Part shown: positions 1 through 55,441 of the stretch, in pieces
Layout: the number at the start of each line of letters is the position of its first letter
Position numbering within the stretch: position 1 is the first letter of the stretch
Virus record (IMG/VR): IMGVR_UViG_3300032327_000488
Span: 1 to 55,441 of that record
From: a virus
Taxonomy: Duplodnaviria > Caudoviricetes
DNA: 55,441 bases
Direction: 5' to 3' (one strand)
Made by a program: the position numbers and the translations under genes
Notes under the pieces: generated by a model
The model's input: only the letters and a program-made list of their open reading frames with translations
What the model was told of the DNA's origin: nothing
Databases searched by the model: none

Positions 1-49
1 CCTTGGAGTTTTGGGACCAGCCCAAGATCCACAACCCGAAAGGTCTACC

Positions 50-973
50 ATGTTCACCACCATCAAGAGCGCGTGGGCACGAACCCCGCAAGGCGCTCGA
101 CCCGGCGCAGGCACTACGGCAGTAGCGGCGAACGAAACGAATCTTGAGTTCGTGATCGAGGGTTTGAACGCCATCGCGAAAAGCGCTGAATCGATCGTCA
201 CACGCATCAACGCCATGACCGACAGTGTCGCTGACGCTGCCGGGGAAACCGTTCTCACGGTCCTCAACGAGGAGCGCCCGATCGTCCGCAAGACTGCAAA
301 CGTTGTGCGTCGCGTCGTCGGCGCGTTCCGGTCCATCCGTGACGGGCTCGTTCAACGCATCACCAAGACACGCGAAACGGTCCACACCGCAGCCGCAGAT
401 CCAGACGTGATCAGGACAACCAGCAGGACCGCGAAGTTGCTGTTCGCTGCAAAAATCCTGACAGACATCGCAGCAAATCCCATCGTCAAGAAGTGGGCCG
501 CAGTCGGAGTCGCGTTCGCCGCGCGATTCGTGCCGATCGTGAAACTCGCCCCTATGTGGGCTCGGGTAGCAGTCATCTGGTCATCAGTGACCGCGTTCCT
601 CTCCGTCGGCAGCAACATGGCAGCCGTTGTTGCAGCGGTGTTCGCTGCAAGCATCATCGTGGTGCTGTTGTTGACTCTCGTGCAGCGCAAGGCGAAGAAG
701 CTTGACGACGCAATCCAAGAGTGGGTTGCTTACCTCGCCGCGGCAGAAGAAACCGTTGAAGAAACGGAAGAAGAGGTTGCTGGTCTGCACCCGTCCGCAT
801 GCGGCACTGGTGTTGCTTTCACCGAAGTCGCTGGCGAAGGTTTCCACGCCGTCACAACGGACGGCACAGTCCTCACCTCCGAGGACGAAATGAAGGACTA
901 CGCGGATGAAATGATCCGCGCCCGCAAGGTCACTCACGCCTCAAAGAAGCGCAAGGCAGCACGAAGGAAGTGA
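50..973 (+). CDS. Hypothetical membrane protein with acidic then basic C-terminal tail
   Basis: Open ORF; ATG at 50 preceded by GAAAGG; hydrophobic segments (VAVIWSSVTAFLSV, MAAVVAAVFAASIIVVLLLTLV); stop overlaps the next start (GTGA). Confidence 0.7.
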   Translation: MFTTIKSAWARTPQGARPGAGTTAVAANETNLEFVIEGLNAIAKSAESIVTRINAMTDSVADAAGETVLTVLNEERPIVRKTANVVRRVVGAFRSIRDGLVQRITKTRETVHTAAADPDVIRTTSRTAKLLFAAKILTDIAANPIVKKWAAVGVAFAARFVPIVKLAPMWARVAVIWSSVTAFLSVGSNMAAVVAAVFAASIIVVLLLTLVQRKAKKLDDAIQEWVAYLAAAEETVEETEEEVAGLHPSACGTGVAFTEVAGEGFHAVTTDGTVLTSEDEMKDYADEMIRARKVTHASKKRKAARRK

Positions 974-2073
974 CCGAAGACGACCCTTGGCTTGGTAAAT
1001 GGAGCGGATACCCGCTCATTGCCAAGTACGACCGTGAATACAACCAGGGGACAGTGAGCATGCTGTCCCCTGGTTCCTCGGGGTACGCGCTGTTAGTTGC
1101 AGTCGCACACGATGACTGTAACTACGGCGCGTCCTACTTCACCCAAAACGGGCTCATGTTTTTCTCGCCAGCGGTCGTGAAATACAAGTCACCGCTGGAC
1201 GTTTCCGGATATGTCGCGTCAGATGTACGACTATGGTGCAGCGAATATGACATGCCCGGGCCCATTCTCGTCGCGGAAATGAGCGGCGAATACAACGAGA
1301 AGCGGATCTACAGCACAAGAGACAAGTGGTGGTTTGGCGGTTCGGATCCCCTCGGTCAAGCCTCCCCTTGGGGCTGCAACTCTGTCGCGGACGGCTATTC
1401 ATATCACGAGATCGATTGCGTGTTCGTCAACGCAATGTCAGTCATCCCGATCACGGAAGAAGCCGCGATAGAAATCGGCCAGTCCATATCTAAATACAAC
1501 GACAAGTACCCAATCTCCGCGTTGTATTACTCCGAAGAGTTGCTATGGAGCGTCGGCAGCGAGATGGAAGAGTTTGACTATTTGGCTCTCTGTCACTGCC
1601 GAGTGGTCGAAGCCGAAACCGTGCACACCTCCACATGCCGCAGAAGCGAATGCGGAGAAGGAGAACACACGCACACACGCACCAGCACAGAACACGGCCC
1701 CGCCTGCCAGTTCGACGGAAATACGTGTCCATGTGACTACATCCTTTCTGAAGACACCTGCACCTGCGGATCCAAACTGCGCATCGCAATGTACGACAAG
1801 CAGTTCATAGAACACCAGGTGGAATCTGGTGGGATCAACGCCTACAACTGCATCCCAGAGAAATATCACGCCCTCTGGGAGCACGCGGTAAACCGGTACG
1901 TCACCGGGCAGCAAGCCTTACTCAAATTTCAGGAGGAAAACGAATGCAATACCTTATCATGGCGGTCGCCGTGGCAGGCGCGGGATATGCTTTCGCTCGA
2001 GCAGCATCGCCCGCAACAATCGTCCGGTTCAATCAGTTCCAGCAAGCAGCTGGAATTCTTTCCCGCGTCCTGA
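970..2073 (+). CDS. Hypothetical protein with Cys/His-rich C-terminal half (possible Zn binding)
   Basis: 367-aa ORF coupled to the upstream gene; cluster CHC..CRRSEC..HTH..C..CPC..CTC. Confidence 0.65.
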   Translation: MTEDDPWLGKWSGYPLIAKYDREYNQGTVSMLSPGSSGYALLVAVAHDDCNYGASYFTQNGLMFFSPAVVKYKSPLDVSGYVASDVRLWCSEYDMPGPILVAEMSGEYNEKRIYSTRDKWWFGGSDPLGQASPWGCNSVADGYSYHEIDCVFVNAMSVIPITEEAAIEIGQSISKYNDKYPISALYYSEELLWSVGSEMEEFDYLALCHCRVVEAETVHTSTCRRSECGEGEHTHTRTSTEHGPACQFDGNTCPCDYILSEDTCTCGSKLRIAMYDKQFIEHQVESGGINAYNCIPEKYHALWEHAVNRYVTGQQALLKFQEENECNTLSWRSPWQARDMLSLEQHRPQQSSGSISSSKQLEFFPAS

Positions 2074-2234
2074 CCCTGTTTGACGCGATCAGGGTTGTCG
2101 CCGTCTGGTTCTCGGACGGTAAACAAGGAGGCGGGCCGCTGACCGTCCCATCCCCAGCATCATCAGCACCAGCAGGCCGGGCCACATTCAACAGAATGAA
2201 TCCCAAGGAGTACATGGAAGGCATCGGCCTGTAA
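1944..2234 (+). CDS. Small hypothetical membrane/secreted protein
   Basis: Strong AGGAGG RBS just upstream; hydrophobic N-terminus; ends just before the terminator; overlaps the previous ORF by 130 nt. Confidence 0.6.
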   Translation: MQYLIMAVAVAGAGYAFARAASPATIVRFNQFQQAAGILSRVLTLFDAIRVVAVWFSDGKQGGGPLTVPSPASSAPAGRATFNRMNPKEYMEGIGL

Positions 2235-2240
2235 ACACAA

Positions 2241-2289
2241 GTGAGCCCTCACCCCTTAACGGGGGTGGGGGCTCACTGTACTCTTTTTT
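2241..2289. terminator. Intrinsic terminator, probably bidirectional, between convergent gene blocks
   Basis: 15-bp stem GTGAGCCCTCACCCC / GGGGTGGGGGCTCAC (one G-U pair), followed on the + strand by a T-run. Confidence 0.8.
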
Positions 2290-2303
2290 GCGTTTCTGGA
2301 CCT

Positions 2304-2651
2304 TTACATCCGCGACATGTGCTGATCGAAACGACCCCGAAGTTCACCAATCTCAACACTCAACGCATTCGACTTCACGTCAAGAGCATCAACTGTTATT
2401 GAAATGCGGTTGATCGCTTCACGCATCCCACCACTATTACCACCAAACTCGCGAGACAAAGACACCTTCAACGTCTCAAGCTCGTTCAAAATCGCGTCAC
2501 GCTCACTTTCAGCATGAGCCATCTGTATTTCAAGATCCGTACCACGTTTATCAATACCCGCGCGGATCCTCCACGCACCAGCAATCACAGCCCCTACAAT
2601 GACCAGAATCTCTAAAACGTTTCGCGCCTGGTTCAACGCATCGGGGTCCAT
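2304..2651 (-). CDS. Single-TM plus coiled-coil membrane protein (holin-like or lysis accessory)
   Basis: TM ILVIVGAVIAGAW followed by a heptad-rich region; GGAG RBS; last gene of the late operon. Confidence 0.6.
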   Translation of the reverse strand: MDPDALNQARNVLEILVIVGAVIAGAWRIRAGIDKRGTDLEIQMAHAESERDAILNELETLKVSLSREFGGNSGGMREAINRISITVDALDVKSNALSVEIGELRGRFDQHMSRM

Positions 2652-2715
2652 TTATGCTCCAAAAAAGTCAAGTCTATTGACTTACATCTTCGCGTGAAAC
2701 CAGACGCTGAGCAAC

Positions 2716-3648
2716 CTACTTTGTAGGTATCCATGTGGTTCCAGACCAGTATTTAGGTGTTGCGGAAACCCACGCTGAACCATTCCAGCGGAACAGGAAA
2801 CCACGAACCCACGTTGAACCATTCCATTGAAAAACGTCAGGACCGTTACCGTCCACATTCCACAAAACGACACGGCTACCAGAAACCAAGCCGCGGGTAT
2901 TCCACGTAGCGACACGCGTATTACTGCGACCGCTCAGAACATTCCACGAAACGACCCGTGTATTACTCGTGGACGTGTTGATGTTCCACGATACGGTACG
3001 TGTGTTACTCGTTGACGCTTTCACGTTCCACGAAGCGTTTCTGTTGTTTGTGAGAGAAGCAAACGTGTTCCATGACGCGACGCGTGGAGAAACAACGGTC
3101 AGAATAAGAGCCGCGACGTTCCATGACGCAACACGACTGTTAGACAACCCAGCTAGCGCATTCCACGACGCGACACGGCTATTAGTGGCGCTAGAAAGAA
3201 CACTCCATGACGCGTTGCGTGTATTACTTGCTGCCGTGTTGACGTTCCACGATACGGTACGTGTGTTACTCGTTGACGCTTTCACGTTCCACGATGCTAT
3301 GCGTGTGTTGTTGAGCGCCGCGTTTGTATTCCACGAAGCGACCCGTGTACCTGCGACGGAAGCAGCCGTATTCCACGAAACCGTCCGCGCGTTACTGACA
3401 CCAACGTTGACATTCCACGACGCGACACGACTGTTTACCGCAGCAGTTAAGACGTTCCACGAAGCAACTCGTGTGTTGCTTGACGCGGCGTTCGTATTCC
3501 ACAAAACACCGCGGGTACTATCAACAGCACTTGTCGTATTCCATGTAGCGGTACGAGTATCGTTGACGCTAGTGAGCGTGATTGCGGCAACGTTCGCGGT
3601 ACGCTGAACAATGATTGAAGCGTTATAGCCCCTACCCGCGATTGCCAT
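2716..3648 (-). CDS. Minor tail/fibre protein built of 14-aa R-x-x-S-W-N repeats with a C-terminal WNGS-x-W domain
   Basis: About 17 repeats such as NTRVASWNV; C-terminal FQWNGSTWV/FRWNGSAWV/YWSGTTWI. Confidence 0.75.
   Translation of the reverse strand: MAIAGRGYNASIIVQRTANVAAITLTSVNDTRTATWNTTSAVDSTRGVLWNTNAASSNTRVASWNVLTAAVNSRVASWNVNVGVSNARTVSWNTAASVAGTRVASWNTNAALNNTRIASWNVKASTSNTRTVSWNVNTAASNTRNASWSVLSSATNSRVASWNALAGLSNSRVASWNVAALILTVVSPRVASWNTFASLTNNRNASWNVKASTSNTRTVSWNINTSTSNTRVVSWNVLSGRSNTRVATWNTRGLVSGSRVVLWNVDGNGPDVFQWNGSTWVRGFLFRWNGSAWVSATPKYWSGTTWIPTK
2850..3565 (-). repeat. Degenerate 42-bp coding tandem repeat, including an exact 51-bp duplication (2983-3033 = 3244-3294)
   Basis: Recurring ttcca(c/t)ga core on the + strand at about 42-nt spacing. 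Confidence 0.8.
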
Positions 3649-3652
3649 CAGG

Positions 3653-5350
3653 TCACCACCTTGAAGCGCGGGTTACGGCAGCGTTGGACACGAGAGCAGA
3701 CGGTGGGCCGCCAGCAACCGCCTGTATAATGGTAAGGGCCGTAGTTAGGACATTTTTACCGCTAGTCAAACCGATTGAGTCAGATGACAAAACTCCCGCG
3801 TTAGGGGTTTTGTATTGCATCTGCAGAACACTTTGGCCTGACCCGCCAAAAGCAACTTGCGGGTCGGTAGCGATTGGCTTTGTCCACGTTCCGCTGCTAC
3901 CAAAAGTGCCAGAAGTCGCGGCAGAAAGAGCCATCACCATGTCGCCACTCTGGGCTACCGTGACAGATGGAATGGACGCGCTAGACACAGAACCGGCAGT
4001 GAAATTTCCGAGGGTCGTCGGTGTTGATGACGTTGTGTAGCCCACTCCCGGAGATGTGGTAAACGTGGTTGGTGTAACACTGTCTGCCCCAGTTAACGCA
4101 AAAAATTCAAAAGAGCACGCATTTGCCCCCGCATCGCCCATAAAAAAGTATGAAGAACCAGTTACCCATTTAACGGACCACACCGTCATTCTGATTCCAC
4201 CCGTATAAGTTTCACCCGTTGCTGGATCGCCATAAAAATCTGCAACCCTAGTTAAAGCAGGACCAACATCTGCTCGCGCACCGCTTGGATAGCCGGGGGC
4301 GTAGTAAACACCACCGAGAAACAAAGAAACACCACTAGTGCCGTTGTCACCTGTTTCGTCATGACTCTGCACTCCGACGATAACAACAAGATCCCCGTTT
4401 TGTGGCGCAACGTTAAAAGTTGGGGCACCAACACTAAGAAGACCGCTGAAATTTGAATCCCAACCGTTACCAGTATTTGTTGAGCCATACCCGCGAATAC
4501 TAATTTTCGGCACAGAAGGTTCAGTGTAAGTGACTGTTAGGGCAGGTCGTTCTGCTGGAGTTGTATACCCCGGTGAGGGAATTCCGATAGTGTTTTGGGA
4601 TTCTGAACCAAGAGTAGGCGCGTAGGCGCTGTGAGTAAAAGCCAAACCGAAATAGGAACCCGCTTTAGAAGTAATCTCATCAACAAGAACGGTCCCTGTA
4701 TTTGAAAGTGAGTAGCGAGTAAAGTTGCTCATAGTGCTAGTAGGCCTACTTGCGGCAAGTGTCAGCGCACCCATCGCAGATGAACTAAGCCACTGCATTT
4801 GATCTATGGTTACCGGCCCCGGTGAAGTCACGCCCGCAACAAAAGTTGTTGAAGTGAATGTTAAAGAGGTGGCAGATTCAACCGAAGCAACCGTGTACGT
4901 TCCATTATTCGCCGCCCTACTGCCATAAATGTACTCTCCTGAATAAAGAAACTGATCGCCAACTGAATACCGATGAGGAGAATCTGTCGTCACAGTTACG
5001 ACGTTTCCGCTTTTAGTTGCAGACAAAACAATGACAGTGGGTTTTCCAGAATACAGACGAGCCTGAAAAACAGGAGTGGACTGTACTAAAAACCCAGAAC
5101 TAGGCCCATAGTTGGTAAATGCAAATGTGGCGGAAGTGATTGTTGAGCCAGCAGGGATGCCCGACAAATCAAACCAGAGGAAAAATTGTTGTGCAGTCCA
5201 CAGGCCGCTGTCAGGGTCAGACCCGTATCCAGTATACGTTGCAGTTCGAATATCAGTTCTTGTAGCGCTACCTGAATTAGCAACAGCAAATGATGCATTT
5301 TCTGCAGTATAAAGTCCTCCGTATTGAGGAACAATGACCGCTGTAGGCAT
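3653..5350 (-). CDS. Minor tail protein (DNRLRE-like N-domain with an inserted beta module, plus a second beta-sandwich domain)
   Basis: FLWFDLSGIPAGSTITSATF...RPALTVTY pattern; Ser/Thr/Gly-rich; tail context. Confidence 0.6.
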   Translation of the reverse strand: MPTAVIVPQYGGLYTAENASFAVANSGSATRTDIRTATYTGYGSDPDSGLWTAQQFFLWFDLSGIPAGSTITSATFAFTNYGPSSGFLVQSTPVFQARLYSGKPTVIVLSATKSGNVVTVTTDSPHRYSVGDQFLYSGEYIYGSRAANNGTYTVASVESATSLTFTSTTFVAGVTSPGPVTIDQMQWLSSSAMGALTLAASRPTSTMSNFTRYSLSNTGTVLVDEITSKAGSYFGLAFTHSAYAPTLGSESQNTIGIPSPGYTTPAERPALTVTYTEPSVPKISIRGYGSTNTGNGWDSNFSGLLSVGAPTFNVAPQNGDLVVIVGVQSHDETGDNGTSGVSLFLGGVYYAPGYPSGARADVGPALTRVADFYGDPATGETYTGGIRMTVWSVKWVTGSSYFFMGDAGANACSFEFFALTGADSVTPTTFTTSPGVGYTTSSTPTTLGNFTAGSVSSASIPSVTVAQSGDMVMALSAATSGTFGSSGTWTKPIATDPQVAFGGSGQSVLQMQYKTPNAGVLSSDSIGLTSGKNVLTTALTIIQAVAGGPPSALVSNAAVTRASRW

Positions 5351-5637
5351 CAGACGCCCGCCAAGCCGCGAATGACCATTACAACAAAGAGCTCCAACTG
5401 CTCACGCGGGTCAATCGTCACACCGTCGACTTCACCAGCCAGAACCGCGCAACCAGTCAAGAACAGCGGCTGAGGCACTTCGACTGGCTGACCGTCAACC
5501 GTCGCCGTAACAGTGTCAGCTCGCAACGTCGAGCCTTCACCCGTCAGCGCGCCCAGTGTCACCGTGACGTTTCCGTCACTAAACGTGTAGCCGCCGACTG
5601 GTAAAAGCAATAGCAGGGCGGCGAGCGCCTCGTCCAC
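5350..5637 (-). CDS. Hypothetical virion-associated protein
   Basis: 95-aa ORF; stop overlaps the next start (TGATG). Confidence 0.5.
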   Translation of the reverse strand: MDEALAALLLLLPVGGYTFSDGNVTVTLGALTGEGSTLRADTVTATVDGQPVEVPQPLFLTGCAVLAGEVDGVTIDPREQLELFVVMVIRGLAGV

Positions 5638-5667
5638 TATGCACGCTCAAGGGAGTAAGCGGGCATG

Positions 5668-6150
5668 TCAGCACCTCTCGAACGTGAACTCACCGTAGGC
5701 ATTTACAGAGACACCCGTTGGTGTGGTGCATCGCAACACGAAGCCCTGCGAGACGGGTGAATCAGGGGTAGTGCCCAAGGGGATGTCGTACATGACAAGG
5801 CCGCCCTGAGGTGACAGCGGGAACTTGCTTAGCACGGTCAGCACGGTCGGCTCAAAGCCCGTAGCCGATGCCGCGAACGCCGTCGCACCAACTGCAATCT
5901 GTCGACCGTAGATCTGGTTCGGTGTCACGGCCGTGTTGTTGGTTCCTGGCGTTGAGTTCGTGGCGAACGTCGCGGCACACAAGTCCACGACTACCGAGGC
6001 CTGGTTGTTCGTGCTTCCGTCGAACCCAATCCGAACCTTCGTCAGGTCAAGGCCAAAGGTCGATGGAGCAATCAGCGCAAGGACGGTTCGAGTAGATGCC
6101 GCCGCAAGGGACACCTGCCCAGAGATAACCGTGTATCCAGCTTTAGCCAT
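5668..6150 (-). CDS. Minor tail protein (beta-rich)
   Basis: 160-aa ORF coupled to the upstream gene; tail context. Confidence 0.6.
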   Translation of the reverse strand: MAKAGYTVISGQVSLAAASTRTVLALIAPSTFGLDLTKVRIGFDGSTNNQASVVVDLCAATFATNSTPGTNNTAVTPNQIYGRQIAVGATAFAASATGFEPTVLTVLSKFPLSPQGGLVMYDIPLGTTPDSPVSQGFVLRCTTPTGVSVNAYGEFTFERC

Positions 6151-6704
6151 CAGAGACTCCCTGTATCGCCTTGAACCGCAAGGGTCACACCGTCACCCGA
6201 CAGTGCCGCAGTGTTAGCAGCAGACCGTTTTACCCAAATAGCGCGACACGAACCAACCGGAATAGTACCCAAAGGAACAGCAATAAGGGCTGCGGCGTAA
6301 GTAGTCGGCGAAGCAAACGTCACACCCGCAGGGGCCGTCGTCAAACTTCCAATAGTCAAAGCCTGAGCCGCAGCGGAACCAACAAGCGAAGCAGCCGTCG
6401 TATCAACACCAATAGCAATACTCGCACCACCAGCAACCTCAGAAGACAACCACACCGCAGCATTCTGATACGCGTTAGCCGTGTTCGTGTTATGAATGAA
6501 CAAACACCGGTAATCCACCTGCGACGCCGCGTTCTGAGCACCCGTCAAATCATCAAACAAGTCATTGATCGCGCCACCAGCCCAAGCAGAAGTCGAAATG
6601 TACTTCCCAAGACCCGCGTTAGTACCCGCAGTCGAGTTACCTGCCGAACCAGAAGTCGTTGAAAACTTCCACAAAATATCGCCAGCGACAATCGCAGCCA
6701 TCAC
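6150..6704 (-). CDS. Minor tail/virion structural protein
   Basis: LFDDLTG...DYRCLFIHNTN...AIWVKR motifs, familiar from phage virion proteins. Confidence 0.65.
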   Translation of the reverse strand: MMAAIVAGDILWKFSTTSGSAGNSTAGTNAGLGKYISTSAWAGGAINDLFDDLTGAQNAASQVDYRCLFIHNTNTANAYQNAAVWLSSEVAGGASIAIGVDTTAASLVGSAAAQALTIGSLTTAPAGVTFASPTTYAAALIAVPLGTIPVGSCRAIWVKRSAANTAALSGDGVTLAVQGDTGSL

Positions 6705-6745
6705 AACAACCCTTCAACAGACACAATAAAACCCATCATACACAC

Positions 6746-7183
6746 CTACACCTGAAGCCATAACTGATTCAACACAGGAGAAACAGGAGCCGTAGACGAC
6801 ACCGTAATCCCCACAGGACCCGCCGGACCCTGCGGCCCCACCACAATTGGAGTACCCGCAGTCGCAGGAACCGAGCCAATACTAGACAACGCCAACGAAC
6901 CAGCACCCGAAGGAAAAAGGAAATCAATCGGACGACTATTCGCCCACGAAGGCGTACACCGATACGTGAAACCAGTCGGATTGATACTCGCGGAATCAGT
7001 ACACAGCAACGTGACATTCGCGGCACCAGCACTATCAAGGGTCACCACGATAGGCACACCCTCGAGGATCACAGCGCCCGAAGTGTCCAACACGCGAGTA
7101 GACGGCGTAATCCACACCTTCTTACCCGCAAAAGGGGCACCGGAATGATTCGTAAACTTCAACGCCAGCGTACGAGTCGCCAC
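6746..7183 (-). CDS. Minor tail protein with a short collagen-like stretch
   Basis: GGAGG RBS; GPQGPAGPVG followed by the STAP...LW tail motif. Confidence 0.65.
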   Translation of the reverse strand: MATRTLALKFTNHSGAPFAGKKVWITPSTRVLDTSGAVILEGVPIVVTLDSAGAANVTLLCTDSASINPTGFTYRCTPSWANSRPIDFLFPSGAGSLALSSIGSVPATAGTPIVVGPQGPAGPVGITVSSTAPVSPVLNQLWLQV

Positions 7184-7201
7184 CGGACACCTCCAACCAG
7201 A

Positions 7202-7357
7202 TTAGTCTTCATTATCCCCGGAAACAGGCGGCTTTTCCAGAGACTCAATCTTCTCCTGCGCCTGAGCCAGTAGGGCAGAAAGTTCAGCGTTCGCGGCCAT
7301 CGCCTGGGCGAGCTGTTGGCGGGTGTGTCCGAGAACGGATTCCATCAAGTCAGTCAT
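7202..7357 (-). CDS. Small coiled-coil protein (51 aa, not in ORF track)
   Basis: My translation: MTDLMESVLGHTRQQLAQAMAANAELSALLAQAQEKIESLEKPPVSGDNED; fills the gap after the tail fibre gene. Confidence 0.55.
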   Translation of the reverse strand: MTDLMESVLGHTRQQLAQAMAANAELSALLAQAQEKIESLEKPPVSGDNED

Positions 7358-7366
7358 GTTTTCATC

Positions 7367-10300
7367 CTAAGCTGTTTCTAGTGCGGTGAGTCGTGCGTCC
7401 AAGTTCTGGACAGACGCTACCAGAGGAGCGATGAACTCTTCGTAACGCAACGACTGAATCGAATCCGGGTCGTCAACATCGCCCATACTCCAACCACCCC
7501 AGTCAGTAGAAATAGCATCCAGCGACTCTTTCACTTGCTGGGCGATAAAACCGGTATGTGTACGAACACCGGTCTTAGTGACCATGACACGCTCACCGTC
7601 AGCGTCAAAAGTTAAGCTTCCGTCAGCGTTTCTGGCCTGCATTTTACCCGCATCAGAAAAACGGTACTTCACCGGAACAAGACTACGAATAAAGCCAATA
7701 CCAAGAGGATTAGTGTCGTCGATCGTCACAATATCTGTCTTCACGCGGCTATCGGACGTACTAATTGTCCCGTTGGTAGCAAAAATAGTGTTCCAACGAA
7801 ACGATGTGTTACCAATGCTCCAGCCAGCGTTTACGCTCGGAACCCAGTCCACGCTGCAAATGTTGTAACTAAACGTCGTTGCGTTTACCACAATCTGATT
7901 TGATGTATTGCTTTGATTGCCTCGAAGATAAAGACCAGTATTAGCGTCTGGTCGCACCACTCCGCCACCGGCAATAAAAGTGCCTCCAGCGGTGATACTC
8001 CCAGCAGCAGAAATATTCACCCACCGCTTAGTTGACGTCCCCAAGTTGCTGACATTATCGACATCGGGAACAAGATCGTTACTGGTATCGACGGTAATAC
8101 CGTAAGCGTTACCGTTCGGTCGAATACTGACAAAACCACCAGGACCGGCACCTATGTAAGTATTACGGGTACCTGTTGAAGGCTGCATCATGATGTAGTA
8201 GCCATCCCAGTCCATCAAACCACTGTAGCCAGTGCTGAGAGAGACAGTGGTTGTTCCACCTGCCGCGGATGGCGTGTTTGCTCTTGCCCAGTTACCAAGA
8301 ATTAACTGTGTTGAAAATGTATCCGTCGGCTGTATTTCGATATGTGGTGTTGATCCGTAAGGAACAAGAGTGGTACTTGAAGAACCAGTACCTCTACCGT
8401 AAAGAGTAATAGATGTAGACGTAGAAATACTGCCCGTTGTCGGTGACACAAGTTGTGTGCTGATAACAGCTGTTCCTGTGAGGCTTAAAAAAGCCGACTG
8501 GATTAGGCCGCTAATCTCACCGGAAGTGCCGGTGTAAAGAGATATTTGTCCAGACCCCACTTGATCATCCATAACGACACGCGAACCAGAAGCGGCCGTT
8601 CTAATAATACCGCCGGTAATCGTTGAACTAGAGATCGTTGAACTGGAAATCGTTGCGCTAGTAATCGCTGAACTGCTGACAGTGCCGGAAAAAGTAGCAG
8701 CCCCAGACGTATCAATAGAGAACGTCTGAATAGGAAGAAAAGGCGTAGCCGTCGCCGCTTTATAGGCGCGAATCCCATTACTGTCCATGATGAGACCAGC
8801 AACGTTAGCCGTGCCGTTTACGCCACTAACCGACTTAATCGTGTTACCAACAATGATGTTGCCGGTAAACGTCGCAGCGTTCACCGTCCCACTAAACGTC
8901 GCAGTACCGCTCGCATTCAAATCAACAACAGTCGCAGCGCCGTTAAAAACCCGCAAACCATTAGAATCCAAAACGATACGAGAACCAGTAGCGGCAGACT
9001 GAATCGTAAAAATACCACCCGAAGTTAACCTGAACGTCTCCAACGCCCCAGTAAACCCACTCAAACCAGCCGCAGTCATCTGCACCCGCGACCCAATACC
9101 CTGAGCTGTACCAGCCGCGCCAGCAGTCACCATCACACCAGACGACACCGTAAACACGCGCGCAGACGGAACAGTGTTCACTGTCCACGTACTGTTATTC
9201 GCCGTGCTAGAACCAGCAATCACCACCTGCTGGGCAACCGTCAACCCGTGATCGCCGTCAACAGTGACCGTCGCAATACCACCACTCGCTGCGATAGACG
9301 TAATCGCATTCGACACAGTTCCGGCGTTCGTCGTAATCGAACCACCAGAAATGATCTGATCAGCAGTCAACACCCCCGAAGTCAACTTCAACACCGACAA
9401 GTCAGCGATCTCGTTGTCCTTCAACGCAGTCGGAACACTAGACACAATCGTCGAAGCCGCAGAAGCATTACCCGTATTGTCATACGACACAAACTGCACG
9501 TAATACGTTGAACCCTGCACCAAAGGCGAACCAGTCACAGGATCCTTCGTCACAAGGAACTGAAACGCACCCGAATACCTCGCAGCATACGTAGACGCAG
9601 AATAAGTGCCAGAAGACGACGCAACAAACACGTCCGTATACGCGTAATCCGAAGGCTGCGCGCCACCAGCATTCAGCTTGCCGTCCCACGAAACCTGCAA
9701 CGTACCCAACTTAGGCACAATAACCGGCGCAGAAGGCTGCCCAGGAGCCACACTGTCAGCAGCCGTCAAATGCGTCGTCGTCGTCGACCACGAAGAGCTA
9801 TTACCGTACCCATCCGTGACCTTCGCCTGCACCGACAAATACGTGCCAGACTTCACGCCAAGAAAAGACACCGTCGGGGAAACAGAAGACGCCGTCGTCC
9901 AATCACTGACACGCATCACCGTACCCACCGCGCCAGCAGCAACACCAAGATCGTTATTGAACGTCATCGTAGAACCAGAAGCCGTCAACAACTTGAAACT
10001 AAAATTATTGGCAGCAGTTGAACCCGTCACCACAACAAAATTGCCGCCCGTCATGCCGTGAGCAGCAGTCGTCGTCAACGTCACCACACCAGCAGACACC
10101 GTGATACTTTGAATGTTCTTCGTCCCGTAAATAGACGGATCCTCATACCGCCACCGCACCGAATACAGGGACGGCGCGACCAGAACAGAACCATCCGTAT
10201 ACGTCGACGGTGGGGTCACAACAGCCTTCACACTCGACACCGCCGTACCCCGCGGGGTAGACGTCGTATCGTACTCGTCCGCGTTATACGGAGCAGACGT

Positions 10301-10495
10301 CACCGTAGGCGCAACAGGCAACCCCGGAACAAGCGACGTCGAAGGCACCCAATCAGTACCATCAAAAACCGGAACCGTGCCCCCAGGCAAAATACCAACC
10401 GGAAACCCAACAACATCCGTCAAATTATGCTTATGCGCCCCCGGCGGCGTGTTCTTCGGGGGCGGGATCCGCCCACCGACAGACGACTCTGTCAT
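7367..10495 (-). CDS. Tail fibre/central fibre protein with FN3-like domains and a C-terminal intramolecular chaperone (peptidase S74)
   Basis: FN3-like YYVQFVSYDNTGNASAAS; autocleavage signature TSDSRVKTDI...GFIAQQV...LRYEEFIAPLVASVQ. Confidence 0.85.
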   Translation of the reverse strand: MTESSVGGRIPPPKNTPPGAHKHNLTDVVGFPVGILPGGTVPVFDGTDWVPSTSLVPGLPVAPTVTSAPYNADEYDTTSTPRGTAVSSVKAVVTPPSTYTDGSVLVAPSLYSVRWRYEDPSIYGTKNIQSITVSAGVVTLTTTAAHGMTGGNFVVVTGSTAANNFSFKLLTASGSTMTFNNDLGVAAGAVGTVMRVSDWTTASSVSPTVSFLGVKSGTYLSVQAKVTDGYGNSSSWSTTTTHLTAADSVAPGQPSAPVIVPKLGTLQVSWDGKLNAGGAQPSDYAYTDVFVASSSGTYSASTYAARYSGAFQFLVTKDPVTGSPLVQGSTYYVQFVSYDNTGNASAASTIVSSVPTALKDNEIADLSVLKLTSGVLTADQIISGGSITTNAGTVSNAITSIAASGGIATVTVDGDHGLTVAQQVVIAGSSTANNSTWTVNTVPSARVFTVSSGVMVTAGAAGTAQGIGSRVQMTAAGLSGFTGALETFRLTSGGIFTIQSAATGSRIVLDSNGLRVFNGAATVVDLNASGTATFSGTVNAATFTGNIIVGNTIKSVSGVNGTANVAGLIMDSNGIRAYKAATATPFLPIQTFSIDTSGAATFSGTVSSSAITSATISSSTISSSTITGGIIRTAASGSRVVMDDQVGSGQISLYTGTSGEISGLIQSAFLSLTGTAVISTQLVSPTTGSISTSTSITLYGRGTGSSSTTLVPYGSTPHIEIQPTDTFSTQLILGNWARANTPSAAGGTTTVSLSTGYSGLMDWDGYYIMMQPSTGTRNTYIGAGPGGFVSIRPNGNAYGITVDTSNDLVPDVDNVSNLGTSTKRWVNISAAGSITAGGTFIAGGGVVRPDANTGLYLRGNQSNTSNQIVVNATTFSYNICSVDWVPSVNAGWSIGNTSFRWNTIFATNGTISTSDSRVKTDIVTIDDTNPLGIGFIRSLVPVKYRFSDAGKMQARNADGSLTFDADGERVMVTKTGVRTHTGFIAQQVKESLDAISTDWGGWSMGDVDDPDSIQSLRYEEFIAPLVASVQNLDARLTALETA

Positions 10496-10947
10496 GCTTC
10501 CACCTGCTTTGACGCGCCACGCAGGGCTTCAATGTATTCGCTGCTGGTGCCTTGAACGATGACTGTGTTGACGGTTTGCGCGGCCTGCTGCAAATTATCT
10601 AGTCCGAGGAGTTTCGCGCGTTGCGCTGCGACCTTCAACACAAACTCGGCGGCCCGTACATCCCCTTCAACAGCGTCACCCCAATACGCGTACTGCAAAG
10701 CGTCCAGCCGGGAAACTTCCATCACCAGCATTGTTTGCTTCGTGTACTCGTCAACGAGTTGAGAGGCCATACTGATCGCCTCATCGACACGTTTCATCGC
10801 CATCGTCTCACTAATGCCGATGCGTTCAGCGACCTCCCACCAGGAAAGGCCTTGCTGACGCAGTTCGTACGCTTGACGTGCCTGCCGAGACCGCTCCTCG
10901 AGGGCGTCAGCTTGCTGCTTCGACTTCGTCACCCGTTTGATGCTCAC
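10492..10947 (-). CDS. HTH DNA-binding protein, terminase small subunit-like
   Basis: AYELRQQGLSWWEVAERIGIS HTH; RLDAL...A..GDVRAA..VLK...RAKLLGLD pattern, as in actinophage TerS-like proteins. Confidence 0.6.
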   Translation of the reverse strand: MSIKRVTKSKQQADALEERSRQARQAYELRQQGLSWWEVAERIGISETMAMKRVDEAISMASQLVDEYTKQTMLVMEVSRLDALQYAYWGDAVEGDVRAAEFVLKVAAQRAKLLGLDNLQQAAQTVNTVIVQGTSSEYIEALRGASKQVEA

Positions 10948-11251
10948 TGCGTCTCCTGATTGTTAACGTTCCCTCATCATACGCCGAAACAACAGCCTCG
11001 ACTGTGCCGTATTCAGTGAGCGCGTTATGCCGTTCGTTTCCGAGGAAACCGCCGCGGATCCCATTACGTTCATCAATTCTCAACGCGTCAATGAGACAGT
11101 CCCGTTTCACGCTGCACAATTCACACACAGAACGTCCCTGTTGTATGAGCGCGGATGTCATCGGTCGACTTTCTGAACCAAAAAATAGACTCAACGGCAA
11201 GCCGATACAGTACGCGTCGTCCGCCCAGTCAAGGCGCGGCAAAATCTTCAC
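10907..11251 (-). CDS. whiB: WhiB-family Fe-S transcription regulator
   Basis: W.DDAYC...LFFG...CELC.V..DC..DAL...GIRGG: four Cys and a variant of the G[VI]WGG turn. Confidence 0.85.
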   Translation of the reverse strand: MKILPRLDWADDAYCIGLPLSLFFGSESRPMTSALIQQGRSVCELCSVKRDCLIDALRIDERNGIRGGFLGNERHNALTEYGTVEAVVSAYDEGTLTIRRRSEHQTGDEVEAAS

Positions 11252-11613
11252 GCCAACTTCTCAATCTGAAACTGGAAACGTGAAACTGTACGTTTTGGTT
11301 CTGGGGGCATAATGACAGGCCACACCCGTTCCACGAACTCTTGCGTATCGTCAGGAACAATACCCATATCCGCGAGAGCATCCACGACAGGCTTCATGGA
11401 TGCCACCAGATTATCGGGATCCCGGCGTCTGTTCTGTGCAGGGAAATAAAACAACGTCACCTTCACCCGCTTACATGGCGGGATATCAGTGAACGCTTCC
11501 CTCGCGGCCTTACGCCACTGAGCAACGAGTTTAGCTTTCACCATATGATGCAGCCGGTCGTTCATGCTGAGAGGTTTCACGAACGGCAAATCAACAAGCC
11601 ACGTTTCACTCAT
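11248..11613 (-). CDS. rusA: RusA-like Holliday junction resolvase
   Basis: PLSMN...RRRDPDNL...KPVVDAL...GIVPDD motifs. Confidence 0.8.
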   Translation of the reverse strand: MSETWLVDLPFVKPLSMNDRLHHMVKAKLVAQWRKAAREAFTDIPPCKRVKVTLFYFPAQNRRRDPDNLVASMKPVVDALADMGIVPDDTQEFVERVWPVIMPPEPKRTVSRFQFQIEKLA

Positions 11614-11722
11614 CGACGTCGTTCACATCATCACGTTGAAGGAAACGAAGAAAACTCATCACTAAATGCGCCACAGTAACAATGACCCCTGCAACGACAG
11701 ACATAGCGACGAGATACAACAC
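11606..11722 (-). CDS. Small single-TM protein (38 aa, not in ORF track)
   Basis: GTG overlaps the lysin stop (TAGTG); translates to MLYLVAMSVVAGVIVTVAHLVMSFLRFLQRDDVNDVDE. Confidence 0.4.
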   Translation of the reverse strand: MLYLVAMSVVAGVIVTVAHLVMSFLRFLQRDDVNDVDE

Positions 11723-12540
11723 TACGCAACCACCGAATAACCGTACTTCTTCGCCAACTTCACCAACGAAGCACGCCCAGGAATACCATCAGCGTCCTTA
11801 CCAGTGAAGCCAAGCTTGCGTTGCCACAGGGCGTAAGCGTCACGTGTTAGCGGACCAAACTTGCCATCCAGAGGCATCTTGCCGCCCTCCTTAGCAAGCC
11901 AATTCTGCAACAAACGAACCGGTGCGCCCGTATTACCCATTTGGACGGACTTCAAACTAACAATCCGCTTCGGCTTCGGCGGCGGCAAAACCTGCACAAC
12001 CTTACCGACGACACTCTGCGTCCCATCCGGGCGAATACCCAGACGCTTAATCACATCCTGCACATCTTCAAGCGTGCAATCCGAACCCTGCGACCCCTTC
12101 GACCACGCCTGAATCAACTCAAGGTGCATCTCATCCGCGGACCGGCCGGGAGTCCAATCCCCACCCCAACCGAACACTGACTTGCCCTTGGACGTCACAT
12201 ACTTTGCGAGGATCTTGTGCATCGCGTCATGCTTAGCCTTCGGCCAATGCAACTGCCGATCCGCCAACAACACGTCATAACGAAAATCGACAGCCGTACC
12301 AGAAGAATGATTAGACATCCCGCCGCCCATACGGGCTTCCCGGTACGACCAGCCATCAAGAGGGCCAACATTGAGAGGAATCAACTTAGCGTGAATCTCC
12401 GCAAGCGCGCACGCAACAAGCGGTGCTGCTTCACGTCGGATCAAAATCGACCTCGAGGTACCTGGCACAACAATGTTGACCAGTCGAGAATCATTTGCCT
12501 GCGAAATTGAAGGCCACCCATTGAGGCTGGTCGTAGTCAT
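11722..12540 (-). CDS. Endolysin: M15-family Zn peptidase plus C-terminal peptidoglycan-binding domain
   Basis: SNHSSGTAVD and WGGDW...DEMHLE catalytic motifs; DGKFGPLT / DGIPGRASL PG-binding motifs. Confidence 0.88.
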   Translation of the reverse strand: MTTTSLNGWPSISQANDSRLVNIVVPGTSRSILIRREAAPLVACALAEIHAKLIPLNVGPLDGWSYREARMGGGMSNHSSGTAVDFRYDVLLADRQLHWPKAKHDAMHKILAKYVTSKGKSVFGWGGDWTPGRSADEMHLELIQAWSKGSQGSDCTLEDVQDVIKRLGIRPDGTQSVVGKVVQVLPPPKPKRIVSLKSVQMGNTGAPVRLLQNWLAKEGGKMPLDGKFGPLTRDAYALWQRKLGFTGKDADGIPGRASLVKLAKKYGYSVVA

Positions 12541-12542
12541 AA

Positions 12543-12803
12543 TTAGTGCTCCGGGAAAACGTCAGGCTCAACAACAGGATCAAACGACGTATCGGCCGAA
12601 CCGACACCATACTGGCGAGTGATAGGAGTCAACGCGTTCACCGCCATCGGAATAGCGAAACCAAGCAAACCCACCACTTGAGGTGACAAGCCCCAGTTCG
12701 TGTAATCCGTTTGGATCCACTGAATCAACGCAGACACGACAATGCCCGCAGCGACCAGAATACTGTGCCGCACACTAGCCGGGAGAACATCAAGGAAACC
12801 CAT
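12543..12803 (-). CDS. Holin (two TM helices)
   Basis: ATG at 12803 with GGAG RBS; two hydrophobic helices; immediately upstream of the lysin. Confidence 0.7.
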   Translation of the reverse strand: MGFLDVLPASVRHSILVAAGIVVSALIQWIQTDYTNWGLSPQVVGLLGFAIPMAVNALTPITRQYGVGSADTSFDPVVEPDVFPEH

Positions 12804-12931
12804 CACCACTCCACTTCTATAAACTTTCACCTGTGACACTAGCGTAACGCACGCGAACAGTAGGAGGAACACGCCCAAAAGTACGCACAACCAGAACACA
12901 ACACCCGTCTATGCGTATCTTTTCTGCAACA

Positions 12932-15421
12932 TCACTCATATGTTTTCTGCCACAAACGACCCAAAAAGTACGTTGGCGTAGTGCTTTCGCAGTAGATCAT
13001 GACATACGCCCATACATCAGCGCTTTGCTGCTGCGAAAACGACTTCTGCGGATCCACACGCCCAGCCGCAGTCGTAAAATCCCAACTAAAACCAATCTCA
13101 TCCTGCAACAAACCCGTCGCAGCATCACCGTTAGCGCTACTCCCCGGCCAATAACCGCCCCGCTCGTAATACGTCCCCCACCCAGCAAGGAACGTCCCAC
13201 CATCAGCAGCAACGAGCTGTTGAGTGTTCGTCGGCGTCGTCCCGTTCGGGTTGATACGCTCCCACGCCTCAGCAAAAAACGGGTAATGCTGACCCGTCGC
13301 ATACGACACACCATTAGGAAACTTCGCCCCCGCGGGGATCATCGGCATTGCCGCAGGAGTCATACCAGACGCATTATAGATAGACACATGGAACGGAACC
13401 TGCTTCACCGTCCCATCCGCGTTATAGGCCGCAATCTGAATCAACCGAATGTTGCCCTTCGCGGCAAGTTTCACCCGATACGTTTGACCTGGGCCACCAG
13501 CCCACCGGGCATAGTTTTGTGCAAACGTATCCCCGTCAACCCAATTCTCTTGAGCCCAGTTATAGTTTGCGTTCGTCTGCTTTGCTTGCACCTTCGCATA
13601 AAACCGTGGATACGACGACGGCGGAAAAATGTTCGTATACGCAGTCCACGGAAAAGACACTTGCGAAGGCGAACCAGTAAAACCCCACGTTCCCGGATGA
13701 TCAGTTAGCTCTTTCGTCGCGCGCTCAAAAATGCTCTTACTACTCGAGGCATACGTAATCGGGTTTTGGAAAAACAAACCATTGTTGATCTCCCGCGACC
13801 GCCACTCAGGAATCACACCAGCACCCGTCGCATACGACCACGGATACAACAAATCCTCCACCTTCGGAGCATACGTACCGTTCGTCGAAATAGACCGCAT
13901 CGGTTTCAACGAATCACGGCCACGCAAACGCACCTGATCAACCGTCAACTGATCCCTATATTTAGAATCAACAGTCAAACTAACAGTGCCGTCTTCGCTC
14001 ACGCTCGCGGCAGTCACGTGCATCAACACGTCCCCGCCAAACAAACCCTTCACAAGAAGAGTTGAACCAGCCTGAATAATCCACCGAGGGAACGGCCGAC
14101 CCGCCTGCGTCAAAGGATCCGTCGTCAACGTAATCGAACCCGAAACACCCGGATCAACAAACCGGCGAATATACGCAGCCGCAGCAGACTGAGCCTGACG
14201 AGGAGTCAACCCCTCACCAAAATCAACCTTGATCTCCTTACGCATCACGTTCTTGTTCAGATACGTGTTATATACGTACGGAGGATGCACCGCCGCGAGA
14301 TAAGCAGACGGCTTATACGTCGTAATATCCCCATCGGATGAAACTTCCATCCCCGAATACACTTCACCGTTCTTCGCCGTCCCCTGCGTATAAACGACAG
14401 AAGCCCGCTGACTGTAATCCTGCGTCGCCTGCATCGTGACACCAGGCCACGTCAAATCAACAGTCAACACAGACTCGCCAGCGAGCGGTGTTTGAGAAGC
14501 AGAAGTCAAAAACGGACGGAACTTCAACGAAGGAACACGACCACTATCCAACAGCAACGTGAACTGGCCCGTTGGAGTCGTCGAAGAATCAGCCACACTA
14601 AACTGCATGTTAGACAGCAGGCCTTGAATGTAACCAGACAGCATCGGCTCAAAATTGCCAGTCTGCCGCGTGAGAAGACCCGTCCACTTATCGTTATCCG
14701 CTACACCCTCAGGAACACTCCACGGGGCGTTAGTCGCATCATAATTAGCCGACAGGAACGTCTTTGTCCATCCGGAAGGGAACGCAGAAGCAACCGTTGT
14801 GGGATCCGCTAAGCGCGTGTCTGGACGCAGCTGTGTGTGGTTAACAGCCGGGTCCAGAAAAGCCTGCCGGATAGCAACCTCATACGGCAACGGCCTATAC
14901 GGATACTCCGGTTTCGCCAAATAGTTATCCATCTGGAACAACGCCCCACGGCATGTCACCGTCAACCCAGAACCATCGCCACCAGACTCATACTCGTATG
15001 AGGTGAAATAGCCTTCCCACGTGTACCGGGCAGCACCGACCGTCCCCCACGTAGGGTCAGCGTTCACCCACACAATGTCCACGTCATACTCGGGAACCAT
15101 CCAGTCAAGATCACCCGTGCCGACACTGTCAAGAATAGTGACAGCAGGGAACGTTAAAGACGCCGTCGCAGGACCAAAAGGATCCGTCGTCGTCACACTA
15201 GAAACCTGTGTCGGCGCGCCACGAACAGTCGAAATATCAACCTTCACACGCGAACCACTAGACGTGTTGTACGCGTACACCTTCCAATACCCGGAGTTGC
15301 CCGACTCCCCGCGGGTAGAGATAGGAGGGCGCGTCGGATCAGCAGCGGCTTTTGGGAGCCCGTTCTTTAACGTGTATGCCTCTGTAGAGACGACGACGTA
15401 ACGGTACGGTGTTATTGCCAC
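12932..15421 (-). CDS. Minor tail protein (tail tip/hub-like)
   Basis: 829 aa; WEGYFTSYE..LTVTCRGAL and DYSQRASVVY...G patterns like siphophage Tal/hub proteins; position downstream of the tape measure. Confidence 0.65.
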   Translation of the reverse strand: MAITPYRYVVVSTEAYTLKNGLPKAAADPTRPPISTRGESGNSGYWKVYAYNTSSGSRVKVDISTVRGAPTQVSSVTTTDPFGPATASLTFPAVTILDSVGTGDLDWMVPEYDVDIVWVNADPTWGTVGAARYTWEGYFTSYEYESGGDGSGLTVTCRGALFQMDNYLAKPEYPYRPLPYEVAIRQAFLDPAVNHTQLRPDTRLADPTTVASAFPSGWTKTFLSANYDATNAPWSVPEGVADNDKWTGLLTRQTGNFEPMLSGYIQGLLSNMQFSVADSSTTPTGQFTLLLDSGRVPSLKFRPFLTSASQTPLAGESVLTVDLTWPGVTMQATQDYSQRASVVYTQGTAKNGEVYSGMEVSSDGDITTYKPSAYLAAVHPPYVYNTYLNKNVMRKEIKVDFGEGLTPRQAQSAAAAYIRRFVDPGVSGSITLTTDPLTQAGRPFPRWIIQAGSTLLVKGLFGGDVLMHVTAASVSEDGTVSLTVDSKYRDQLTVDQVRLRGRDSLKPMRSISTNGTYAPKVEDLLYPWSYATGAGVIPEWRSREINNGLFFQNPITYASSSKSIFERATKELTDHPGTWGFTGSPSQVSFPWTAYTNIFPPSSYPRFYAKVQAKQTNANYNWAQENWVDGDTFAQNYARWAGGPGQTYRVKLAAKGNIRLIQIAAYNADGTVKQVPFHVSIYNASGMTPAAMPMIPAGAKFPNGVSYATGQHYPFFAEAWERINPNGTTPTNTQQLVAADGGTFLAGWGTYYERGGYWPGSSANGDAATGLLQDEIGFSWDFTTAAGRVDPQKSFSQQQSADVWAYVMIYCESTTPTYFLGRLWQKTYE

Positions 15422-15595
15422 AACAACAGCCTACGCGACCTGAATAGCGATCACGGGGTTCGAGGCGAGTCCTGACATAGAAGTCTCCTTCTGACGAAGT
15501 ATTTCTTAAAGTGTGGCTGGGTAAGCCCGGGGTGTGCCGGTAAACCAAAGTTCTAACAGGTTAGAGCTTGATTGGCTGAGCATATTAGATCAACC

Positions 15596-18067
15596 TCAGA
15601 TCAACGTGATCGAGCCGCCCTGACCAATTTGGTCAGAGTATCCGGGGCAACCCCGCACCTCAAAGGCGGGCGGGTAGTTAGTGGACGTGTACCTCAACGG
15701 GCCGTACGGCTGCAATAGGGTATCCGCAATGATGGCGGTATCCGTTGTTTTTGACTGAAATGCGGCATGGATATGCGAACCGTGACTAGCGGGAACTACC
15801 TGCCATGTCACGCCGCCATCAACAAGCGTTTCGCCAATTCCGATAGTGGAGGCAAACGGAAGTGACGTGGTTGCGGTTGCGGAAGTCGTGCCCGCAACAG
15901 TGGCCCGATAGAACGTCTGACTCGTGCTACGAATCAAGTCTCCCACCGCATAAGCAGTAGAAACTGCTCGGGTTTGAGAAGGGACGGTCACAGAAGTCAC
16001 ATCCGTACCGGTTTGTGCAAACGCAACCTTGGTTCCGGTGGCTCCGAGGTACAGCCACGCCACACCGTTGCCATCAGTGAACGTCGTGGTGCCAGTGGGT
16101 GCGGTAATTGAATTACCACCAGTGGTGCATACGTAGATGTTTCCTGCGTTGGTGCGGTACACCCCGGCCGCCACAGTTTGTGTCGACCACGCCGTAAAGG
16201 ACCACGTTGCCGATGCGGGCGTCGCACTATTAAACACCGCCGCCGAACCAACAAGGCCACGAATAAACACCGGGGTAGAACCTGATTGCGATGTTTCACT
16301 CGGCGTGCGTTCTATCGTGGCTAGACAGTGATTACCAGAACGCAAGATAGAAGTGATGATCAGGTCGTCACTAATTCCGGGCCAGTCAACGAACGTCGTT
16401 CCACGGAACAACATTCTGCCTTGGCGGTTACGCCACGGTGTTCCGGTAAACGCGGAAACGTACGTCCACGACACGCCACCATCAGTGACCGCACCTGATC
16501 CATGCGTCGGCGGGGTCGCTCCGGTAGTACCTGCACCCGTGGACGAGTACAGGTTGCCGTTGTAGGTGCGCTGAACACTTGCTGCGGTGATGACCTGACC
16601 AGATTCCCACACACCCGGACCCATGTCGTAGAGCACGTAGCCGTTGACCGAAGATTCCTCCATCACAAACTGTCCCGGACGACGGAGCGTCCCCATCCTC
16701 CACTGCTTCGTAGGCTGCACTGCTTGTTGATTGGTCAATGTCGAGATGCCTCGAAAAACAGCGCGGGAGTTCGTTCCATCCCACGCAATATCAAAGACTT
16801 TTGCCGCAGCCTTACGCATTTCAAACCGAGTACCAAGGCACTCAAAATTGCGGGTGCCCTTGTCTTGGCTGATGGCAACGCCTGTGTAAGTTCCGTCGTC
16901 GTTGTGCGGTCCAAGAAGAAACGCTACGCCAGAGCCCGTAGAACTAAGCGCCATAACCACGTCTTGCGCCGCAAACCTCATCTGTCCGCGTTCCAATCGC
17001 AAAACATGGCCGTCGTTAATCTCAATCTTGCAAGACTGTTCGATGTAGTTGTTGACCGACTGATCCATGCCGGTGTTCGTGGCGGTGTTGGTGATCCCGA
17101 TACGCCACACCGAGTCAGCAAATGTGCCGCGTACCCGGACGTTGCGCCACGTCATTTCCGAGTTTTGGTTGCCGTCCTCGGCACCATCAAGGCCCCACCC
17201 GCGGTTCCACGAACCAATGAGGTTGATGTTTTCCCACAAGTAATCATTCTGAACGCCACCCCACGAAAGAGTCGGGTACGTCGCGGACGGGCCCGTCTTG
17301 TTGGCGTACAAATACCACGCCGAGGAGTTTGGGTTCATTGATCGAAAGTTCAGGTTCTGGTAACGGTGGCCGCTACCCATGTTGTCAAGTGTAAACACGT
17401 TGCCGAGGTTGGGGACGGTCACGGACGAATCGGTAGTCGCGACCATAATGTCAGTTCCCACGAGGCTATTGCTTCCTTGGATGACAGCGCCATTCCAAAT
17501 CTTGTCGCTACTCGCACTTGATGCACGGGGCGAGTCAATCAATGCGCTGGTCTCGATGATGTAGATGCCGGTAGGAATAGAAACTGGACGTTTTGCCGCC
17601 GCTCGATACTCCAACGACCCGCCCGGGGACGTAGTGAAAACTTGAATTCGTTCATTGAACGCATCAGTAAAAGCGTTCTTGATCGGGGTGTAGTTGTTGA
17701 CCCCCGCGACTACCAGCGCACCGGTCACAAGCGTAGTCGGCGCAGGAGTGGTAAACGTAGCGACTGATGCAGACGTGCGAGTCGCAGCGGTAACTTTCAA
17801 AAAACTACCGGACGCCCCAGCCCCGTCGATGTAGAGGTTGACGCCGGTCAATGACGCCGGAAACGAGCCGTAGGTGAGGGTCAGCGTGTACGGGCCTGAA
17901 CCCGTCAGGGTACCCACTGCCTGCGTGTTTGTAGGAATAACGTACTCTTCGATACTGAGGTTCTGGGTATCGAGACGACCGACTGCATCGCTGACGCCGT
18001 TTTCAAGGTTGGTCAGAGAAGACGCTGCGAAAATACCATTTGTCCACGAAGTGGGTGTGTACGGCAT
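15596..18067 (-). CDS. Tailspike/receptor-binding protein: beta-helix plus repeated carbohydrate-binding-like modules
   Basis: MPYTPTSW N-terminus; three Y....GT....P......DG.V.W modules. Confidence 0.65.
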   Translation of the reverse strand: MPYTPTSWTNGIFAASSLTNLENGVSDAVGRLDTQNLSIEEYVIPTNTQAVGTLTGSGPYTLTLTYGSFPASLTGVNLYIDGAGASGSFLKVTAATRTSASVATFTTPAPTTLVTGALVVAGVNNYTPIKNAFTDAFNERIQVFTTSPGGSLEYRAAAKRPVSIPTGIYIIETSALIDSPRASSASSDKIWNGAVIQGSNSLVGTDIMVATTDSSVTVPNLGNVFTLDNMGSGHRYQNLNFRSMNPNSSAWYLYANKTGPSATYPTLSWGGVQNDYLWENINLIGSWNRGWGLDGAEDGNQNSEMTWRNVRVRGTFADSVWRIGITNTATNTGMDQSVNNYIEQSCKIEINDGHVLRLERGQMRFAAQDVVMALSSTGSGVAFLLGPHNDDGTYTGVAISQDKGTRNFECLGTRFEMRKAAAKVFDIAWDGTNSRAVFRGISTLTNQQAVQPTKQWRMGTLRRPGQFVMEESSVNGYVLYDMGPGVWESGQVITAASVQRTYNGNLYSSTGAGTTGATPPTHGSGAVTDGGVSWTYVSAFTGTPWRNRQGRMLFRGTTFVDWPGISDDLIITSILRSGNHCLATIERTPSETSQSGSTPVFIRGLVGSAAVFNSATPASATWSFTAWSTQTVAAGVYRTNAGNIYVCTTGGNSITAPTGTTTFTDGNGVAWLYLGATGTKVAFAQTGTDVTSVTVPSQTRAVSTAYAVGDLIRSTSQTFYRATVAGTTSATATTSLPFASTIGIGETLVDGGVTWQVVPASHGSHIHAAFQSKTTDTAIIADTLLQPYGPLRYTSTNYPPAFEVRGCPGYSDQIGQGGSITLI

Positions 18068-18137
18068 CAGTTAACCAATCTTAGAAGGAACGTAAAAACA
18101 ACTATCAGGGTTACGGACTGTTAGGCAAATTGTTGCA

Positions 18138-20918
18138 TTACGGGATGCGGATACCCCCACTGAACCCGACAGTGAGCAGAGATCCCGGCGAAGCCACCCC
18201 AGTATTAGCAGCATTGTAGGCAACGGTTGCAGCGTCGCTGTCCCACACGTTCCCAGATGTCGTGAACATGACGGCACTTTTGTACCTGATTTGGTACGAC
18301 GACGACACCGGAATCTCATGCCCGTCGTGAGCGACTCGGTTATTGGTGATAGTTCCTACCACGTTGTCGTCACCGACCCAGTTGTACGGCGCGTCGGTGT
18401 TGAGCGCATTTGCTTGAAAACAAGCAGCTCCACCGCTCATCCAGTTCTTGTCTACCGTCAGGTTTTTGACTGCCGAGTTGTTAGGGGCAACGGTCACACA
18501 CGCACCATATTGAAGATCGGCGTATCCCGCCGCAGCCATAACACCGATACGAGCGCCCGTCATTTTTGAGTTCATGCTGTTGCCTTGAATCAAAGTTCCT
18601 GACCCGCCAAAAACCGAAACTCCGTCGTTGTGGCTCCACCAGGCGGGCGAAGAACTGCGCTGGTCGTAGTCGTTATCAAACAAGATTGAGTCATGAAGAT
18701 AGTTACCCGTAATGGTCGCGGCCCCGTTACGAACTGAAATCATGTCCCCGCAGTTAGCAATGTTGCAGCGGTTGACGGTTGTTCCATCTTGCGCGTAAAC
18801 CCCGTAGCACCACCACGAAGGATAGTCTGGAATCAACGTACACCTGTCAACCAACAACCCATTTGTAGGTACTGAGGTGTCAGAGTAGATAAGGCTCCGC
18901 ACGCTGAAGGACGAGATAGTGGGTATCGCTCGCGCGTAGGCACCATCAGCAGCGGGGCTACCTGACGGGGTGGCCGGGAGAGTCAAACTACCGACGACAA
19001 ATCCGTCGCCCGTGTCCCGACCCCGGACTTTGCAGTTGCGAATGGTGACGTTGGTGTGTTTAACAACAATGAAACCAAAGACTTCTTTATTTTCAATGAT
19101 TTGTCCGTTAGCTGTGGTCGTTATGTCACCTATCACGGTGGTCAGCGCGGTGCCTACGGGAACTCCCGTGTTGAGGGCGCTGGGGCGAGTGTAGCCAAGA
19201 ATAAAGGTTGGTTCGCTCCCATCGCCAATTACTAAAGGAACGGTCATAGGCACCGTAAAATTCAAAGGGGACAGAAACTCTGGGGTGGGGGAGATGTTTG
19301 CAATCGGCGGTGAAACACTGTAATTGATACTCACAGTGCCAAATTGGTAAGGCCGAGAATACGTTTTAGTTGTTGAACTATACGTTCGTGGTCCGGTAGG
19401 TCGCCCTAAACGAATGTGGTAGTCGTCCACAGGCCACCACTGTGAATAGCCTCCGCGTGCTGGACTGGACTGGTAGCCGCTCGACGTGTACCGGGTGAAG
19501 ATGTCATTGCGACTGGGCTGAACAAGCAGGTTGACTGCGGTAATAAAGAGAGAAGCGTTGGTGTTTGTAGGGCTTTGGTCCCACGGCACTGTTGAGGCAG
19601 GTGTACCGACATCGGCAGATTGGCCCACGCAGATAATCCCAAGGCCCGCCGCTGAAAGCGTGTCTATGTGAGTAAGTGACAGGTCAAAATTGGCTTGACT
19701 GAGGTAGTTGACGCCGGGGTTTGAGTATGTGGTCGGCCAGTCCTCTAGCATCACCCCGTCCAAACCGTTAGCGCGGTAAGACAAGATGACCGCTTCGTAA
19801 GCGGCGCGGTTCGTGGAACTTGTCCACGAAGTCGGGTAAGCGTTACCCCACAGTTGGCCGTTGGGAAAAGTGCTCATGAGGTTGGTCGTAAGCCACCCGA
19901 CAAGTTGCACATGAGCCGAGTTCCATTGCGTTGACGTCCACGCCGTCCCTGCGGTATCACCAACACCGGATGTCACAACGTATGGGGTGGGGTACACGCC
20001 GCTGGGTGTGTAAGAAGTTAATTTTGAGGCGTTGGTGTGCAGGTTGTCGAGGAAGATTCCGTCGTAAAGGTTCGTCGGCGCCGCTCCGGTAGTCACCGAG
20101 TTGCGGAACGCCGTGTACCGGGCAAGCGTCCAATCGCGAAACTCGGTGCTTGTGGGGTCCGCAAGGATGGTGTGCTGGCCGTCACCAATGCCCGAGCGAA
20201 TACGGCACCGCAGGATTGCACCGCTTGGGATGGACGTGAGGGTGGGCAGTGTCCACGCTGCGCTCGTTTGCGGGTTCGTTGCCCCAACACCGCTCAAAGT
20301 GGCCGGGTTGTACCCGATTGACCCGTAGCCACTTGTTGGGATAGCGATAGTCCCTGCACCCGTAGTAGCAGATCGCCCATCGGCGGCGGTCGAGTAGCCA
20401 TGGACAACACCGAGGTATGTGGCCCCAGTTGAGTCCCACACGTCGATGATCGCTCGTCCACCGGTTCCGTACTGTTGAATTTTTGACAAATCCGCTACAG
20501 AAACTATTGCCGCGCCCGATGATGCGGTAGCGGTTGCCGTAGTGGAGGCGAGGTGCAGCCACGCGCGGGGGGTGTACTCAATGGCCGTGCGCCACGGAAT
20601 GCTTGACATGCACCACCCGTTACGGAACGGGGCCGCGGTTTTGAATGTTCCGTCGGAGTTGACTTCAAAATAACCGATTTCGGTAAAAAGGAAATAGTGC
20701 AAGTTCAACGGCACGGGGTTCGCGTCGCGGCAGATTTTTAGTGCTGCTTCATCCTGATATGTCCACACGTTCAACCCTGACAGTGCGATTTGTTCCGAGT
20801 ACGTGGAGATGTCCGCTGTCAGACTTGTTGTGGAATCCAGTGCGACTCTCCGGTTGTACCAGAACGCAGTCCGCACCGAAGGCAATTCGTGACCTACACG
20901 GGGGTTACTGACCGCCAT
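18138..20918 (-). CDS. Virion-associated glycoside-hydrolase-like (TIM-barrel) plus right-handed beta-helix protein
   Basis: DGIFLDN and DGVMLED acidic motifs, LGRPTGP...YSRPYQFGTVSIN; C-terminal half with NVTIRNC/ITGNYLHD/HNDG beta-helix motifs. Confidence 0.6.
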   Translation of the reverse strand: MAVSNPRVGHELPSVRTAFWYNRRVALDSTTSLTADISTYSEQIALSGLNVWTYQDEAALKICRDANPVPLNLHYFLFTEIGYFEVNSDGTFKTAAPFRNGWCMSSIPWRTAIEYTPRAWLHLASTTATATASSGAAIVSVADLSKIQQYGTGGRAIIDVWDSTGATYLGVVHGYSTAADGRSATTGAGTIAIPTSGYGSIGYNPATLSGVGATNPQTSAAWTLPTLTSIPSGAILRCRIRSGIGDGQHTILADPTSTEFRDWTLARYTAFRNSVTTGAAPTNLYDGIFLDNLHTNASKLTSYTPSGVYPTPYVVTSGVGDTAGTAWTSTQWNSAHVQLVGWLTTNLMSTFPNGQLWGNAYPTSWTSSTNRAAYEAVILSYRANGLDGVMLEDWPTTYSNPGVNYLSQANFDLSLTHIDTLSAAGLGIICVGQSADVGTPASTVPWDQSPTNTNASLFITAVNLLVQPSRNDIFTRYTSSGYQSSPARGGYSQWWPVDDYHIRLGRPTGPRTYSSTTKTYSRPYQFGTVSINYSVSPPIANISPTPEFLSPLNFTVPMTVPLVIGDGSEPTFILGYTRPSALNTGVPVGTALTTVIGDITTTANGQIIENKEVFGFIVVKHTNVTIRNCKVRGRDTGDGFVVGSLTLPATPSGSPAADGAYARAIPTISSFSVRSLIYSDTSVPTNGLLVDRCTLIPDYPSWWCYGVYAQDGTTVNRCNIANCGDMISVRNGAATITGNYLHDSILFDNDYDQRSSSPAWWSHNDGVSVFGGSGTLIQGNSMNSKMTGARIGVMAAAGYADLQYGACVTVAPNNSAVKNLTVDKNWMSGGAACFQANALNTDAPYNWVGDDNVVGTITNNRVAHDGHEIPVSSSYQIRYKSAVMFTTSGNVWDSDAATVAYNAANTGVASPGSLLTVGFSGGIRIP

Positions 20919-23900
20919 TACACACCCGAGTCGGCGGAGTTGTAGAGACCAACATAGAAAAGCGTGTCGTAGTTGGTTACCGTAGCGGCGGTCAGGGTTG
21001 TCGGGAGATCGGTCTGCGCCGCCAAAACGCCTGACATACGTGGTGAGTACGACATCAGCAATGATCTGGCAGTGGAGTTCGGGCCGGACCCTTGATAGCG
21101 CATCACGTCAGGAGCGGTCGCACTTGTTGCCCCGTTGACGTTGTAGATGATGCCGATGGCGTACCGCGCTCCGTACAAAAGGTCGTACGAGGCGGGATAG
21201 CCGCCTGTCGTGTCAAGAGCGTCTTCCTGAACAGCGTTAGTAGTTGTCCAACGGAGCCCTTGAGATGTGCGGGCGACAAGGGTTAGGTCACCATTCGCAG
21301 CGACGGTGTACAGGCCAAGGCGTGTTTGGTGCGGTCCACCAGTCCCCGCCGCGTAAGCCGTGGTACCCGAGAAAGTTCGGAAACGGTTGATTGTCTTATT
21401 GATGTTACTCGTGAAATAAGTGAATCGCACATCTGCGGTGGTACCCGACGAGGGCCACGATGTTTGGCCGTTGAACGAGTACCTGTCGATAGTTTCGGCG
21501 CGGTTAGCCGACTCGTGGCCAGCACGAATAACGGTTCTATCGGTACCCCCGGGTCCATGGAGTGCGGCGTGCAGGAAGTCATCCGGAACTGGGACAAACG
21601 AGTTGTTCAGACGCAGCAGTTGCCCTGCAACTCCACCGAGGGTTGCGGGGGAAGTGGCCACGCGACCAGTGCCGACGAGGGTCGTGATAGGTACTGCTGG
21701 CGCACCGTCTTTGGAGAAATGTCCAAGTTCAACCGCGCCATTGTTGACATAAATGTCGGTCGGCGTTGTTGAGCCGCTCGACCACAGTGACAAGTTGCCA
21801 ATTTGGACGGTGGCGTTTTCTACGCGAACTGAACCGGGGAAGGCACTATCAAACTGCGCCACAGATCGCAGGCTCATCGAGTTAACTTGAACGACACCGC
21901 GAATGTCGTGGAACCATACGCCGTAGTCCGCTCCAAGGTAGCCGGATGCCGGAGAGGGTGCAGGGCCGGGCGAATCGAAGTGCGGGCCGCGCCAGCGCAC
22001 GCCGTCCGAGTAGTACGAGCGGATACCAGAAAGGTCGGTTGCGTCAGAGACAGTGGCCCAGCGACGTGTGTTGGCTGCTGCAAGAGCGCTCGTTAGGGAC
22101 GCTCTAGTGGCGAACGGTGAACCAGTGACAAGCGTGGTGTTGTCAACAATTGTCTGGTAGGAACTTCCATCCCATCGAGATACAACACCAGTATCTGTCT
22201 TTTCATACAGCCAACCACGCAAAGAAGTTTGTTGAGCGGCAGTAAGCGTCGGCGGTACGGCGGTACCGAACGATGCGGGGGAGATTCCGAGGGACTGTCG
22301 AGTGTTGTGTTCACCTAGTCCGTTGACAAGGAAGTTGAGAACAAGACCGTCGCCGTAACCAGTTACCTCAATGGGCCTACCGGGACCGGGAGTAATGTAC
22401 ATAAAGTCAACAGTGGATTCAGCAAAACCATCAATTTTGACAATGGATTGATCTGAAGGAATACCCTGAAACCAAGTGTCAATGTAAATGTGCTCAAGGA
22501 AGTTGTCAGACCCACCAAAATGAACAAGTCCTTCATTGGATGGGGTGAGTCGCGTGCCTGCCGTGTTGTAAGAAAAACCATTGTTAAAGTAACACTGAGT
22601 CATACGTGAGCGGCCAGCAAGGAACTTGGTCTGGGTAAACCACTTCCACGCACAGCGGCTGAAAATGGAGTCCTTGAATGTCGCCGCACTACCGGGGAAC
22701 ATGAACGCTCGAGCGACCGTCGTGGTGGCGTTCTCCGACGACCAGAAACCAACGTCCTCACAAAACACGCCCTGCACATTGCCGTTTGCGCCAAAGCCGG
22801 CAAAATAGTGACTGCCAAAAACCTGCAACTCGCACGGGGTAGCTTCACCGCGCATCGGGACAATGCCCTTGACCGTAGTACCGGACTGCATGGGCAGGCT
22901 GCGAGCAACCGTATATGTCGCCCCGTGAGCTTTACCGGCCTCCCACGCCGTGCCAGCAGTACGCGCGGCCAGCGTCAACACAAGGCCCGCGTACGACGTG
23001 ACCGTCACAACCTCACTGACACCCGAAGTCGTGTTTGGCTCAAGAATGATCTTGAACGGACCAGCGGCAGGCAAACCCGCAGTCGAAGCAACCGTGATCG
23101 TCGCGCCCGCGGCAGAAGAAGCAGCCAGCGTTCCGCTCGTTGCCGTCGTGTTGAACGCTGCACTGACCTGGAACCGCCCAATCGGGACGATAAGCGTCGC
23201 GTTCTGAGCCTTTGCGTCGAGAAACGCCTGAAACCACGCCGTCATCGCCACCGTCGAGTCAGCGGAGTCGTAGCCTGCGTACGAGGAAGCCGACAGGTAG
23301 GTTACCGCAGTCGCAGCGGTGTTGGCTGTGTTGGCGGTACTCAAAGCAGTCGTGGCGGTACTCAAAGCAGTAGCGGCGTTAGTAACAGCAGTGTTAGCGG
23401 TCGCCTGTGCAGCGTTAGCCGCAGCCAAAGCAGCAGCCGCATCACCGCCACCACCGCTACCGCTACCCGTACCCGCAATAACCTGCACACCCACAACAGG
23501 AGCAGAACCAGTACCCGCGAACCCAACAACCTCAACCGGATCCCGCAACAACTGAATCTGAACCTGCACCATACTCGAATGCAGCAAAGGCTTCGACGAA
23601 GACAACGTATAATCACTCGAATAACACGTCCACGTCGTCTTCCAGTTATCCACCGACGCAATAAACGTAAACGTCGGCTGCTCCAACGCATCCGTAATCA
23701 ACTTCACCGCAGCCCGCGTCACATACTGCGAATCACTCTTCACATACACATTCACCTGCTCCGTGATATTCCCACGAAGCGAAGACACCACATACTCACC
23801 CTCAATAAACGGATTCGTAGCAGTCTTACGACGATGCTGCGTCGCCTGATTCTCAAAAGAACCATCCGCAACACGATACGTCGAATCATCATTCAACTCG

Positions 23901-24157
23901 AGCAAAGACGACAACGTACCAACAGCGCCCTGCGCAACCATAGAAGCCGACGTAATCGTCAACGTATTCACCGTAGGAACAGACACAATGTTCCACAAAC
24001 CATTATTAGCCGCAGTACCACCAGCAATAAGAACCTGCTGGCCCACAATCAACCCATGCGAAGGAACCGTCACCGTCGCAGTACCAGCAGACACCGTGAC
24101 ACTAGTAATACTGATCGTCTTCGTAGTGATCTTCGCAGAAACAACCTTATCGGCCAT
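20918..24157 (-). CDS. Distal-tail-like N-domain fused to a coiled coil and a pectate-lyase-like spike domain
   Basis: Directly follows the tape measure; Ala-rich stalk AAQATANTA; DST.A...FQA..D...LIVPIGRF beta-helix entry motif. Confidence 0.65.
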   Translation of the reverse strand: MADKVVSAKITTKTISITSVTVSAGTATVTVPSHGLIVGQQVLIAGGTAANNGLWNIVSVPTVNTLTITSASMVAQGAVGTLSSLLELNDDSTYRVADGSFENQATQHRRKTATNPFIEGEYVVSSLRGNITEQVNVYVKSDSQYVTRAAVKLITDALEQPTFTFIASVDNWKTTWTCYSSDYTLSSSKPLLHSSMVQVQIQLLRDPVEVVGFAGTGSAPVVGVQVIAGTGSGSGGGGDAAAALAAANAAQATANTAVTNAATALSTATTALSTANTANTAATAVTYLSASSYAGYDSADSTVAMTAWFQAFLDAKAQNATLIVPIGRFQVSAAFNTTATSGTLAASSAAGATITVASTAGLPAAGPFKIILEPNTTSGVSEVVTVTSYAGLVLTLAARTAGTAWEAGKAHGATYTVARSLPMQSGTTVKGIVPMRGEATPCELQVFGSHYFAGFGANGNVQGVFCEDVGFWSSENATTTVARAFMFPGSAATFKDSIFSRCAWKWFTQTKFLAGRSRMTQCYFNNGFSYNTAGTRLTPSNEGLVHFGGSDNFLEHIYIDTWFQGIPSDQSIVKIDGFAESTVDFMYITPGPGRPIEVTGYGDGLVLNFLVNGLGEHNTRQSLGISPASFGTAVPPTLTAAQQTSLRGWLYEKTDTGVVSRWDGSSYQTIVDNTTLVTGSPFATRASLTSALAAANTRRWATVSDATDLSGIRSYYSDGVRWRGPHFDSPGPAPSPASGYLGADYGVWFHDIRGVVQVNSMSLRSVAQFDSAFPGSVRVENATVQIGNLSLWSSGSTTPTDIYVNNGAVELGHFSKDGAPAVPITTLVGTGRVATSPATLGGVAGQLLRLNNSFVPVPDDFLHAALHGPGGTDRTVIRAGHESANRAETIDRYSFNGQTSWPSSGTTADVRFTYFTSNINKTINRFRTFSGTTAYAAGTGGPHQTRLGLYTVAANGDLTLVARTSQGLRWTTTNAVQEDALDTTGGYPASYDLLYGARYAIGIIYNVNGATSATAPDVMRYQGSGPNSTARSLLMSYSPRMSGVLAAQTDLPTTLTAATVTNYDTLFYVGLYNSADSGV

Positions 24158-27100
24158 CAGAAACTAGTCTCCTTCGCGGCACTACCAGGCGACACCAAAC
24201 GAGCATGCGCCACCTTCTTACGCAACTCATCCACCATCTTATTCGGATCATTCGCCTTCACACTGATATTGCCAGTGAACTGAGTCCGATTGTCATAGTG
24301 ATACGTGTTGTTATTCGTCACCGGAGAAGAATAATGAGCCGTCCGCGCCGCATGAATCTCACCACTCGGAACACTACGAAGCATCGGCTTCTTACCCTTA
24401 GACTTCGACCCGCCACCAAGCTTCTTACGCAAATCAGCAGTAGCAACGTGATGATTCTTCTCAAGGCTTTTCTTCTTACGCTCAGCCTCAAGCTGCTTCA
24501 ACATCGCGTCCATCTTCTTCTTAGCATCCGCGCGCTCACGCTCAATCTGCTCCTTTGCGCGCTTAGCATCCGAAGCCATCTGATCCTTCATGCGCTTAAA
24601 ATCATCCTCCATCCGCAGCTGCTTCCGGCGTTCATCAGCAGACGGAGCACCAGCCGCGGGACCCATCAAACGCGCAATCGTATCCGCCATGAAACTACTA
24701 CCCGTAGAGTTCAGCGGAATAACAGCCTCAGGACCGGCCTCACCAATAATCGCCTCTTGAGCGCCCAACGCAATAACACCTTGGGCGTGACGGCCACGAT
24801 CAGCAGGAGGAGGCGCAGGAGGAGTAGGCTTGTTGTCCTGCCCGCGCTGATTACCGCCGTGCTCCCCGCCTCCAGCATCACTCGGAGACTTGCCACTAAA
24901 AATGTCAGAAGACAAACCATACGGAGACAAATACGTATCAAGGAACGACTTCAAATCACCAGAAGCAGAAGACCAAATCGTTCGCAGATTCTCCGAAAAC
25001 TTCCCACGAATCGACAAAGGCATAGCCGCAATAGAGTTAGTGAACTGCTTCACGACACCCTCAACACCGCCACCAACCTCGTCACCCATACGAACCAAAT
25101 CTTCCTGCGCCCGAGTACGCGACTTCTTAAGATCCTCGTCCATCTGAGTCAACGTCAACAAATACTGACGCTTCGCGCGCGCCAAAGTCTTCTTATAGTC
25201 AGTCTCGCCACGCGCCATTGACTTCACGAAATCAGTAAAACTACGGCCCATAGACTTCTGAAAATCAGTAGCACCACGCGCAAGAGACTTCTGAAAATCA
25301 ACAGCGCCATCACGCATCGACGTAGCAAAATCAGCACGAGCATTCTTCTGAGACGTAGCAAAATCCGCACTAGAATCTTTCAAGCCCTGCTGAAAATCCT
25401 CAGTCATGTGACGGAAATCTTTACCCTGCTCAACAAGACCCTGAGTCGCATCCGCACGCTGAGTCGCAGCGCCATTCAATCCAGCAACAACCGAAGGATC
25501 ACTCTGAGCGTCCTGCAAAATACGCTCCAGCTGCTGCGCGTTACTCGCATCAGACAACTTCAACTGGTCGATAACAGCCTGACTCAAACCAAGCTTCTTT
25601 GCCTTCGCAATATTCTCAGTTTGTTTCAAAAGAGCAGCATTCTGCTCCTTCAAGTTCGTCAACAGTGACCGCGCATCCCACACCTGCTGCGCCTGAATCC
25701 GCTTATACGGGTCATAAATGGAAGCCGCCTGATCTTCCATCATCCGACGAACACTCTTGTTGAAATCACGGATAGAACGAAGCCGCTGCTTATTGAACTC
25801 TTCTTGGCTGCGAGCCGCGTTCTTATTAAAGTCACGCTCAGCACGTTCACGCGACGTACGATTATCTTCCTCCGCGCGAGCAACACCCAGATTGTAGTCA
25901 TCAGTAGCACGCTTCTTAGACGTGTTGAAATCTTCCGACGCACGCGCGCGACCCAGCGTGTAATCCTCTTTAGCGTCACTCTTAGACGTATTAAAGCTTT
26001 GAGCCATACGCCGTTTGTTAGTGGCAACGTCCTCATCGGAACGCTTCAACTGCAAATTCAAATCCTTGTAGGCTTGAACAAACGCCCGCATAAAAGAAAG
26101 ACGCTCGCCAAACGCAGCCTGCTCACCAGCAATAGTCTTCTGCCGGTCCTGCTCATCCGCCTGCGTATCGTAAGGGCCCTGCGCTTGCGCCTGACGGCCC
26201 GCCAACATCGCGGCACCCGTGCGCTGACTCATCGTCTGCGCGCTCTGCTGAACCTGCTGAGTGCTCTGCAAACCCGCAATAGCAGTATTAATCGCCGTAC
26301 GACGCAAAGACGTCATAGACTCACCACTACGCTGCGCCTGCAACGCAAGAATCCCCTGATTCACGTCACCAGAACGACTAACAGCACTCTGCGCAAGCGA
26401 CGTACCCGCTACCTGCAAATTCTTAGGAGTCGCATCCTTCAAATAAGTAGCAACAGCAGAAGCACCATAAGACGCCCGACCGCCCGTCCGCGCCGCCCGA
26501 CCAACACCATACAAAGACTCAACAAGGTCACCACCACTTTTAGTGATGCCCTTCGTGATCTTATCGAACTGGTCCTGCAATTTTTGAGCAGACTTCTCCG
26601 CTTCGGGCGTACTAGCTATCTTGAAATAGTCCGGCTTATCAAGGTCATAAGGCTTGATACCGGGGCCTTGCGGTGTCAACGCAGTAAACGCCTTCGACAA
26701 AGGACTTTCCTTGTTTTGACGCATCAACGCGCCAAAATCTTTACTATCAAAATTGACATCACGCGAGTCAACACCAAGCTGGCGACCAAGAATGTCTTGA
26801 GCGGCTTGCCGACCCTTATCGTCAGGTTTTAGTGCGGCAGCCTTGTCGTAAACTTTCTTCAAATCAGAAAGCTGCGACAGCGTACCAGCGCCCTCACCAT
26901 ACTGATCAGATTTCGTTACAGAGTTACGGGTAATCGTAGCTTGAATACCAGCAATAATGTCTTCAGTGCCCTGCGTAGCGGTTGCTCGCATACCGTATTT
27001 TTGGACACCTACAGTATCTTCTCCTCCCATCCTTTCTTTTATAAATTCGCCTAAAGCGCCAAAATTTCCGTCCTTAACGTCGCTAACCATCTTGCCAGCG

Positions 27101-29484
27101 CCCTGAAAGCCAGAAAAGTTAGGCATATTGCTGTACGTATCTCCAGCAGCGCCGACAGCGTCGCCAATAACTCCGTCAGGGTTTTTTAAGCCGTCTTTCA
27201 GGAGACGCAAAACTTCGTCAACAGTCGTGCCAGGACTTTGAAACTTTGAATCAGTAGCAATCTGATTCGTCACATCCATACCAACGCGAGCAATAGCCTC
27301 AGGAGCCGCGTTCGGACCAAGCATCAACTGAGCTTGCGTCGCAATACTTTTAGCGTCAGTAGAATTAGCAGTAAAAGCACGTGTGTAGCCAGGAGACGCC
27401 GCGTTTTCACGCTCCGCAGCCGTCATCTCAAACGCATCTTTAAGAGTCTTATTACCAGTTTGAATCTCTTTAGTCGTCTTCGTTAACGCCTCACTAAAAG
27501 TAACCAGACCTTTGCTTGTCAGGTCAGCCGCAGCAGCAAACTCGTTAAACTTCCCATACGCATCTTTAGAAGCGTCCAAACCAGTGTTGATACGGTCCGT
27601 GGACTGGTTACCTTGATCGTTTAAGTAACTTGCGCCAGCAAGAGCGCCACCAATAAGCGCCATCTGACCAAGACCACCAAGCCCACCAGGGAACTTACTA
27701 GCAGCAGCGCCGCCCACAGCCAAACCAGCTTTTGCAGTTGCCTGAGCCGTCAAAAGACTAGCTCTCGTAACAGCTTTTGCAAACTGCATCGTCGAACCCT
27801 CAGCAGTCAAAAACGCTTTAGACGCAGACGCTGTCGTTGTCGTAAGATTCGCAACCGCAGTCTTAAAATTAAGCGCAGACGCATCTGCCTTAAACTGCGT
27901 GCCAACACCAGTCATACCAGCACGGAAAGCCTGACCAGCGGTAGACGTAGGCGAAGACTGACCCATCGCATTAGAAATAGACGATGACTGAACATTTGTC
28001 GCCGTCGTCGCCGAGTTCATTACACCGCGAAAAGTTGTCTTAGCTATCTGACGCAAACTAGGACGCTTCGGGGCAGGCGGTTTCGTCACGCCCATAAACC
28101 CAGCCGCCTTACCCAAACTACCCGCAACACCGCCAACATTTGAAGTGCCAGTCGCGTTCATTTGGGTAGCGCTATTCATGAAGTTACCGCCAAAGTTTTT
28201 CAACCCGCGGTACGCCATAAGGCCAAGAGCGCCAGTAGACGCCATACCAAACGCGTTCATGCCAAGACCAGCAGCCGTCGACACAACAGGCGCAATCTTC
28301 CCAGCAGTCTGAGCTTGGCTGCTTTCAGCCAACTTCGCCACCCCACCAGCAGCAGCGTTAGCGCCCTCCAAAACCTTACCCAGCCAGTCCAAATACGGCT
28401 TACCCGCAGACGCCACCGTCTGACTCAACGTCTCACCAAGAATCTTCGCCTGCGCATTCACACCGCTCATAGCAGACTCAGCGCCCTTAGCAGTAGACCC
28501 CCCAGAAAACTCCTTAGACGACGACTCCACCACATCACGCAAATTGCCCTGACTCGAAATCGCACGCAAAGAACGAACCGTACGCGTCGAATCAAAACCC
28601 AAACCCTCAAGAGAACGCTGCAACTCAGGCGAATTCTTCTTAATCGCCTCAGTAAACCGAAGCAACACCTCAGTCGGATCCTGCTTAAACATGTCCTTCA
28701 ACGAAGCCGAAGAAACACCCAAAACACTCGCATACTCCTTCAATTCAGGAGTACCATCACGCACCGAACGCTGCATATCCAACAACACCTTGTTGAACGC
28801 GTTAGCGCCCGCATACCCATCCTCACCCAAACGCGCAGCAGCAGCAGACAAACCCATCACAGCCGTCTGCGACATCCCCACGCTTGAGGCAACCGGAGCA
28901 AGAGCCTTTGCAAACGAAAGCGTCCCCTCAACAGAAGCACCAAACTTCTTAGAAACACCCGTTAGCGAATCACCAAACTTCTCCAACGAAGACTCAGAAT
29001 TACCAAACACACGACCCAGTGACAGCAACTCTTTACCCAAAGCAGCGCCATCAACACCGTTCGCCTTACCAAGATTAGCGAACGCCTTACCCAGTTTGGC
29101 AATCGACTCCTCAGCCGTCACACCCGAAGACTGCAACGTCTGAACAATACGAACAGCCTCCCCCATACCCCCAGGGATAGACCGAGCCAACTTCAACGTC
29201 GTATTTTCAAGCTTCTGAAAATTCTGGCCCGTTACAGCAGCCGTCGCCGCAATCCCCGACATTGCCTCCTGATACGCGGCAGCCTGAGCAACAGCAACCT
29301 TATTAGCACCAGTCAACGCAGTCGTACGAGACACCAAAGCCAACGTCACCACATTCAGTCGACCAATCTGGCCAACCAAACCATCAGTAACCTTCGCAGC
29401 CTCCGTCGACTGCTGAATCATTTGACTCAACGAAGCGCCAAGGTTACCCCCAGCATTAAAATCAATAGTGACCTGCTCATTCAT
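24157..29484 (-). CDS. Tape measure protein
   Basis: 1775 aa, Ala-rich and helical; 11-aa D[FY]-periodic repeats; C-terminal IGEAGPEAVIPL motif; follows the tail chaperones. Confidence 0.92.
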   Translation of the reverse strand: MNEQVTIDFNAGGNLGASLSQMIQQSTEAAKVTDGLVGQIGRLNVVTLALVSRTTALTGANKVAVAQAAAYQEAMSGIAATAAVTGQNFQKLENTTLKLARSIPGGMGEAVRIVQTLQSSGVTAEESIAKLGKAFANLGKANGVDGAALGKELLSLGRVFGNSESSLEKFGDSLTGVSKKFGASVEGTLSFAKALAPVASSVGMSQTAVMGLSAAAARLGEDGYAGANAFNKVLLDMQRSVRDGTPELKEYASVLGVSSASLKDMFKQDPTEVLLRFTEAIKKNSPELQRSLEGLGFDSTRTVRSLRAISSQGNLRDVVESSSKEFSGGSTAKGAESAMSGVNAQAKILGETLSQTVASAGKPYLDWLGKVLEGANAAAGGVAKLAESSQAQTAGKIAPVVSTAAGLGMNAFGMASTGALGLMAYRGLKNFGGNFMNSATQMNATGTSNVGGVAGSLGKAAGFMGVTKPPAPKRPSLRQIAKTTFRGVMNSATTATNVQSSSISNAMGQSSPTSTAGQAFRAGMTGVGTQFKADASALNFKTAVANLTTTTASASKAFLTAEGSTMQFAKAVTRASLLTAQATAKAGLAVGGAAASKFPGGLGGLGQMALIGGALAGASYLNDQGNQSTDRINTGLDASKDAYGKFNEFAAAADLTSKGLVTFSEALTKTTKEIQTGNKTLKDAFEMTAAERENAASPGYTRAFTANSTDAKSIATQAQLMLGPNAAPEAIARVGMDVTNQIATDSKFQSPGTTVDEVLRLLKDGLKNPDGVIGDAVGAAGDTYSNMPNFSGFQGAGKMVSDVKDGNFGALGEFIKERMGGEDTVGVQKYGMRATATQGTEDIIAGIQATITRNSVTKSDQYGEGAGTLSQLSDLKKVYDKAAALKPDDKGRQAAQDILGRQLGVDSRDVNFDSKDFGALMRQNKESPLSKAFTALTPQGPGIKPYDLDKPDYFKIASTPEAEKSAQKLQDQFDKITKGITKSGGDLVESLYGVGRAARTGGRASYGASAVATYLKDATPKNLQVAGTSLAQSAVSRSGDVNQGILALQAQRSGESMTSLRRTAINTAIAGLQSTQQVQQSAQTMSQRTGAAMLAGRQAQAQGPYDTQADEQDRQKTIAGEQAAFGERLSFMRAFVQAYKDLNLQLKRSDEDVATNKRRMAQSFNTSKSDAKEDYTLGRARASEDFNTSKKRATDDYNLGVARAEEDNRTSRERAERDFNKNAARSQEEFNKQRLRSIRDFNKSVRRMMEDQAASIYDPYKRIQAQQVWDARSLLTNLKEQNAALLKQTENIAKAKKLGLSQAVIDQLKLSDASNAQQLERILQDAQSDPSVVAGLNGAATQRADATQGLVEQGKDFRHMTEDFQQGLKDSSADFATSQKNARADFATSMRDGAVDFQKSLARGATDFQKSMGRSFTDFVKSMARGETDYKKTLARAKRQYLLTLTQMDEDLKKSRTRAQEDLVRMGDEVGGGVEGVVKQFTNSIAAMPLSIRGKFSENLRTIWSSASGDLKSFLDTYLSPYGLSSDIFSGKSPSDAGGGEHGGNQRGQDNKPTPPAPPPADRGRHAQGVIALGAQEAIIGEAGPEAVIPLNSTGSSFMADTIARLMGPAAGAPSADERRKQLRMEDDFKRMKDQMASDAKRAKEQIERERADAKKKMDAMLKQLEAERKKKSLEKNHHVATADLRKKLGGGSKSKGKKPMLRSVPSGEIHAARTAHYSSPVTNNNTYHYDNRTQFTGNISVKANDPNKMVDELRKKVAHARLVSPGSAAKETSF

Positions 29485-29842
29485 CAGGATCCACCATCAC
29501 AAACGACGCAGAATTCCGGCGAGCCTGGGCCACACGAGCAGGAACCAACACCACCGTCGCCCCCGGAGTCGCAGGAACATCCTCCTGCGCAGCGTCCTTC
29601 ACCAAACACCCGAAACACTGATTCACCGCGGCCTCGTACGCGCCCCGATCCGCCTCCCACTCCCACGAAGACGTCCCGCACATTTGACACCGGCCAGCCG
29701 ACTCGAGCAGATGCGCCGTCAACTTCGCCCTGTCCTCCGCAGACCACGAAAGCAGAGCGGAGTGTGGCATGCCATGATCCGAACACCATGCCACCTCCAT
29801 CGCAAACGTCGGATCGTACCTTAGTCGGCGAACGTGAAAGGG
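29477..29842 (-). CDS. Tail assembly chaperone frameshift extension (gpT-like)
   Basis: The -1 frame is open from slippery CCCTTTC into MEVAWC...; CxxC pairs; sits before the tape measure. Confidence 0.8.
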   Translation of the reverse strand, partial: PFHVRRLRYDPTFAMEVAWCSDHGMPHSALLSWSAEDRAKLTAHLLESAGRCQMCGTSSWEWEADRGAYEAAVNQCFGCLVKDAAQEDVPATPGATVVLVPARVAQARRNSASFVMVDPDE

Positions 29843-30210
29843 ACATCAAGTCCCTTAGCACACAAATTCACACACGCCATAAACAAGTCACGCAACTCAC
29901 CGCGACTCCACTCATTACCATTCCAAATCTGACCAGCCTGCTCCTCAGAAATAACAGGCTCAGACACCACAGCAGCAATAATCGCAGGAGCAAACGTCTC
30001 AGCGTTATACCCCGAACCATCCACCGCCTGCTCCTTCGTCGGAGGATGATCAGCAAGCAGCTTGTCATACGCCGAAGCCGAAATAGCCTGCAACTTCAAC
30101 AGCAACTCAACATCGCCCTTCTCACCCGGGACCGTAATCACAATCTCCTGGCGGCGAGCAGGCTTCGAAAGCAAATCCTCAATAGTTGCGGACCGACGAC
30201 GAGCAGCCAT
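29821..30210 (-). CDS. Tail assembly chaperone (gpG-like)
   Basis: ATG at 30210 with AAGGAG RBS; lies between the major tail and tape measure genes. Confidence 0.85.
   Translation of the reverse strand: MAARRRSATIEDLLSKPARRQEIVITVPGEKGDVELLLKLQAISASAYDKLLADHPPTKEQAVDGSGYNAETFAPAIIAAVVSEPVISEEQAGQIWNGNEWSRGELRDLFMACVNLCAKGLDVPFTFAD
29836..29842 (-). other. -1 ribosomal frameshift site C CCT TTC
   Basis: XXXYYYZ heptamer in frame near the end of the chaperone ORF; the -1 frame joins the next ORF without a stop. Confidence 0.8.
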
Positions 30211-30234
30211 CAAAAACTCCTTGATAGATATGGA

Positions 30235-30267
30235 TAGGGCGTGCAGACGGTATGTCCACACGCCCTA
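30235..30267. terminator. Stem-loop after the major tail gene (attenuator or terminator)
   Basis: TAGGGCGTG...CACGCCCTA inverted repeat; no clear U-tract. Confidence 0.4.
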
Positions 30268-30316
30268 CCATACTAGATCAAACCATTGAACAATGACCCA
30301 AAACGCTGAGTCACGA

Positions 30317-31360
30317 TCAGACAGTAACCGGACCAACAACAGCACGAGCACCCGAAGTACCAGCAGCGTTCACAGCCTCAACCGCGAAGTAGTACGCCTG
30401 ACCAGTAGTAAGACCAGACGAGATACGAGCAGTCGTACCGGAAACAGTGACACTCGAAGTCAGTGCAGTGCTACCAAACACGATCGTTCCAGAAACAGCA
30501 CTCGCGTTAGCAACCGACAAAGTCACCGTCAGAGCAGGGCTAGTACCTGAAATTGCAGTAACCACAGCGTTAGTACCAATACCAGTACCCGAAACAATCT
30601 GACCAACCGCAATCGTTCCCGAAGCGATAGCCGAAGTCAGGATCGTAGACTGGCCCGAAGTACCCGTCGCAGTTGCCGAAGCACCCGAAGCGACCTGCGC
30701 AGCAGCACCACCAGCAGTGGTCTGGTAAACCTTGTACGGCGTAGTCGCATTGAGCCCACCAGCTCCAAGGAACGCAGGAGCAGTCCAGTCCAGAATCGCA
30801 ATACCGTTGGCTTCCTTGTAAGCGTTACCAAGAAGAATCAGCGACGGAACACCAGCGACCGAAACAACGCCAGCGTTCTCAACAGGCACGTCAAGAGCAC
30901 CCATCACGTCAAAAGTCTGAACAGTGTTCGACGTCATCGCAGACGCCTTACGCTGCGCCACAGTAATCGGCCAAACCTCAACCGTTTGACCAGCAGCAGG
31001 CGACTTATCCGCGTTAGTGCCACCAAAACGAGAAATCAGGAAATACCCGATAGTTCCCTTCGACATGGCATTCCACGCAGTATCGGCAGTGTTATCGCGG
31101 TAGAACGTAGCCGAAAGAGTACCCTGAGTGGTACCAATAATCTGACGTTCAAACAGTGAATCCAAAGCAGGAGTCGGAATCATGTTACCGGCCTGCGACG
31201 CGTCAATCTGCACCACAAACGGAGTAATGTTCGTCGCCGCAGCAAGCTCAGTGGAAGTAACAGACACACTGTTAGCATTAATGTTCGCCGCAGTATAACC
31301 CGCGGGCGCAACCGTAGTGAACCCAATGTACGAGTTCTGGTTCGGAATGATCTTAGGCAT
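30317..31360 (-). CDS. Major tail (tube) protein with a C-terminal FN3 domain
   Basis: GGAGG RBS; tube-like N-domain; LDWTAP...Y.VY...GLTTGQAYYFAVEAVNAAG FN3 signature. Confidence 0.85.
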   Translation of the reverse strand: MPKIIPNQNSYIGFTTVAPAGYTAANINANSVSVTSTELAAATNITPFVVQIDASQAGNMIPTPALDSLFERQIIGTTQGTLSATFYRDNTADTAWNAMSKGTIGYFLISRFGGTNADKSPAAGQTVEVWPITVAQRKASAMTSNTVQTFDVMGALDVPVENAGVVSVAGVPSLILLGNAYKEANGIAILDWTAPAFLGAGGLNATTPYKVYQTTAGGAAAQVASGASATATGTSGQSTILTSAIASGTIAVGQIVSGTGIGTNAVVTAISGTSPALTVTLSVANASAVSGTIVFGSTALTSSVTVSGTTARISSGLTTGQAYYFAVEAVNAAGTSGARAVVGPVTV

Positions 31361-31418
31361 TTATCCTCCTGTAGAAACCTGTCCTACCAAGAATGGTAGA
31401 CCCAACAAAGCGGCGCGT

Positions 31419-31877
31419 CTAGGAAGACAACACCAAAGAAAACGAATCAAACACTTGCCAAAATGGAGGCTCCGTCGCATCAACACGAGACGTCGGACCC
31501 AAACCACCCCACTGCAACCCAATCACCGAAAAAGAACCCACCGACTTCGGAACAAACCCCGCAATAGCCAGCCGAGACAAATTCGCCATCCAGTCACACT
31601 GCTTCCTCGAACCACCAAAAGACCGCAACGAAAACGAAGCATTCCAATCAGGATCAAACGAAGACAAATTCTGATACACAGGCGACACGCCAGCAGACGC
31701 AACCACCGCATACGGACGAAACACGCCCTGGCCTGGCTGACCCTCCAACCAGCCACCACCAGCAGGAGCAACACCATCACCAACAAGAGGCCGCGGCGTA
31801 GACACAACCAAAGACGCGATCCTTGCCGTCACATGCGACAACAACGAATCAGTCAACAAACCAACATCAAGAACCAT
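31419..31877 (-). CDS. Tail terminator-like protein
   Basis: Position before the major tail gene; VGDGVAP...PYAVV pattern. Confidence 0.7.
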   Translation of the reverse strand: MVLDVGLLTDSLLSHVTARIASLVVSTPRPLVGDGVAPAGGGWLEGQPGQGVFRPYAVVASAGVSPVYQNLSSFDPDWNASFSLRSFGGSRKQCDWMANLSRLAIAGFVPKSVGSFSVIGLQWGGLGPTSRVDATEPPFWQVFDSFSLVLSS

Positions 31878-32145
31878 TAGCTACATTCCTTGCAGCCTTC
31901 ACGCCCTCATCCTCAAGACGAAACTTCACCTTCTCGCCAGCCTTCAACGCACCAAAACCCGACAAAGAAACAGTCACACCCGCAGGCTGACGCGTAATAC
32001 CCACACTCACCGTAGACGGCAACGCCTTAAACACCGCAGCAGTCGCAACCGTCTCCATCTGCTGACGGTACACACCCTCACGCGAAGCCACACGACGCAA
32101 AATAGACGAAACTTCACCCATACCAGCCACCACTACACCGCCCAC
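31867..32145 (-). CDS. Neck/tail completion protein (putative)
   Basis: Synteny only. Confidence 0.5.
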   Translation of the reverse strand: MGGVVVAGMGEVSSILRRVASREGVYRQQMETVATAAVFKALPSTVSVGITRQPAGVTVSLSGFGALKAGEKVKFRLEDEGVKAARNVANGS

Positions 32146-32648
32146 TCAGCAGGAACATCCGAAGGCGAAGCACCATCAGACCGGACACGAACCTGCGTAT
32201 CCGTCCACCCAGCATAACGAGCCACACCCACAATTTGCAGACGCCGCGACGGAACCAACACCCCAGAAACCTCAACATCAACAATACGAAACAAACGACC
32301 CGTCAACAAAGGATCATTCGACGCATCAACACGCAACAAATCATTAATCTGCGGCTCAACCGGAACAGAATCAACCTCAACCGGAATAATCGCCACACCC
32401 GAAGAAAAAAACTGCACCTCATCACCCACCGTGTACGTCACAGGCCCAGTCGCATTACCCAACTCAGCACGCCCCGAATAGACAACAGTTCCACCAGCAG
32501 AATCCAACTCACCCACACTCGACAACGCGAGACCCGCAACAGAAGGCTTACGAGTAATCGTCACAGCAGAACCCATATTGCCCTCAGAGTTCGCTTGAGC
32601 AATAGCCTTCGCGGACTGCAACGCCCGCAACGCCACATTACTACTCAC
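32133..32648 (-). CDS. Head-to-tail stopper-like protein
   Basis: VTITR...VVYSGRA...DPLLTGRLFRIVDV pattern; synteny. Confidence 0.7.
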   Translation of the reverse strand: MSSNVALRALQSAKAIAQANSEGNMGSAVTITRKPSVAGLALSSVGELDSAGGTVVYSGRAELGNATGPVTYTVGDEVQFFSSGVAIIPVEVDSVPVEPQINDLLRVDASNDPLLTGRLFRIVDVEVSGVLVPSRRLQIVGVARYAGWTDTQVRVRSDGASPSDVPAEWAV

Positions 32649-33115
32649 CGGTAACCAGTCTCCTCGTACGGAGAAACTAACCCATGTTCGCTACCATAAT
32701 TTTGAGCACCGGCCCAACGATTATCGTGAAAACCCACACCAAACGACAACGGCAAAATAGTGAAATCAGGATCCTGGGCCATCACACTCGAAAGATCCGG
32801 AGCCTCCATCGAATACAACGCCTTATACTGCTCACGCAAAGACGAAGCCAAATCATTGTAACGCTGTTGTAACGCACCCTGATCAACACTAACCCCACCA
32901 GAGTTCACATTCACCTGCGTCGCAAACGACGCCGCAATCACCTCAGCAGCAACCGCCGCCGTATACAAAGGCGAACCAAACGCATCAGCCCACTGCGTGA
33001 GAAGAAAATCAATCTCCTCATCCTGCAACAACGGACGAGCCTCATCAGTGTCCTGCACGTAAAAACGCACCTGGTCACGCTCAGAAGACGAAGGATCGCC
33101 GCTATAAGACCACAT
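32645..33115 (-). CDS. Head-to-tail adaptor
   Basis: WSYSGDP...DQVRFYVQDTD...LLQDEEIDFLL motif. Confidence 0.8.
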   Translation of the reverse strand: MWSYSGDPSSSERDQVRFYVQDTDEARPLLQDEEIDFLLTQWADAFGSPLYTAAVAAEVIAASFATQVNVNSGGVSVDQGALQQRYNDLASSLREQYKALYSMEAPDLSSVMAQDPDFTILPLSFGVGFHDNRWAGAQNYGSEHGLVSPYEETGYR

Positions 33116-33178
33116 ACATACAGCCTAACGTCGAAACGACCCCAAACAAACTACCAGCTTAAGCAGCAAGCCTTGAAA

Positions 33179-34006
33179 CTAGTTATCGAAGTTTTGCTGG
33201 GCCTTGTAATTACCCTTACGGTTATTGCGCCTAATGCCATAAAGGTTGCCAGTAGCACTACCAGCAACGCTACCAGCAATAGCACCGCCAATAACGGCAG
33301 CAGGCTTACCGCGGCCAGCAACACGTCCCAAAGTAGAGCCAGCAATATTGCCGGCAAAACTGCCGCCAAGCGTAGGAATATAAACATTACCAAAAGCATC
33401 AAGCTTACGGCCCTTACGACCCGCAACAAGCGGATGAACACTAGGAAAAGCCAAGCCCGTCGCAATACGGCCAGCAGACGGCCTGCCACTAGACGGCCGA
33501 TCTTCCTTCTTCACCTGATAATCAGGATGCTTCACCGCACGCTTACGACCAACATAATCAGCGCGAGTCAACGCGGCATCAAAACCACCGTAAGCACCAG
33601 CCAAAGCACCAAGACCAGCACCCGCCAAAGCGCCACGAGGACCGCCAATGACAAGACCCGCAGCACTACCAAGACCAGCACCAGTACCCGCGCCAACAGC
33701 CGCGTACTTGCCAGCCTTCTCCCGGCGAGCCTGACGAATCTCACGAAGGAGAATCTTCCGATTGTTTTGAGCTCCCTCATGGCCATACATGTCACGGTTC
33801 CACACCACGTGCTTATAAGCGTCAGTCTCGCGAAGACGTTTCTTACTCTCGCTCTTCAAAACCTCATCCGCAAAAGCAGACAACTCACGCAACGACTTCT
33901 CAACACCATACGAAGACACGCGAGCCCCTTTACACGTCTTACATGTACATTCACAGCCCTTATCAGGCTTACCTGGCTTACACCCGCACCCACACGAAGC
34001 GCACAT
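33179..34006 (-). CDS. Metallothionein-like Cys-rich N-terminus plus two cationic glycine-zipper cassettes (putative head cargo)
   Basis: 8 Cys in the first 25 aa; VEK|S and VLK|S motifs; GAGTGAGLGSAAGLVIGG zipper. Confidence 0.7.
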   Translation of the reverse strand: MCASCGCGCKPGKPDKGCECTCKTCKGARVSSYGVEKSLRELSAFADEVLKSESKKRLRETDAYKHVVWNRDMYGHEGAQNNRKILLREIRQARREKAGKYAAVGAGTGAGLGSAAGLVIGGPRGALAGAGLGALAGAYGGFDAALTRADYVGRKRAVKHPDYQVKKEDRPSSGRPSAGRIATGLAFPSVHPLVAGRKGRKLDAFGNVYIPTLGGSFAGNIAGSTLGRVAGRGKPAAVIGGAIAGSVAGSATGNLYGIRRNNRKGNYKAQQNFDN

Positions 34007-34173
34007 CAGGCATCCACCAACTCAACGCGACGAGCTTTCACCCACGACTCCAAACGAAGCCACGAAGCAGCACCCGGAACAACATCACCAGGCTCAAACA
34101 CGCGACCATCAATCACAAGACGCCGTACCGCCCGATACACAGGTTCGCGCACCTTACGAGGACGCCCAGCCAT
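34006..34173 (-). CDS. Small hypothetical protein (55 aa, not in ORF track)
   Basis: MAGRPRKVREPVYRAVRRLVIDGRVFEPGDVVPGAASWLRLESWVKARRVELVDA; coupled at both ends (TAATG, TGATG). Confidence 0.7.
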   Translation of the reverse strand: MAGRPRKVREPVYRAVRRLVIDGRVFEPGDVVPGAASWLRLESWVKARRVELVDA

Positions 34174-34664
34174 TACGTAGTTGTCGCAGTCGTAGACGTC
34201 GTATCAAAGTTGCTAGACGTCACAGTAATCGTAAACGTACTAGCCGTAGCGTATGTACGAGTAGCAGTCCGACCACGCACCGAAGACGAAGACGAATCGC
34301 CCCAGTTGATAGAGAACGGTGCCTCACCACCAACAAGAGTGATCGTCACCTTCTTCGTGAGCGTCCCATCAACCACAGCAGACACAGTGAAGTCATTAGT
34401 CGTACCGCGAGCCAAAATCACGCGACTCTTAGCACCAATAAACACCGGCGTCGGGCGACGCTTACCCTTACGAACACCACCCGACGACGACGTGTTACGA
34501 CCAAAAACGTCAGGAGTCGCATACAACACATTCTTGCTAATCAGCGCATCCAACTTACGAAGCGCAGCAATATCAGCCGCCGAAATCGTCGCATCCTTAG
34601 CATATGACGTGCCACGGAGAACAATCGCCTTAGCGGCCTTAATAGTCGCAGGAATGGTATGCAC
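34173..34664 (-). CDS. Capsid-associated protein with a C-terminal PKD/Ig-like domain
   Basis: FSINWGDSS...TRTYATASTFTITVT PKD signature; directly after the major capsid gene. Confidence 0.7.
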   Translation of the reverse strand: MHTIPATIKAAKAIVLRGTSYAKDATISAADIAALRKLDALISKNVLYATPDVFGRNTSSSGGVRKGKRRPTPVFIGAKSRVILARGTTNDFTVSAVVDGTLTKKVTITLVGGEAPFSINWGDSSSSSVRGRTATRTYATASTFTITVTSSNFDTTSTTATTT

Positions 34665-34673
34665 AACTACCCC

Positions 34674-35891
34674 TTACGCAACAGCGCTGCTAAGGAAATA
34701 CCCCAAGTCCGGAGCAACAACCTTCATGTCATAAGTCATTTCAGCCTCAATACGGTCCGAAGCAATGTTCTCCATACGGAACCGCTTCACCTTGATGCCC
34801 TGACCGTTACCACCAAGATATCCGTTCCACGTAAACGTATAACCGGCAGAAGGAGTCATCAGCGACGGACCCGAAGGAGCATACGCAAACAGCACAGACT
34901 TCGAGTTCGAAATGAAATCGAAACCGACAGTACCAAACGTCAACGTACCCGAAGAAATCGCAGCCGAAGTGTTAGCCGACAGAGTAACCGAAGTACCCGA
35001 AACGGCAGCAACGGTAGTACCCGCGGCAACACCAGTACCCGAAACCGGAGTACCAACAATGATACGAGTATCAGCAGCACCAAGAGTCACCGCAGTAGAA
35101 CCCGAAGACGCCGAACCAACCGCAGTAAACACAGTGTTCACAGAAGCCTGAACACCAGCATCCGGGAACTGAGCAGGCGAACCGAAATCAGTAGCACCAG
35201 ACACACCCGCAGCAGTCGCATACGACGTGTACAGTTCATCCACATCAAACAGAGTCGCAATCAGATCCTCCGTAACAATACCCTTCTGGGTGTACTTGAT
35301 ACGGTCAATAATGTCCGGGTGCTGCTTCAAACCCTTCATAACATCCGCGCCAAGAACGCAAATGTTCGGCTTAAAACCAGTCAACTTACGAAACGCCACA
35401 ACAATGTCAGCAACATCGCTAATCGGATCCGAACCAGCGTCAGACCACTTCACAAAGTCAGTGGTACCAACCTTGTCAGTAGCCCAGACGCCAGTCTTGA
35501 AATAAGCAGCGTTCCAGTCAATATCACGCTGAAGCAGCAACTGGTTCGTAATGAACTCAGTAGCATCCCGATCAAGGTTGAAGTTCGAATCAGCGTTCGC
35601 GCGCAACTGGTCATCAATATCCTTGTGGATACCGTACACATGCGCGAAATACTGATCCGTGGTCAGGTTCCAACCAGAACCCGGAGTCTCAGTACCAGGA
35701 GCACGACGCTTAGCGTCAGTACGACGCCAATCCGCCTTGCTGTACTTCCAGTACAGATCAGACTGCTTAGAAACAGGGACCTTGGGGAAAACCTTATCCG
35801 CAAGGTAGGTCGATGCCGACTGAAGATACGCAATGCTGACGTTAGTTAACGGAGCATTGACGTGAAGGTCGGACTGAGCGGGACTGGGCAT
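34674..35891 (-). CDS. Major capsid protein (lambda gpE-like HK97 fold) with a ~70-aa beta-rich insertion
   Basis: LTNVSIAY...ADKVFPKVPV..QSD.Y; WSD.GSDPI.D; LKQHPDII; C-terminal VAPDLGYFL. Confidence 0.9.
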   Translation of the reverse strand: MPSPAQSDLHVNAPLTNVSIAYLQSASTYLADKVFPKVPVSKQSDLYWKYSKADWRRTDAKRRAPGTETPGSGWNLTTDQYFAHVYGIHKDIDDQLRANADSNFNLDRDATEFITNQLLLQRDIDWNAAYFKTGVWATDKVGTTDFVKWSDAGSDPISDVADIVVAFRKLTGFKPNICVLGADVMKGLKQHPDIIDRIKYTQKGIVTEDLIATLFDVDELYTSYATAAGVSGATDFGSPAQFPDAGVQASVNTVFTAVGSASSGSTAVTLGAADTRIIVGTPVSGTGVAAGTTVAAVSGTSVTLSANTSAAISSGTLTFGTVGFDFISNSKSVLFAYAPSGPSLMTPSAGYTFTWNGYLGGNGQGIKVKRFRMENIASDRIEAEMTYDMKVVAPDLGYFLSSAVA

Positions 35892-35920
35892 ATTAGGATC
35901 CTTCTCTTCTCAGCCCTAGG

Positions 35921-36337
35921 CTACTTCAACAGAACGCTGATCAGTTCGCCCGTAGTGGACGAAGACTGAAGCGCAATACCATAAACTTGCTCCGTACCAG
36001 ACTGTGCAATCGCGCGACCAACAGAATCACAGGTCACAGCAGCACCCGCGGTAATCGCCGTAGCGCCACCACCAGACTCAACATAAGAAATACCGCGAAT
36101 AGCGACAGACGCAGCACCACCAACTTGCTGCGGCTTATTCTGCAACACGCCAACAGAACGATCCGACGCCTTCGTAGTGCAAAGACCAACCGTGTACTTA
36201 CCAGTCACCTTCACAAAACGGTACATACGACCGTTGTTCGGCGAAGCCGCACCAGTCTGACCAGGAACACCAGTAAAAATACCGATGCTCGAGTCAGCCG
36301 CGAAACTCGCAGAATGAAAATTCTCGTCGAAAGCCAT
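35921..36337 (-). CDS. Capsid decoration/cement protein (DUF2190-like)
   Basis: YRFVKV...GVLQNKP...ITAGAAVTCDSVGRAI...GIAL...GELISVLL. Confidence 0.8.
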   Translation of the reverse strand: MAFDENFHSASFAADSSIGIFTGVPGQTGAASPNNGRMYRFVKVTGKYTVGLCTTKASDRSVGVLQNKPQQVGGAASVAIRGISYVESGGGATAITAGAAVTCDSVGRAIAQSGTEQVYGIALQSSSTTGELISVLLK

Positions 36338-36345
36338 CTCTTACG

Positions 36346-37347
36346 TCACCATCCGTTCTGTTCAGAAATGTACGCGTCATACGCGTCCGGGTTAGCAGCG
36401 AACATTGCAGTCGAAGCCTGCTCAAGCGAGAAATCCCCAGCAGACTTAGTGACCATCTCCGAAGCCAAACCATTCACGCGATCGTAAATGGAGTTCGAAG
36501 CACCACCAGCGAGGCCAACCTCGTCATAGATCGCGTCACCGGCAGCAGTCAGAACATGGTCAAGAATGTCCAACTCCTCATCAGTGAGGACCGAAGCAGC
36601 AGCCTTCAAAATCGGACCAAACACTCCAGGGTGAACCGGGAGGTTGTACTCAGCAGCCTTAGCAATAAACGCCTCAGTCACACGCTCATCCTGAAGCATC
36701 GCCAGTTCATCCTGCGCCGCCTGAGCCTGAGACTTAGCAATCTCAACCTCGTCCAACGCCTTAGCGATAATGAACTCACGGTCAGACTCAGAAACAGCCT
36801 TCGAAAGCTGCTCAAGCACCGAATCGCCCAAAGACTTGCCGACACCGTCACCGTCACGGTCACGCATCATGTACGCTCCTCCTCCACCAACACCAACACC
36901 AGCAGCGGTGCCAGCAGCAATCTTTTTACCATTCTTACGCGCACCAAAACCTACACGTTGCGCCATCGGGTTAAGCTTCGCAGCACCCTCAGCAGACGGT
37001 CCGCTAGTAATCTCGCCCTTCATGCCAGTCTTAAACTGGTTAGCGGCAGTACGCAAACCACTCATTGAAAGCGCCTTACCAATTTCGTCATCGTCGTCTT
37101 CGTCATCCGCAACGAAAACAAACTCATTACCAGCCTCATCGAAGACAGTGTCGCCATGTTCCAGATCATCCTCATCAACAGGAAGCCCAGTATCGGTGTA
37201 CAGATCTGTCACGCGACTCTCCTCAATCATGTCAGCGGCATTCGCAGCCTTAGAAAACGCAATCAAACCGTGCTGGTTAGCAGGACGGTCAACAGAAGAA
37301 ACCTCATCAAACTCGAGGTCAAACAGCTTGTTCACTTTCCTACCCAT
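36346..37347 (-). CDS. Scaffold protein carrying the N-terminal protease strand EVSSVDRPAN and an internal cationic cassette
   Basis: Acidic and helical; C-terminal NPDAYDAY capsid-binding-like helix; several xxK|A/S motifs; start placed at MGRKV. Confidence 0.75.
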   Translation of the reverse strand: MGRKVNKLFDLEFDEVSSVDRPANQHGLIAFSKAANAADMIEESRVTDLYTDTGLPVDEDDLEHGDTVFDEAGNEFVFVADDEDDDDEIGKALSMSGLRTAANQFKTGMKGEITSGPSAEGAAKLNPMAQRVGFGARKNGKKIAAGTAAGVGVGGGGAYMMRDRDGDGVGKSLGDSVLEQLSKAVSESDREFIIAKALDEVEIAKSQAQAAQDELAMLQDERVTEAFIAKAAEYNLPVHPGVFGPILKAAASVLTDEELDILDHVLTAAGDAIYDEVGLAGGASNSIYDRVNGLASEMVTKSAGDFSLEQASTAMFAANPDAYDAYISEQNGW

Positions 37348-37426
37348 AGAACTAATCATGGAGCACAACTCCCGCCTGCGCGATAGGGATACGCCATAAA
37401 TATTTTACAAACAACAAAAAAGTAGA

Positions 37427-38653
37427 TCAGTTCCACGGCTGATTACGACGAGAAACACCGCGACCATACACAGCAGCAGAACCAGCACCCAAACCACCAG
37501 CAAGACCAGCAGCAATCAAACCACGCTTTGAACCACGAACACCATAAAACTTACGGCCATCAACAACCTTATTAGCCGAAAGAAACTCCCCGCCGCGACC
37601 TGCAATAGAGCCAGCAGCAACAGAACCACCACCAAGAACACCAGCGTACATTCCCATGCGACGTTGACGGTCGCTTTCCGGATCAAAATGCCGAGCCTTA
37701 CCATACATAGCGTACGAAGGCTCTTGACTAGCAGGCTGCTTCTTACGGCCAGTAGCCATCAGCGCGCCAGCACCTGTAGCACCAGCACCCACACCAATCT
37801 TCGTTTTAAGACTAGCGTTACCAAACTTTTCCTTAGCCGCAGCACCAACGCGCTCACGGCCACTCATGCTAGCGAAACGCTCCGAACGAGCACGCTGCGC
37901 ATTAGCCAGCGCCCTATCCTTCGCCGCACGCTCCATTGACCCAACATTAGTACCACCAGCGCGAGCCGATTGTGACGCTTGGACAGCAGCGCGACGCTCA
38001 CCAATCGTTTGACCAGTAGGAGTCTTACGAGCCGAAACCAAAGCGTCACGACGAGCCTGCTTCGCCTCAGCCACAGCGGGACCCCGCTGCGCCCGCTCAA
38101 AACGGCGAGCCAAACGCGCATCAACAAGTTTCCCCTGCGAACGCGCAGACCCAGCAACAGCATTCGCTGACGGCCCAGTAACAGCACCCATATGAGAAAT
38201 AGTGCGAGCAAACTTAATCTGAGAAAGCGGATTAGCTTTTCTTACCTCAACAATACGACGACCAGACCCATTACGAGGATCAACACCCAAATAAGACATA
38301 CCCTTAACCACCTTAGATTCGCTAGCCTGCCGAGCCTGACGATGTAACGCACGAGCCGACAAAGCATCACTAGCCAACTCAGCGGTATGCAAAACACCCC
38401 AACCACCAAGCGACGCCAAAGCCGCCCTCTTCGGATCCTTAAAAGCACGACCAATGCCGGGAACTTTCCGCAAACGCCCAACAACCTTACCCGCGGAAGG
38501 AACATCAGACGCAGGAGTCTTCACCGCACGCTTAATTTCCTTACCCGTCAAATACGCGGCATGCAAACCACCAGCAGTCGCCACACCGTTCAACACTTGG
38601 CCGGTGCGAGCCTCCTTCAAAGAAGGAGTGCCAGAAGAAACACCGCCGCTCAT
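37427..38653 (-). CDS. Cationic multi-cassette glycine-zipper protein (putative head cargo polyprotein)
   Basis: Arg/Ala/Gly-rich; several GxxxG hydrophobic helices; VVK|G, VRK|A and YGK|A separators. Confidence 0.7.
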   Translation of the reverse strand: MSGGVSSGTPSLKEARTGQVLNGVATAGGLHAAYLTGKEIKRAVKTPASDVPSAGKVVGRLRKVPGIGRAFKDPKRAALASLGGWGVLHTAELASDALSARALHRQARQASESKVVKGMSYLGVDPRNGSGRRIVEVRKANPLSQIKFARTISHMGAVTGPSANAVAGSARSQGKLVDARLARRFERAQRGPAVAEAKQARRDALVSARKTPTGQTIGERRAAVQASQSARAGGTNVGSMERAAKDRALANAQRARSERFASMSGRERVGAAAKEKFGNASLKTKIGVGAGATGAGALMATGRKKQPASQEPSYAMYGKARHFDPESDRQRRMGMYAGVLGGGSVAAGSIAGRGGEFLSANKVVDGRKFYGVRGSKRGLIAAGLAGGLGAGSAAVYGRGVSRRNQPWN

Positions 38654-38913
38654 CCCAACATCTCCAACGGCGAATACGCCAAACCACGAGCACCAACAAA
38701 AGCGTAAGCATTCCGAGACCCCTGGCGACGCTCAGCCCGCGAAAGCTTACGACCCATCAACGCAGCACCGTTATCAAGCATGATCCGGCTAGACGCAAAC
38801 ATCGCCAACGGCGAAACAGGATCCGAAGACACACGACTCGACGGAATACCAATCGACGGCATAATCAAATCATCCGGCATACGCCCATAAGAACGAGGCT
38901 CAAACAAAGCCAT
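38650..38913 (-). CDS. Hypothetical protein
   Basis: 87 aa; coupled to both neighbours (TAATG, ATGA). Confidence 0.6.
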   Translation of the reverse strand: MALFEPRSYGRMPDDLIMPSIGIPSSRVSSDPVSPLAMFASSRIMLDNGAALMGRKLSRAERRQGSRNAYAFVGARGLAYSPLEMLG

Positions 38914-39644
38914 TAGATTTCAGCCTCAACACGCTTACCGCGACCATGAACACTAAACCCAGTCTTACGACCAGCCTTAATATCAGCCCACGTATCCCCC
39001 TCCTCATACTGGTAACCAACCCACCAGCCACGAGGAGTATCCGCAGGCAACCCCATCTTCTCAATCTTCTCATCAGTCACAACAAAAGACTCAATCATCT
39101 CGCCAGCCTTCACAGCATTACCAAACTCATCACGCTTATGCTGCGTACCACCAACACGAGACTTTTGAACATACGTATACGCCGCACGCTCCAACTCGTC
39201 CGGAGTAATCCAATCACCCTGCAAATCAACCACAGGCTGACCATCAACCTCCACAACAGAAGCCCACCCAAAAGCCTGACGCTTATCCGAATCAAGCTTA
39301 GAAAACTCGCCACTCCACACCACGTCATACGACTTCACAACAGTCCCCGAAGACACAGGAGACGCAGGCTTCTTCGCCATCGGCGCTGGCTGAGGCGCAG
39401 TCTTCACCGCGGCAGGCTTCGGCATCGGCGGCTTCGGAACCAAAACACCACGCGAAGGCTTACTCACACCAGTCGGCACAGAAACATCAGACGGAGCAGG
39501 ACTCATCTTCGACACAGCATCCCGGTCATACAAATAAGACCACACGTCAGCACTATCCACCGTCGGACCAAACAACGTGTCACACAGTGCAACAAAATTA
39601 GGATCCACCTCGTAAAGAGACTTCACCACACGACGCGAATCCAT
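38913..39644 (-). CDS. Prohead maturation protease (XkdF-like, S78 clan)
   Basis: K.D..KR.AFGWASV...VDLQGD.I...ELERAAY.Y...QH...ESFV...GWWVG...W..IK.G..TGFSVHG; GGAGG RBS before ATG 39644. Confidence 0.88.
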   Translation of the reverse strand: MDSRRVVKSLYEVDPNFVALCDTLFGPTVDSADVWSYLYDRDAVSKMSPAPSDVSVPTGVSKPSRGVLVPKPPMPKPAAVKTAPQPAPMAKKPASPVSSGTVVKSYDVVWSGEFSKLDSDKRQAFGWASVVEVDGQPVVDLQGDWITPDELERAAYTYVQKSRVGGTQHKRDEFGNAVKAGEMIESFVVTDEKIEKMGLPADTPRGWWVGYQYEEGDTWADIKAGRKTGFSVHGRGKRVEAEI

Positions 39645-39707
39645 ACAAACCTCCACCTAGGGCTAGTCTTATCATCCCGCACAAAAGTAACAGACGCCAC
39701 CAAGGAA

Positions 39708-42074
39708 TCAGTATTCCCCGGGCAGACTTACCGTCACCAAACGGATAGGAACGTTACCAATATCCCCCAACTCACGCCGCGACATAGTAAACGCCTCCGC
39801 CAATGACTCCTTCGCAAATGGACTTTCGTGAATTGCTATACGAACGTCCTTGTTAGTCCGAAACGCCTTCAACGCGGCGTCAGAACCGGTAACAAAAACC
39901 GGGGGATCTCCGGGGTCGTAAGCAACCCGTACGGCTACAACTTTCCCGTCCACAGAATCAACACGTACACCGCTGCTCAAAGCAGTGTACGGAGATTCCA
40001 TGCGTTCGCGGGCGTAATGATCCTCTTGAATTTCTACAGCACGATCCTGCACTTGTGCAAGGCTTCCGGAATCTGCCGAAACACGCTGTTCAAACAAAAC
40101 CTCGCCTTCTGATCCATTACCGACGCTAATGTAGTTGTGCATTAGATTAGAAAAACGCGTCAACGGGCTGTCCTCAAAAACATACCCAGGATCTTTCATG
40201 CGAGCAGTGAACGTAGCCCCAAGAACCCTATCTAGGTCGTTTACAGCAAGGCTGGTACGTGAATCTTCACCCGCAAGCATGTCCATGAAATGGGCAGACG
40301 ACATCTGGTAACCCTTAGCTTTGCCATAATCAAGCCTCTCAAAAACTTGCGTAGACGGTTGAGGCGTTGCGGCAGTCTTTCGACGCGCAGGACGTTTCGG
40401 TGTGCCCGCAGACGCCACAGCAGGTTTAATTACAGTCTCAACAGGAATAGCATGCTCGCGAACAGCATGTTCCCTAACCGCATGCTCCCTAACGGCATGT
40501 TCGCGAACAGCATGCCGAGGCTGAAAAGCCTCCCGGCTTTTAGCAGGTAACAGCGCAGACAAATCAGTCAACGTAGGAGAAACCTTTTTCTCCTGCCGAG
40601 CGACAGGCCGATTAGCTCGCTCCAAACGAGCGAGACGCTCTAACCGCGGATCCACGTCAGCAAACTTCCCATCCGCGTCCCGCTCAACATTGACCATCCG
40701 CAACTTGCCATCCACACGCCACTGCTCGCGCGACTTACCAAGCTCCTCACCGTCGTACGTAAAACGCCACTGCTGAGGAACCAAAGCATAGTGTCCAACA
40801 GGAGTATCTCTGCCAGAAAACATCACAGGATCCGGATTGCTGTCCTGAAAAGAAAAACGCGCCTGATTCGGAACAGAGAAACCTTCACCATCAGTGCCGC
40901 CATCATAAATCGGCACAGCGCCCGAAATGATCAACATTCCCATAGGCTCACCGCTTTCCATCATCAAGTTAGACCACGCACCCGAGTCGCTCTCAACAAT
41001 CCTACGATCAGAAAAATACAACTCGGTGGCTAACTGATTCTCAATAAGCAAACGCTTCACGTCACCAGCAGTAAAACCATCCTTCTCAAACTGCTGCAAC
41101 AGTCGAATAGGGACATAAGCGATGTGATCCTTCACGTCATGCGCGACATGAAAAGGCTGCTCAACAATCTTCGCTTTAAGCTCCCTCTGCGTAACAGCCC
41201 TAGGAAGCTTACTTAAAGATGGAGTTTTCCTAGCCTTCGGCTCTTTCGGTTTAGCAACATCAGGCTTAGCGTGCTCACGAACAGCATGCTCTCGCTTAGC
41301 ATGTTCCCTTGTTGCGTGTTCGCGAACAGCGTTCGGTCGCTGTTCAGCCTTTAGATCAAACAAAGACATCAAATCAGACAGCGCAGGTTTCTTATCCTCA
41401 CGCTTCATAGGAACGGCATTAGAACGCTGCAACCGCTCTAAACGAGCAAGCCGTTCAACATCCTCAGCAGAACGACCAGGCTTCACCGCAAACTTACCTT
41501 CAGGATCCCTCCGATGATCTTCCTCACGGAAACGAACAGCCTTCGACACTTCCGCGCTCGACTCTCGAGCACCCACATATGAAGCAAAATCCATCAAAGA
41601 ACGATCAGCCGCATCAACACGCACCACAGGAGACACCACAGGAGCCTTCACAGCATTCACATACGAACCAACACGCTTCGCAGGAACGCCCACCACATCA
41701 GCAGCACGCTCCACCGCAAAAGGCATCGGAACACCCGCAGAAGACCACACAGTCAACACATGAGAAACACCCTCAACAGCATCCTGATGAATCTGCGACG
41801 CCAACAACCGACCATACTCGCTCGAAGCATCACCCATCACCGGCTCAACAGCCGCAGACAACGCCTTCGCAACGGGAGAAAAATCGGCGCTATTCAACGC
41901 GTCAACGACATCAGCCGCATCAACCAGCGAACGACCCGTCAAACCACCCAACGCCGACTTCGCAAGCGCGTGATACCCCAACACAGCCGAACCCACACCC
42001 TGCACCACGTCACGGCCATCAATACCAGCCAGAACAACGCGAGCCGCGCCCTCATCATCCCACCAGCGGTCCAT
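39708..42074 (-). CDS. Large head-associated protein with an internally duplicated module and REHA repeats
   Basis: Two copies of K|..RD..GKF..ERLARLER...L.DL..L...(REHA[VKT])n. Confidence 0.75.
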   Translation of the reverse strand: MDRWWDDEGAARVVLAGIDGRDVVQGVGSAVLGYHALAKSALGGLTGRSLVDAADVVDALNSADFSPVAKALSAAVEPVMGDASSEYGRLLASQIHQDAVEGVSHVLTVWSSAGVPMPFAVERAADVVGVPAKRVGSYVNAVKAPVVSPVVRVDAADRSLMDFASYVGARESSAEVSKAVRFREEDHRRDPEGKFAVKPGRSAEDVERLARLERLQRSNAVPMKREDKKPALSDLMSLFDLKAEQRPNAVREHATREHAKREHAVREHAKPDVAKPKEPKARKTPSLSKLPRAVTQRELKAKIVEQPFHVAHDVKDHIAYVPIRLLQQFEKDGFTAGDVKRLLIENQLATELYFSDRRIVESDSGAWSNLMMESGEPMGMLIISGAVPIYDGGTDGEGFSVPNQARFSFQDSNPDPVMFSGRDTPVGHYALVPQQWRFTYDGEELGKSREQWRVDGKLRMVNVERDADGKFADVDPRLERLARLERANRPVARQEKKVSPTLTDLSALLPAKSREAFQPRHAVREHAVREHAVREHAVREHAIPVETVIKPAVASAGTPKRPARRKTAATPQPSTQVFERLDYGKAKGYQMSSAHFMDMLAGEDSRTSLAVNDLDRVLGATFTARMKDPGYVFEDSPLTRFSNLMHNYISVGNGSEGEVLFEQRVSADSGSLAQVQDRAVEIQEDHYARERMESPYTALSSGVRVDSVDGKVVAVRVAYDPGDPPVFVTGSDAALKAFRTNKDVRIAIHESPFAKESLAEAFTMSRRELGDIGNVPIRLVTVSLPGEY
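40450..40515 (-). repeat. Pentapeptide (REHAV)n coding repeat; second array at about 41269-41330
   Basis: RHAVREHAVREHAVREHAVREHAI and NAVREHATREHAKREHAVREHAK. Confidence 0.85.
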
Positions 42075-42097
42075 CAACAACCCTCACATAGACAAAA

Positions 42098-43078
42098 CTA
42101 TGCGTTCACATTAGCAGCACGCAGACGCTGAGCCCGATACTGAGCAACACCCAACTCAACATCCTCCGCCGTAATACGCGTCAAATCAGCGTCCTCAGCA
42201 TTAGCAACCCGGCGCACATGCGCCTGCCTAATCGCCTGAACAATGTTGCGGGCATTACGAGCATTACCCTCACCCAACTCACTCACCGCAGAACCAACCA
42301 ACTCCGCAGCCCGCTTATCAAGCTTGTAATCACCCTTCTTGAAAAACAGCCCAGCAATCTTCGTCAAATCCTTAGACGAATAATCAGGGAACTCAATGCT
42401 GGTAGTGAACCGCGACTCCAAGCCCGGGTTCGTCGCAAGAAACTCACCCATCTGCTTCGGATAACCAGCAAGAATAACCACCGTGTCATCACGATGGTTC
42501 TCCATCAACTCAAGCAACGTATCCACAGCCTGACGGCCATACATATCATCCTTGCCCTGAACAAGCGCATACGCCTCGTCAATAAACAACACGCCACCAC
42601 GAGCCTTATCAAACTGCTCCTGCACCAGCGTCTGAGTCTCACCCAGATGCGTACCAATCAACTCCGACTTCTTCGGCGCAACAAACTTATCCGAAGGAAC
42701 CAAACCAAGAGCCTTATACAATGGAGCAATAGAACGAGCAATCTCCGTCTTACCCGTACCCGGATTACCCACAAAAATCATGTGCTTAGTGTCCTGCTCA
42801 ACAGGCAAACCTTCCGCCTCACGACGACGGTTATACACACTCGTCGCAATCAGCGTATTCACCTGCTGCTTCACCTTCGACATACCAATCATCGAACCAA
42901 TGCCGGAAACAATCTCCGTCACCTTGTCGTAATCAATATCAGAAAGATCCGGCTCCCCTACACCAGAGGAAGACCCACCGCTTTCCGCAACATCACGTCC
43001 ACCGAGCGCGGGTGATCCCGCGGCAACACGCGCACCCGTCGGGACGAGAGCCCCTTCGCGAGGGGCTGCACTTTTGGG
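42098..43078 (-). CDS. CbbX/SpoVK/EccA-type AAA+ ATPase, probably expressed as a -1 frameshift fusion with the upstream ORF
   Basis: Walker A GNPGTGKT, Walker B VLFIDEAY, VVILAGY and NPGLESRF; the frame is open upstream of the annotated GTG (42922) to the slippery site. Confidence 0.85.
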   Translation of the reverse strand, partial: PKSAAPREGALVPTGARVAAGSPALGGRDVAESGGSSSGVGEPDLSDIDYDKVTEIVSGIGSMIGMSKVKQQVNTLIATSVYNRRREAEGLPVEQDTKHMIFVGNPGTGKTEIARSIAPLYKALGLVPSDKFVAPKKSELIGTHLGETQTLVQEQFDKARGGVLFIDEAYALVQGKDDMYGRQAVDTLLELMENHRDDTVVILAGYPKQMGEFLATNPGLESRFTTSIEFPDYSSKDLTKIAGLFFKKGDYKLDKRAAELVGSAVSELGEGNARNARNIVQAIRQAHVRRVANAEDADLTRITAEDVELGVAQYRAQRLRAANVNA

Positions 43079-46000
43079 GAACCACCCCCCGCAGGATCCA
43101 TCACATCAATCACTTCACGCACGCGCTTCAAAGCACGCGCCTGCTGAAACAGCAACGCCTGAGCAGCAACAGCAGACGGCTCAAAATCAGACGGACCCGG
43201 ATTATTCTTACCCGTCAAAAGTTGCAAACCCTCCGGAGGGATCCCGGACATTTGAGCCATCTTCGGCAAAAGACTAGCCGGGTTGCTCACAACCTCAGAG
43301 CGCGCCTTCTCCCATGCGTCAGGCAAACCCTTCAACGCAGTAAAAAGAGACTCAGTATCAGAAGGCACCGGAAGAAGAGCAATAGCCCTACCCGGACCAG
43401 CCTCAAACGCATTCAACTGCGCACGGTTAGTAATACCAACAAGATTACTCGTCAACTGCGGCTTAGCCCCCATATAGAACGGGTCATCGCCCACACCGCT
43501 AAACGGATTAATCAAATTAGAAGCAGAAACAAGATCATCTACCAAAGACACCACATACTTGCCCGCGTCTGAAGATGACTTAGCGCCACCAAACGCCTCA
43601 CTCATTGAAGAATCATGCGCAATAACATCGTCCTTAACGGACGGACCAAACAAATAACGGAACGCGCTCGTCATAGCTTTAGAATCAGACGCCACACGCA
43701 AAGCAACCGGGTCAGACTCAATCAAAGACCGCAACTCACGCGGATCCTTCAGCAAAAACGCAGCCATCGCATTCGAATCACCAGAATCAACCGCGTCCCG
43801 CCACGAATCATGCGCCGGTTGAACCGTATTCACACTAGAAACCGTAGAGTTCAACGCCGTATAAGCCTGATTCACCGCAGTCTTAGCAGGAGCGTCATAC
43901 AACTTCAAACGATCCAACAACGGAGCCGAACGCTGCGCAGAAGGCGCACTCGGCGCATCAGGCGACTTAGGCTCCTCAGAAGACTTAGGCGTAGACGAAC
44001 TACTAACTCCGCCAGAAGAACTACTAGTCGCACCGCTAGCCGCAGGCTTCTTATAACCAACCGACGGACGCAACTGGCCAGCAGGCGTATACCCGCGATC
44101 CCGACGCGAAGAAGACTGCAACACCGCGCCCACACGATCATCAGCGCCACGCGACGTCAAAAAGCCAGAACCCTCACGACCAGTACGACCAGTCGCAAGC
44201 GGCTCATACGACACATTCCGAATGAAATACGGAAACTGCTGCTGCAACGTCTTCAAAGCAACCTCATACCCGGCAGCATTCAACGCCAAATCCTGAACAG
44301 ACTCATTTTGGCGCTCAAACTTGATCTCGTCATATACGTCAGCAACACGACGAGCCTGTTCCTGGCCACTCAAACGAGCAAAACCCGGCTCCTTACGAGC
44401 AGCAGCCTCAGCCTCAGCTTGAACTTCCTCCGGATTAATACCCGAACGCTGCTCATCACGCTTCTCATCCAAAATACGGTTACGAATCTTCGTACGCTCA
44501 TCGTTCGTATCCGCACTGGCAGGCAAATTAGACGTCAACAGCCTCGCCGTACGATCCGCGTCGTCATAAACCTGCGGAGAAACATCCTTCAAATACATGC
44601 CCGAATTGTTGACAGCATCAAGAATCTTCAAATAACGCCCGTAAATCTGGCGAGCCTTATCAGAATTACCCCGCGCTCCACGAAAGTTCGGATCAAACTC
44701 AAGAGAAAACACACCAGACGAAGAAACAACAGTCGCCATACGTGCACCAGAAGACACAGACGCGTAAATGTCCTCACCCGTCAAACCACCAGCCACCCGC
44801 GTACGAACATACTGACCACCACGCAAAGCAGCCATGTTCTTCAAATTAAACGGCAAATAATGGTCATCAGCGTAACCAACCGACTGCGACACCACCTTAC
44901 CGTCCGCATCAATCAGCACACCCTGACTCGGCAAAACATGCCCAGACGCCTCACTCAAACGCGCCGTAAAAGAATCAGTCGGCAAAGTACGCGCAAGATG
45001 CGCCGCCGCAACATCCGACTGCACCTGCAACGCCAACTGATCACCAGAAGCATCACGACGACGAGCCAAATACGCGCCCGTCACAATGCCACGACCACGC
45101 AAACCCTGCTCATCATCAAAAGCAGAACCAGCAACATTACCATCAGCAATAGCACGCACCGACTTCATATCCTGGCTAGCGAACTCTTGGCGAAGCGAAG
45201 CATCCGGAGTCTTCTCAGTCCCACGATACCGATACGCAGACTGACGAACATACGGACCCAACACTTCCTCAGCCTCAGGACCAAGAGTGCCCACAAGACC
45301 AGCAAACCCAGCAGCTTTCGCGTTACCCGTAGCAGCCAAAATGTTAGACGCGCCCCTCATACGGTCAAACAACACCGCAGAACCAGACTCATCAACACCG
45401 CGGCGACCAAACGTCTGCTTAAAAGAACCACTATCCAACGCTGTAGTCGCAGCATCCCCGCCAACATAACCAAACGTATTAAAACGAGCCACACGCTTCT
45501 GAGCAGCCGACGAAGCATCCGGAGAAACAGCCACCTCAAGAGAAATGATCTGATCACTCAACGGATTCAACGTCATCGCCACGTCATTCGGCAAACCATT
45601 ACGCGCAGCACTCAAAGGAAAAGACAACGAAGGTTGCATCTTCTGACCATCACGCAAAACCTCCATCTCAACCATGATTCCCTTAGAATCACCGCCGAAC
45701 TGGCGATACAACTCCTTCGCATGACCAGACGCCTGCTCATACTGAGACTGATGCTCGTCCAACTTGCGCTTCTCTTCCGGACTATCCTTCACGCCATCCG
45801 AATACTTACCATCAGCAATATTTCCAGTCGCCACAATCGCAGGCGACAAACCAGCACCAGCGCCAAGCGCAGACGTCTTACGTTGCGTATCCACCACACG
45901 ACCAAAACGACCAGTCGCAGGATCCCGCTCAACAAAAACCTGCTTCTTCTTACCGTTCATATTCCACATCTCGCCAAAACGAGCCTTAGAAATGAACTCC

Positions 46001-46269
46001 TCAATACCAGCCAAATAACGAGCAGTCGTCAACAAGTCATCATCTGGATACGTACCATCAGCCACCCGCGAAACGTACAGACGGCCAAGCGCAGCCTTCG
46101 CAACACTCGTACGCTCCTGCGCCTCATCCGCAGCGTAAGCCTGCAACATGGCATCATTCGCCTCAAGCAGATCCATCACATAATTCGACACAGCCTCATC
46201 CACAAGAACAGCCGCGCCCTCAGGATCAGCAGCAAAAGCCGCATCAATCACGCTCACCAAATCAGTCAC
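42958..46269 (-). CDS. Large head-associated polyvalent protein with a degenerate JAB/MPN-like domain
   Basis: 1103 aa; ISK|A then VERDPATGRF tag; GVLIDADGKVVSQSVG...QYVRTRVAGGLTGEDI..ARMATVVSSSGVFSL. Confidence 0.75.
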   Translation of the reverse strand: MTDLVSVIDAAFAADPEGAAVLVDEAVSNYVMDLLEANDAMLQAYAADEAQERTSVAKAALGRLYVSRVADGTYPDDDLLTTARYLAGIEEFISKARFGEMWNMNGKKKQVFVERDPATGRFGRVVDTQRKTSALGAGAGLSPAIVATGNIADGKYSDGVKDSPEEKRKLDEHQSQYEQASGHAKELYRQFGGDSKGIMVEMEVLRDGQKMQPSLSFPLSAARNGLPNDVAMTLNPLSDQIISLEVAVSPDASSAAQKRVARFNTFGYVGGDAATTALDSGSFKQTFGRRGVDESGSAVLFDRMRGASNILAATGNAKAAGFAGLVGTLGPEAEEVLGPYVRQSAYRYRGTEKTPDASLRQEFASQDMKSVRAIADGNVAGSAFDDEQGLRGRGIVTGAYLARRRDASGDQLALQVQSDVAAAHLARTLPTDSFTARLSEASGHVLPSQGVLIDADGKVVSQSVGYADDHYLPFNLKNMAALRGGQYVRTRVAGGLTGEDIYASVSSGARMATVVSSSGVFSLEFDPNFRGARGNSDKARQIYGRYLKILDAVNNSGMYLKDVSPQVYDDADRTARLLTSNLPASADTNDERTKIRNRILDEKRDEQRSGINPEEVQAEAEAAARKEPGFARLSGQEQARRVADVYDEIKFERQNESVQDLALNAAGYEVALKTLQQQFPYFIRNVSYEPLATGRTGREGSGFLTSRGADDRVGAVLQSSSRRDRGYTPAGQLRPSVGYKKPAASGATSSSSGGVSSSSTPKSSEEPKSPDAPSAPSAQRSAPLLDRLKLYDAPAKTAVNQAYTALNSTVSSVNTVQPAHDSWRDAVDSGDSNAMAAFLLKDPRELRSLIESDPVALRVASDSKAMTSAFRYLFGPSVKDDVIAHDSSMSEAFGGAKSSSDAGKYVVSLVDDLVSASNLINPFSGVGDDPFYMGAKPQLTSNLVGITNRAQLNAFEAGPGRAIALLPVPSDTESLFTALKGLPDAWEKARSEVVSNPASLLPKMAQMSGIPPEGLQLLTGKNNPGPSDFEPSAVAAQALLFQQARALKRVREVIDVMDPAGGGSPKVQPLAKGLSSRRVRVLPRDHPRSVDVMLRKAVGLPLV
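43049..43078 (-). other. Putative -1 frameshift signal C CCA AAA plus a 7-bp hairpin
   Basis: In-frame heptamer at 43072-43078; stem AGCCCCT/AGGGGCT (43049-43067) begins 4 nt downstream. Confidence 0.7.
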
Positions 46270-48977
46270 GACACACCCTCCATCGCACTAGCGTACCGCT
46301 TATAACGCGCACTAGTCGTATCCACAGGCGACAAACCACGCCCCGGACCATACAACCCAGCACGCGCACGATCAGAAGCCTTCGCCTCAATACGAGACAA
46401 ACTCCTACTACGACGACGCGCAATCTTCGCAGACTTCGCAGACGTATACCCAGACGCCAACATAGCAGCACTAGTCACCGCAACAGCAGGACGATTCACA
46501 GGACGACGCCGCGCATCATGAGCCAACATCCACCCAGACAAACCAGTCAACCCAGCGTTACCAACAGCATTAGCCCGATTCTCGTTACGCTCAAACCTCA
46601 AATGACGGTAACCCGCCTCAGACTCAGGCGAAACACGACGAAAATCAATCGCTTTCGCCAAATCATCCCACTTATTGTCCTTCACCCGCTGCTTAAACCA
46701 ATCAGGCATAGGAACACGAGGACCCTCACTGGCAGGCGCAACAGCGCCTGGACGATTCTGACCCGGAACAAACGTCAAATGCTTCTGATGAACAGCCGTC
46801 TGCCGACCATCCAGCAACACGTTGAAATAGTCCTTATCATGCCGATTCAGAACCTTAATCATCTTCCCCGTAGGGCCATACTTCGCAAGGAAAGGCAAAC
46901 CCTTCACCACCTCACCCTGAACCATCTTTCTCACAAACACACCACCGCTCCCGCGAGGATGCTCACGCTCCTCCCACTTATTTGCCCCATACACAGGAGC
47001 ACCAGCAAGAGTCGAATAACCCACAGCACGACGAGTCTTACCCAAGAAAGGACGACCACCCGGCAACATGCCATACCAGTCAATAGGCTGACCGTTCTCC
47101 TTACCAGCAAGAAAACTTTGAGCCTCAGGCGACAACTTAGAACGCGCACGTTCCGGCGTCGTCATACCAAGACGAGCACCCCGAATATGGCTACGAACAG
47201 CACGCACATCTTTAGGACTCAAACCAGAAAGCTCAGGAGTAATAGTGCGCGCCGCATACCCGCCATAAGCATACCCAGGCACATACTTAATGCCCTTCTG
47301 CCTCCACGCCGTATAACCCTGACGGCCACCATCCATAGCGCTCTTATCTTCCGTATACCCAGCAGAACGCCACAACATCCCAGGAGACTTTGAATCCCCC
47401 AAATTACCGCGGATCTCCCGAACAAGACCAGAAGCAATTCCATTACCTTGAGCCCACGGCTCAAGTTTCATGTTATTAACCTTCACGTGCCCCGTCGGCA
47501 AAACCATCGCCTCAACAAAACCAGCCCTACGATGCCGACCAGTCTCCGGATGCGGATACGTAATATCAGCCTGAAAAGTACGCGCACCAAGAGGCGAAAC
47601 AGACCGCCCCTTCTCATTAGTCAACCACGACTTGTTTTTGATGCGCGCGCCTGACTGCAAAAAATCAGACGGAATAATCTCGTCAAGGATCCCTGAAGCA
47701 CGCCTATCAAAACGGGCTTCCACTTTACGGCCGAGCGCAGTCATAGGAGCCGTGCGGCTCACAGGCCCAGCAATCTGCTGATACGTGCGATTAAACCGCC
47801 CCAACGCAGCAACAGACGCCTTCTCAACTTTCATACCCCCGGCAACCATGTTGTCGTAAGCATTCGGATACGGGCGACCAGCAGCACGAGCACGCGCCTT
47901 AGCACGCGCCAACTCCTTTGGAGAAAGAGCCTTCTCCACTGAACGCGCTATATCGCGTTTCCTAGCTCGACTCATGATGTCGTCTCGACGTATTTCTTTC
48001 GGCAAAGGAGCCCGAAGCAACTTAGGCGCAGCAGCGTCTATACCCTTCGGATACAGACGGCTCGGGCCTCCCATAGACTCACCTGCTTGAGGCGTCAAAA
48101 AAGAAACAACACGATGTTTCTTTTTTTCTTTAAAGCCGCTGCGATGAGCATATCCGCTAGCCTGCTCACGGCTGGCAGACGTATAAGCCCCTGGGCCGCC
48201 AAGTCCATCCGTCGAAGGCCGAATAAACCCCTCACGCTTAATGCTTCTAGCGTTCGCCAATGTAGTGCCATGAAAACGACGAACCGCCACCATTTTCGAC
48301 ACAGGATCACGCCGACGCTCCAAACGCTGCTGAGCCGCATAATTAAACGAACCAGCAGAACCCACACCAATGGCACCAACACCAAGAGTATTAGACGCAG
48401 ACGTCGCAGCAGCCTCACGCGAAGCAACCTGAGCAAGACGCGCCGACCGCACACCCCGCGAAGCCAACGCCTTAGCGCCCTGCGGAGTACGCAACCCCAG
48501 CGCAGTCAAACCCATCGTCCCCGAAACAAGAGACAACGAACGACCAGCAGACCTATGCCGATCCAACTTACGCGCCTCAGACTCAGACAAAGCCTTCGCA
48601 ACACGATCCTGATACGTCGCATAATGCACCGCAGGCTTCACCACATCACGGCCCAACTGCACACGATCCACACTCTTACGGTCGCGCAACGCCTGATACC
48701 CGCCAACAACCAAAGGCACACTCGACAACTGCATACCACGCTGCACCAACCGGCCACCCGCGTCAGGAATATGCGAACCCGAAGACAAACCCCCAGGACG
48801 CTTACGCGCAGACCGATAAGCAGCAACCGCCACATTCGCAGTCCCACGACGAGCAAGACGCAAATCCAAACCATGACCAACAAGCTTCGCACCAGCAAGC
48901 AACCCCGCACCCGCAGCAATACGCTCCGCCGCAACACGAGGATTAGGCTTGCCCTCCGGCTGACTGGTTTCCGCCAT
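46266..48977 (-). CDS. Modular head-cargo polyprotein (Gly-zipper, ART-like, GNAT-like and SH3-like cassettes)
   Basis: GGAGG RBS; FHGTT...GPGAYTS...ASGYA; LEPWAQGNGIASGLV; EHPRGSGGVF; VxK separators; occupies the post-portal (MuF) position. Confidence 0.75.
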   Translation of the reverse strand: MAETSQPEGKPNPRVAAERIAAGAGLLAGAKLVGHGLDLRLARRGTANVAVAAYRSARKRPGGLSSGSHIPDAGGRLVQRGMQLSSVPLVVGGYQALRDRKSVDRVQLGRDVVKPAVHYATYQDRVAKALSESEARKLDRHRSAGRSLSLVSGTMGLTALGLRTPQGAKALASRGVRSARLAQVASREAAATSASNTLGVGAIGVGSAGSFNYAAQQRLERRRDPVSKMVAVRRFHGTTLANARSIKREGFIRPSTDGLGGPGAYTSASREQASGYAHRSGFKEKKKHRVVSFLTPQAGESMGGPSRLYPKGIDAAAPKLLRAPLPKEIRRDDIMSRARKRDIARSVEKALSPKELARAKARARAAGRPYPNAYDNMVAGGMKVEKASVAALGRFNRTYQQIAGPVSRTAPMTALGRKVEARFDRRASGILDEIIPSDFLQSGARIKNKSWLTNEKGRSVSPLGARTFQADITYPHPETGRHRRAGFVEAMVLPTGHVKVNNMKLEPWAQGNGIASGLVREIRGNLGDSKSPGMLWRSAGYTEDKSAMDGGRQGYTAWRQKGIKYVPGYAYGGYAARTITPELSGLSPKDVRAVRSHIRGARLGMTTPERARSKLSPEAQSFLAGKENGQPIDWYGMLPGGRPFLGKTRRAVGYSTLAGAPVYGANKWEEREHPRGSGGVFVRKMVQGEVVKGLPFLAKYGPTGKMIKVLNRHDKDYFNVLLDGRQTAVHQKHLTFVPGQNRPGAVAPASEGPRVPMPDWFKQRVKDNKWDDLAKAIDFRRVSPESEAGYRHLRFERNENRANAVGNAGLTGLSGWMLAHDARRRPVNRPAVAVTSAAMLASGYTSAKSAKIARRRSRSLSRIEAKASDRARAGLYGPGRGLSPVDTTSARYKRYASAMEGVS

Positions 48978-50445
48978 CACTACCTCCCGGTGTCATCCCC
49001 TGCTGAGCAGCCACATACTCCGCATTAGCCTGAGCAAAACGAGTCGCCTCACTACGCATCTGCAACAACCGACGCTGCTCAACCTGGTCATCATCCAACT
49101 CAGGCAAACGCGCAGCCGAACGAAGAAAGTTCTCCAAATTCCCATCCGGAAACCAAGAAACACCCATCGAAGCCATCGAAGACATAAACGACGACAACAC
49201 CGTAATATCCGGCGCATCAACATCCGTCGGCACAATCTTCGGCAACTCCGCAGGCTTCCACCCATTCACCAAAAACAATTTCGGAATCGCATGCCGGTTA
49301 ATCGTGTCCGCAATCGACTGCGTAATCGAATTCAACGACGTACGAAAAATACCCGTCTTATCCGTATGCAACGAATACGACCCACCACCCTGATGACCAA
49401 CCATAATGAAATCAGCCAACACACTCATCAAAATGCGTTCCTCATACCGGCGAATAATCACATCCGTATTGAACGCTCGAGCGCCACCACCACCCAGCAA
49501 CTCAAACGAATACAACGGCTGCTTCGTGTCCTGATCATACGCGGCAGGAAAAACCATACCCTCCTGATCATTACGACGAACCGACTTCACCAGCTTACGA
49601 AACGCATCAACACTCTTCGCCTGATCACTACCCGGCTTCGCCCGCAACATCTCCGCAGGCACCTTCACCATAGGCAAACCAGCAAGATCACGCTCAACAC
49701 CAATAGACTCAAACTCTTCCATCCGCTTCTTAAAAAACCACGGACGGTAAGCACCACGAAGCATCGAAACACCCTCAGGGCTGTTCTTATGATGCCGATA
49801 CCGGAACAACAAACTGCGCTCCATCGGAACCACAACAGTCCGATAATTCGGCGGCGCAATCTGCGTCATACCAATCGCATCACCCGAATCATCAAACACC
49901 CAACGCAGCAACGTATCCTGCGAACGAATCGGCATCTTACGCCAACCCACACGACCATCAGACTGACTCGAACGACGCTTAGGATCCTTCTCCCACGGCC
50001 CCTGACGACGCTTATACACAACCTCATGCCACGACCAGCCATACACCAACATAGAAAGAACTTCAGAAATGAAGTCATCCCATGTATGAGACATATCCTC
50101 CATGCACGTCTCAACAAACTTAGCCGCCTCAGCGTCCTCCTTTGACTTACCCGCAGGCTCCACATGCCAATCTACGTTACGAAGCAGCCGGTCAATCGAA
50201 AACAACAACGCCGCCACAATCGGGTCGTTCAGCGACATTTCCTTAAAAACCTCAACGCCCTTACGGCCCTTAACCTGAGGAAGGAACTCCTCATCAAGAT
50301 ACCCAGACGCACGCCGCAAACCAGACGAACCCAACTCCAAAAACGGAGAAGCCGACTCGCCAGCTTTCAACTCTTCAGAGTCGTTAATTACCGAAGAAAG
50401 ATTAACCGAACCCTCTCTCGGACGAAGAACAGAGTCATCACTCAT
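48943..50445 (-). CDS. Portal protein (DUF935/Mu gp29-like)
   Basis: ELGSSGL...EEFLP...NDPIV; YGWS.HEVVY; PEG.SMLR.AYRPW; GVERDLAGLP; GSYSL; INRHAIPKL. Confidence 0.9.
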   Translation of the reverse strand: MSDDSVLRPREGSVNLSSVINDSEELKAGESASPFLELGSSGLRRASGYLDEEFLPQVKGRKGVEVFKEMSLNDPIVAALLFSIDRLLRNVDWHVEPAGKSKEDAEAAKFVETCMEDMSHTWDDFISEVLSMLVYGWSWHEVVYKRRQGPWEKDPKRRSSQSDGRVGWRKMPIRSQDTLLRWVFDDSGDAIGMTQIAPPNYRTVVVPMERSLLFRYRHHKNSPEGVSMLRGAYRPWFFKKRMEEFESIGVERDLAGLPMVKVPAEMLRAKPGSDQAKSVDAFRKLVKSVRRNDQEGMVFPAAYDQDTKQPLYSFELLGGGGARAFNTDVIIRRYEERILMSVLADFIMVGHQGGGSYSLHTDKTGIFRTSLNSITQSIADTINRHAIPKLFLVNGWKPAELPKIVPTDVDAPDITVLSSFMSSMASMGVSWFPDGNLENFLRSAARLPELDDDQVEQRRLLQMRSEATRFAQANAEYVAAQQGMTPGGSDGGNQSAGGQA

Positions 50446-51665
50446 CAACGCTCCCCAGAGCCCTTGACGTACCATGAATCAATCTGATCACGGCTCATAT
50501 TACCGGCAGGCAAACCCGCCCGATAAGCAGCCGCCTTCGCCTTACCATGATCAATCGCCGCACGGCGACCAACCACAGCCTGAGAAGCATACCGCGGCTG
50601 GGCAGGCTTAGACCCATAACTACGCGAACGCTCCACGCCCACCATGCCGCCCACCATGCCAGCAAAACCAACACCAGCAGCAACACGACCGCCCCGAGCA
50701 ACACGACCAAACGTACGCGTCACCTTAGGAGCAGTAGCAGTAAACCCACGCCACTTACCCGCAGCCTCAGACGCCTTCTGACGCGCGTGCTTAGCAGCAA
50801 ACTCCTGCTGATTCTTCAACTCACCAAGATCAACCATCTGCTTTGCACGCGTAGCCTGCACCCGCTTTGCCTCAGCGACATCAGCAGGATTCGAACGATC
50901 CATCACGCGAGTAGCCTTCTCGTCATCAAACAAAGGCACCTTACGGCGATCCTTACCCCGCCCGTCCAACCAACCATTCAACGTATTCCACTGACGAGTT
51001 GAACCCGCAAGTTGACTATCAGCAGCCTGAGCGGCAGTACGCATACCAAACGCACGATTCTTAGCCGAACGGAAATCATCACGCAACGCGGAACGCGCAC
51101 GATCATCAGCCGCTTGAGCGCCAGCAACACGACGCTGCCCATACACAGACGCGCCAACACCAGCCAACCCCACACCAGCGCCCACACCAGCGCCAGCCAT
51201 GTAACGACGTTGATCAGACTTCACAACTCTCATAGTACGCAAAGCTCCTCGCGTAGCAGCCTGCGGCCAGTTAAACCGCGTCGGAGTCGGACCAAACTTC
51301 TTCGGGACAAACTTAGGCTGAGTCTCAAGCGTCTCAGACTCACCCAAACGCCTCAAATGCTCACGCGCAAGATCACCCTCAGGACCGCCACGAGCCACAT
51401 GCTCACGCAAACCATGAACCCGAGACGAAGCCGTAGGCTTCCACTCCCGATTGTCCTTCGTGTGCCGTTCAAACCGGATCCGCTCATTCAACTTCGCCCG
51501 ATGATAGCGATTCGTCCGATTCATATAGACAAGCTCATTTGCGGCAAAACCCGCAATACCCACCTGAGCAGCGCGATGAATACGATCAGCCCGGTCATCA
51601 TCGCTTTTCGACTTCTGCTCATTCCGCCCAACAACACCAACAGCACCAAATCGTTGTTGAGTCAT
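50445..51665 (-). CDS. Cationic glycine-zipper protein upstream of the portal (putative head cargo)
   Basis: Arg-rich; MAGAGVGAGVGLAGVGA and VAAGVGFAGMVGGMVG helices; stop overlaps the portal start. Confidence 0.65.
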   Translation of the reverse strand: MTQQRFGAVGVVGRNEQKSKSDDDRADRIHRAAQVGIAGFAANELVYMNRTNRYHRAKLNERIRFERHTKDNREWKPTASSRVHGLREHVARGGPEGDLAREHLRRLGESETLETQPKFVPKKFGPTPTRFNWPQAATRGALRTMRVVKSDQRRYMAGAGVGAGVGLAGVGASVYGQRRVAGAQAADDRARSALRDDFRSAKNRAFGMRTAAQAADSQLAGSTRQWNTLNGWLDGRGKDRRKVPLFDDEKATRVMDRSNPADVAEAKRVQATRAKQMVDLGELKNQQEFAAKHARQKASEAAGKWRGFTATAPKVTRTFGRVARGGRVAAGVGFAGMVGGMVGVERSRSYGSKPAQPRYASQAVVGRRAAIDHGKAKAAAYRAGLPAGNMSRDQIDSWYVKGSGER

Positions 51666-51712
51666 ACGCTTAATAATGCCAACACAACAAACACTAAACA
51701 AGCCGTTAGAGG

Positions 51713-51961
51713 CTAATCGTCCTCACCATTGTCCTGACTCAACTGCTCAGCAGCCCACTGAATCATCCCGTAACTAGACCACGGCGGCGTATGCCCATCA
51801 GTGACCGTAACCAACTCATGGCGACCATCCTCAGTACCAATAGCCTCAACAATGATCACAAACCCAGACACAAGAACATCCCGGCCCACTGCCTCAGCAG
51901 TCACCCGAGCCAGAATCTCCTCAAGAGCCGCATTTCTTGACGTGTCACTCACTGTCATCAC
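51713..51961 (-). CDS. Hypothetical protein
   Basis: 82 aa; VSGFVIIVE...PPWSSYGM pattern; fits the operon. Confidence 0.6.
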   Translation of the reverse strand: MMTVSDTSRNAALEEILARVTAEAVGRDVLVSGFVIIVEAIGTEDGRHELVTVTDGHTPPWSSYGMIQWAAEQLSQDNGEDD

Positions 51962-52139
51962 TCATCAACGCATCCATCGCCTTATCAATGACAGAAGACA
52001 AATGGTTAAACAAATGCTCACAATCACCCTCAAACGACAAAGTGATCTTTCCACCCGTATCCATATCATTCAAAACAACCTGAATAGGGTGCTTCACCTC
52101 AGCAGCAAACAACACCGCGCACTTACCAGACTCAGTCAC
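51945..52139 (-). CDS. Hypothetical protein
   Basis: 64 aa; GGAGG upstream; coupled to the phosphoesterase stop. Confidence 0.55.
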   Translation of the reverse strand: MTESGKCAVLFAAEVKHPIQVVLNDMDTGGKITLSFEGDCEHLFNHLSSVIDKAMDALMSDDSE

Positions 52140-53170
52140 GAATCCTCCAAAATGACGTCAATGCGCTGCACAACACACCCTCTATCTGGGTCAATGAAAT
52201 GCAAACGCTGCGAAGGAACACCAGACGCCGCCAACCCTACCAGCGCATACCGGTTATCAGACTCAGTCGCCCCGTTGAAATACACGCGGCCCCGACCATC
52301 AGCCAACGTCAACTCCATCGGCGTGTGATAGTGATGGCAGTACACGTCCTGAAACGCCCAAGGAAAAGACGTCCGCCACCGGTTCACATGCTGAACAATC
52401 GTCGAAGGCGACGCATAGCCATTCCGACCAATCTCATCACCATGAATCACCAGCGCCCGATAATTACCAATCGTCAACCGTTGCACATCCTCAATCGAAT
52501 CCTCCCACGTGAGGCGACCCGACTCCACATCAGCAATCACATGCTGACGGGCCAGAATATATGCCATACGGTCAAGATTAGTAGCCGCCGGAACAGCATC
52601 ACGCTTCGACCCGATACGGCCATGATTACCCCACTCAGCCGTCACATCCACAGTCTCATAAACAGACAAAGCCTCACGAACAACCTCAGCCATCAACGCA
52701 GCCACAATCACCACTTGGGCGATAGGTTCCTCTTCCACTTCCCACGCCTGCGTCGGATAGTTCCACAACCCCTCGATCATGTCCCCGCCGAAAGCGATAT
52801 GGCATCGACGCACAGGCCGAGAGTGACGCTGCTCCTCCGTGAAATATTTAGCCTTATGCACATACAGGCGCACACGATCTTTCATCACCTGCGTGTTGTA
52901 GGAAGGCGTAACCTTCGTTCCCTGCCAATCGCCAAGGTTCCACAACGCCACATGCTCCCCACGCATACGCACATCAGAAGTAGGCGGGGTAACCGCGGGA
53001 AGGCTATGAGCAATCAGGTGGTCTTTAGCGGAACGATACACAGCCTCAACAACGAGACCACTACGGTCACGAGCCTTAGCCACGTCACGCCTAGCCCGAA
53101 CCAACGCTTCTTGAAGTTCATACACTTGCGCTTCGAGCTTCGCAACGGAAAGAGCTTCAGATGCTTCCAT
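52136..53170 (-). CDS. Calcineurin-like metallophosphoesterase with an N-terminal coiled coil
   Basis: GDWQ, GGDMIEG, GNHGR, HGD and HHYH motifs; start coupled by TAATG. Confidence 0.8.
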   Translation of the reverse strand: MEASEALSVAKLEAQVYELQEALVRARRDVAKARDRSGLVVEAVYRSAKDHLIAHSLPAVTPPTSDVRMRGEHVALWNLGDWQGTKVTPSYNTQVMKDRVRLYVHKAKYFTEEQRHSRPVRRCHIAFGGDMIEGLWNYPTQAWEVEEEPIAQVVIVAALMAEVVREALSVYETVDVTAEWGNHGRIGSKRDAVPAATNLDRMAYILARQHVIADVESGRLTWEDSIEDVQRLTIGNYRALVIHGDEIGRNGYASPSTIVQHVNRWRTSFPWAFQDVYCHHYHTPMELTLADGRGRVYFNGATESDNRYALVGLAASGVPSQRLHFIDPDRGCVVQRIDVILEDS

Positions 53171-53406
53171 TAGACACAAGCACACAGTCCACGGCGATGC
53201 CTCGTCACTGAATGTGCCGAAATCTTGTGACCCATCAACTCAAGCGACCGTTCAATGAGGACAGTCTTAACGTCCCTATCAGCGAGAGCGTCAAGTGTTT
53301 GCTTACGTGACTGTTCAGTCATGTTTTCGAGGATGCGGCTCATGGCGCAGTTACGTACCGGGGAAGATTCCACTGTTGCCTTCGCTAGTGCCTCAGAAAA
53401 GTCCAC
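53170..53406 (-). CDS. Small hypothetical protein (possible Zn/HTH)
   Basis: 78 aa; C...HRRGLCAC; coupled to both neighbours. Confidence 0.6.
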   Translation of the reverse strand: MDFSEALAKATVESSPVRNCAMSRILENMTEQSRKQTLDALADRDVKTVLIERSLELMGHKISAHSVTRHRRGLCACV

Positions 53407-53621
53407 TAGGAACCAATCGGGTTACCGTGAGTAAGGACAAGGTTGGCCCACGTCTGCTCATCGACAGTGAGCACGGGGACCTTCTGTGCTTGCCAGCCGG
53501 AAGGGCGCAGCAGCGTGATCTTTCCCGTGTGCAGCAGGTAAACGGCTTTCGTTGACTTCCTGACAATGATCATGGTGAAAGCATACACAGTCGCCATGAC
53601 AATCTCCATGACACGCGCCAT
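53406..53621 (-). CDS. Hypothetical protein
   Basis: 71-aa ORF filling the gap after terL; start uncertain. Confidence 0.5.
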   Translation of the reverse strand: MARVMEIVMATVYAFTMIIVRKSTKAVYLLHTGKITLLRPSGWQAQKVPVLTVDEQTWANLVLTHGNPIGS

Positions 53622-53623
53622 GT

Positions 53624-55168
53624 TCAGAAACGGAAAACACCCGAGTCATCAGATCCAGACTCACCCACAGGCAGCCAGCCAACATCAACGTTGTATTCCT
53701 CCGTCTTACGGTAAACAACACCATCAGGCTCACGCACAGGCGTCACCGGACGCAAATACGTAGGCCCATCCACAGACTTACCAACACCCACCGGGCCAGC
53801 CGTAGGAGCCATCCTCTGCGCAGCACGGTGCATAATCGCCGCAGCAGCCACATCATCAGGCAAATGCGACTTGTACGAAACTTGGGCCCCACCGTACACA
53901 TCATCAACACTGGCAGACCGGTGAGCATCATACAAAGGCGTGTTGATAGGCATCCGATACATGCCCTGCTCAAAGTCAGAAATGTATTCAGTGAGCAGTT
54001 TGGTGCGCTTCGTCCCCACCAGCTCAACCTTCAACGTTCTCTCATCCACCAGGTCGTGAACGACGTTGCCTAGCCCGGTCGCGTCGTGCGCTGACAGTGC
54101 TGAATACTTGTTTACCGCATCGTTGAACAAGCCGATCATTTCAGGCCACGGTCGCCGGTTGATACGCCGGTAGTACACGATCTCCCTCGGATTTACATCC
54201 ACACGACACACAATAATGACTGTCTTGTCGTTCATTTTCGCCCAGTCAGCACCAGCTGCGTAAACACCTGTCGGGTCAGGTTCCGCATACACCCACAAGT
54301 CATCACTACCACCATGACGCTCATCAATAACGTCTTGTTTGATGAAGAACTGGCGGACCTTCTCGAGGTCGAACGCGCGTGCGTCACCCGCTGGTTCACC
54401 CAGCTCATACTCAACTCGGAACATTTCGGCGGGGATGGATGCGCGTTTACGGTCAATGAACGTTCTTGGCATCCACCCGTTAGGTTCCATCACTTCACGG
54501 AAGCACCACGTGAAAACGGGCATGCCTTTGCGTCGGGCGTCGTCAATGACTTCTTGGAACGTCCCGATAGGGTTCTGCCACGTTGAGGACGCGACAACCA
54601 TTTCTGGTACGAGCACGCCACGTTTGTTGGGTTGGATGAGTGCTTGTCCCATGGCCGCGTTGTAAATCTTTTTCTCCATCTCGTCGATCTCGTCTAGGAG
54701 AGTCATGGAGGGGTGGGGGCCGCGGACTGTTTTTTGTGATGCTGGTAGTGGCCGGATCCAGTTGCCTGGGGTGAATTTGATTTCGGTTTGGATCATGGAC
54801 TGGATCATGTGCATGGGTGCGTTTGGTTTGTCCATCAACTTTTCGACGTGTTCGCGGACGTTGTTGGATTGGGCCATGGATCCGCCGAGGAGGGTGACGT
54901 CAATTTCGAGGAGTGCTGCTTTGACGAGTGCGAGGAGGGCGAGCATGTATGACTTACCTGTTCCTCGGGATCCGTACCATAGGGCCCAGTTGAATTCGTT
55001 GCCGAAGTAGGCGTCGCTGAATGCGTCGAAGGGTGCTGCGTGGTTTTCGCAGACTTTGACTTTGGGTAGTTCGATGTCGAAGAGTGCTTTGACTGTCCAC
55101 CAGAGTTCTTCGGGTGTTGTTGGTGGTCTGGTGAGTTGGATGTGGTTCACGGTTTGAGTGTAGGGCAT
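53624..55168 (-). CDS. terL: Terminase large subunit
   Basis: Walker A GSRGTGKS, Walker B LLDEID, VASST coupling motif, nuclease GADWAK..D, HDATGLG, HLPDD. Confidence 0.92.
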   Translation of the reverse strand: MPYTQTVNHIQLTRPPTTPEELWWTVKALFDIELPKVKVCENHAAPFDAFSDAYFGNEFNWALWYGSRGTGKSYMLALLALVKAALLEIDVTLLGGSMAQSNNVREHVEKLMDKPNAPMHMIQSMIQTEIKFTPGNWIRPLPASQKTVRGPHPSMTLLDEIDEMEKKIYNAAMGQALIQPNKRGVLVPEMVVASSTWQNPIGTFQEVIDDARRKGMPVFTWCFREVMEPNGWMPRTFIDRKRASIPAEMFRVEYELGEPAGDARAFDLEKVRQFFIKQDVIDERHGGSDDLWVYAEPDPTGVYAAGADWAKMNDKTVIIVCRVDVNPREIVYYRRINRRPWPEMIGLFNDAVNKYSALSAHDATGLGNVVHDLVDERTLKVELVGTKRTKLLTEYISDFEQGMYRMPINTPLYDAHRSASVDDVYGGAQVSYKSHLPDDVAAAAIMHRAAQRMAPTAGPVGVGKSVDGPTYLRPVTPVREPDGVVYRKTEEYNVDVGWLPVGESGSDDSGVFRF

Positions 55169-55441
55169 GGGAAAGCCCACAGTTGTTGGCTGTGGGCTTG
55201 TTTGTTTCGTGTTGTTTTCATAATTTTTTTGTATAACTGTTTTACAGGTTCACCATTAGTATGATGTCGGCGTCGCAGTTTGCTTTGGCCTCATCATAGT
55301 TCGTTTCCTTTAGAATCCTCTGGAGACTGTTCGGACGAACGATGATTCACCTGTAGTTTAGCATACGGTTCCAAATCGTGGAACCGTGATCGGCGTGTCG
55401 TTTTGATGTTTTGTTTTGATCATTGCGGGGTACTTGTATGC

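Follow-up and report, generated by a model that had tools for sequence, protein, structure and literature searches.

Glycine/alanine-rich segments in basic head-gene proteins of an uncultured siphovirus that look like protease-trimmed capsid cargo

Judging by their sequences, the basic proteins encoded among the head genes of an uncultured phage look like capsid cargo trimmed by the head protease, rather than like bacteriocins. The window, by which we mean the whole stretch of DNA analyzed, is 55,441 nt long (IMG/VR record IMGVR_UViG_3300032327_000488, Caudoviricetes). The phage is a siphovirus (long-tailed), it bears a WhiB protein, and its host is probably an actinobacterium. Its terminase, portal, protease, scaffold and capsid genes surround the basic-protein genes (Table 1). 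The original prediction described a family of cationic, bacteriocin-like glycine-zipper peptides spread through five head genes, which after release might condense DNA, form a membrane conduit or exclude superinfecting phages, and the seven strings that it quoted were all found where it placed them, in translations of minus-strand ORFs. The flanks of the segments are basic, as it described. The label Arg/Lys-rich fits four of the five proteins; the scaffold is acidic overall, with basic character confined to its central 80 residues.

Table 1. Locations of the basic head-gene proteins, their modules and neighboring genes in the window.
Feature	Position (nt)	Strand	Remarks
275-aa basic protein, net +26	33179..34006	-	N-/C-terminal modules in 17 related loci
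Its third Gly/Ala segment, residues 236-253	33248..33301	-	within conserved C-terminal module
Its two Gly/Ala helices, short Gly-Gly-Pro-Arg-Gly turn; residues 101-142	33581..33706	-	below-cut-off profile matches
Its Cys-rich N-terminal domain, ends Val-Glu-Lys then Ser	33896..34006	-	8 Cys in residues 1-25
Major capsid protein (context)	34674..35891	-	phrog_1005 E 1.3e-84; Phage_cap_E
Scaffold-like 340-aa acidic protein, net -33	36346..37368	-	upstream of decoration and major capsid genes
Central 80-residue scaffold piece, residues 99-178, net +7	36835..37074	-	between two candidate cut sites
Scaffold Gly/Ala segment	36865-36921	-	inside central 80-residue piece
408-aa basic protein, net +46	37427..38653	-	N-module, Arg-rich helical middle, C-terminal hairpin module
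Its C-terminal hairpin module, tail Asn-Gln-Pro-Trp	37430..37702	-	alignment A1; 146 cluster representatives
Two variable Gly/Ala helices of that module	37598-37657, 37463-37522	-	invariant charged flanks
Third Gly/Ala segment of 408-aa protein, residues 286-302	37748..37798	-	predicted disordered, block-mean pLDDT about 31-35
N-module of 408-aa protein, two weakly hydrophobic helices	38318..38620	-	fused N-terminal to head protease in relatives
Head maturation protease, XkdF type	38913..39656	-	PF14550 E 3.9e-18
904-aa basic protein, net +85	46266..48980	-	immediately after portal gene
Its conserved N-module, residues 1-231	48288..48980	-	10-sequence alignment
Portal protein (context)	48943..50475	-	Portal_Mu E 3.8e-33
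Pre-portal basic protein, 418-aa frame, net +40	50445-51701	-	ORF list
Pre-portal Gly/Ala segments	51138-51203, 50634-50684	-	strict rule

Shuffling, the link to charge and the positions of the Gly/Ala segments all show them to be a genuine feature of head-module proteins, and one under selection. We defined strict segments as uncharged runs of at least 13 residues in which Gly makes up 30% or more and small-xxx-small-xxx-small matches twice or more, and used 2000 composition-preserving shuffles per protein as the null model. Eight strict segments occur, in four of the five ORFs, compared to about 0.01-0.07 per protein in the shuffles. There are three in the 408-aa ORF (shuffle mean 0.07; reached in 0 of 2000), two in the pre-portal ORF (mean 0.0085; reached in 0 of 2000), two in the 275-aa ORF (mean 0.05; 0.0005 of shuffles reach two) and one in the scaffold (mean 0.01; 0.01 of shuffles reach one). 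The 904-aa ORF has none, and its quoted segment satisfies a looser rule only. In a greedy set of 47 ORFs covering the window, the only other one with a strict segment encodes a 1079-aa tail protein.

The segments go with positive charge in 148 related loci from uncultured phages, where a segment is present in 108 of 373 basic ORFs but in only 42 of 1321 others (odds ratio 12.4), although these counts are not independent events because the loci are kin and some are nearly identical. The ORFs are the longest frames, called mechanically, and some of their starts are wrong. Among loci with at least 65% portal identity, the post-portal ORF is basic in 13 of 13 assessable cases and the pre-portal ORF in 10 of 14. 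Where capsid identity is at least 65%, 24 of 25 loci have a basic ORF no more than 4 kb upstream of the capsid gene, which bears a segment in 18 of them, and 27 of 31 have one no more than 3 kb downstream. At identities below 50%, the combination of a basic protein and a segment occurs in only 0 of 11, 0 of 7, 1 of 5 and 1 of 6 loci, and the three cultured relatives that we checked do not encode basic Gly/Ala proteins.

By a crude hydrophobicity sum (19-residue windows, Hessa scale), the segments come to +4 to +5 kcal/mol, much like beta-rich soluble proteins of the same window, whereas a holin-like ORF scores -4.3 kcal/mol. This argues against the segments being classical transmembrane helices. 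Basic residues are present on both flanks of 135 of the 226 segments in the related loci, which fits poorly with ordinary membrane topology. Tyr occurs within the final five residues of 71 of these segments and within the first five of 35. Gly-Gly pairs are enriched not only at spacings of 4 (z = 5.3), 7 and 8 but at 5 as well (z = 6.4), so the zipper register is not clean.

By sequence comparison, the segments are grouped in at least four conserved, unrelated modules, and the idea of a single homologous family has to be given up. A profile of the C-terminal module of the 408-aa protein matches the other proteins with hhalign probabilities of only 0.3-0.7%, in alignments limited to Gly/Ala runs. 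At the DNA level, likeness between segments (62-81% over 23-37 nt) is confined to Gly/Ala codons, so the segments are not recent copies of one another.

The C-terminal hairpin module of the 408-aa protein nearly always forms the very C-terminal end of a basic protein. All 144 of its representatives that we examined are basic (median net charge +0.105 per residue), and a Pfam scan of 74 gave a family at E = 1e-4 or better for just one. Its invariant residues lie in the charged flanks of the helices, and the helix sequences themselves vary freely. The AF2 model of the module is a helix-hairpin-helix (pLDDT 64; its Gly/Ala helices reach 73-79 in the full-length model), and the models place the two N-module helices at residues 12-45 and 74-112; model confidence is modest (pLDDT 61-64, pTM 0.27-0.40). 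Candidate joints at residues 117 and 139 lie where the full-length model has pLDDT below 50, and a candidate cut Lys follows the N-module in 23 of 29 aligned rows of the 408-aa family. In some relatives the N-module is followed by the protease domain PF14550 in one protein, as in P0003 (464 aa) and in loci L135, L136 and L142.

The 275-aa protein consists of a Cys-rich N-terminal domain, candidate joints, and a basic region with three Gly/Ala segments. In all 12 members that possess the Cys-rich domain, the Cys pattern is followed by V-x-K-(S/G/A/N). The central hairpin matches the Gly-zipper_YMGG, Gly-zipper_Omp and YiaD glycine-zipper region profiles, all under curated cut-offs; the Pfam Gly-zipper_YMGG match (residues 98-141, E = 1.8e-6, 28.0 bits) narrowly misses its cut-off of 28.9. 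The third segment scores 16.2 bits against Rick_17kDa_Anti (cut-off 24.2). The C-terminal module (residues 162-274) is present in loci L115, L118, L120, L135 and L136, and partially (residues 145-250) in L116.

The 904-aa protein has homologs in 13 of 80 portal-anchored loci, and no sequence match in Pfam, NCBIfam or PDB. Its N-module contains four weakly hydrophobic Gly-rich stretches, among them the quoted one at 48345-48389, and terminates in a conserved joint with the candidate cut motif, beyond which relatives diverge. The true start of the pre-portal protein is likely the ATG at 51665, where the stretch named in the original prediction ends, giving 406 aa (50445..51665). It has homologs in loci L003 and L005, and contains two copies of an N-terminal Arg-Phe/Tyr-Gly...Val-Gly-Arg/Lys motif that has another 14 matches in eight loci.

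The candidate cutting site of the protease is hydrophobic-x-Lys-Ala/Ser. In the scaffold, all nine Lys-Ala/Ser dipeptides have a hydrophobic residue at position -2 (0.9 expected), and so do 307 of 343 in its homologs (n = 43). The enrichment of the motif is 9.65x in scaffolds, 3.2x in proteases and 1.56x in basic proteins, versus 0.9x in capsid and 0.77x in portal proteins. Part of the scaffold signal may be due to amphipathic helix periodicity, because the reversed motif is also frequent (127 occurrences, against 343 of the forward motif). Taken singly, three basic proteins of the window are not enriched: observed and expected copies are 1 and 1.3 in the 408-aa, 2 and 0.8 in the 275-aa, and 1 and 0.9 in the pre-portal protein. 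Proximity to the Gly/Ala segments is weak, with a motif up to 20 residues upstream in 18.4% versus 10.7%, and motifs within 8 residues are rarer than random. The protease has a candidate self-cut site (Val-Val-Lys then Ser, residue 108) just ahead of its catalytic domain, and in 27 of 38 protease homologs a motif occurs 18-30 residues ahead of the conserved Phe-Gly-Trp-Ala-Ser (background 0.186 per window). N-terminal extensions of at least 150 residues are found in 18 of 38 distinct protease homologs, and 17 of the 18 are basic. The motif also occurs at module boundaries: after the N-module of the 408-aa protein, at the end of the 904-aa N-module, and after the Cys-rich domain. Release of the segments by processing, as originally proposed, is plausible from this distribution, with the motif saturating the scaffold, preceding the protease domain and marking module boundaries. 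The pieces between candidate sites would mostly be 80-250 residues long, however, rather than short peptides.

Our preferred explanation, to which we give a little under an even chance, is that these are internal head proteins that are trimmed by the protease, bind DNA and leave with it, their hairpins serving as latent membrane or packing elements. The procapsid would take up the basic proteins (pre-portal 406 aa, post-portal 904 aa, post-protease 408 aa and post-capsid 275 aa) and the central part of the scaffold, alongside scaffold and protease. The protease would then trim this cargo at exposed hydrophobic-x-Lys|Ala/Ser joints, and the basic modules would be held to the packaged DNA by charge and exit with it via the tail. 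Each module would be built on one or two Gly/Ala-rich helices, often as a hairpin. Too weakly hydrophobic for ordinary membrane anchors, such helices would lend themselves to close packing against one another inside the capsid and, once ejected, to inserting late into the cytoplasmic membrane of the host. We infer packaging, cleavage, DNA binding, ejection and membrane activity, packaging from gene position and protease fusions only. Membrane passage in long-tailed phages is normally served by the tape measure protein, so head cargo need not have a membrane role.

One close parallel to this cargo model is phage T4, whose core proteins IPI-III and Alt are described as prohead contents that gp21 trims (PMC9958956). 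Like them, the proteins here are encoded with the head genes and look non-essential, and we propose for them the same co-assembly in the core, protease trimming, retention with the DNA and injection; the T4 scaffold is likewise cut into small pieces, as the candidate sites suggest here. They differ in that we found no sequence similarity between T4 internal proteins and these phage proteins, the T4 proteins are not known to have Gly/Ala helix modules, and our phage is a siphovirus whose head protease is an XkdF-type serine enzyme. The T4 protease cuts after Glu, unlike the candidate site here. Late membrane insertion is modeled on podovirus ejection proteins and on glycine-zipper effectors. 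T7 gp14 and gp16 are reported to be soluble in the capsid yet to have predicted membrane helices used after ejection, and T7 gp14, gp15 and gp16 and their P22 counterparts to refold after ejection to span the envelope (PMC8954989). That account describes short-tailed phages, mostly of Gram-negative hosts, whereas the host here is probably an actinobacterium and the segments are far less hydrophobic and strongly cationic, and there are no Pfam or PHROG matches here. The effectors Tde1, Tse4 and TelE, which secretion systems deliver, are reported to need glycine zippers for membrane action or translocation, and with LXG-T2 and CdzC/D to permeabilize or cross the target cytoplasmic membrane (PMC12955049). 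This is a functional analogy only, for cargo that reaches the membrane from outside. Those are toxins, whereas the cargo here would aid entry of the phage itself.

It is also possible, if rather doubtful, that the proteins are internal to the head but have no membrane role, the hairpins packing tightly and docking cargo to the scaffold, the portal or the inner capsid wall, as elements for targeting or core building. The scaffold, which normally never contacts a membrane, bears a similar segment in this phage, as do 10 of 23 homologs from close relatives. The docking elements of scaffolds and proteases are usually at the extreme C-terminus (P22, HK97), which is where the 408-aa hairpin with its invariant tail lies, and both the low hydrophobicity of the segments and the location of invariant residues outside the helices are as docking would have it. 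Free variation of the helix sequences, on the other hand, is unusual for a specific docking surface. The scaffold also has its own conserved helix-turn-helix-like C-terminal tail (53 of 53 homologue rows listed), even in distant relatives without basic proteins, so a second docking system is not obviously needed. We think it unlikely that the segments are by-products of disordered, basic Gly/Ala low-complexity sequence, acting as DNA counter-ion or spacer with a functionless zipper. The scarcity of known domains, the modeled disorder of the third segment of the 408-aa protein and the unclean Gly spacing would fit this, but the excess over shuffles, the conserved places of segments in conserved modules, their tendency to end in Tyr and the helices modeled in the best-conserved module do not.

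A role outside the virion, as late proteins at the infected-cell membrane in superinfection exclusion, lysis timing or membrane-associated assembly, is very unlikely in our estimation. YMGG/2TM glycine-zipper hairpins are indeed described as bacterial membrane elements (bioRxiv 10.64898/2025.12.22.696046; SlyB, PMC12955049), and the 275-aa central hairpin comes close to the Pfam cut-off. Against this, the genes are interspersed among head genes, the head protease itself carries fused basic modules, strongly basic loops lie on either side of the segments, their hydrophobicity makes co-translational insertion look unfavorable, and by eye we saw no signal peptide or lipobox in the translations. 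The least likely reading, which we consider extremely improbable, is the bacteriocin-like one, in which antimicrobial peptides are freed from head proteins. Cationic flanks and Gly-rich hydrophobic stretches do resemble some class II bacteriocins in composition, and there is a weak alignment to MccV (E = 0.96), but at 10.5 bits it falls short of the cut-off of 27, and E-values up to 5 bring up no class II bacteriocin family. The segments are embedded in proteins of 275-904 aa whose neighbors are head genes, the predicted pieces have at least 80 residues, and we found no small precursor gene, leader, immunity gene or exporter nearby.

Two further likenesses concern single proteins. The 275-aa central hairpin aligns, as two helices with a tight turn between them, with the Gly zipper 2TM/YMGG families of bacterial outer-membrane lipoproteins (PF13441, PF05433 and PF13488; SlyB, YfgH), but unlike those lipoproteins it scores below cut-off, has no lipoprotein signal and belongs to a phage head module; the other modules match none of these models. 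The 904-aa protein is large and portal-adjacent, with a conserved N-terminal part and variable downstream sequence, like the injected polyvalent and MuF-fused proteins of phages described by Iyer et al. 2017 (PMC5512222), in whose main text the words "glycine" and "transmembrane" do not occur. We found neither a MuF domain nor a significant enzyme domain in it, but a weak PARP-like stretch (E = 0.13) recalls ART cargo.

The Gly/Ala-rich segments are genuine features of the head genes, and every string quoted in the original prediction is present in the translations. A segment was called strict if it ran for 13 or more uncharged residues, was at least 30% Gly and had two or more small-xxx-small-xxx-small matches. 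By this rule there are two segments in the 275-aa ORF, one in the scaffold, three in the 408-aa ORF and two in the pre-portal ORF; there is none in the 904-aa ORF, whose segment satisfies a looser rule only. The mean counts in 2000 shuffles per protein were 0.05, 0.01, 0.07, 0.0085 and 0.04, respectively, and the fraction of shuffles matching the observed count was 0.0005 for the 275-aa ORF, 0.01 for the scaffold, and 0 for both the 408-aa and pre-portal ORFs. Elsewhere in the window (greedy set of 47 ORFs) a single ORF, encoding a tail protein, has a strict segment. Over 222 distinct segments, Gly-Gly spacing is enriched at 4 (414 versus 339.5, z = 5.3), 7 and 8, as a glycine zipper predicts, and also at 5 (z = 6.4). 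The description of the proteins as cationic holds for four of the five, which are strongly basic (275-aa, +26; 408-aa, +46; 904-aa, +85; pre-portal, +40), but not for the scaffold, which is acidic overall (-33).

The window is an entire IMG/VR record of 55,441 bases, estimated to be 74% complete, and its minus strand carries nearly all the genes. The AAA+ ATPase lies inside the head module, an unusual location for such an enzyme, and keeps this place in 13 portal-anchored and 6 capsid-anchored related loci; it might unfold or load cargo. A 335-aa open frame antisense to the 275-aa gene (2% Gly, net charge +51) replaced the real gene in a longest-ORF call, and is most likely spurious because the minus-strand frame has homologues in 17 loci.

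Features of the window, with the head and tail genes in transcription order
Feature	Position	Strand	Remarks
Terminase large subunit	53624-55180	-	first in transcription order
Exonuclease		-	between terminase and pre-portal ORF
Pre-portal ORF	50445-51701	-
Portal	48943-50475	-
904-aa ORF		-
1103-aa ORF		-
AAA+ ATPase	42098-42922	-	AAA, E = 4.2e-17, plus AAA_lid_6
790-aa ORF	39708-42080	-	repeats at 40439-40531 and 41258-41350
XkdF-type head protease	38913-39656	-
87-aa ORF		-
408-aa ORF		-
Scaffold-like 340-aa ORF		-
Decoration protein		-
Major capsid protein	34674-35891	-	insertion at residues ~262-321
163-aa ORF		-
275-aa ORF		-	Cys-rich N-domain at 33896-34006
Connector, tail tube, tape measure, tail genes	30317-31360 (tail tube)	-	after 275-aa ORF
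Antisense open frame	33173-34180	+	335 aa
Holin-like ORF	12543-12899		three hydrophobic stretches
Endolysin	11722-12540		Peptidase_M15_4 and PG_binding_1
WhiB-family regulator	10907-11251	-	E = 8.3e-11, passes Pfam cut-off
Repeat protein	2716-3648	-	310 aa

WhiB proteins are known only from Actinobacteria and their phages, so the presence of a WhiB-family gene suggests that the host is an actinobacterium. This agrees with the cultured phages closest in capsid and portal sequence (~43-45% identity), which are phages of Arthrobacter, Microbacterium and others, and the lack of any visible spanin-like gene in the window fits a Gram-positive actinobacterial host. The WhiB gene adjoins a RusA-like ORF (identified by eye only), and the endolysin gene and the adjacent holin-like ORF lie upstream of the WhiB gene.

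The proposed likeness to bacteriocins did not survive comparison with known families. The segments lie within ORFs of 275-904 aa, next to terminase, portal, protease, scaffold and capsid genes; we found neither a small precursor or leader nor an immunity or export gene, and the best bacteriocin model, MccV, matches at E = 0.96 (10.5 bits versus a cut-off of 27), with no other such model at E up to 5. The only resemblance to a described domain is in the central hairpin of the 275-aa ORF, which comes close to Gly-zipper_YMGG (PF13441; 28.0 bits versus the curated cut-off of 28.9) and scores lower with Rick_17kDa_Anti (PF05433; 16.2 versus 24.2), Gly-zipper_Omp (PF13488; 14.1 versus 25) and the YiaD glycine-zipper region (NF053611; 22.8 versus 175). 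It reaches none of these cut-offs, and the other four ORFs match no glycine-zipper 2TM/YMGG-like model. Like that domain, the 275-aa ORF has, on direct reading of its sequence, a Gly-zipper helix at residues 101-122 and another at 125-142, with a short turn between them. AlphaFold2 also predicts a helix-loop-helix for the C-terminal module of the 408-aa ORF, but its loop of ~20 residues contrasts with the short YMGG-type turn. Unlike the known domain, which belongs to outer-membrane lipoproteins, the segments have no signal peptide or lipobox visible before them, and the probable host is actinobacterial.

Other comparisons gave no identification. There was no Pfam, PHROG or NCBIfam match to podovirus ejection proteins of the T7 gp14/15/16 type, and no MuF domain of the kind that marks polyvalent or MuF-effector architectures. 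A Foldseek search of the hairpin model against the PDB gave no match at E <= 0.001 (the best, at E = 2.4, were generic helical hairpins), a PDB sequence search with the 904-aa ORF gave nothing at E <= 1, and the ESM Atlas offered leads for the 408-aa ORF but none that was usable (structure TM <= 0.27, feature score 0.83 at best). We rejected an ART assignment for the 904-aa ORF, for which a PARP-like match is below threshold (E = 0.13, 12.2 bits versus 26.7) and the matching stretch is common to two relatives only. A Tat signal was considered for a subgroup of proteins whose N-termini combine Arg-Arg, a Gly/Ala stretch and Ala-x-Ala, and was dropped because the residues after Arg-Arg misfit the Tat consensus and there is no Arg-Arg pair in the protein of the window itself. 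Among papers pairing glycine zippers with phage virions or capsids, titles and opening lines of abstracts revealed none on head proteins, and Iyer et al. 2017, who describe injected polyvalent proteins, use neither 'glycine' nor 'transmembrane' in their main text.

The segments belong to several distinct modules. They had been predicted to form a family, and what they share is a common design, without demonstrable common descent. DNA repeats between segments are no more than 62-81% identical across 23-37 nt, so the likeness is one of composition and codons and not of recent duplication. A profile of the 408-aa ORF's C-terminal hairpin module, compared by hhalign with three of the other ORFs, aligns over the Gly/Ala runs only, with probabilities of 0.66% (pre-portal), 0.40% (275-aa) and 0.33% (scaffold). 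On the hhalign results and the lack of closer DNA repeats, the idea that all the segments are homologous was rejected.

The best defined of these modules is the one at the C-terminus of the 408-aa ORF. A search of an index of 5.8 billion proteins with the whole ORF found just five other proteins, and these relatives divide it into three parts: an N-module whose two helices are weakly hydrophobic, a helical middle rich in Arg, and the C-terminal module. In an alignment of the latter from 14 phages, the invariant residues lie in the charged flanks–Arg-x-Phe-Asp-Pro-Glu-Ala-Asp-Arg-Gln-Arg-Arg before the first helix, and Tyr-Lys-Arg-Gly...Arg-Asn-Gln-Pro-Trp at the extreme end–and the two Gly/Ala stretches are free to vary in sequence. 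The module's profile has 146 matches at E <= 0.001 (116 at E <= 1e-10) among 1.84 billion cluster representatives, in proteins of 78-792 aa, and by a reading of the table by eye it stops no more than 3 residues from the C-terminus in all of them except representatives P0132, P0136 and P0146. All 144 proteins examined are basic (median +0.105 per residue), 117 of them contain a strict segment, and a further segment lies upstream of the module in 64 of the 134 longer than 150 aa. A Pfam scan of the 74 representatives of at least 330 aa left 73 without any family at E <= 1e-4; the remaining one has a sub-threshold Gly-zipper_YMGG match. In 185,579 species genomes there were 159 pattern matches to the module and none was confirmed, so without prophage copies the genome scan gives no host assignment.

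Each of the other families has features of its own. The 904-aa family has a conserved N-terminal part of 230 residues with four Gly-rich stretches (alignment of 10 proteins). The pre-portal family shares an N-terminal Arg-Phe/Tyr-Gly...Val-Gly-Arg/Lys motif, with 14 matches in 8 loci in addition to two in the window's ORF. The 275-aa family has its own C-terminal module, in tandem in one related locus (L116), and a Cys-rich N-domain with 8 Cys in the first 25 residues (C-x2-C-x-C-x-C...C-x-C-x-C-x2-C), which is kept in all 12 members and is followed in each by a Val-x-Lys-Ser/Gly/Ala/Asn joint. No Pfam family covers this domain, which might be a knob that binds metal or might serve in targeting. 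These results define several unannotated protein modules that now appear as 'hypothetical' in viral metagenomes, one of them with 146 cluster representatives.

We examined the surroundings of these genes in 148 related IMG/VR loci, 80 found via the portal and 68 via the capsid protein, in which ORF calling was mechanical (longest plus-strand frames, chosen greedily without overlap) and an ORF counted as basic at a net charge of at least +0.06 per residue. Because these loci are related and include near-duplicates, the counts describe one clade and not independent events. Of 1694 ORFs with at least 80 aa, 373 are basic and 108 of these contain a strict segment, versus 42 of the 1321 others (odds ratio 12.4); the combination of basic charge and segment appears in one ORF or more in 75 of the 148 loci. 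Tyr is found among the last five residues of 71 segments versus the first five of 35 (n = 226). The gene position of the basic proteins is conserved and fades with distance. Where portal identity is at least 65%, the ORF upstream of the portal is basic in 10/14 loci (basic with a segment in 7/14) and the one downstream in 13/13 (6/13); where it is below 50%, the figures are 4/11 (0/11) and 1/7 (0/7). At capsid identities of at least 65%, there is a basic ORF within 4 kb upstream in 24/25 loci (with a segment in 18/25) and within 3 kb downstream in 27/31 (15/31). In the cultured phages Laroye, Ottawa and ValentiniPuff, none of 22 head-region proteins examined has a strict segment and none is basic, the highest net charge being +1. 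Neither the whole region nor the 1103-, 408-, 275- and 904-aa ORFs found a match in 50,697 cultured-phage records at the DNA or protein level, so these proteins are absent from the cultured-phage records searched; capsid and portal alone find relatives there.

A recurrent motif, hydrophobic-x-Lys-Ala/Ser, is a candidate cut site of the XkdF-type head protease, with cleavage after Lys. Each of the 9 Lys-Ala/Ser dipeptides in the window's scaffold has a hydrophobic residue (Val, Ile, Leu, Phe or Met) at -2, versus 0.9 expected (0 of 500 shuffles), and the same is true of 307 of 343 such dipeptides in 43 distinct scaffold homologues. Among all 811 Lys residues of 48 homologues, 519 have Ile, Val, Leu or Phe at -2 and 391 are followed by Ala or Ser; the motif is present 343 times in its forward form and 127 times in reverse, and the frequency of the latter means that helix periodicity contributes to the signal. 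The ratio of observed to expected motifs is 9.65 in scaffolds, 3.17 in proteases, 2.12 in the 790-aa family, 2.00 in tape measures, 1.70 in the 1103-aa family, 1.56 in basic proteins (340 versus 218), 1.28 in terminases, 0.90 in capsid proteins and 0.77 in portals. In 27 of 38 protease homologues a motif lies 18-30 residues before a conserved Phe-Gly-Trp-Ala-Ser, irrespective of the upstream sequence (background 0.186 per equal window); the window's protease has Val-Val-Lys-Ser at residue 108.

The motif is also found at module boundaries. It comes straight after the 408-aa family's N-module, where 23 of 29 aligned rows have the Lys, ends the conserved N-module of the 904-aa family, beyond which relatives diverge (and occurs once more inside it), and lies at residue 149 of the pre-portal ORF, just ahead of the first Gly/Ala segment; a joint of the same type directly follows the Cys-rich domain in 12 of 12 members of the 275-aa family. 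In the window's scaffold two motifs flank residues 99-178, an 80-residue piece of net charge +7 that contains the Gly/Ala segment. No enrichment of the motif is seen in the window's 408-aa, 275-aa or pre-portal ORF when each is taken by itself. The idea that it stands immediately beside the segments was set aside as weakly supported (18.4% versus 10.7% within 20 residues upstream, and below random within 8). Literature on the specificity of XkdF-type proteases, which are widespread and poorly characterised, did not turn up in a narrow search, and the candidate rule is concrete and testable for them. Cultured phages of Arthrobacter and Microbacterium would allow a check, as the proteins at their scaffold position have 8-12 copies: 8 in Laroye gene 24 (L084, 10525-11367), 9 in Ottawa gene 98 (L002, 16799-17578) and 12 in ValentiniPuff gene 54 (L001, 16589-17608), with one copy in the capsid protein of each.

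We made a crude estimate of the hydrophobicity of the segments by summing over 19-residue windows on the scale of Hessa et al. 2005, used without position or length correction. On this scale the best windows score +4.1 to +5.3 kcal/mol, similar to beta-rich tail and capsid proteins of the same genome, and the holin-like ORF beside the endolysin scores -4.3 kcal/mol. Both flanks are net positive in 135 of 226 segments. The poor hydrophobicity and the basic flanks on both sides argue against ordinary co-translational membrane proteins; late insertion of oligomers is compatible with these data. AlphaFold2 models the C-terminal module as a helix (8-37), a small beta hairpin and a second helix (59-86), with mean pLDDT 64.4 and pTM 0.40. 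The full-length 408-aa model from a 29-row alignment (pLDDT 61.3, pTM 0.27) has helical N- and C-module stretches with block pLDDT of ~70-79, and nearly all of residues 113-174 and 279-313 below 50. A complex prediction with four copies of the hairpin scored 0.03 against a mark of 0.42, which counts neither for nor against self-association.

The genes fit a set of internal head proteins trimmed by the head protease. The strongest argument, an indirect one, comes from protease fusions: 18 of 38 distinct protease homologues have N-terminal extensions of at least 150 residues, 17 of these extensions are basic and 3 have strict segments, and the N-module of the 408-aa family is itself fused to the protease in one cluster representative (P0003) and two related loci (L135 and L136). 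The protease acts inside the procapsid, so the fusions would put the basic modules there, and the free-standing basic proteins are probably head-internal too. In T4, core proteins IPI-III and Alt enter the prohead, are trimmed by gp21 and are then injected (PMC9958956); the proteins proposed here would be of the same kind.

For the hairpins, the main rival to a membrane role is that they act purely inside the capsid, serving in docking or core packing. In its favour, the scaffold has a segment too, and one module stands at the C-terminus in all but three of 146 proteins. In the delivered effectors Tde1, Tse4, TelE and LXG-T2, glycine zippers are required for membrane permeabilisation or translocation (PMC12955049), and by this analogy a role of the hairpins at the membrane after ejection would be a reasonable hypothesis. 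Podovirus ejection proteins offer an analogy for the storage of latent helices–T7 gp14 and gp16 are soluble in storage, have predicted membrane helices and refold into the envelope (PMC8954989)–and in the present proteins helices are predicted, but their hydrophobicity sums to +4 to +5 kcal/mol. The fullest version of a post-ejection role, which we think rather unlikely, is that a clade of long-tailed actinobacterial phages has its own capsid-stored 'ejectosome'. The head protease would cut modular polyproteins at hydrophobic-x-Lys|Ala/Ser joints, the released cationic Gly/Ala-hairpin modules would neutralise DNA in the head, and they would later be expelled through the tail, insert themselves in the host cytoplasmic membrane and open or line a route for the DNA. 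If the reading as internal head proteins is correct, internal cargo and ejection proteins are not peculiar to T4-like and short-tailed phages, and cationic Gly/Ala-hairpin cargo would also occur in siphoviruses of Gram-positive hosts. The finding would then bear on the route by which the DNA of such phages crosses the membrane and on what is injected with it.

Several other proteins of the window have unusual structures. The 790-aa protein is internally duplicated, each repeat having a run of Arg-Glu-His-Ala-Val/Lys pentapeptides after an Arg-Leu-Ala-Arg-Leu-Glu-Arg stretch and an Arg-Asp-x-x-Gly-Lys-Phe motif, and Asp-Pro...Gly-x-Phe motifs of a similar kind occur in the 1103- and 904-aa ORFs; these may resemble the His-Pro-Arg...Gly-x-Phe motif of injected phage and plasmid proteins. 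The 310-aa protein, which has no Pfam match, consists almost wholly of ~20 tandem copies of a ~13-residue unit ending in Thr/Ser-Arg-Val-Ala-Ser-Trp-Asn. The capsid protein is 405 aa long, versus ~326 in relatives, and its insertion resembles the C-terminal extension of the tail tube protein (residues ~236-297), within a wider BLASTP alignment (E = 7e-7, capsid residues 123-321 versus tail tube residues 93-297). The same Ser/Thr/Gly/Ala-rich domain of ~60 residues thus appears to be displayed on head and tail alike.

Follow-up and report, generated by a model that had tools for sequence, protein, structure and literature searches.

A lysine motif at module boundaries of head-module proteins in an uncultured siphovirus of Actinobacteria and its possible role in prohead processing

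Introduction

The proteins encoded around the portal, protease, scaffold and capsid genes of an uncultured siphovirus of Actinobacteria share a short lysine motif, [VIL]-x-K-[ASGM], and the locus raises the question of whether these lysines mark sites at which proteins packed in the capsid are cut. The DNA analysed here (the window) is the IMG/VR virus record IMGVR_UViG_3300032327_000488, a stretch of 55,441 bp estimated to be 74% complete, which constitutes the structural arm of the phage and carries all its genes on the minus strand. A sequence-only reading had proposed a new system, in which capsid-cargo polyproteins are matured into many small effectors by the prohead protease, and all 28 of the sites it quoted are present in the translations. 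We find that the motif is enriched in head proteins, that its lysines are conserved and that it sits at module boundaries. Cuts at this motif by the head protease, an XkdF-type (S78_2) enzyme acting in the procapsid, probably trim or separate capsid-packed proteins, and cleavage by that enzyme is the most economical reading.

The claim of novelty is overstated, since polyvalent proteins and the head-protease systems of T4 and phiKZ/SPN3US work by the same logic; the present locus departs from these in the family of its protease, in its P1 residue and in its host group, and is known from sequence alone. As described in PMC10052503, head proteins of SPN3US, phiKZ and T4 lose propeptides of 20-254 residues to the phage proteases, which cut at a short motif and several times within propeptides, and the processed SPN3US proteins include gp54, an abundant ejection protein.

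Results

The head module and its flanks comprise the following genes (h, hydrophobic; a slash marks the putative cut).

33179-34006, minus strand: p275, Cys-rich N-terminus and Gly-zipper; VEK37/S
34173-34664, minus strand: p163
34674-35891, minus strand: MCP, E-like; phrog_1005 E 1.3e-84
35921-36337, minus strand: p138
36346-37368, minus strand: scaffold-like p340; nine h-x-K-[AS] matches
37427-38653, minus strand: p408, Gly-zipper-rich; VVK117/G, YGK319/A
38650-38913, minus strand: p87, small protein
38913-39656, minus strand: XkdF/S78_2 prohead protease; Peptidase_S78_2 domain aa 118-244
39708-42080, minus strand: p790
42098-42922, minus strand: AAA+ ATPase, EccA/SpoVK/CbbX-like; Pfam AAA E 4.2e-17, AAA_lid_6 E 5.2e-7
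42958-46269, minus strand: p1103
46266-48980, minus strand: p904
48943-50475, minus strand: portal, Mu-like; Pfam Portal_Mu E 3.8e-33, phrog_113 E 1.5e-85
50445-51701, minus strand: p418, Arg/Lys- and Gly-zipper-rich, upstream of the portal

The extra, non-core head genes reported earlier are present and sum to about 13.3 kb, where some 14 kb had been claimed; space for large amounts of protein is limited in a head that holds about 75 kb, as in this siphovirus, which speaks against the reading favoured below. The protease named by the sequence-only reading is likewise there, as a full-length Peptidase_S78_2 match (Pfam E 3.9e-18; score 66.1 bits, cut-off 24) with H173, S190 and S235 conserved at 0.98 or more across 52 aligned sequences; a literature search found no cleavage specificity for XkdF-type proteases. 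The putative scaffold p340, named from its position and composition, has no family match, and the MCP lacks a delta domain. NCBIfam matches of the ATPase (EccA E 1.1e-67, SpoVK 3.1e-67, CbbX 2.2e-56) all lie below equivalog cut-offs, and of the first 80 related loci 13 have its gene in synteny. Homologues of p418 occur in only 2 related loci, its motif count is 1 against 1.13 expected, and its part in a head-cargo system is uncertain. No cultured phage with p904, p1103 or the scaffold was found by tblastn among 50,697 records.

Across the 14 head ORFs (6062 aa), [VIL].K[ASGM] occurs 38 times against 19.1 expected (z 4.6; 0 of 1000 shuffles matched the count), about half of the matches to so short a motif being expected by chance, and shuffling within local 30-residue blocks (17.9 expected) leaves the outcome unchanged. 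The head-versus-tail check suggested with the original proposal bears it out, the 12 tail ORFs showing no excess (13 vs 12.8 expected); the other 15 ORFs of the window have 5 matches for 7.3 expected. For [VIL].R[ASGM], used as a control, window ORFs show no excess, and the Arg and Glu control patterns are flat. Among single proteins the excess is clear in three, the scaffold (8 vs 1.1, equalled in 0 of 2000 shuffles), the protease (5 vs 0.98) and p904 (7 vs 3.06, p 0.03), and not significant in p1103 (5 vs 2.98), p790 (4 vs 2.27), p408 (2 vs 1.7) or p275 (2 vs 1.3) taken alone; the tape measure protein has 9 matches for 7.07 expected, and the portal a single one, with no excess. In related loci, the count over 189 distinct ORFs downstream of portals is 490 where 304 would be expected (z 10.4), and over 208 upstream ORFs it is 156 where 147 would be. 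Because no DNA-level repeat was found at motif sites, the signal lies at the protein level.

The reversed motif is enriched too (36 vs 19.2), and lysines that fit in both directions number 11 where 1.1 are expected (z 9.3). Read by residue class, the actual motif is a palindrome, h-[small]-K-[small]-h; the joint form reads hydrophobic, small, Lys, then Ala/Ser/Gly/Met, often with Leu and Ser/Thr after. Lys followed by Ala-Leu-Ser/Thr-x-x-Glu is a helix N-cap context as well, a point against cleavage, and the signal may be partly structural.

Motif lysines (n=28) have a mean conservation of 0.54, compared with 0.24 for other lysines (n=132; Mann-Whitney p 1.7e-5), counts that shared ancestry inflates, and in p790 (K180), p1103 (K95) and p408 (K319) the lysine with the highest conservation anywhere in the protein is one that belongs to the motif. 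Five scaffold positions (K40, K190, K203, K237, K308) keep their Lys in 38-47 of 48 relatives, and non-motif lysines there reach a conservation of at most 0.36. These results support the motif as a real, selected feature of head-module proteins. Some of the sites quoted earlier are probably chance matches: SVAK/A of p1103 lies inside a helix and has Arg at P1' in most relatives, VRK/A of p408 and VLK/S of p275 stand opposite gaps in most relatives, scaffold IAK/S (K212) has a conservation of 0.27, and protease VVK/S at 12 and at 108 is poorly conserved. Predicted helices or folded domains contain K58, K1003 and K1096 of p1103, portal K297 and MCP K186, and Asp occupies two N-proximal sites in locus L018 and in L032/L045.

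The modular organization of p904 is as follows.

48594..48980, minus strand: M1, N-terminal anchor, aa 1-129; Gly-rich hydrophobic helices, ending RVAK129/A
48294..48593, minus strand: M2, second anchor module, aa 130-229; between K129 and PVSK229/M
47931..48293, minus strand: M3, ADP-ribosyltransferase-like (PARP/ART-PolyVal type), aa 230-350; ends SVEK350/A
47820..47930, minus strand: M4, small 'ALSPKE..RPYPNAYDNM' module, aa 351-387; phrog_34011 E 6.8e-8, ends KVEK387/A
46926..47819, minus strand: M5, GNAT acetyltransferase-like, aa 388-685; ends HPRGSGGVFVRK685/M
46653..46925, minus strand: peptide 686-693 and M7, aa 694-776; sites EVVK693/G, DLAK776/A
46269..46652, minus strand: M8, C-terminal helical hairpin anchor, aa 777-904; conserved

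Local alignments of p904 to 136 distant relatives break at 129/130, 229/230, 350/351, 685-687, 690-694 and 770-781, the end of M5 being marked by alignments of relatives that stop at 685-687, and h-x-K falls within -5..+1 of 119 of 198 module starts (60%, vs 11.7% at random positions). M1 is kept in 42 phmmer matches, with helices 14-127 the confident part of the AF2 model, and relatives carry h-x-K at the M1/M2 junction or a few residues away. Many of the 109 matches to M2 are internal to other proteins, and 73 of 99 such internal starts have h-x-K within -5..+1 (11.2% at random positions). M7 begins after VSK in P0010 and after VAK in P0003, and M8 (85 matches; AF2 helices 785-873 confident) has h-x-K in relatives 2-7 residues upstream of a conserved 'FL'.

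The window copy of M3 has no Pfam match; its relative P0075 gives ART-PolyVal (E 7.9e-4) and PARP (1.1e-3), both below cut-off, and an animal homologue, P0090, gives PARP at E 1.9e-27. Inspection by eye places [VIM]-x-K before M3 in P0009, P0026, P0010, P0075, L063 and L007. Pfam Acetyltransf_1 is found in 5 of 12 members of the M5 family (best E 8.1e-8) and not in the window copy alone, and the best 5 of 8 PDB matches to the family profile are named acetyltransferases (top E 9.5e-4). Both enzyme-like modules have motif sites on their flanks and none inside, and the evidence supports p904 as a multi-enzyme (ART-like and GNAT-like) protein of a kind predicted to be packaged. Four of the 14 M4 homologues begin at residue 1-2 of stand-alone proteins, and in all 10 fused forms the P1 residue itself is Lys, so that a cut there would restore the stand-alone N-terminus.

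Variable cargo of 58-573 aa is flanked on both sides by h-x-K in 45/45 p904 relatives (random positions, 34% and 30%), the junction lysines being homologous positions and not 45 independent events. Gain and loss of cargo cassettes between motif sites is supported in relatives, as is the placement of the motif at the borders of modules and propeptides. Sites inside the cargo are only weakly enriched: over the variable cargo of 44 relatives the loose motif shows no excess (46 vs 38.4, z 1.25) and only a tighter form does (26 vs 14.8, z 2.9), and h-x-K is depleted where the next residue is not small (52 vs 85.7, z -4.05).

Two further large proteins have putative boundaries at motif lysines.

45985..46269, minus strand: p1103 putative N-terminal helical propeptide, aa 1-95; ends FISK95/A
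42961..45984, minus strand: p1103 body, aa 96-1103; large conserved protein
41541..42080, minus strand: p790 N-terminal conserved region, aa 1-180; PVAK72/A, EVSK180/A
39711..41540, minus strand: p790 unit 1 (aa 181-449) and unit 2 (aa 450-790)

p1103 resembles a single large, conserved protein preceded by a propeptide of 95 residues. K95 is Lys in 36 of 38 aligned relatives, and RDxxGRF lies 10-30 aa downstream of a [VI]-x-K in 106 of 115 that are full-length. In the AF2 model (mean pLDDT 73.6), K95 ends helix 77-98 just before a disordered stretch (98-113), and PLAK1072/G falls in another (1061-1081). Among the 120 listed of its 174 homologue clusters, no Pfam domain was found and named members are 'hypothetical' or 'uncharacterized'; the model has no Foldseek match in PDB, and BFVD holds one homologue and weak matches to entries named 'minor capsid protein'. 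In p790 a propeptide seems to precede two units, each of which starts after a site (K180; ELGK449/S) and carries an (H)RRD/ERD-xxGKF motif, then AVREH repeats and an RLxRLER coil. Of 23 relatives, 22 have Lys at position 180, position 72 holds Lys in 13 and Asp in 8, and the K449 site is LKK/S in the closest relative, L089, beyond which no homologue of aa 290-790 was found. The p790 gene has 15-bp repeats at 40445-40515 and 41260-41303.

The N-terminal extension of the protease bears AVSK50/M, with Lys in 42 of 51 relatives. K319 of p408 is Lys in 16/16 aligned relatives and K117 in 9/14; p275 has a Gly-zipper_YMGG match just below cut-off (E 1.8e-6), and its K37 is Lys in 8/15. The MCP N-terminus, 'MPxPxQSDLHVNxPLTNVS', is kept in relatives, in which no upstream extension was seen. 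Under a strict pattern, 11 of 51 relatives have a copy of this peptide in their protease extension, and four other ORFs (three unclassified, one p408-like) also contain it; every match listed comes directly after h-x-K, so that cleavage would expose the same N-terminus as MCP Met1.

Discussion

We propose that the portal-to-capsid interval encodes virion-internal proteins built of an N-terminal propeptide or anchor, cargo and C-terminal anchor modules, and that the XkdF-type serine protease most likely cuts after the motif lysine within the assembled procapsid. Its family membership and the precedent of T4, phiKZ/SPN3US and HK97 point to this enzyme as the one making the cuts. Propeptides of 50 aa (the protease itself), 95 aa (p1103) and 180 aa (p790) would be removed, the scaffold-like protein chopped into short peptides able to exit the shell, the ART-like and GNAT-like modules of p904 freed from their hydrophobic anchors, p790 split into two units, and Gly-zipper hairpin modules released from the C-termini of p408 and p904. 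On this reading, the robust pattern would be one of propeptide removal, scaffold degradation and cargo release from anchors. Gene position and the polyvalent-protein precedent suggest that the products may remain in the head and be delivered to the host together with the DNA. The earlier picture of polyproteins yielding many small effectors was overstated: p1103 looks like a single protein behind its propeptide, and p790 like a propeptide with two units.

A rather unlikely alternative accepts cleavage and takes the large proteins for an assembly core or scaffold, degraded and expelled in maturation instead of delivered, with the enzyme-like modules acting in the producing cell or procapsid. 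T4 core proteins are degraded to peptides, enrichment here peaks in the scaffold-like protein (8 vs 1.1), no enzyme fold is recognisable in p1103 or the anchor modules, and a chaperone-like AAA+ ATPase lies within the head module; SPN3US propeptides generally leave the head, as stated in PMC10052503. Such degradation fits poorly with ART-like and GNAT-like modules that have sites only on their flanks, and according to PMC5512222 the ART and GNAT pair is typical of proteins predicted to be both packaged and injected; the Gly-zipper hairpins may also resemble membrane-active ejection proteins.

It is unlikely that no proteolysis occurs and that the motif is a helix-capping linker (K-A-L-S/T-x-x-E), or a conserved lysine binding the capsid interior, DNA or portal, that recurs because modules were shuffled along with their native termini. 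A cap would leave unexplained why Lys and not Arg is retained (the Arg control is flat), and likewise the return of one tetrapeptide class where unrelated modules meet, within a scaffold that evolves fast and immediately ahead of MCP N-terminus copies; the depletion in cargo of h-x-K with a non-small residue (z -4.05) looks like recognition-site avoidance or selection. The extended h-s-K-s-h followed by S/T-x-x-E does, however, suit a helix N-cap, stand-alone M4 proteins retain 'ALSP' without the Lys, confident AF2 helices hold some sites, and Lys is replaced by Asp at two sites in some loci. Chance recurrence in Lys-, Ala- and Val-rich proteins is highly improbable: the pattern has four residues in degenerate classes, with about 19 matches expected in head ORFs, and 4 of 7 named proteins are not individually significant, but the head-wide z of 4.6, with which the local-composition shuffle agrees, the conservation test (p 1.7e-5) and the boundary tests on module starts and cargo flanks argue against it.

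A further observation concerns p87, which in other phages is the C-terminal half of a protein whose N-terminal half is M4 of p904; the two parts are joined in P0100, P0107, P0113, P0075 and P0089.

Organization of the head module

The record, at 55,441 bp estimated to be 74% complete, carries all of its long genes on the minus strand. The presence of a tail-tube protein and a 1775-aa tape measure protein, together with the lack of a sheath gene in the window, indicates a siphovirus, and a WhiB-type gene points to an actinobacterial host. In order of transcription, the head module comprises a terminase, an exonuclease-like gene, p418 (uncharacterized head-module proteins are named here by their length in amino acids), a Mu-like portal, p904, p1103, an AAA+ ATPase, p790, a putative XkdF-type prohead protease, p87, p408, a 340-aa scaffold-like protein, a 138-aa decoration-like protein, an E-like capsid protein, p163 and p275, with non-core head genes totaling approximately 13.3 kb. 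Gly-zipper-type hydrophobic helices are abundant in p408, p275, p418 and the anchor modules of p904 defined below.

10907-11251, minus strand: WhiB-type gene, downstream of the tail genes
38913-39656, minus strand: putative prohead protease, XkdF type (Peptidase_S78_2)
42098-42922, minus strand: AAA+ ATPase, EccA/SpoVK/CbbX-like, without TPR domain; conserved head-module member between p1103 and p790

Related viral loci were retrieved with the portal (80 loci) and the capsid protein (68 loci), and the order portal, p904-like, p1103-like, AAA, p790-like and protease recurs in them. The portal and capsid proteins are approximately 43-45% identical to those of Arthrobacter phages (genus Laroyevirus), RDJL-like and other phages. 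A tblastn search of 50,697 phage records yielded no match to p904, p1103 or the scaffold-like protein, and no cultured relative with these genes was found.

A lysine motif is enriched in head-module proteins

The sequence-only reading of the window had quoted 28 sites for a motif [VIL]-x-K-[ASGM] and had proposed that the prohead protease cuts packaged polyproteins after their lysine (P1). Every quoted site is found in the window proteins, and the recurrence of the motif in head ORFs is confirmed, with 38 matches against 19.1 expected in the 14 head ORFs (z 4.6; 0 of 1000 composition shuffles as high), 13 against 12.8 in the 12 tail ORFs and 5 against 7.3 in the 15 other ORFs. Shuffling inside 30-residue blocks, which keeps local composition, gives an expectation of 17.9 for the head ORFs and the same outcome, and replacing Lys by Arg at P1 yields no enrichment in the window ORFs. 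The matches in the tape measure, which had been raised as a caveat, fall within chance. By ORF, the excess is found in the scaffold-like protein (8 against 1.1), the protease (5 against 0.98) and p904 (7 against 3.06); p1103, p790, p408 and p275 are each within chance for their motif count. The reversed pattern is likewise enriched in head ORFs, and 11 lysines fit both directions against 1.1 expected, because the actual motif has the form hydrophobic-small-Lys-small-hydrophobic. Single-position profiles around all lysines are weak.

Across the related loci, 189 distinct ORFs downstream of portals contain 490 matches against 304 expected (z 10.4, a count inflated by homology among the ORFs), and 208 ORFs upstream of portals contain 156 against 147. 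Arg and Glu controls are flat in these loci (301 matches to [VIL].E[ASGM] against 311.9). Given the inflation by homology, tests other than plain counting were sought. A Lys-anchored EM motif search was dropped after converging on conserved structural segments of homologous domains ('YLPFNLKNL', 'EEIEKAAY'), as the sequences are related, and a shared DNA-level repeat acting as a recombination site was ruled out, the commonest shared 9-mers occurring at 3 of 38 sites.

Motif lysines are preferentially conserved

For lysines of window proteins aligned to at least half of the relatives, Lys is kept on average in 54% of relatives at motif positions (n=28), compared to 24% at other positions (n=132; Mann-Whitney p 1.7e-5). 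In three proteins the best-conserved lysine of the entire sequence is a motif lysine: K180 of p790 (22 of 23 relatives), K95 of p1103 (36 of 38 aligned) and K319 of p408 (16 of 16). The N-terminal extension of the protease shows Lys at the position of K50 in 42 of 51 relatives. The scaffold-like protein evolves fast; 38-47 of its 48 relatives have Lys at the positions of K40, K190, K203, K237 and K308, against a conservation of at most 0.36 for its non-motif lysines. Several of the quoted sites show no conservation, namely p1103 K58, p408 K139, p275 K51, protease K12 and K108, and scaffold K212. The same short motif recurs at the end of putative N-terminal propeptides in p1103 (K95), p790 (K180), the protease (K50), p904 (K129/K229) and p408 (K117/K319). 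In three related loci (L018, at 13476-14240 and 11037-13454, L032 and L045), Asp takes the place of the motif Lys at protease K12 and p790 K72, the most N-terminal of the sites, and the downstream conserved sites are still Lys.

Module boundaries at motif sites in the p904 family

A full HMMER search of p904 against 1.84 billion representatives returned 136 hits, whose local alignments break at residues 129/130, 229/230, 350/351, 685-687, 690-694 and 770-781. These breakpoints coincide with the sites of the sequence-only reading. The protein was cut at the sites into modules (M1, 1-129; M2, 130-229; M3, 230-350; M4, 351-387; M5, 388-685; M7, 694-776; M8, 777-904), and each piece was searched against the homologous proteins. 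Of 198 internal module starts in the alignments, 119 have a hydrophobic-x-Lys (h-x-K) at -5 to +1, compared to 11.7% of random positions. Four of the 14 homologues of M4 are stand-alone proteins in which the module begins at residue 1-2; the ten remaining ones all have Lys exactly at P1, so that cleavage of the fused forms would recreate the N-terminus of the stand-alone protein.

The conserved N- and C-terminal anchors of the family (M1/M2 and M8) enclose a variable region of 58-573 aa. All 45 members have h-x-K on both of its flanks, against 34% and 30% for random positions, a count of homologous junctions and not of 45 independent events. Insertions between M1 and M2 carry the motif on both flanks in four of eight cases, within the windows used. 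The interior of the cargo was analyzed in 44 relatives. The loose motif is not enriched there (46 against 38.4, z 1.25), a tighter form is (26 against 14.8, z 2.9), and h-x-K with a non-small residue after it is rarer than expected (52 against 85.7, z -4.05). The proposal of capsid-cargo polyproteins cut by the head protease is upheld in part: the motif is enriched, conserved and placed at module boundaries, and the absence of loose-motif enrichment within the cargo argues against its subdivision into many cassettes.

The identity of two cargo modules can be predicted through their homologues. M3 appears to be ADP-ribosyltransferase (ART)-like: the window copy has no Pfam match of its own, one relative (P0075) matches ART-PolyVal (E 7.9e-4) and PARP, both below cut-off, and animal homologues match PARP strongly. 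M5 appears, on the same kind of evidence, to be GNAT-like, with an Acetyltransf_1 match in five of 12 family members (best E 8.1e-8; the window copy has no Pfam match) and named acetyltransferases as the five best of eight hits in a family-profile search of the PDB. At E up to 5, p904, p1103 and p408 match no Pfam family, including zincin-like metallopeptidase, LPD and MuF families, and phmmer finds nothing for p904 among PDB sequences at E up to 1. The AlphaFold2 (AF2) model of p904 is poor (mean pLDDT 48.9) and unusable for placing sites in linkers.

The products of p87 (38650-38913) and M4 (47820-47930) form one small protein elsewhere (e.g. P0100, 121 aa), and are also found as the C-terminus of the gene following the protease (P0089 and L089:4447-5829). 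The N-terminal half of this protein now resides in p904 of the window, indicating that modules are shuffled between head genes.

Putative propeptides of p1103 and p790

The p1103 family comprises 174 clusters. In a wider sample of it with 115 full-length proteins, 106 carry [VI]-x-K and, 10-30 residues further on, RDxxGRF. In the AF2 model of p1103 (mean pLDDT 73.6), K95 ends an N-terminal helical domain just ahead of a disordered linker, K1072 falls in another disordered region, and helices contain K58, K1003 and K1096. Foldseek with this model retrieves no PDB match at E ≤ 0.001 and, on BFVD, one homologue and weak 'minor capsid protein' models (E 5e-3 to 0.14). VIA-align returns generic helical hairpins only, for residues 21-107 (Z ≤ 7.2, below the meaningful level for helical models). 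Neither phmmer against PDB sequences (E up to 1) nor the ESM Atlas provides anything usable, and the Pfam Phage_Mu_F family is not matched by p1103 or p904 even at E up to 5.

In p790, a conserved N-terminal region extends up to K180. Two units follow, each beginning after a site and then running through RD-xxGKF, a coil and AVREH repeats; the nearest relative retains the second site. Used as a query for related loci, p790 retrieves no relative, a word-based search with residues 290-790 returns only itself, and tblastn identifies one 33%-identical relative, in L089. Its single Pfam match at E up to 5 is weak and unrelated (Collagen_mid, E 0.22). The AVREH-type pentapeptides of the two units are encoded by 15-bp tandem repeats at 40445-40515 (4.7 copies) and 41260-41303 (2.9 copies).

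Exact or degenerate copies of the pattern (E)HPRDxxG(K/R)F occur at residues 189-198 and ~473-480 of p790, 114-122 of p1103 and 672-681 of p904. Among locus ORFs, 25 of 31 matches to the pattern lie 8-30 residues downstream of h-x-K, and would sit near new N-termini if the proteins were cut.

The AAA+ ATPase matches the AAA core (PF00004, 63.2 bits against a cut-off of 21.2) and AAA_lid_6 (PF17866, 30.1 bits against 24.3). It is not an EccA equivalog, scoring 228.8 bits against a cut-off of 466.65 for TIGR03922, over profile positions 276-550 only, and has no TPR N-domain. The enzyme may act as a chaperone that loads or unfolds the large internal proteins.

The protease and the capsid N-terminus

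The protease matches PF14550 (Peptidase_S78_2) with an E-value of 3.9e-18 (66.1 bits against a cut-off of 24), profile positions 5-126 of 126 aligning with residues 118-244. In 52 aligned sequences, H173, S190 and S235 each reach a conservation of 0.98 or more and constitute candidate catalytic residues, either Ser being a possible nucleophile. The gene sits between those for the portal and the capsid protein, and the same order is found in related loci. A phmmer search of the PDB yielded short ubiquitin matches only, which were regarded as spurious. A literature search returned nothing on XkdF specificity or Lys-specific prohead proteases, nor on the clade or the motif, which does not establish absence from print.

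The capsid protein has no delta domain, and its N-terminus ('MPxPxQSDLHVNxPLTNVS') is very conserved. The possibility that it is cut from a fused scaffold was considered and set aside: capsid ORFs whose 5′ end is intact begin with the conserved N-terminus, no more than a few residues from where homology starts. A strict pattern detects a copy of this peptide in the N-terminal extension of the protease in 11 of 51 relatives, and degenerate forms were discerned by eye in others; the window protease (AVSK|MSPAPSDVSV) fits the strict pattern. Copies are also present in other ORFs.

35850-35891: N-terminus of the capsid protein
39480-39510: copy of the capsid peptide (M-x-P-x3-D-h-H-V) in the protease, residues 50-59
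L061:4885-6825, L083:16057-17988, L142:10039-10524 and L117:5602-6672: copies of the capsid peptide in other ORFs of related loci, three unclassified and one p408-like

Every copy listed has h-x-K immediately before the residue matching Met1 of the capsid protein. On the simplest reading, a cut after that Lys would expose an N-terminus in the same register as that of the capsid protein, and the exposed peptide may be a capsid-loading or scaffold-binding mimic.

The family matched by the window protease, phrog_1530, carries the name 'DNA methyltransferase'. Records of 11 cultured Rhizobium phages (RHph_*) label the XkdF protease gene 'DNA methyltransferase/prohead protease protein', and RefSeq gives the matching gene of RDJL Phi 1 and 2 as 'DNA methyltransferase'. 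This may be a simpler arrangement, with the cargo carried on the protease.

Proposed mechanism and relation to known systems

The motif, with its enrichment, conservation and placement, is shown here computationally, and the comparative evidence for the system, drawn from sequence, is solid. Cleavage, the enzyme responsible, retention of the products in the head and their injection are inferred. The best reading of these patterns is that the XkdF-type protease would cut after the motif Lys, degrading the scaffold-like protein, removing propeptides of 50-230 residues and freeing cargo modules from anchor modules inside the procapsid. A broader proposal, which we hold tentatively and with less than even confidence, is that a widespread uncultured clade of actinobacterial siphoviruses uses plug-and-play cargo that is loaded, Lys-cut at h-x-K by the XkdF-type protease and delivered to the host. 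Any domain placed between the p904-family anchors, or behind the p790 and p1103 propeptides, would then be loaded into the procapsid; the cut sites would double as seams for cassette exchange between genes and phages, and the capsid N-arm mimic and downstream EHPRDxxGRF motif would act as loading or retention signals.

The logic of this mechanism would match that of T4, phiKZ/SPN3US and polyvalent proteins; the system differs from them in its S78_2 protease, proposed P1 Lys, host group, virion type, lack of an embedded metallopeptidase and cargo held between two anchors. HK97 gp4 (Peptidase_S78), a serine prohead protease of the same clan, cuts after Lys (K103|S104 of gp5) and is itself processed. 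Its substrate is the delta domain of the capsid protein. The capsid protein here lacks one, and the protease would act on a separate scaffold and on internal proteins; furthermore, the window protease belongs to S78_2 (XkdF) and not to S78. In T4 head maturation, one prohead protease, gp21, acts at a common short motif both on proteins of the scaffold core and on those that are packaged and injected, removing N-terminal propeptides (IPI-III, and Alt, with capsid-targeting propeptides). T4, however, is a myovirus of Proteobacteria with a protease of another family that cuts after Glu (L/I-x-E), as the phiKZ-group protease does in general, and its cargo is encoded in separate small genes instead of multi-module proteins with anchors. 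The T4 Alt cargo is an ADP-ribosyltransferase (PMC5512222).

In the phiKZ group (phiKZ, 201phi2-1, SPN3US; gp175/gp245), the excerpted text of PMC10052503 describes a protease that acts on many internal or ejection proteins, taking off N-terminal propeptides of 20-254 residues, some cut several times, at a short motif, with a cut after Glu at E-124. The propeptide lengths proposed here fall in the same range, but those phages are jumbo myoviruses with genomes above 200 kb and a T4-gp21-like protease, in contrast to a siphovirus of approximately 75 kb with an XkdF/S78_2 enzyme and P1 Lys, in which the sites flank exchangeable cargo on both sides. With an S78_2 protease and no enrichment of the Glu pattern, the system works like T4/phiKZ head processing without being a member of the T4 gp21/phiKZ gp175 family.

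Polyvalent proteins are likewise large multi-domain proteins encoded beside portal or head genes, with ART and GNAT domains paired as predicted for p904. The excerpted text of Iyer et al. 2017 presents them as predicted to be packaged and injected, with ART and GNAT as neighbours in one polypeptide, and proposes autoproteolytic processing via embedded zincin-like metallopeptidase domains (PMC5512222). The window phage has no Pfam match to such a domain, LPD or MuF, and its junction motif and N- and C-terminal anchors do not feature in those excerpted descriptions. MuF polymorphic toxins, according to the abstract of PMC5576092, have variable C-terminal effector domains thought to be delivered with DNA. 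The MuF group (SPP1 gp7, Mu gpF) shares a large protein encoded directly after the portal, but its cargo is C-terminal instead of lying between two anchors, and p904 and p1103 lack a Phage_Mu_F match, p1103 having weak Foldseek hits to 'minor capsid protein' models.

Should the cuts be real, mid-sized actinobacterial siphoviruses would join the phages whose packaged proteins are processed by the head protease, with another protease family and P1 residue. Experimental work on such processing has so far addressed T4 and phiKZ-like jumbo myoviruses. The motif would also provide the first predicted substrate specificity for XkdF/S78_2 proteases, and would allow the mature products of hundreds of head-module proteins of metagenomic phages, now labelled 'hypothetical', to be read from sequence by a simple rule. 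The p904 family would then constitute a natural case in which fixed anchors hold cargo domains (ART, GNAT and others) between them, relevant to early host takeover and to the engineering of phage-delivered proteins.

Other features of the record

The capsid protein (34674-35891, minus strand) is 405 aa long, compared to 324-355 aa in full-length relatives, and contains at residues ~250-320 a Ser/Thr/Gly/Ala-rich insertion of approximately 70 residues that is absent from loci L089 and L112. Downstream of the tail genes, the block from endolysin to S74 protein (7367-12899, minus strand) encodes an M15 peptidase endolysin with a PG-binding domain (11722-12540, minus strand), a weak sigma-70 region-4-like gene (10492-10947, minus strand) and a 1042-aa protein with an S74 intramolecular chaperone domain (7367-10495, minus strand).

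What the first reader, a model, noticed from the sequence alone, without database searches (positions are those of the whole stretch)
42098..43110. Second -1 programmed frameshift fuses a CbbX/EccA-type AAA+ ATPase to the 1103-aa head protein
Seen: the ATPase ORF has no clear RBS. Its frame is open upstream through 38 codons of overlap to C CCA AAA (43072-43078), which is in the correct register in the upstream ORF. A perfect 7-bp hairpin follows, and the -1 frame is closed by TGA about 25 nt upstream of the slip site. The shifted product reads ...GGGSPK-SAAPREGALVPTGARVAAGSPALGGRDVAESGGSSSGVGEPDLSDIDYDKVTEIVSGIGSMIGMSKVKQQV, i.e. a flexible linker and then the family's lead-in helix. The unshifted tail instead carries an LAK|G motif. 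Inference: a fixed minority of molecules carry an AAA+ motor (~1390 aa), possibly to remodel or unfold cargo or host targets. Phage frameshifts are usually described for tail chaperones and capsid/tail Ig extensions, not for this kind of fusion.
Basis: partly seen in the sequence, partly recalled or inferred. Interest (0 to 1): 0.85.

Follow-up and report, generated by a model that had tools for sequence, protein, structure and literature searches.

The report
Conserved frameshift fuses ATPase to phage protein
In this uncultured phage and its diverged relatives, ribosomes very probably slip back one base at a conserved signal near the end of a 1103-residue gene in the head-gene block, so that some copies of the protein carry an ATP-driven motor domain.

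Summary
C_CCA_AAA (43078-43072, minus strand) is in register in the 1103-aa ORF. A 7-bp hairpin starts 4 nt downstream. The AAA+ ORF lies in the -1 frame, which is open from just upstream of the heptamer. Its first start-type codon (GTG 42922) has almost no Shine-Dalgarno pairing.

Comparison with relatives decides the reading. In 22 of 27 related viral contigs that carry the ATPase, it lies in the -1 frame; in the other 5 it is fused in frame. All 19 distinct junctions (14 lineages under 50% identity, GC 43-71%) keep CCCAAAA in register, against local codon usage, with a G-rich upstream run and a downstream hairpin. Three more metagenome contigs show the same arrangement. The 0-frame tail is also conserved, and contigs from a second study cross the site without gaps, so an assembly indel is excluded.

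I read it as a dnaX-like programmed -1 frameshift that makes a 1103-aa protein and a 1390-aa ATPase fusion. Slip efficiency, virion location and the motor's job are untested. Five text searches found no published description. This scan had already noted the same device on other genomes (e1-5908591, e1-5346069, e1-5949273, e1-5949290, e1-5920402).

The parts
42958..46269 (-). 0-frame gene for the 1103-aa protein of the head-gene block (P0001). Its product ends in a conserved tail ...RV.V...HP...R..GLPLV.
   Evidence: Full-length relatives at 31-44% identity. The tail is conserved. 604 representative clusters in the family.
43081..43090 (-). G-rich, Shine-Dalgarno-like run (GGGGGGTGGT) ending 3 nt before the heptamer. 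Candidate upstream stimulator.
   Evidence: pairing energy -15.0 kcal/mol, stronger than every in-gene control window. The equivalent run falls in the lowest 10% of controls in 18 of 19 loci.
43072..43078 (-). Slippery heptamer C_CCA_AAA (P1065, K1066), followed by G.
   Evidence: Identical and in register in all 19 distinct junctions and in 3 further metagenome loci. It goes against local codon usage.
43049..43067 (-). 7-bp stem-loop (AGCCCCU / AGGGGCU, loop CGCGA) starting 4 nt after the heptamer. Candidate downstream stimulator.
   Evidence: Lowest 0.9% of in-gene control windows. Every relative has a hairpin of different sequence at the same place.
42958..43071 (-). Dual-coding overlap: the 0-frame tail (37 codons plus stop) and the -1-frame linker.
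   Evidence: Substitution density is lower than upstream in close pairs.
42923..43072 (-). -1-frame linker of 50 codons (SAAPREGALVPTGAR...DIDYDK) with no start-type codon. It carries an LVPTG motif.
42098..42922 (-). AAA+ ATPase domain of the CbbX/EccA/SpoVK clade, in the -1 frame.
   Evidence: Catalytic motifs are invariant in 19 aligned relatives.
43106..43108 (-). TGA that closes the -1 frame upstream of the slip site.
   Evidence: In 13 of 19 loci the -1 frame opens only 3-6 nt before the heptamer.

Best explanation
The locus is a programmed -1 ribosomal frameshift cassette of the dnaX type. It has a G-rich SD-like run, the heptamer C_CCA_AAA and a stem-loop 4 nt downstream.

Most ribosomes read on for 37 codons and make the 1103-aa protein with its conserved C-terminal tail. 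A share of them slip back one base on CCA-AAA. Those ribosomes read a 50-residue flexible linker and then a CbbX/EccA/SpoVK-type AAA+ ATPase, giving a 1390-aa fusion that lacks the tail. The ATPase has no translation start of its own, so it is made only as this fusion.

Shown by comparison of sequences: the signal, its register, its conservation, and the in-frame fusions in distant relatives.

Inferred:
- The slip actually happens, and the share of ribosomes that slip is set by the cassette.
- The shared 1066-residue body brings the motor wherever the carrier goes. From gene position this is probably the prohead or portal region.
- The motor works there, or after ejection, as a hexameric protein remodeller. 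I give this last functional step about 0.35.
For: 1. Frame. Of 27 related viral loci with both genes, the ATPase is in the -1 frame in 22, in frame in 5, and never in +1. The -1 frame always opens upstream of the 0-frame stop, with overlaps of 109-256 nt.
2. Heptamer. All 19 distinct junctions, the window included, have CCCAAAA in register. They fall into 14 lineages under 50% identity, with GC from 43 to 71%. The residue before the Pro varies but its codon always ends in C.
3. Codon usage. In the window, CCA is 2% of the other Pro codons, AAA is 6% of the other Lys codons, and 9% of codons end in C.
4. Specificity. Among 120 distinct relatives' ORFs, 28 have the in-register heptamer. Twenty-two of these have an ATPase downstream. 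Only one distinct ATPase-bearing ORF lacks it (L059, which is identical to L060). Six ORFs without an ATPase hit have it.
5. Flanking signals. The downstream 36-nt fold is in the lowest 10% of in-gene controls in 19 of 19 loci (median 1.4%), from hairpins of different sequence. Upstream SD-like pairing is in the lowest 10% in 18 of 19.
6. No start of its own. In 9 of 19 loci the first ATG/GTG/TTG in the -1 frame is the internal Met of SM[IV]GM, downstream of a conserved lead-in helix. In the window, GTG 42922 has SD pairing of -1.9 kcal/mol.
7. Both products look real. The 0-frame tail is conserved. The ATPase catalytic motifs are invariant.
8. Fresh data. Three of 3 full-length relatives from a different collection show the same site leading into an ATPase.
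9. No indel. Contigs from 3 runs of a second study cross the site with 0 gaps.
10. Placement. The site falls in a predicted disordered stretch (residues 1062-1081) after a helical domain.
11. Constraint. Substitution density is 9.6% in the cassette and 10.0% in the overlap, against 19.5% upstream, pooled over 5 close pairs.
Against: - There is no RNA or protein evidence. No trans-frame peptide is known, and host and slip efficiency are unknown.
- In the window alone the motif count is at chance. The hairpin is no better than shuffles of its own sequence (z -0.24).
- Across the 19 loci, only 6 have z below -2 against mononucleotide shuffles of the 60 nt downstream. Part of the in-gene hairpin signal may therefore reflect local G+C richness.
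- The G-rich run also encodes conserved Gly-Gly. The anti-SD motif I used was recalled, not taken from the unknown host.
- Some conservation in the overlap could come from the 0-frame tail alone.
- Independent or coupled initiation at GTG 42922 cannot be excluded for this one phage.
- An earlier scan report on a relative (e1-5346069) is marked 'part of it fell'. I could not see which part.
Confidence: 0.88

Rival explanations
1. These are two separate genes. The ATPase starts on its own at GTG 42922, or is re-initiated after the TAG 36 nt upstream. On this view the overlap and the heptamer do not serve recoding.
For: GTG 42922 exists and is the first start-type codon in the frame. Gene callers list the 1103-aa protein and its relatives without the ATPase.
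Against: SD pairing upstream of GTG 42922 is only -1.9 kcal/mol. That GTG is the codon of a conserved Val, inside a lead-in helix that in 9 of 19 relatives lies upstream of any start codon. This view does not explain the invariant in-register heptamer held against codon usage, the constant -1 frame or the in-frame fusions.
Confidence: 0.06
2. This is an artefact or a decayed gene. A one-base assembly error or a real frameshift mutation broke an originally in-frame fusion.
For: Distant relatives are fused in frame. The region holds G6, C4 and A4 runs. The window is a metagenome-assembled viral contig.
Against: The 0-frame tail after the site is conserved in relatives, down to the GLPLV end. The split arrangement recurs in 22 viral loci and 3 metagenome loci from many samples. 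Contigs of a roughly 93% identical relative, from another study, cross the site with no gaps.
Confidence: 0.02
3. Recoding happens, but not as proposed. Either the slip occurs at the neighbouring G_GGG_GGT (43090-43084), or RNA polymerase slips on the short homopolymers.
For: GGGGGGT is in register and lies inside the open -1 frame.
Against: GGGGGGT is present in the window only, while CCCAAAA is present in all relatives. Bacterial transcriptional slippage is described for runs of about 9 A or T (passage read in PMC5009743), and here the A run is only 4.
Confidence: 0.03

Closest known systems
E. coli dnaX tau/gamma -1 frameshift cassette (passages read in the review PMC5009743)
   Same: It has the same three-part layout: an upstream SD-like element, an X_XXA_AAR heptamer and a downstream stem-loop. 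One gene yields two products that share an N-terminal body. The review states that C_CCA_AAG is highly shift-prone in E. coli, and that in some bacteria the roles are reversed so that the long product comes from the shift. This phage family shows both orientations. The window's clade makes the long form by shifting. L066 and L062 are fused in frame but keep the full cassette, and there the -1 frame stops after 1 and 31 codons.
   Different: The heptamer is C_CCA_AAA rather than A_AAA_AAG. The gene is a phage gene in the head-gene block, not a clamp-loader subunit. The part added by the shift is a complete enzyme domain. No efficiency has been measured here.
Tail assembly chaperone G/GT frameshift of lambda-like phages (passages read in PMC5009743)
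   Same: A -1 shift near the 3' end of a phage morphogenesis gene makes a longer form that shares the N-terminal body, which sets a ratio between the two forms.
   Different: The place and the proteins differ. The window has its own candidate of that kind, C_CCT_TTC at 29842-29836, just upstream of the tape-measure gene. In G/GT the added part is a small tail-binding domain, not an ATPase.
CbbX (red-type Rubisco activase), EccA (type VII secretion ATPase) and SpoVK
   Same: These are the best sequence matches: PDB EccA1 9lur_A at 4e-49 and CbbX 3zuh/3syk at 2e-47; NCBIfam EccA, SpoVK and CbbX at 1e-67 to 2e-56; Pfam AAA plus AAA_lid_6.
   Different: All scores are far below the equivalog cut-offs (191-229 bits against 423-467). 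Here the ATPase is tethered to a 1066-residue phage protein. That these enzymes pull on peptide tails is recalled knowledge and was not tested here.
Earlier notes of this scan on other genomes (e1-5908591, e1-5346069, e1-5949273, e1-5949290, e1-5920402)
   Same: They describe the same device: CCCAAAA near the end of a head-module gene of roughly 1100-1180 residues, leading into a CbbX/EccA-type ATPase.
   Different: They concern different genomes. They are AI notes and not independent evidence. One of them is marked 'part of it fell'.

Membership tests
Programmed -1 ribosomal frameshift site (canonical tandem-slippage type) | X_XXY_YYZ heptamer in the 0-frame register | tested here: met
   C|CCA|AAA at 43078-43072.
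Programmed -1 ribosomal frameshift site (canonical tandem-slippage type) | The -1 frame is open from the site into a coding region that has no start signal of its own | tested here: met
   There is no start-type codon for 50 codons after the site. The SD before GTG 42922 is weak. In 9 of 19 relatives a conserved helix lies upstream of any start codon.
Programmed -1 ribosomal frameshift site (canonical tandem-slippage type) | The site is conserved at synonymous positions across diverged relatives | tested here: met
   19 of 19 junctions in 14 lineages, plus 3 of 3 new loci, against codon usage.
Programmed -1 ribosomal frameshift site (canonical tandem-slippage type) | A stimulatory RNA structure a few nucleotides downstream | tested here: met
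   A hairpin starts 4-8 nt downstream in all 19 loci and falls in the lowest 10% of in-gene controls. Caveat: it is not better than shuffles of the same letters in the window or in 13 of 19 loci.
dnaX-type cassette | An upstream SD-like element that pairs with the 16S rRNA tail | tested here: inconclusive
   Eighteen of 19 loci fall in the lowest 10% of in-gene controls. However, the anti-SD motif was recalled, the hosts are unknown, and the run also encodes conserved Gly-Gly.
Programmed -1 ribosomal frameshift site (canonical tandem-slippage type) | A trans-frame protein is actually made | not testable with these tools
   No RNA holder was listed and there are no proteomics data.
CbbX/EccA/SpoVK clade of AAA+ ATPases | AAA core with Walker A and Walker B motifs, plus the AAA_lid_6 lid | tested here: met
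   PF00004 at 4e-17 and PF17866 at 5e-07, both above their cut-offs. The motifs are invariant in the alignment.
CbbX, EccA or SpoVK proper (NCBIfam equivalogs) | A score above the curated equivalog cut-off | tested here: not met
   229, 226 and 191 bits against cut-offs of 467, 423 and 459. It is a relative of the clade and an orthologue of none of the three.
MuF-like minor capsid protein (as the carrier) | A sequence or fold match to the Mu F / SPP1 gp7 family | tested here: inconclusive
   There are no Pfam, PHROG or NCBIfam hits. BFVD gives only weak rows named 'Minor capsid protein' (E 2e-3, TM 0.09/0.16).
Tail assembly chaperone G/GT frameshift | The two ORFs lie directly upstream of the tape-measure gene | tested here: not met
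   This site lies between the portal and the prohead protease. The tape-measure gene is at 29484-24157.

The most novel reading that the evidence does not exclude
The CCCAAAA cassette is a portable 'recoding joint' of this phage family. It sits in a disordered hinge after the carrier's last domain and sets the dose of an optional cargo.

- In most lineages the shift adds an AAA+ motor.
- In L099 and L132 it seems to add unrelated domains of 191 and 298 residues.
- In L066 and L062 the motor is in frame, and the shift instead removes it, as in dnaX.

Both alternative ends carry a similar short LVPT-type motif, which could be a shared docking or processing signal. If the carrier is packed into the capsid, the phage would inject a pre-made protein-remodelling motor into the host.
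Probability: 0.25. Interest if true: 0.85.

Novelty: new variant of a known kind. Interest (0 to 1): 0.72.

Why it matters
Frameshifting in tailed phages is known mainly for tail chaperones and for capsid or tail decoration. Here the same trick appears to set the dose of a whole enzyme on a giant protein encoded in the head-gene block.

The family has 604 representative clusters. I found no cultured member in GenBank phages and only one partial hit in 185,579 species genomes.

The finding matters in three ways:
- It corrects annotation: the ATPase 'gene' has no start and should be joined to the upstream gene.
- It offers a natural series of cassettes across GC 43-71% for studying what makes C_CCA_AAA slip.
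- It raises a testable question: what does an AAA+ motor do when tied to a phage morphogenesis protein?

Tried and rejected
- DNA and protein searches of GenBank phages gave no match (even at E<=1). One search failed on a frame slip of mine and was corrected.
- The ATPase alone against viral contigs found nothing.
- The 'longer' protein search with the ATPase was swamped by cellular multi-AAA proteins and was of no use.
- tblastn with the C-terminal 130 aa against the first 70 loci gave no real hit.
- Fold of the 1103-aa protein: Foldseek against PDB gave nothing at E<=0.001. VIA-align wide gave only helical-hairpin rows with Z<=7.5 over residues 33-104. The protein atlas gave no usable hit. 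So the carrier's fold and role remain unknown. I did not fold single domains.
- The -1 extensions of L099, L132 and L119 have no Pfam family.
- No RNA holder was listed among the sequencing runs, and only assembled contigs could be laid, not raw reads.
- I predicted that relatives with Pro-Phe in place of Pro-Lys (P0125, P0126, P0188, P0194) carry C_CCT_TTY. This could not be tested because their DNA was found in neither viral nor metagenome contigs.
- Is LVPT a general cleavage motif of the head proteins? In the window it occurs only in the linker.
- Is [LIVMF]-x-K-[ASG] a cut site in the tail? It is not enriched in the 1103-aa protein.
- L130 and L119 have the heptamer but neither flanking signal, so I treat them as chance or decayed.
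- Literature searches found no description of this fusion. The PRFect paper (passages read) has no occurrence of 'ATPase'. The Streptomyces BI phage note (passages read) concerns other genes. Supplements were not opened.
Full report
**The window and the locus.** The window is a 55,441-base viral contig from a metagenome. Its genes run on the minus strand:
- large terminase (55180-53624) and portal (50475-48943), both by PHROGs;
- a 904-aa ORF;
- the 1103-aa ORF (46269-42958);
- the 274-aa AAA+ ORF (42922-42098);
- a 790-aa ORF;
- an XkdF-type prohead protease (39656-38913; Pfam);
- further head and tail genes, including a 1775-aa tape measure.

**Check of the observation.**
- The heptamer CCCAAAA lies at 43078-43072 and reads C|CCA|AAA in the frame of the 1103-aa ORF, giving P1065 and K1066.
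- The ATPase ORF is in the -1 frame.
- That frame is closed by TGA at 43108-43106 and then open to the ATPase stop.
- A 7-bp stem (43067-43061 paired with 43055-43049, loop CGCGA) starts 4 nt after the heptamer.
- The first ATG/GTG/TTG in the -1 frame is GTG 42922. The 20 nt before it pair with an anti-SD motif at only -1.9 kcal/mol, while the 26 other mechanically called starts listed range from +0.1 to -11.4 and only one of them is weaker.
- The trans-frame product would be 1066 + 324 = 1390 aa.

Taken alone, the window's signals are not beyond chance. CCCAAAAG occurs 4 times against 2.26 expected. The hairpin folds no better than dinucleotide shuffles of the same 36 nt (z -0.24).

**Relatives of the carrier.**
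- The 1103-aa protein has no Pfam, PHROG or NCBIfam family and no match in GenBank phages.
- It has about 55 full-length relatives among metagenome proteins at 31-44% identity, all of 1117-1225 aa and none with an AAA domain.
- A profile search finds 604 representative clusters.
- The 37 residues that follow the heptamer in the 0 frame are conserved in these relatives, with the pattern ...[LV]-x-K-[ASG]...SSR-x-V-x-V...[DH]P...R..GLP[LF]V.
- P1065 is invariant and K1066 is at least 90% conserved in 38 aligned sequences, inside a region that is otherwise poorly conserved.

The unshifted product is therefore a real, selected protein and not the debris of an indel.

**Frames and the heptamer in relatives.** I fetched the DNA of relatives from viral contigs.
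- Of 27 loci holding both genes, the ATPase is in the -1 frame in 22, fused in frame in 5 (L059, L060, L062, L066, L130), and never in +1.
- The -1 frame always opens upstream of the 0-frame stop, with overlaps of 109-256 nt. In 13 of 19 distinct junctions it opens only 3-6 nt before the heptamer.
- All 19 distinct junctions, the window included, carry CCCAAAA in register, followed by G.
- They represent 14 lineages with under 50% identity in the carrier protein and GC from 43 to 71%.
- The residue before Pro varies among S, A, G, V, L, F and P, yet its codon always ends in C.
- In the window, CCA is 2% of the other Pro codons, AAA is 6% of the other Lys codons, and only 9% of codons end in C.
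- Among 120 distinct carrier ORFs, the in-register heptamer occurs in 28. Twenty-two of these have an ATPase downstream. Only one distinct ATPase-bearing ORF lacks it (L059, identical to L060). Six ORFs without an ATPase hit have it: L044, L046, L087, L099, L119 and L132.
All three have CCCAAAA in register at GG..PK, with the -1 frame running into an ATPase.

**Flanking signals.**
- Each of the 19 loci has a hairpin of 5-11 bp, of different sequence, starting 4-8 nt after the heptamer.
- The fold energy of the 36 nt there is in the lowest 10% of same-register windows of the same gene in 19 of 19 loci (median 1.4%).
- Against shuffles of the same letters the result is weaker: only 6 of 19 loci have z below -2. 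Part of the signal is therefore local G+C richness.
- A G-rich run (GGTGGTG, GGAGG and the like) lies 3-18 nt upstream. Its pairing to a recalled anti-SD motif is in the lowest 10% of in-gene windows in 18 of 19 loci. It also encodes conserved Gly-Gly, so this point is suggestive only.
- In five close pairs, substitution density is 9.6% in the cassette and 10.0% in the rest of the overlap, against 19.5% in the 600 nt upstream.

**The ATPase has no start of its own.**
- In 9 of 19 loci the first start-type codon in the -1 frame is the internal Met of the SM[IV]GM motif.
- The dozen residues before it ([DE]-x-K-V-x-x-I...) are conserved in all lineages.
- That helix can only be translated by ribosomes arriving from upstream.
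- The window's GTG 42922 is simply the Val codon of this helix.

**Artefact excluded.**
- Besides the conserved tail and the recurrence of the arrangement, contigs from three runs of a second study cross the site with 0 gaps. They carry a relative with about 7% differences.
- The run that holds the window exactly may be its source and does not count.

**The two orientations.**
- The in-frame fusions L066 and L062 keep C_CCA_AAA_G in register with both flanking signals (SD-like 0.7% and 1.8%; hairpin 0.3% and 0.5%). There a -1 shift would stop after 1 and 31 codons.
- This is the dnaX arrangement. The review PMC5009743 (passages read) describes gamma as ending one codon after the shift, and notes that some bacteria reverse the roles.
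- L130 has the heptamer but neither flanking signal. L059 and L060 lack the heptamer.
- L099 and L132 have the cassette but their -1 ORFs (191 and 298 codons) are not ATPases and match no Pfam family.

**What the parts are.**
- The ATPase belongs to the CbbX/EccA/SpoVK clade: PDB EccA1 at 4e-49 and CbbX at 2e-47; NCBIfam at 1e-67 to 2e-56 but far below the equivalog cut-offs; Pfam AAA plus AAA_lid_6.
- Walker A, Walker B, the Arg of NPG..SR and the sensor-2 residues are invariant in 19 aligned sequences.
- An AlphaFold model of the carrier (38-sequence alignment, mean pLDDT 78, pTM 0.43) shows several domains. These include a confident helical C-terminal domain (783-1057), a disordered stretch (1062-1081) that holds the slip site, and a short terminal helix (1087-1097).
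- The site therefore sits at a hinge where swapping the C-terminal end would not disturb a fold.
- Fold searches did not identify the carrier. Calling it a 'head protein' rests on gene position only.

**Mechanism and function.** I conclude, at about 0.88, that this is a programmed -1 frameshift giving a 1103-aa protein and a 1390-aa ATPase fusion.
- The function is inferred. The shared body should take the motor to wherever the carrier acts, and by gene position that is the prohead or portal region.
- Motors of this clade, as I recall, pull on peptide tails. This points to a remodelling role in assembly or after ejection. I rate this step at about 0.35.
- The fusion loses the conserved GLPLV tail. 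However, it carries an LVPTG motif in the linker, and related lineages carry LVPT at the ATPase's own C-terminus instead.
- Many 0-frame tails end in GLP[LF]VP[TS]R. A short motif shared by both alternative ends is possible but unexplained.

**Novelty.**
- Five full-text searches found no description of a frameshift that adds an AAA+ ATPase to a phage morphogenesis protein.
- The decoding mechanism itself is textbook.
- This scan had already noted the same device on five other genomes. Those are AI notes and not independent support, and one of them is marked as partly fallen.
- I class the finding as a new variant of a known kind.

Noticed in passing
window 29836-29842 (minus), ORFs 30261-29821 and 29836-29477: This is the 'first' frameshift of the window. 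C_CCT_TTC is in register at the end of a 146-aa ORF, and the -1 frame is open for 119 codons up to the start of the tape-measure gene. That is a G/GT-like tail chaperone arrangement. Both halves hit PHROGs of unknown function.
   Followed up: partly
window 43057 region (linker); L081, L082, L086, L091 at the ATPase C-termini; 0-frame tails of many relatives: A short motif, G-x-[LV]-[LVA]-P-T-[GSR], recurs in both alternative C-terminal parts. It appears in the linker after the slip site (twice in L089 and L097), or at the very end of the ATPase in lineages whose linker lacks it. It also appears as GLP[LF]VP[TS]R at the end of many unshifted tails. In the window's long ORFs it occurs only once. 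Its role is unknown.
   Followed up: partly
L099:7127, L132:8201: The same cassette (heptamer, hairpin, and in L099 also the SD-like run) leads into -1 ORFs of 191 and 298 codons. These are not ATPases and match no Pfam family. They may be other cargo domains added by the same joint.
   Followed up: partly
L066:1898, L062:6103: These in-frame carrier-ATPase fusions keep the full cassette, and a -1 shift would stop after 1 and 31 codons. That is a dnaX-gamma-like 'short form by frameshift' arrangement in the same protein family.
   Followed up: partly
L062:1678: There is a second in-register CCCAAAA with a strong downstream hairpin (lowest 0.4% of controls), inside the 808-aa ORF upstream of the carrier gene.
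   Followed up: no
proteins P0125, P0126, P0188, P0194 (C-terminal 90 aa): Some relatives have Pro-Phe where the others have Pro-Lys after the Gly-rich run. That would fit the alternative slippery heptamer C_CCT_TTY. Their DNA could not be fetched.
   Followed up: partly
window 36346-37368 (minus), 340-aa ORF: The motif [LIVMF]-x-K-[ASG] occurs 9 times against 1.4 expected (0 of 500 shuffles reach 9). It is not enriched in the 1103-aa protein.
   Followed up: partly
window 43084-43090 (minus): A second in-register heptamer, G_GGG_GGT, lies 12 nt upstream of the conserved one. It is present in this phage only.
   Followed up: partly
window 42958-46269: Codon usage is unusual for a sequence of 53% GC: only 9% of codons in the 1103-aa ORF end in C.
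   Followed up: no
L028-L034, L037, L064 and others (carrier C-termini): Distant relatives without an ATPase often end in ...GGPIL[TS]. This may be a different conserved C-terminal motif of the family.
   Followed up: no
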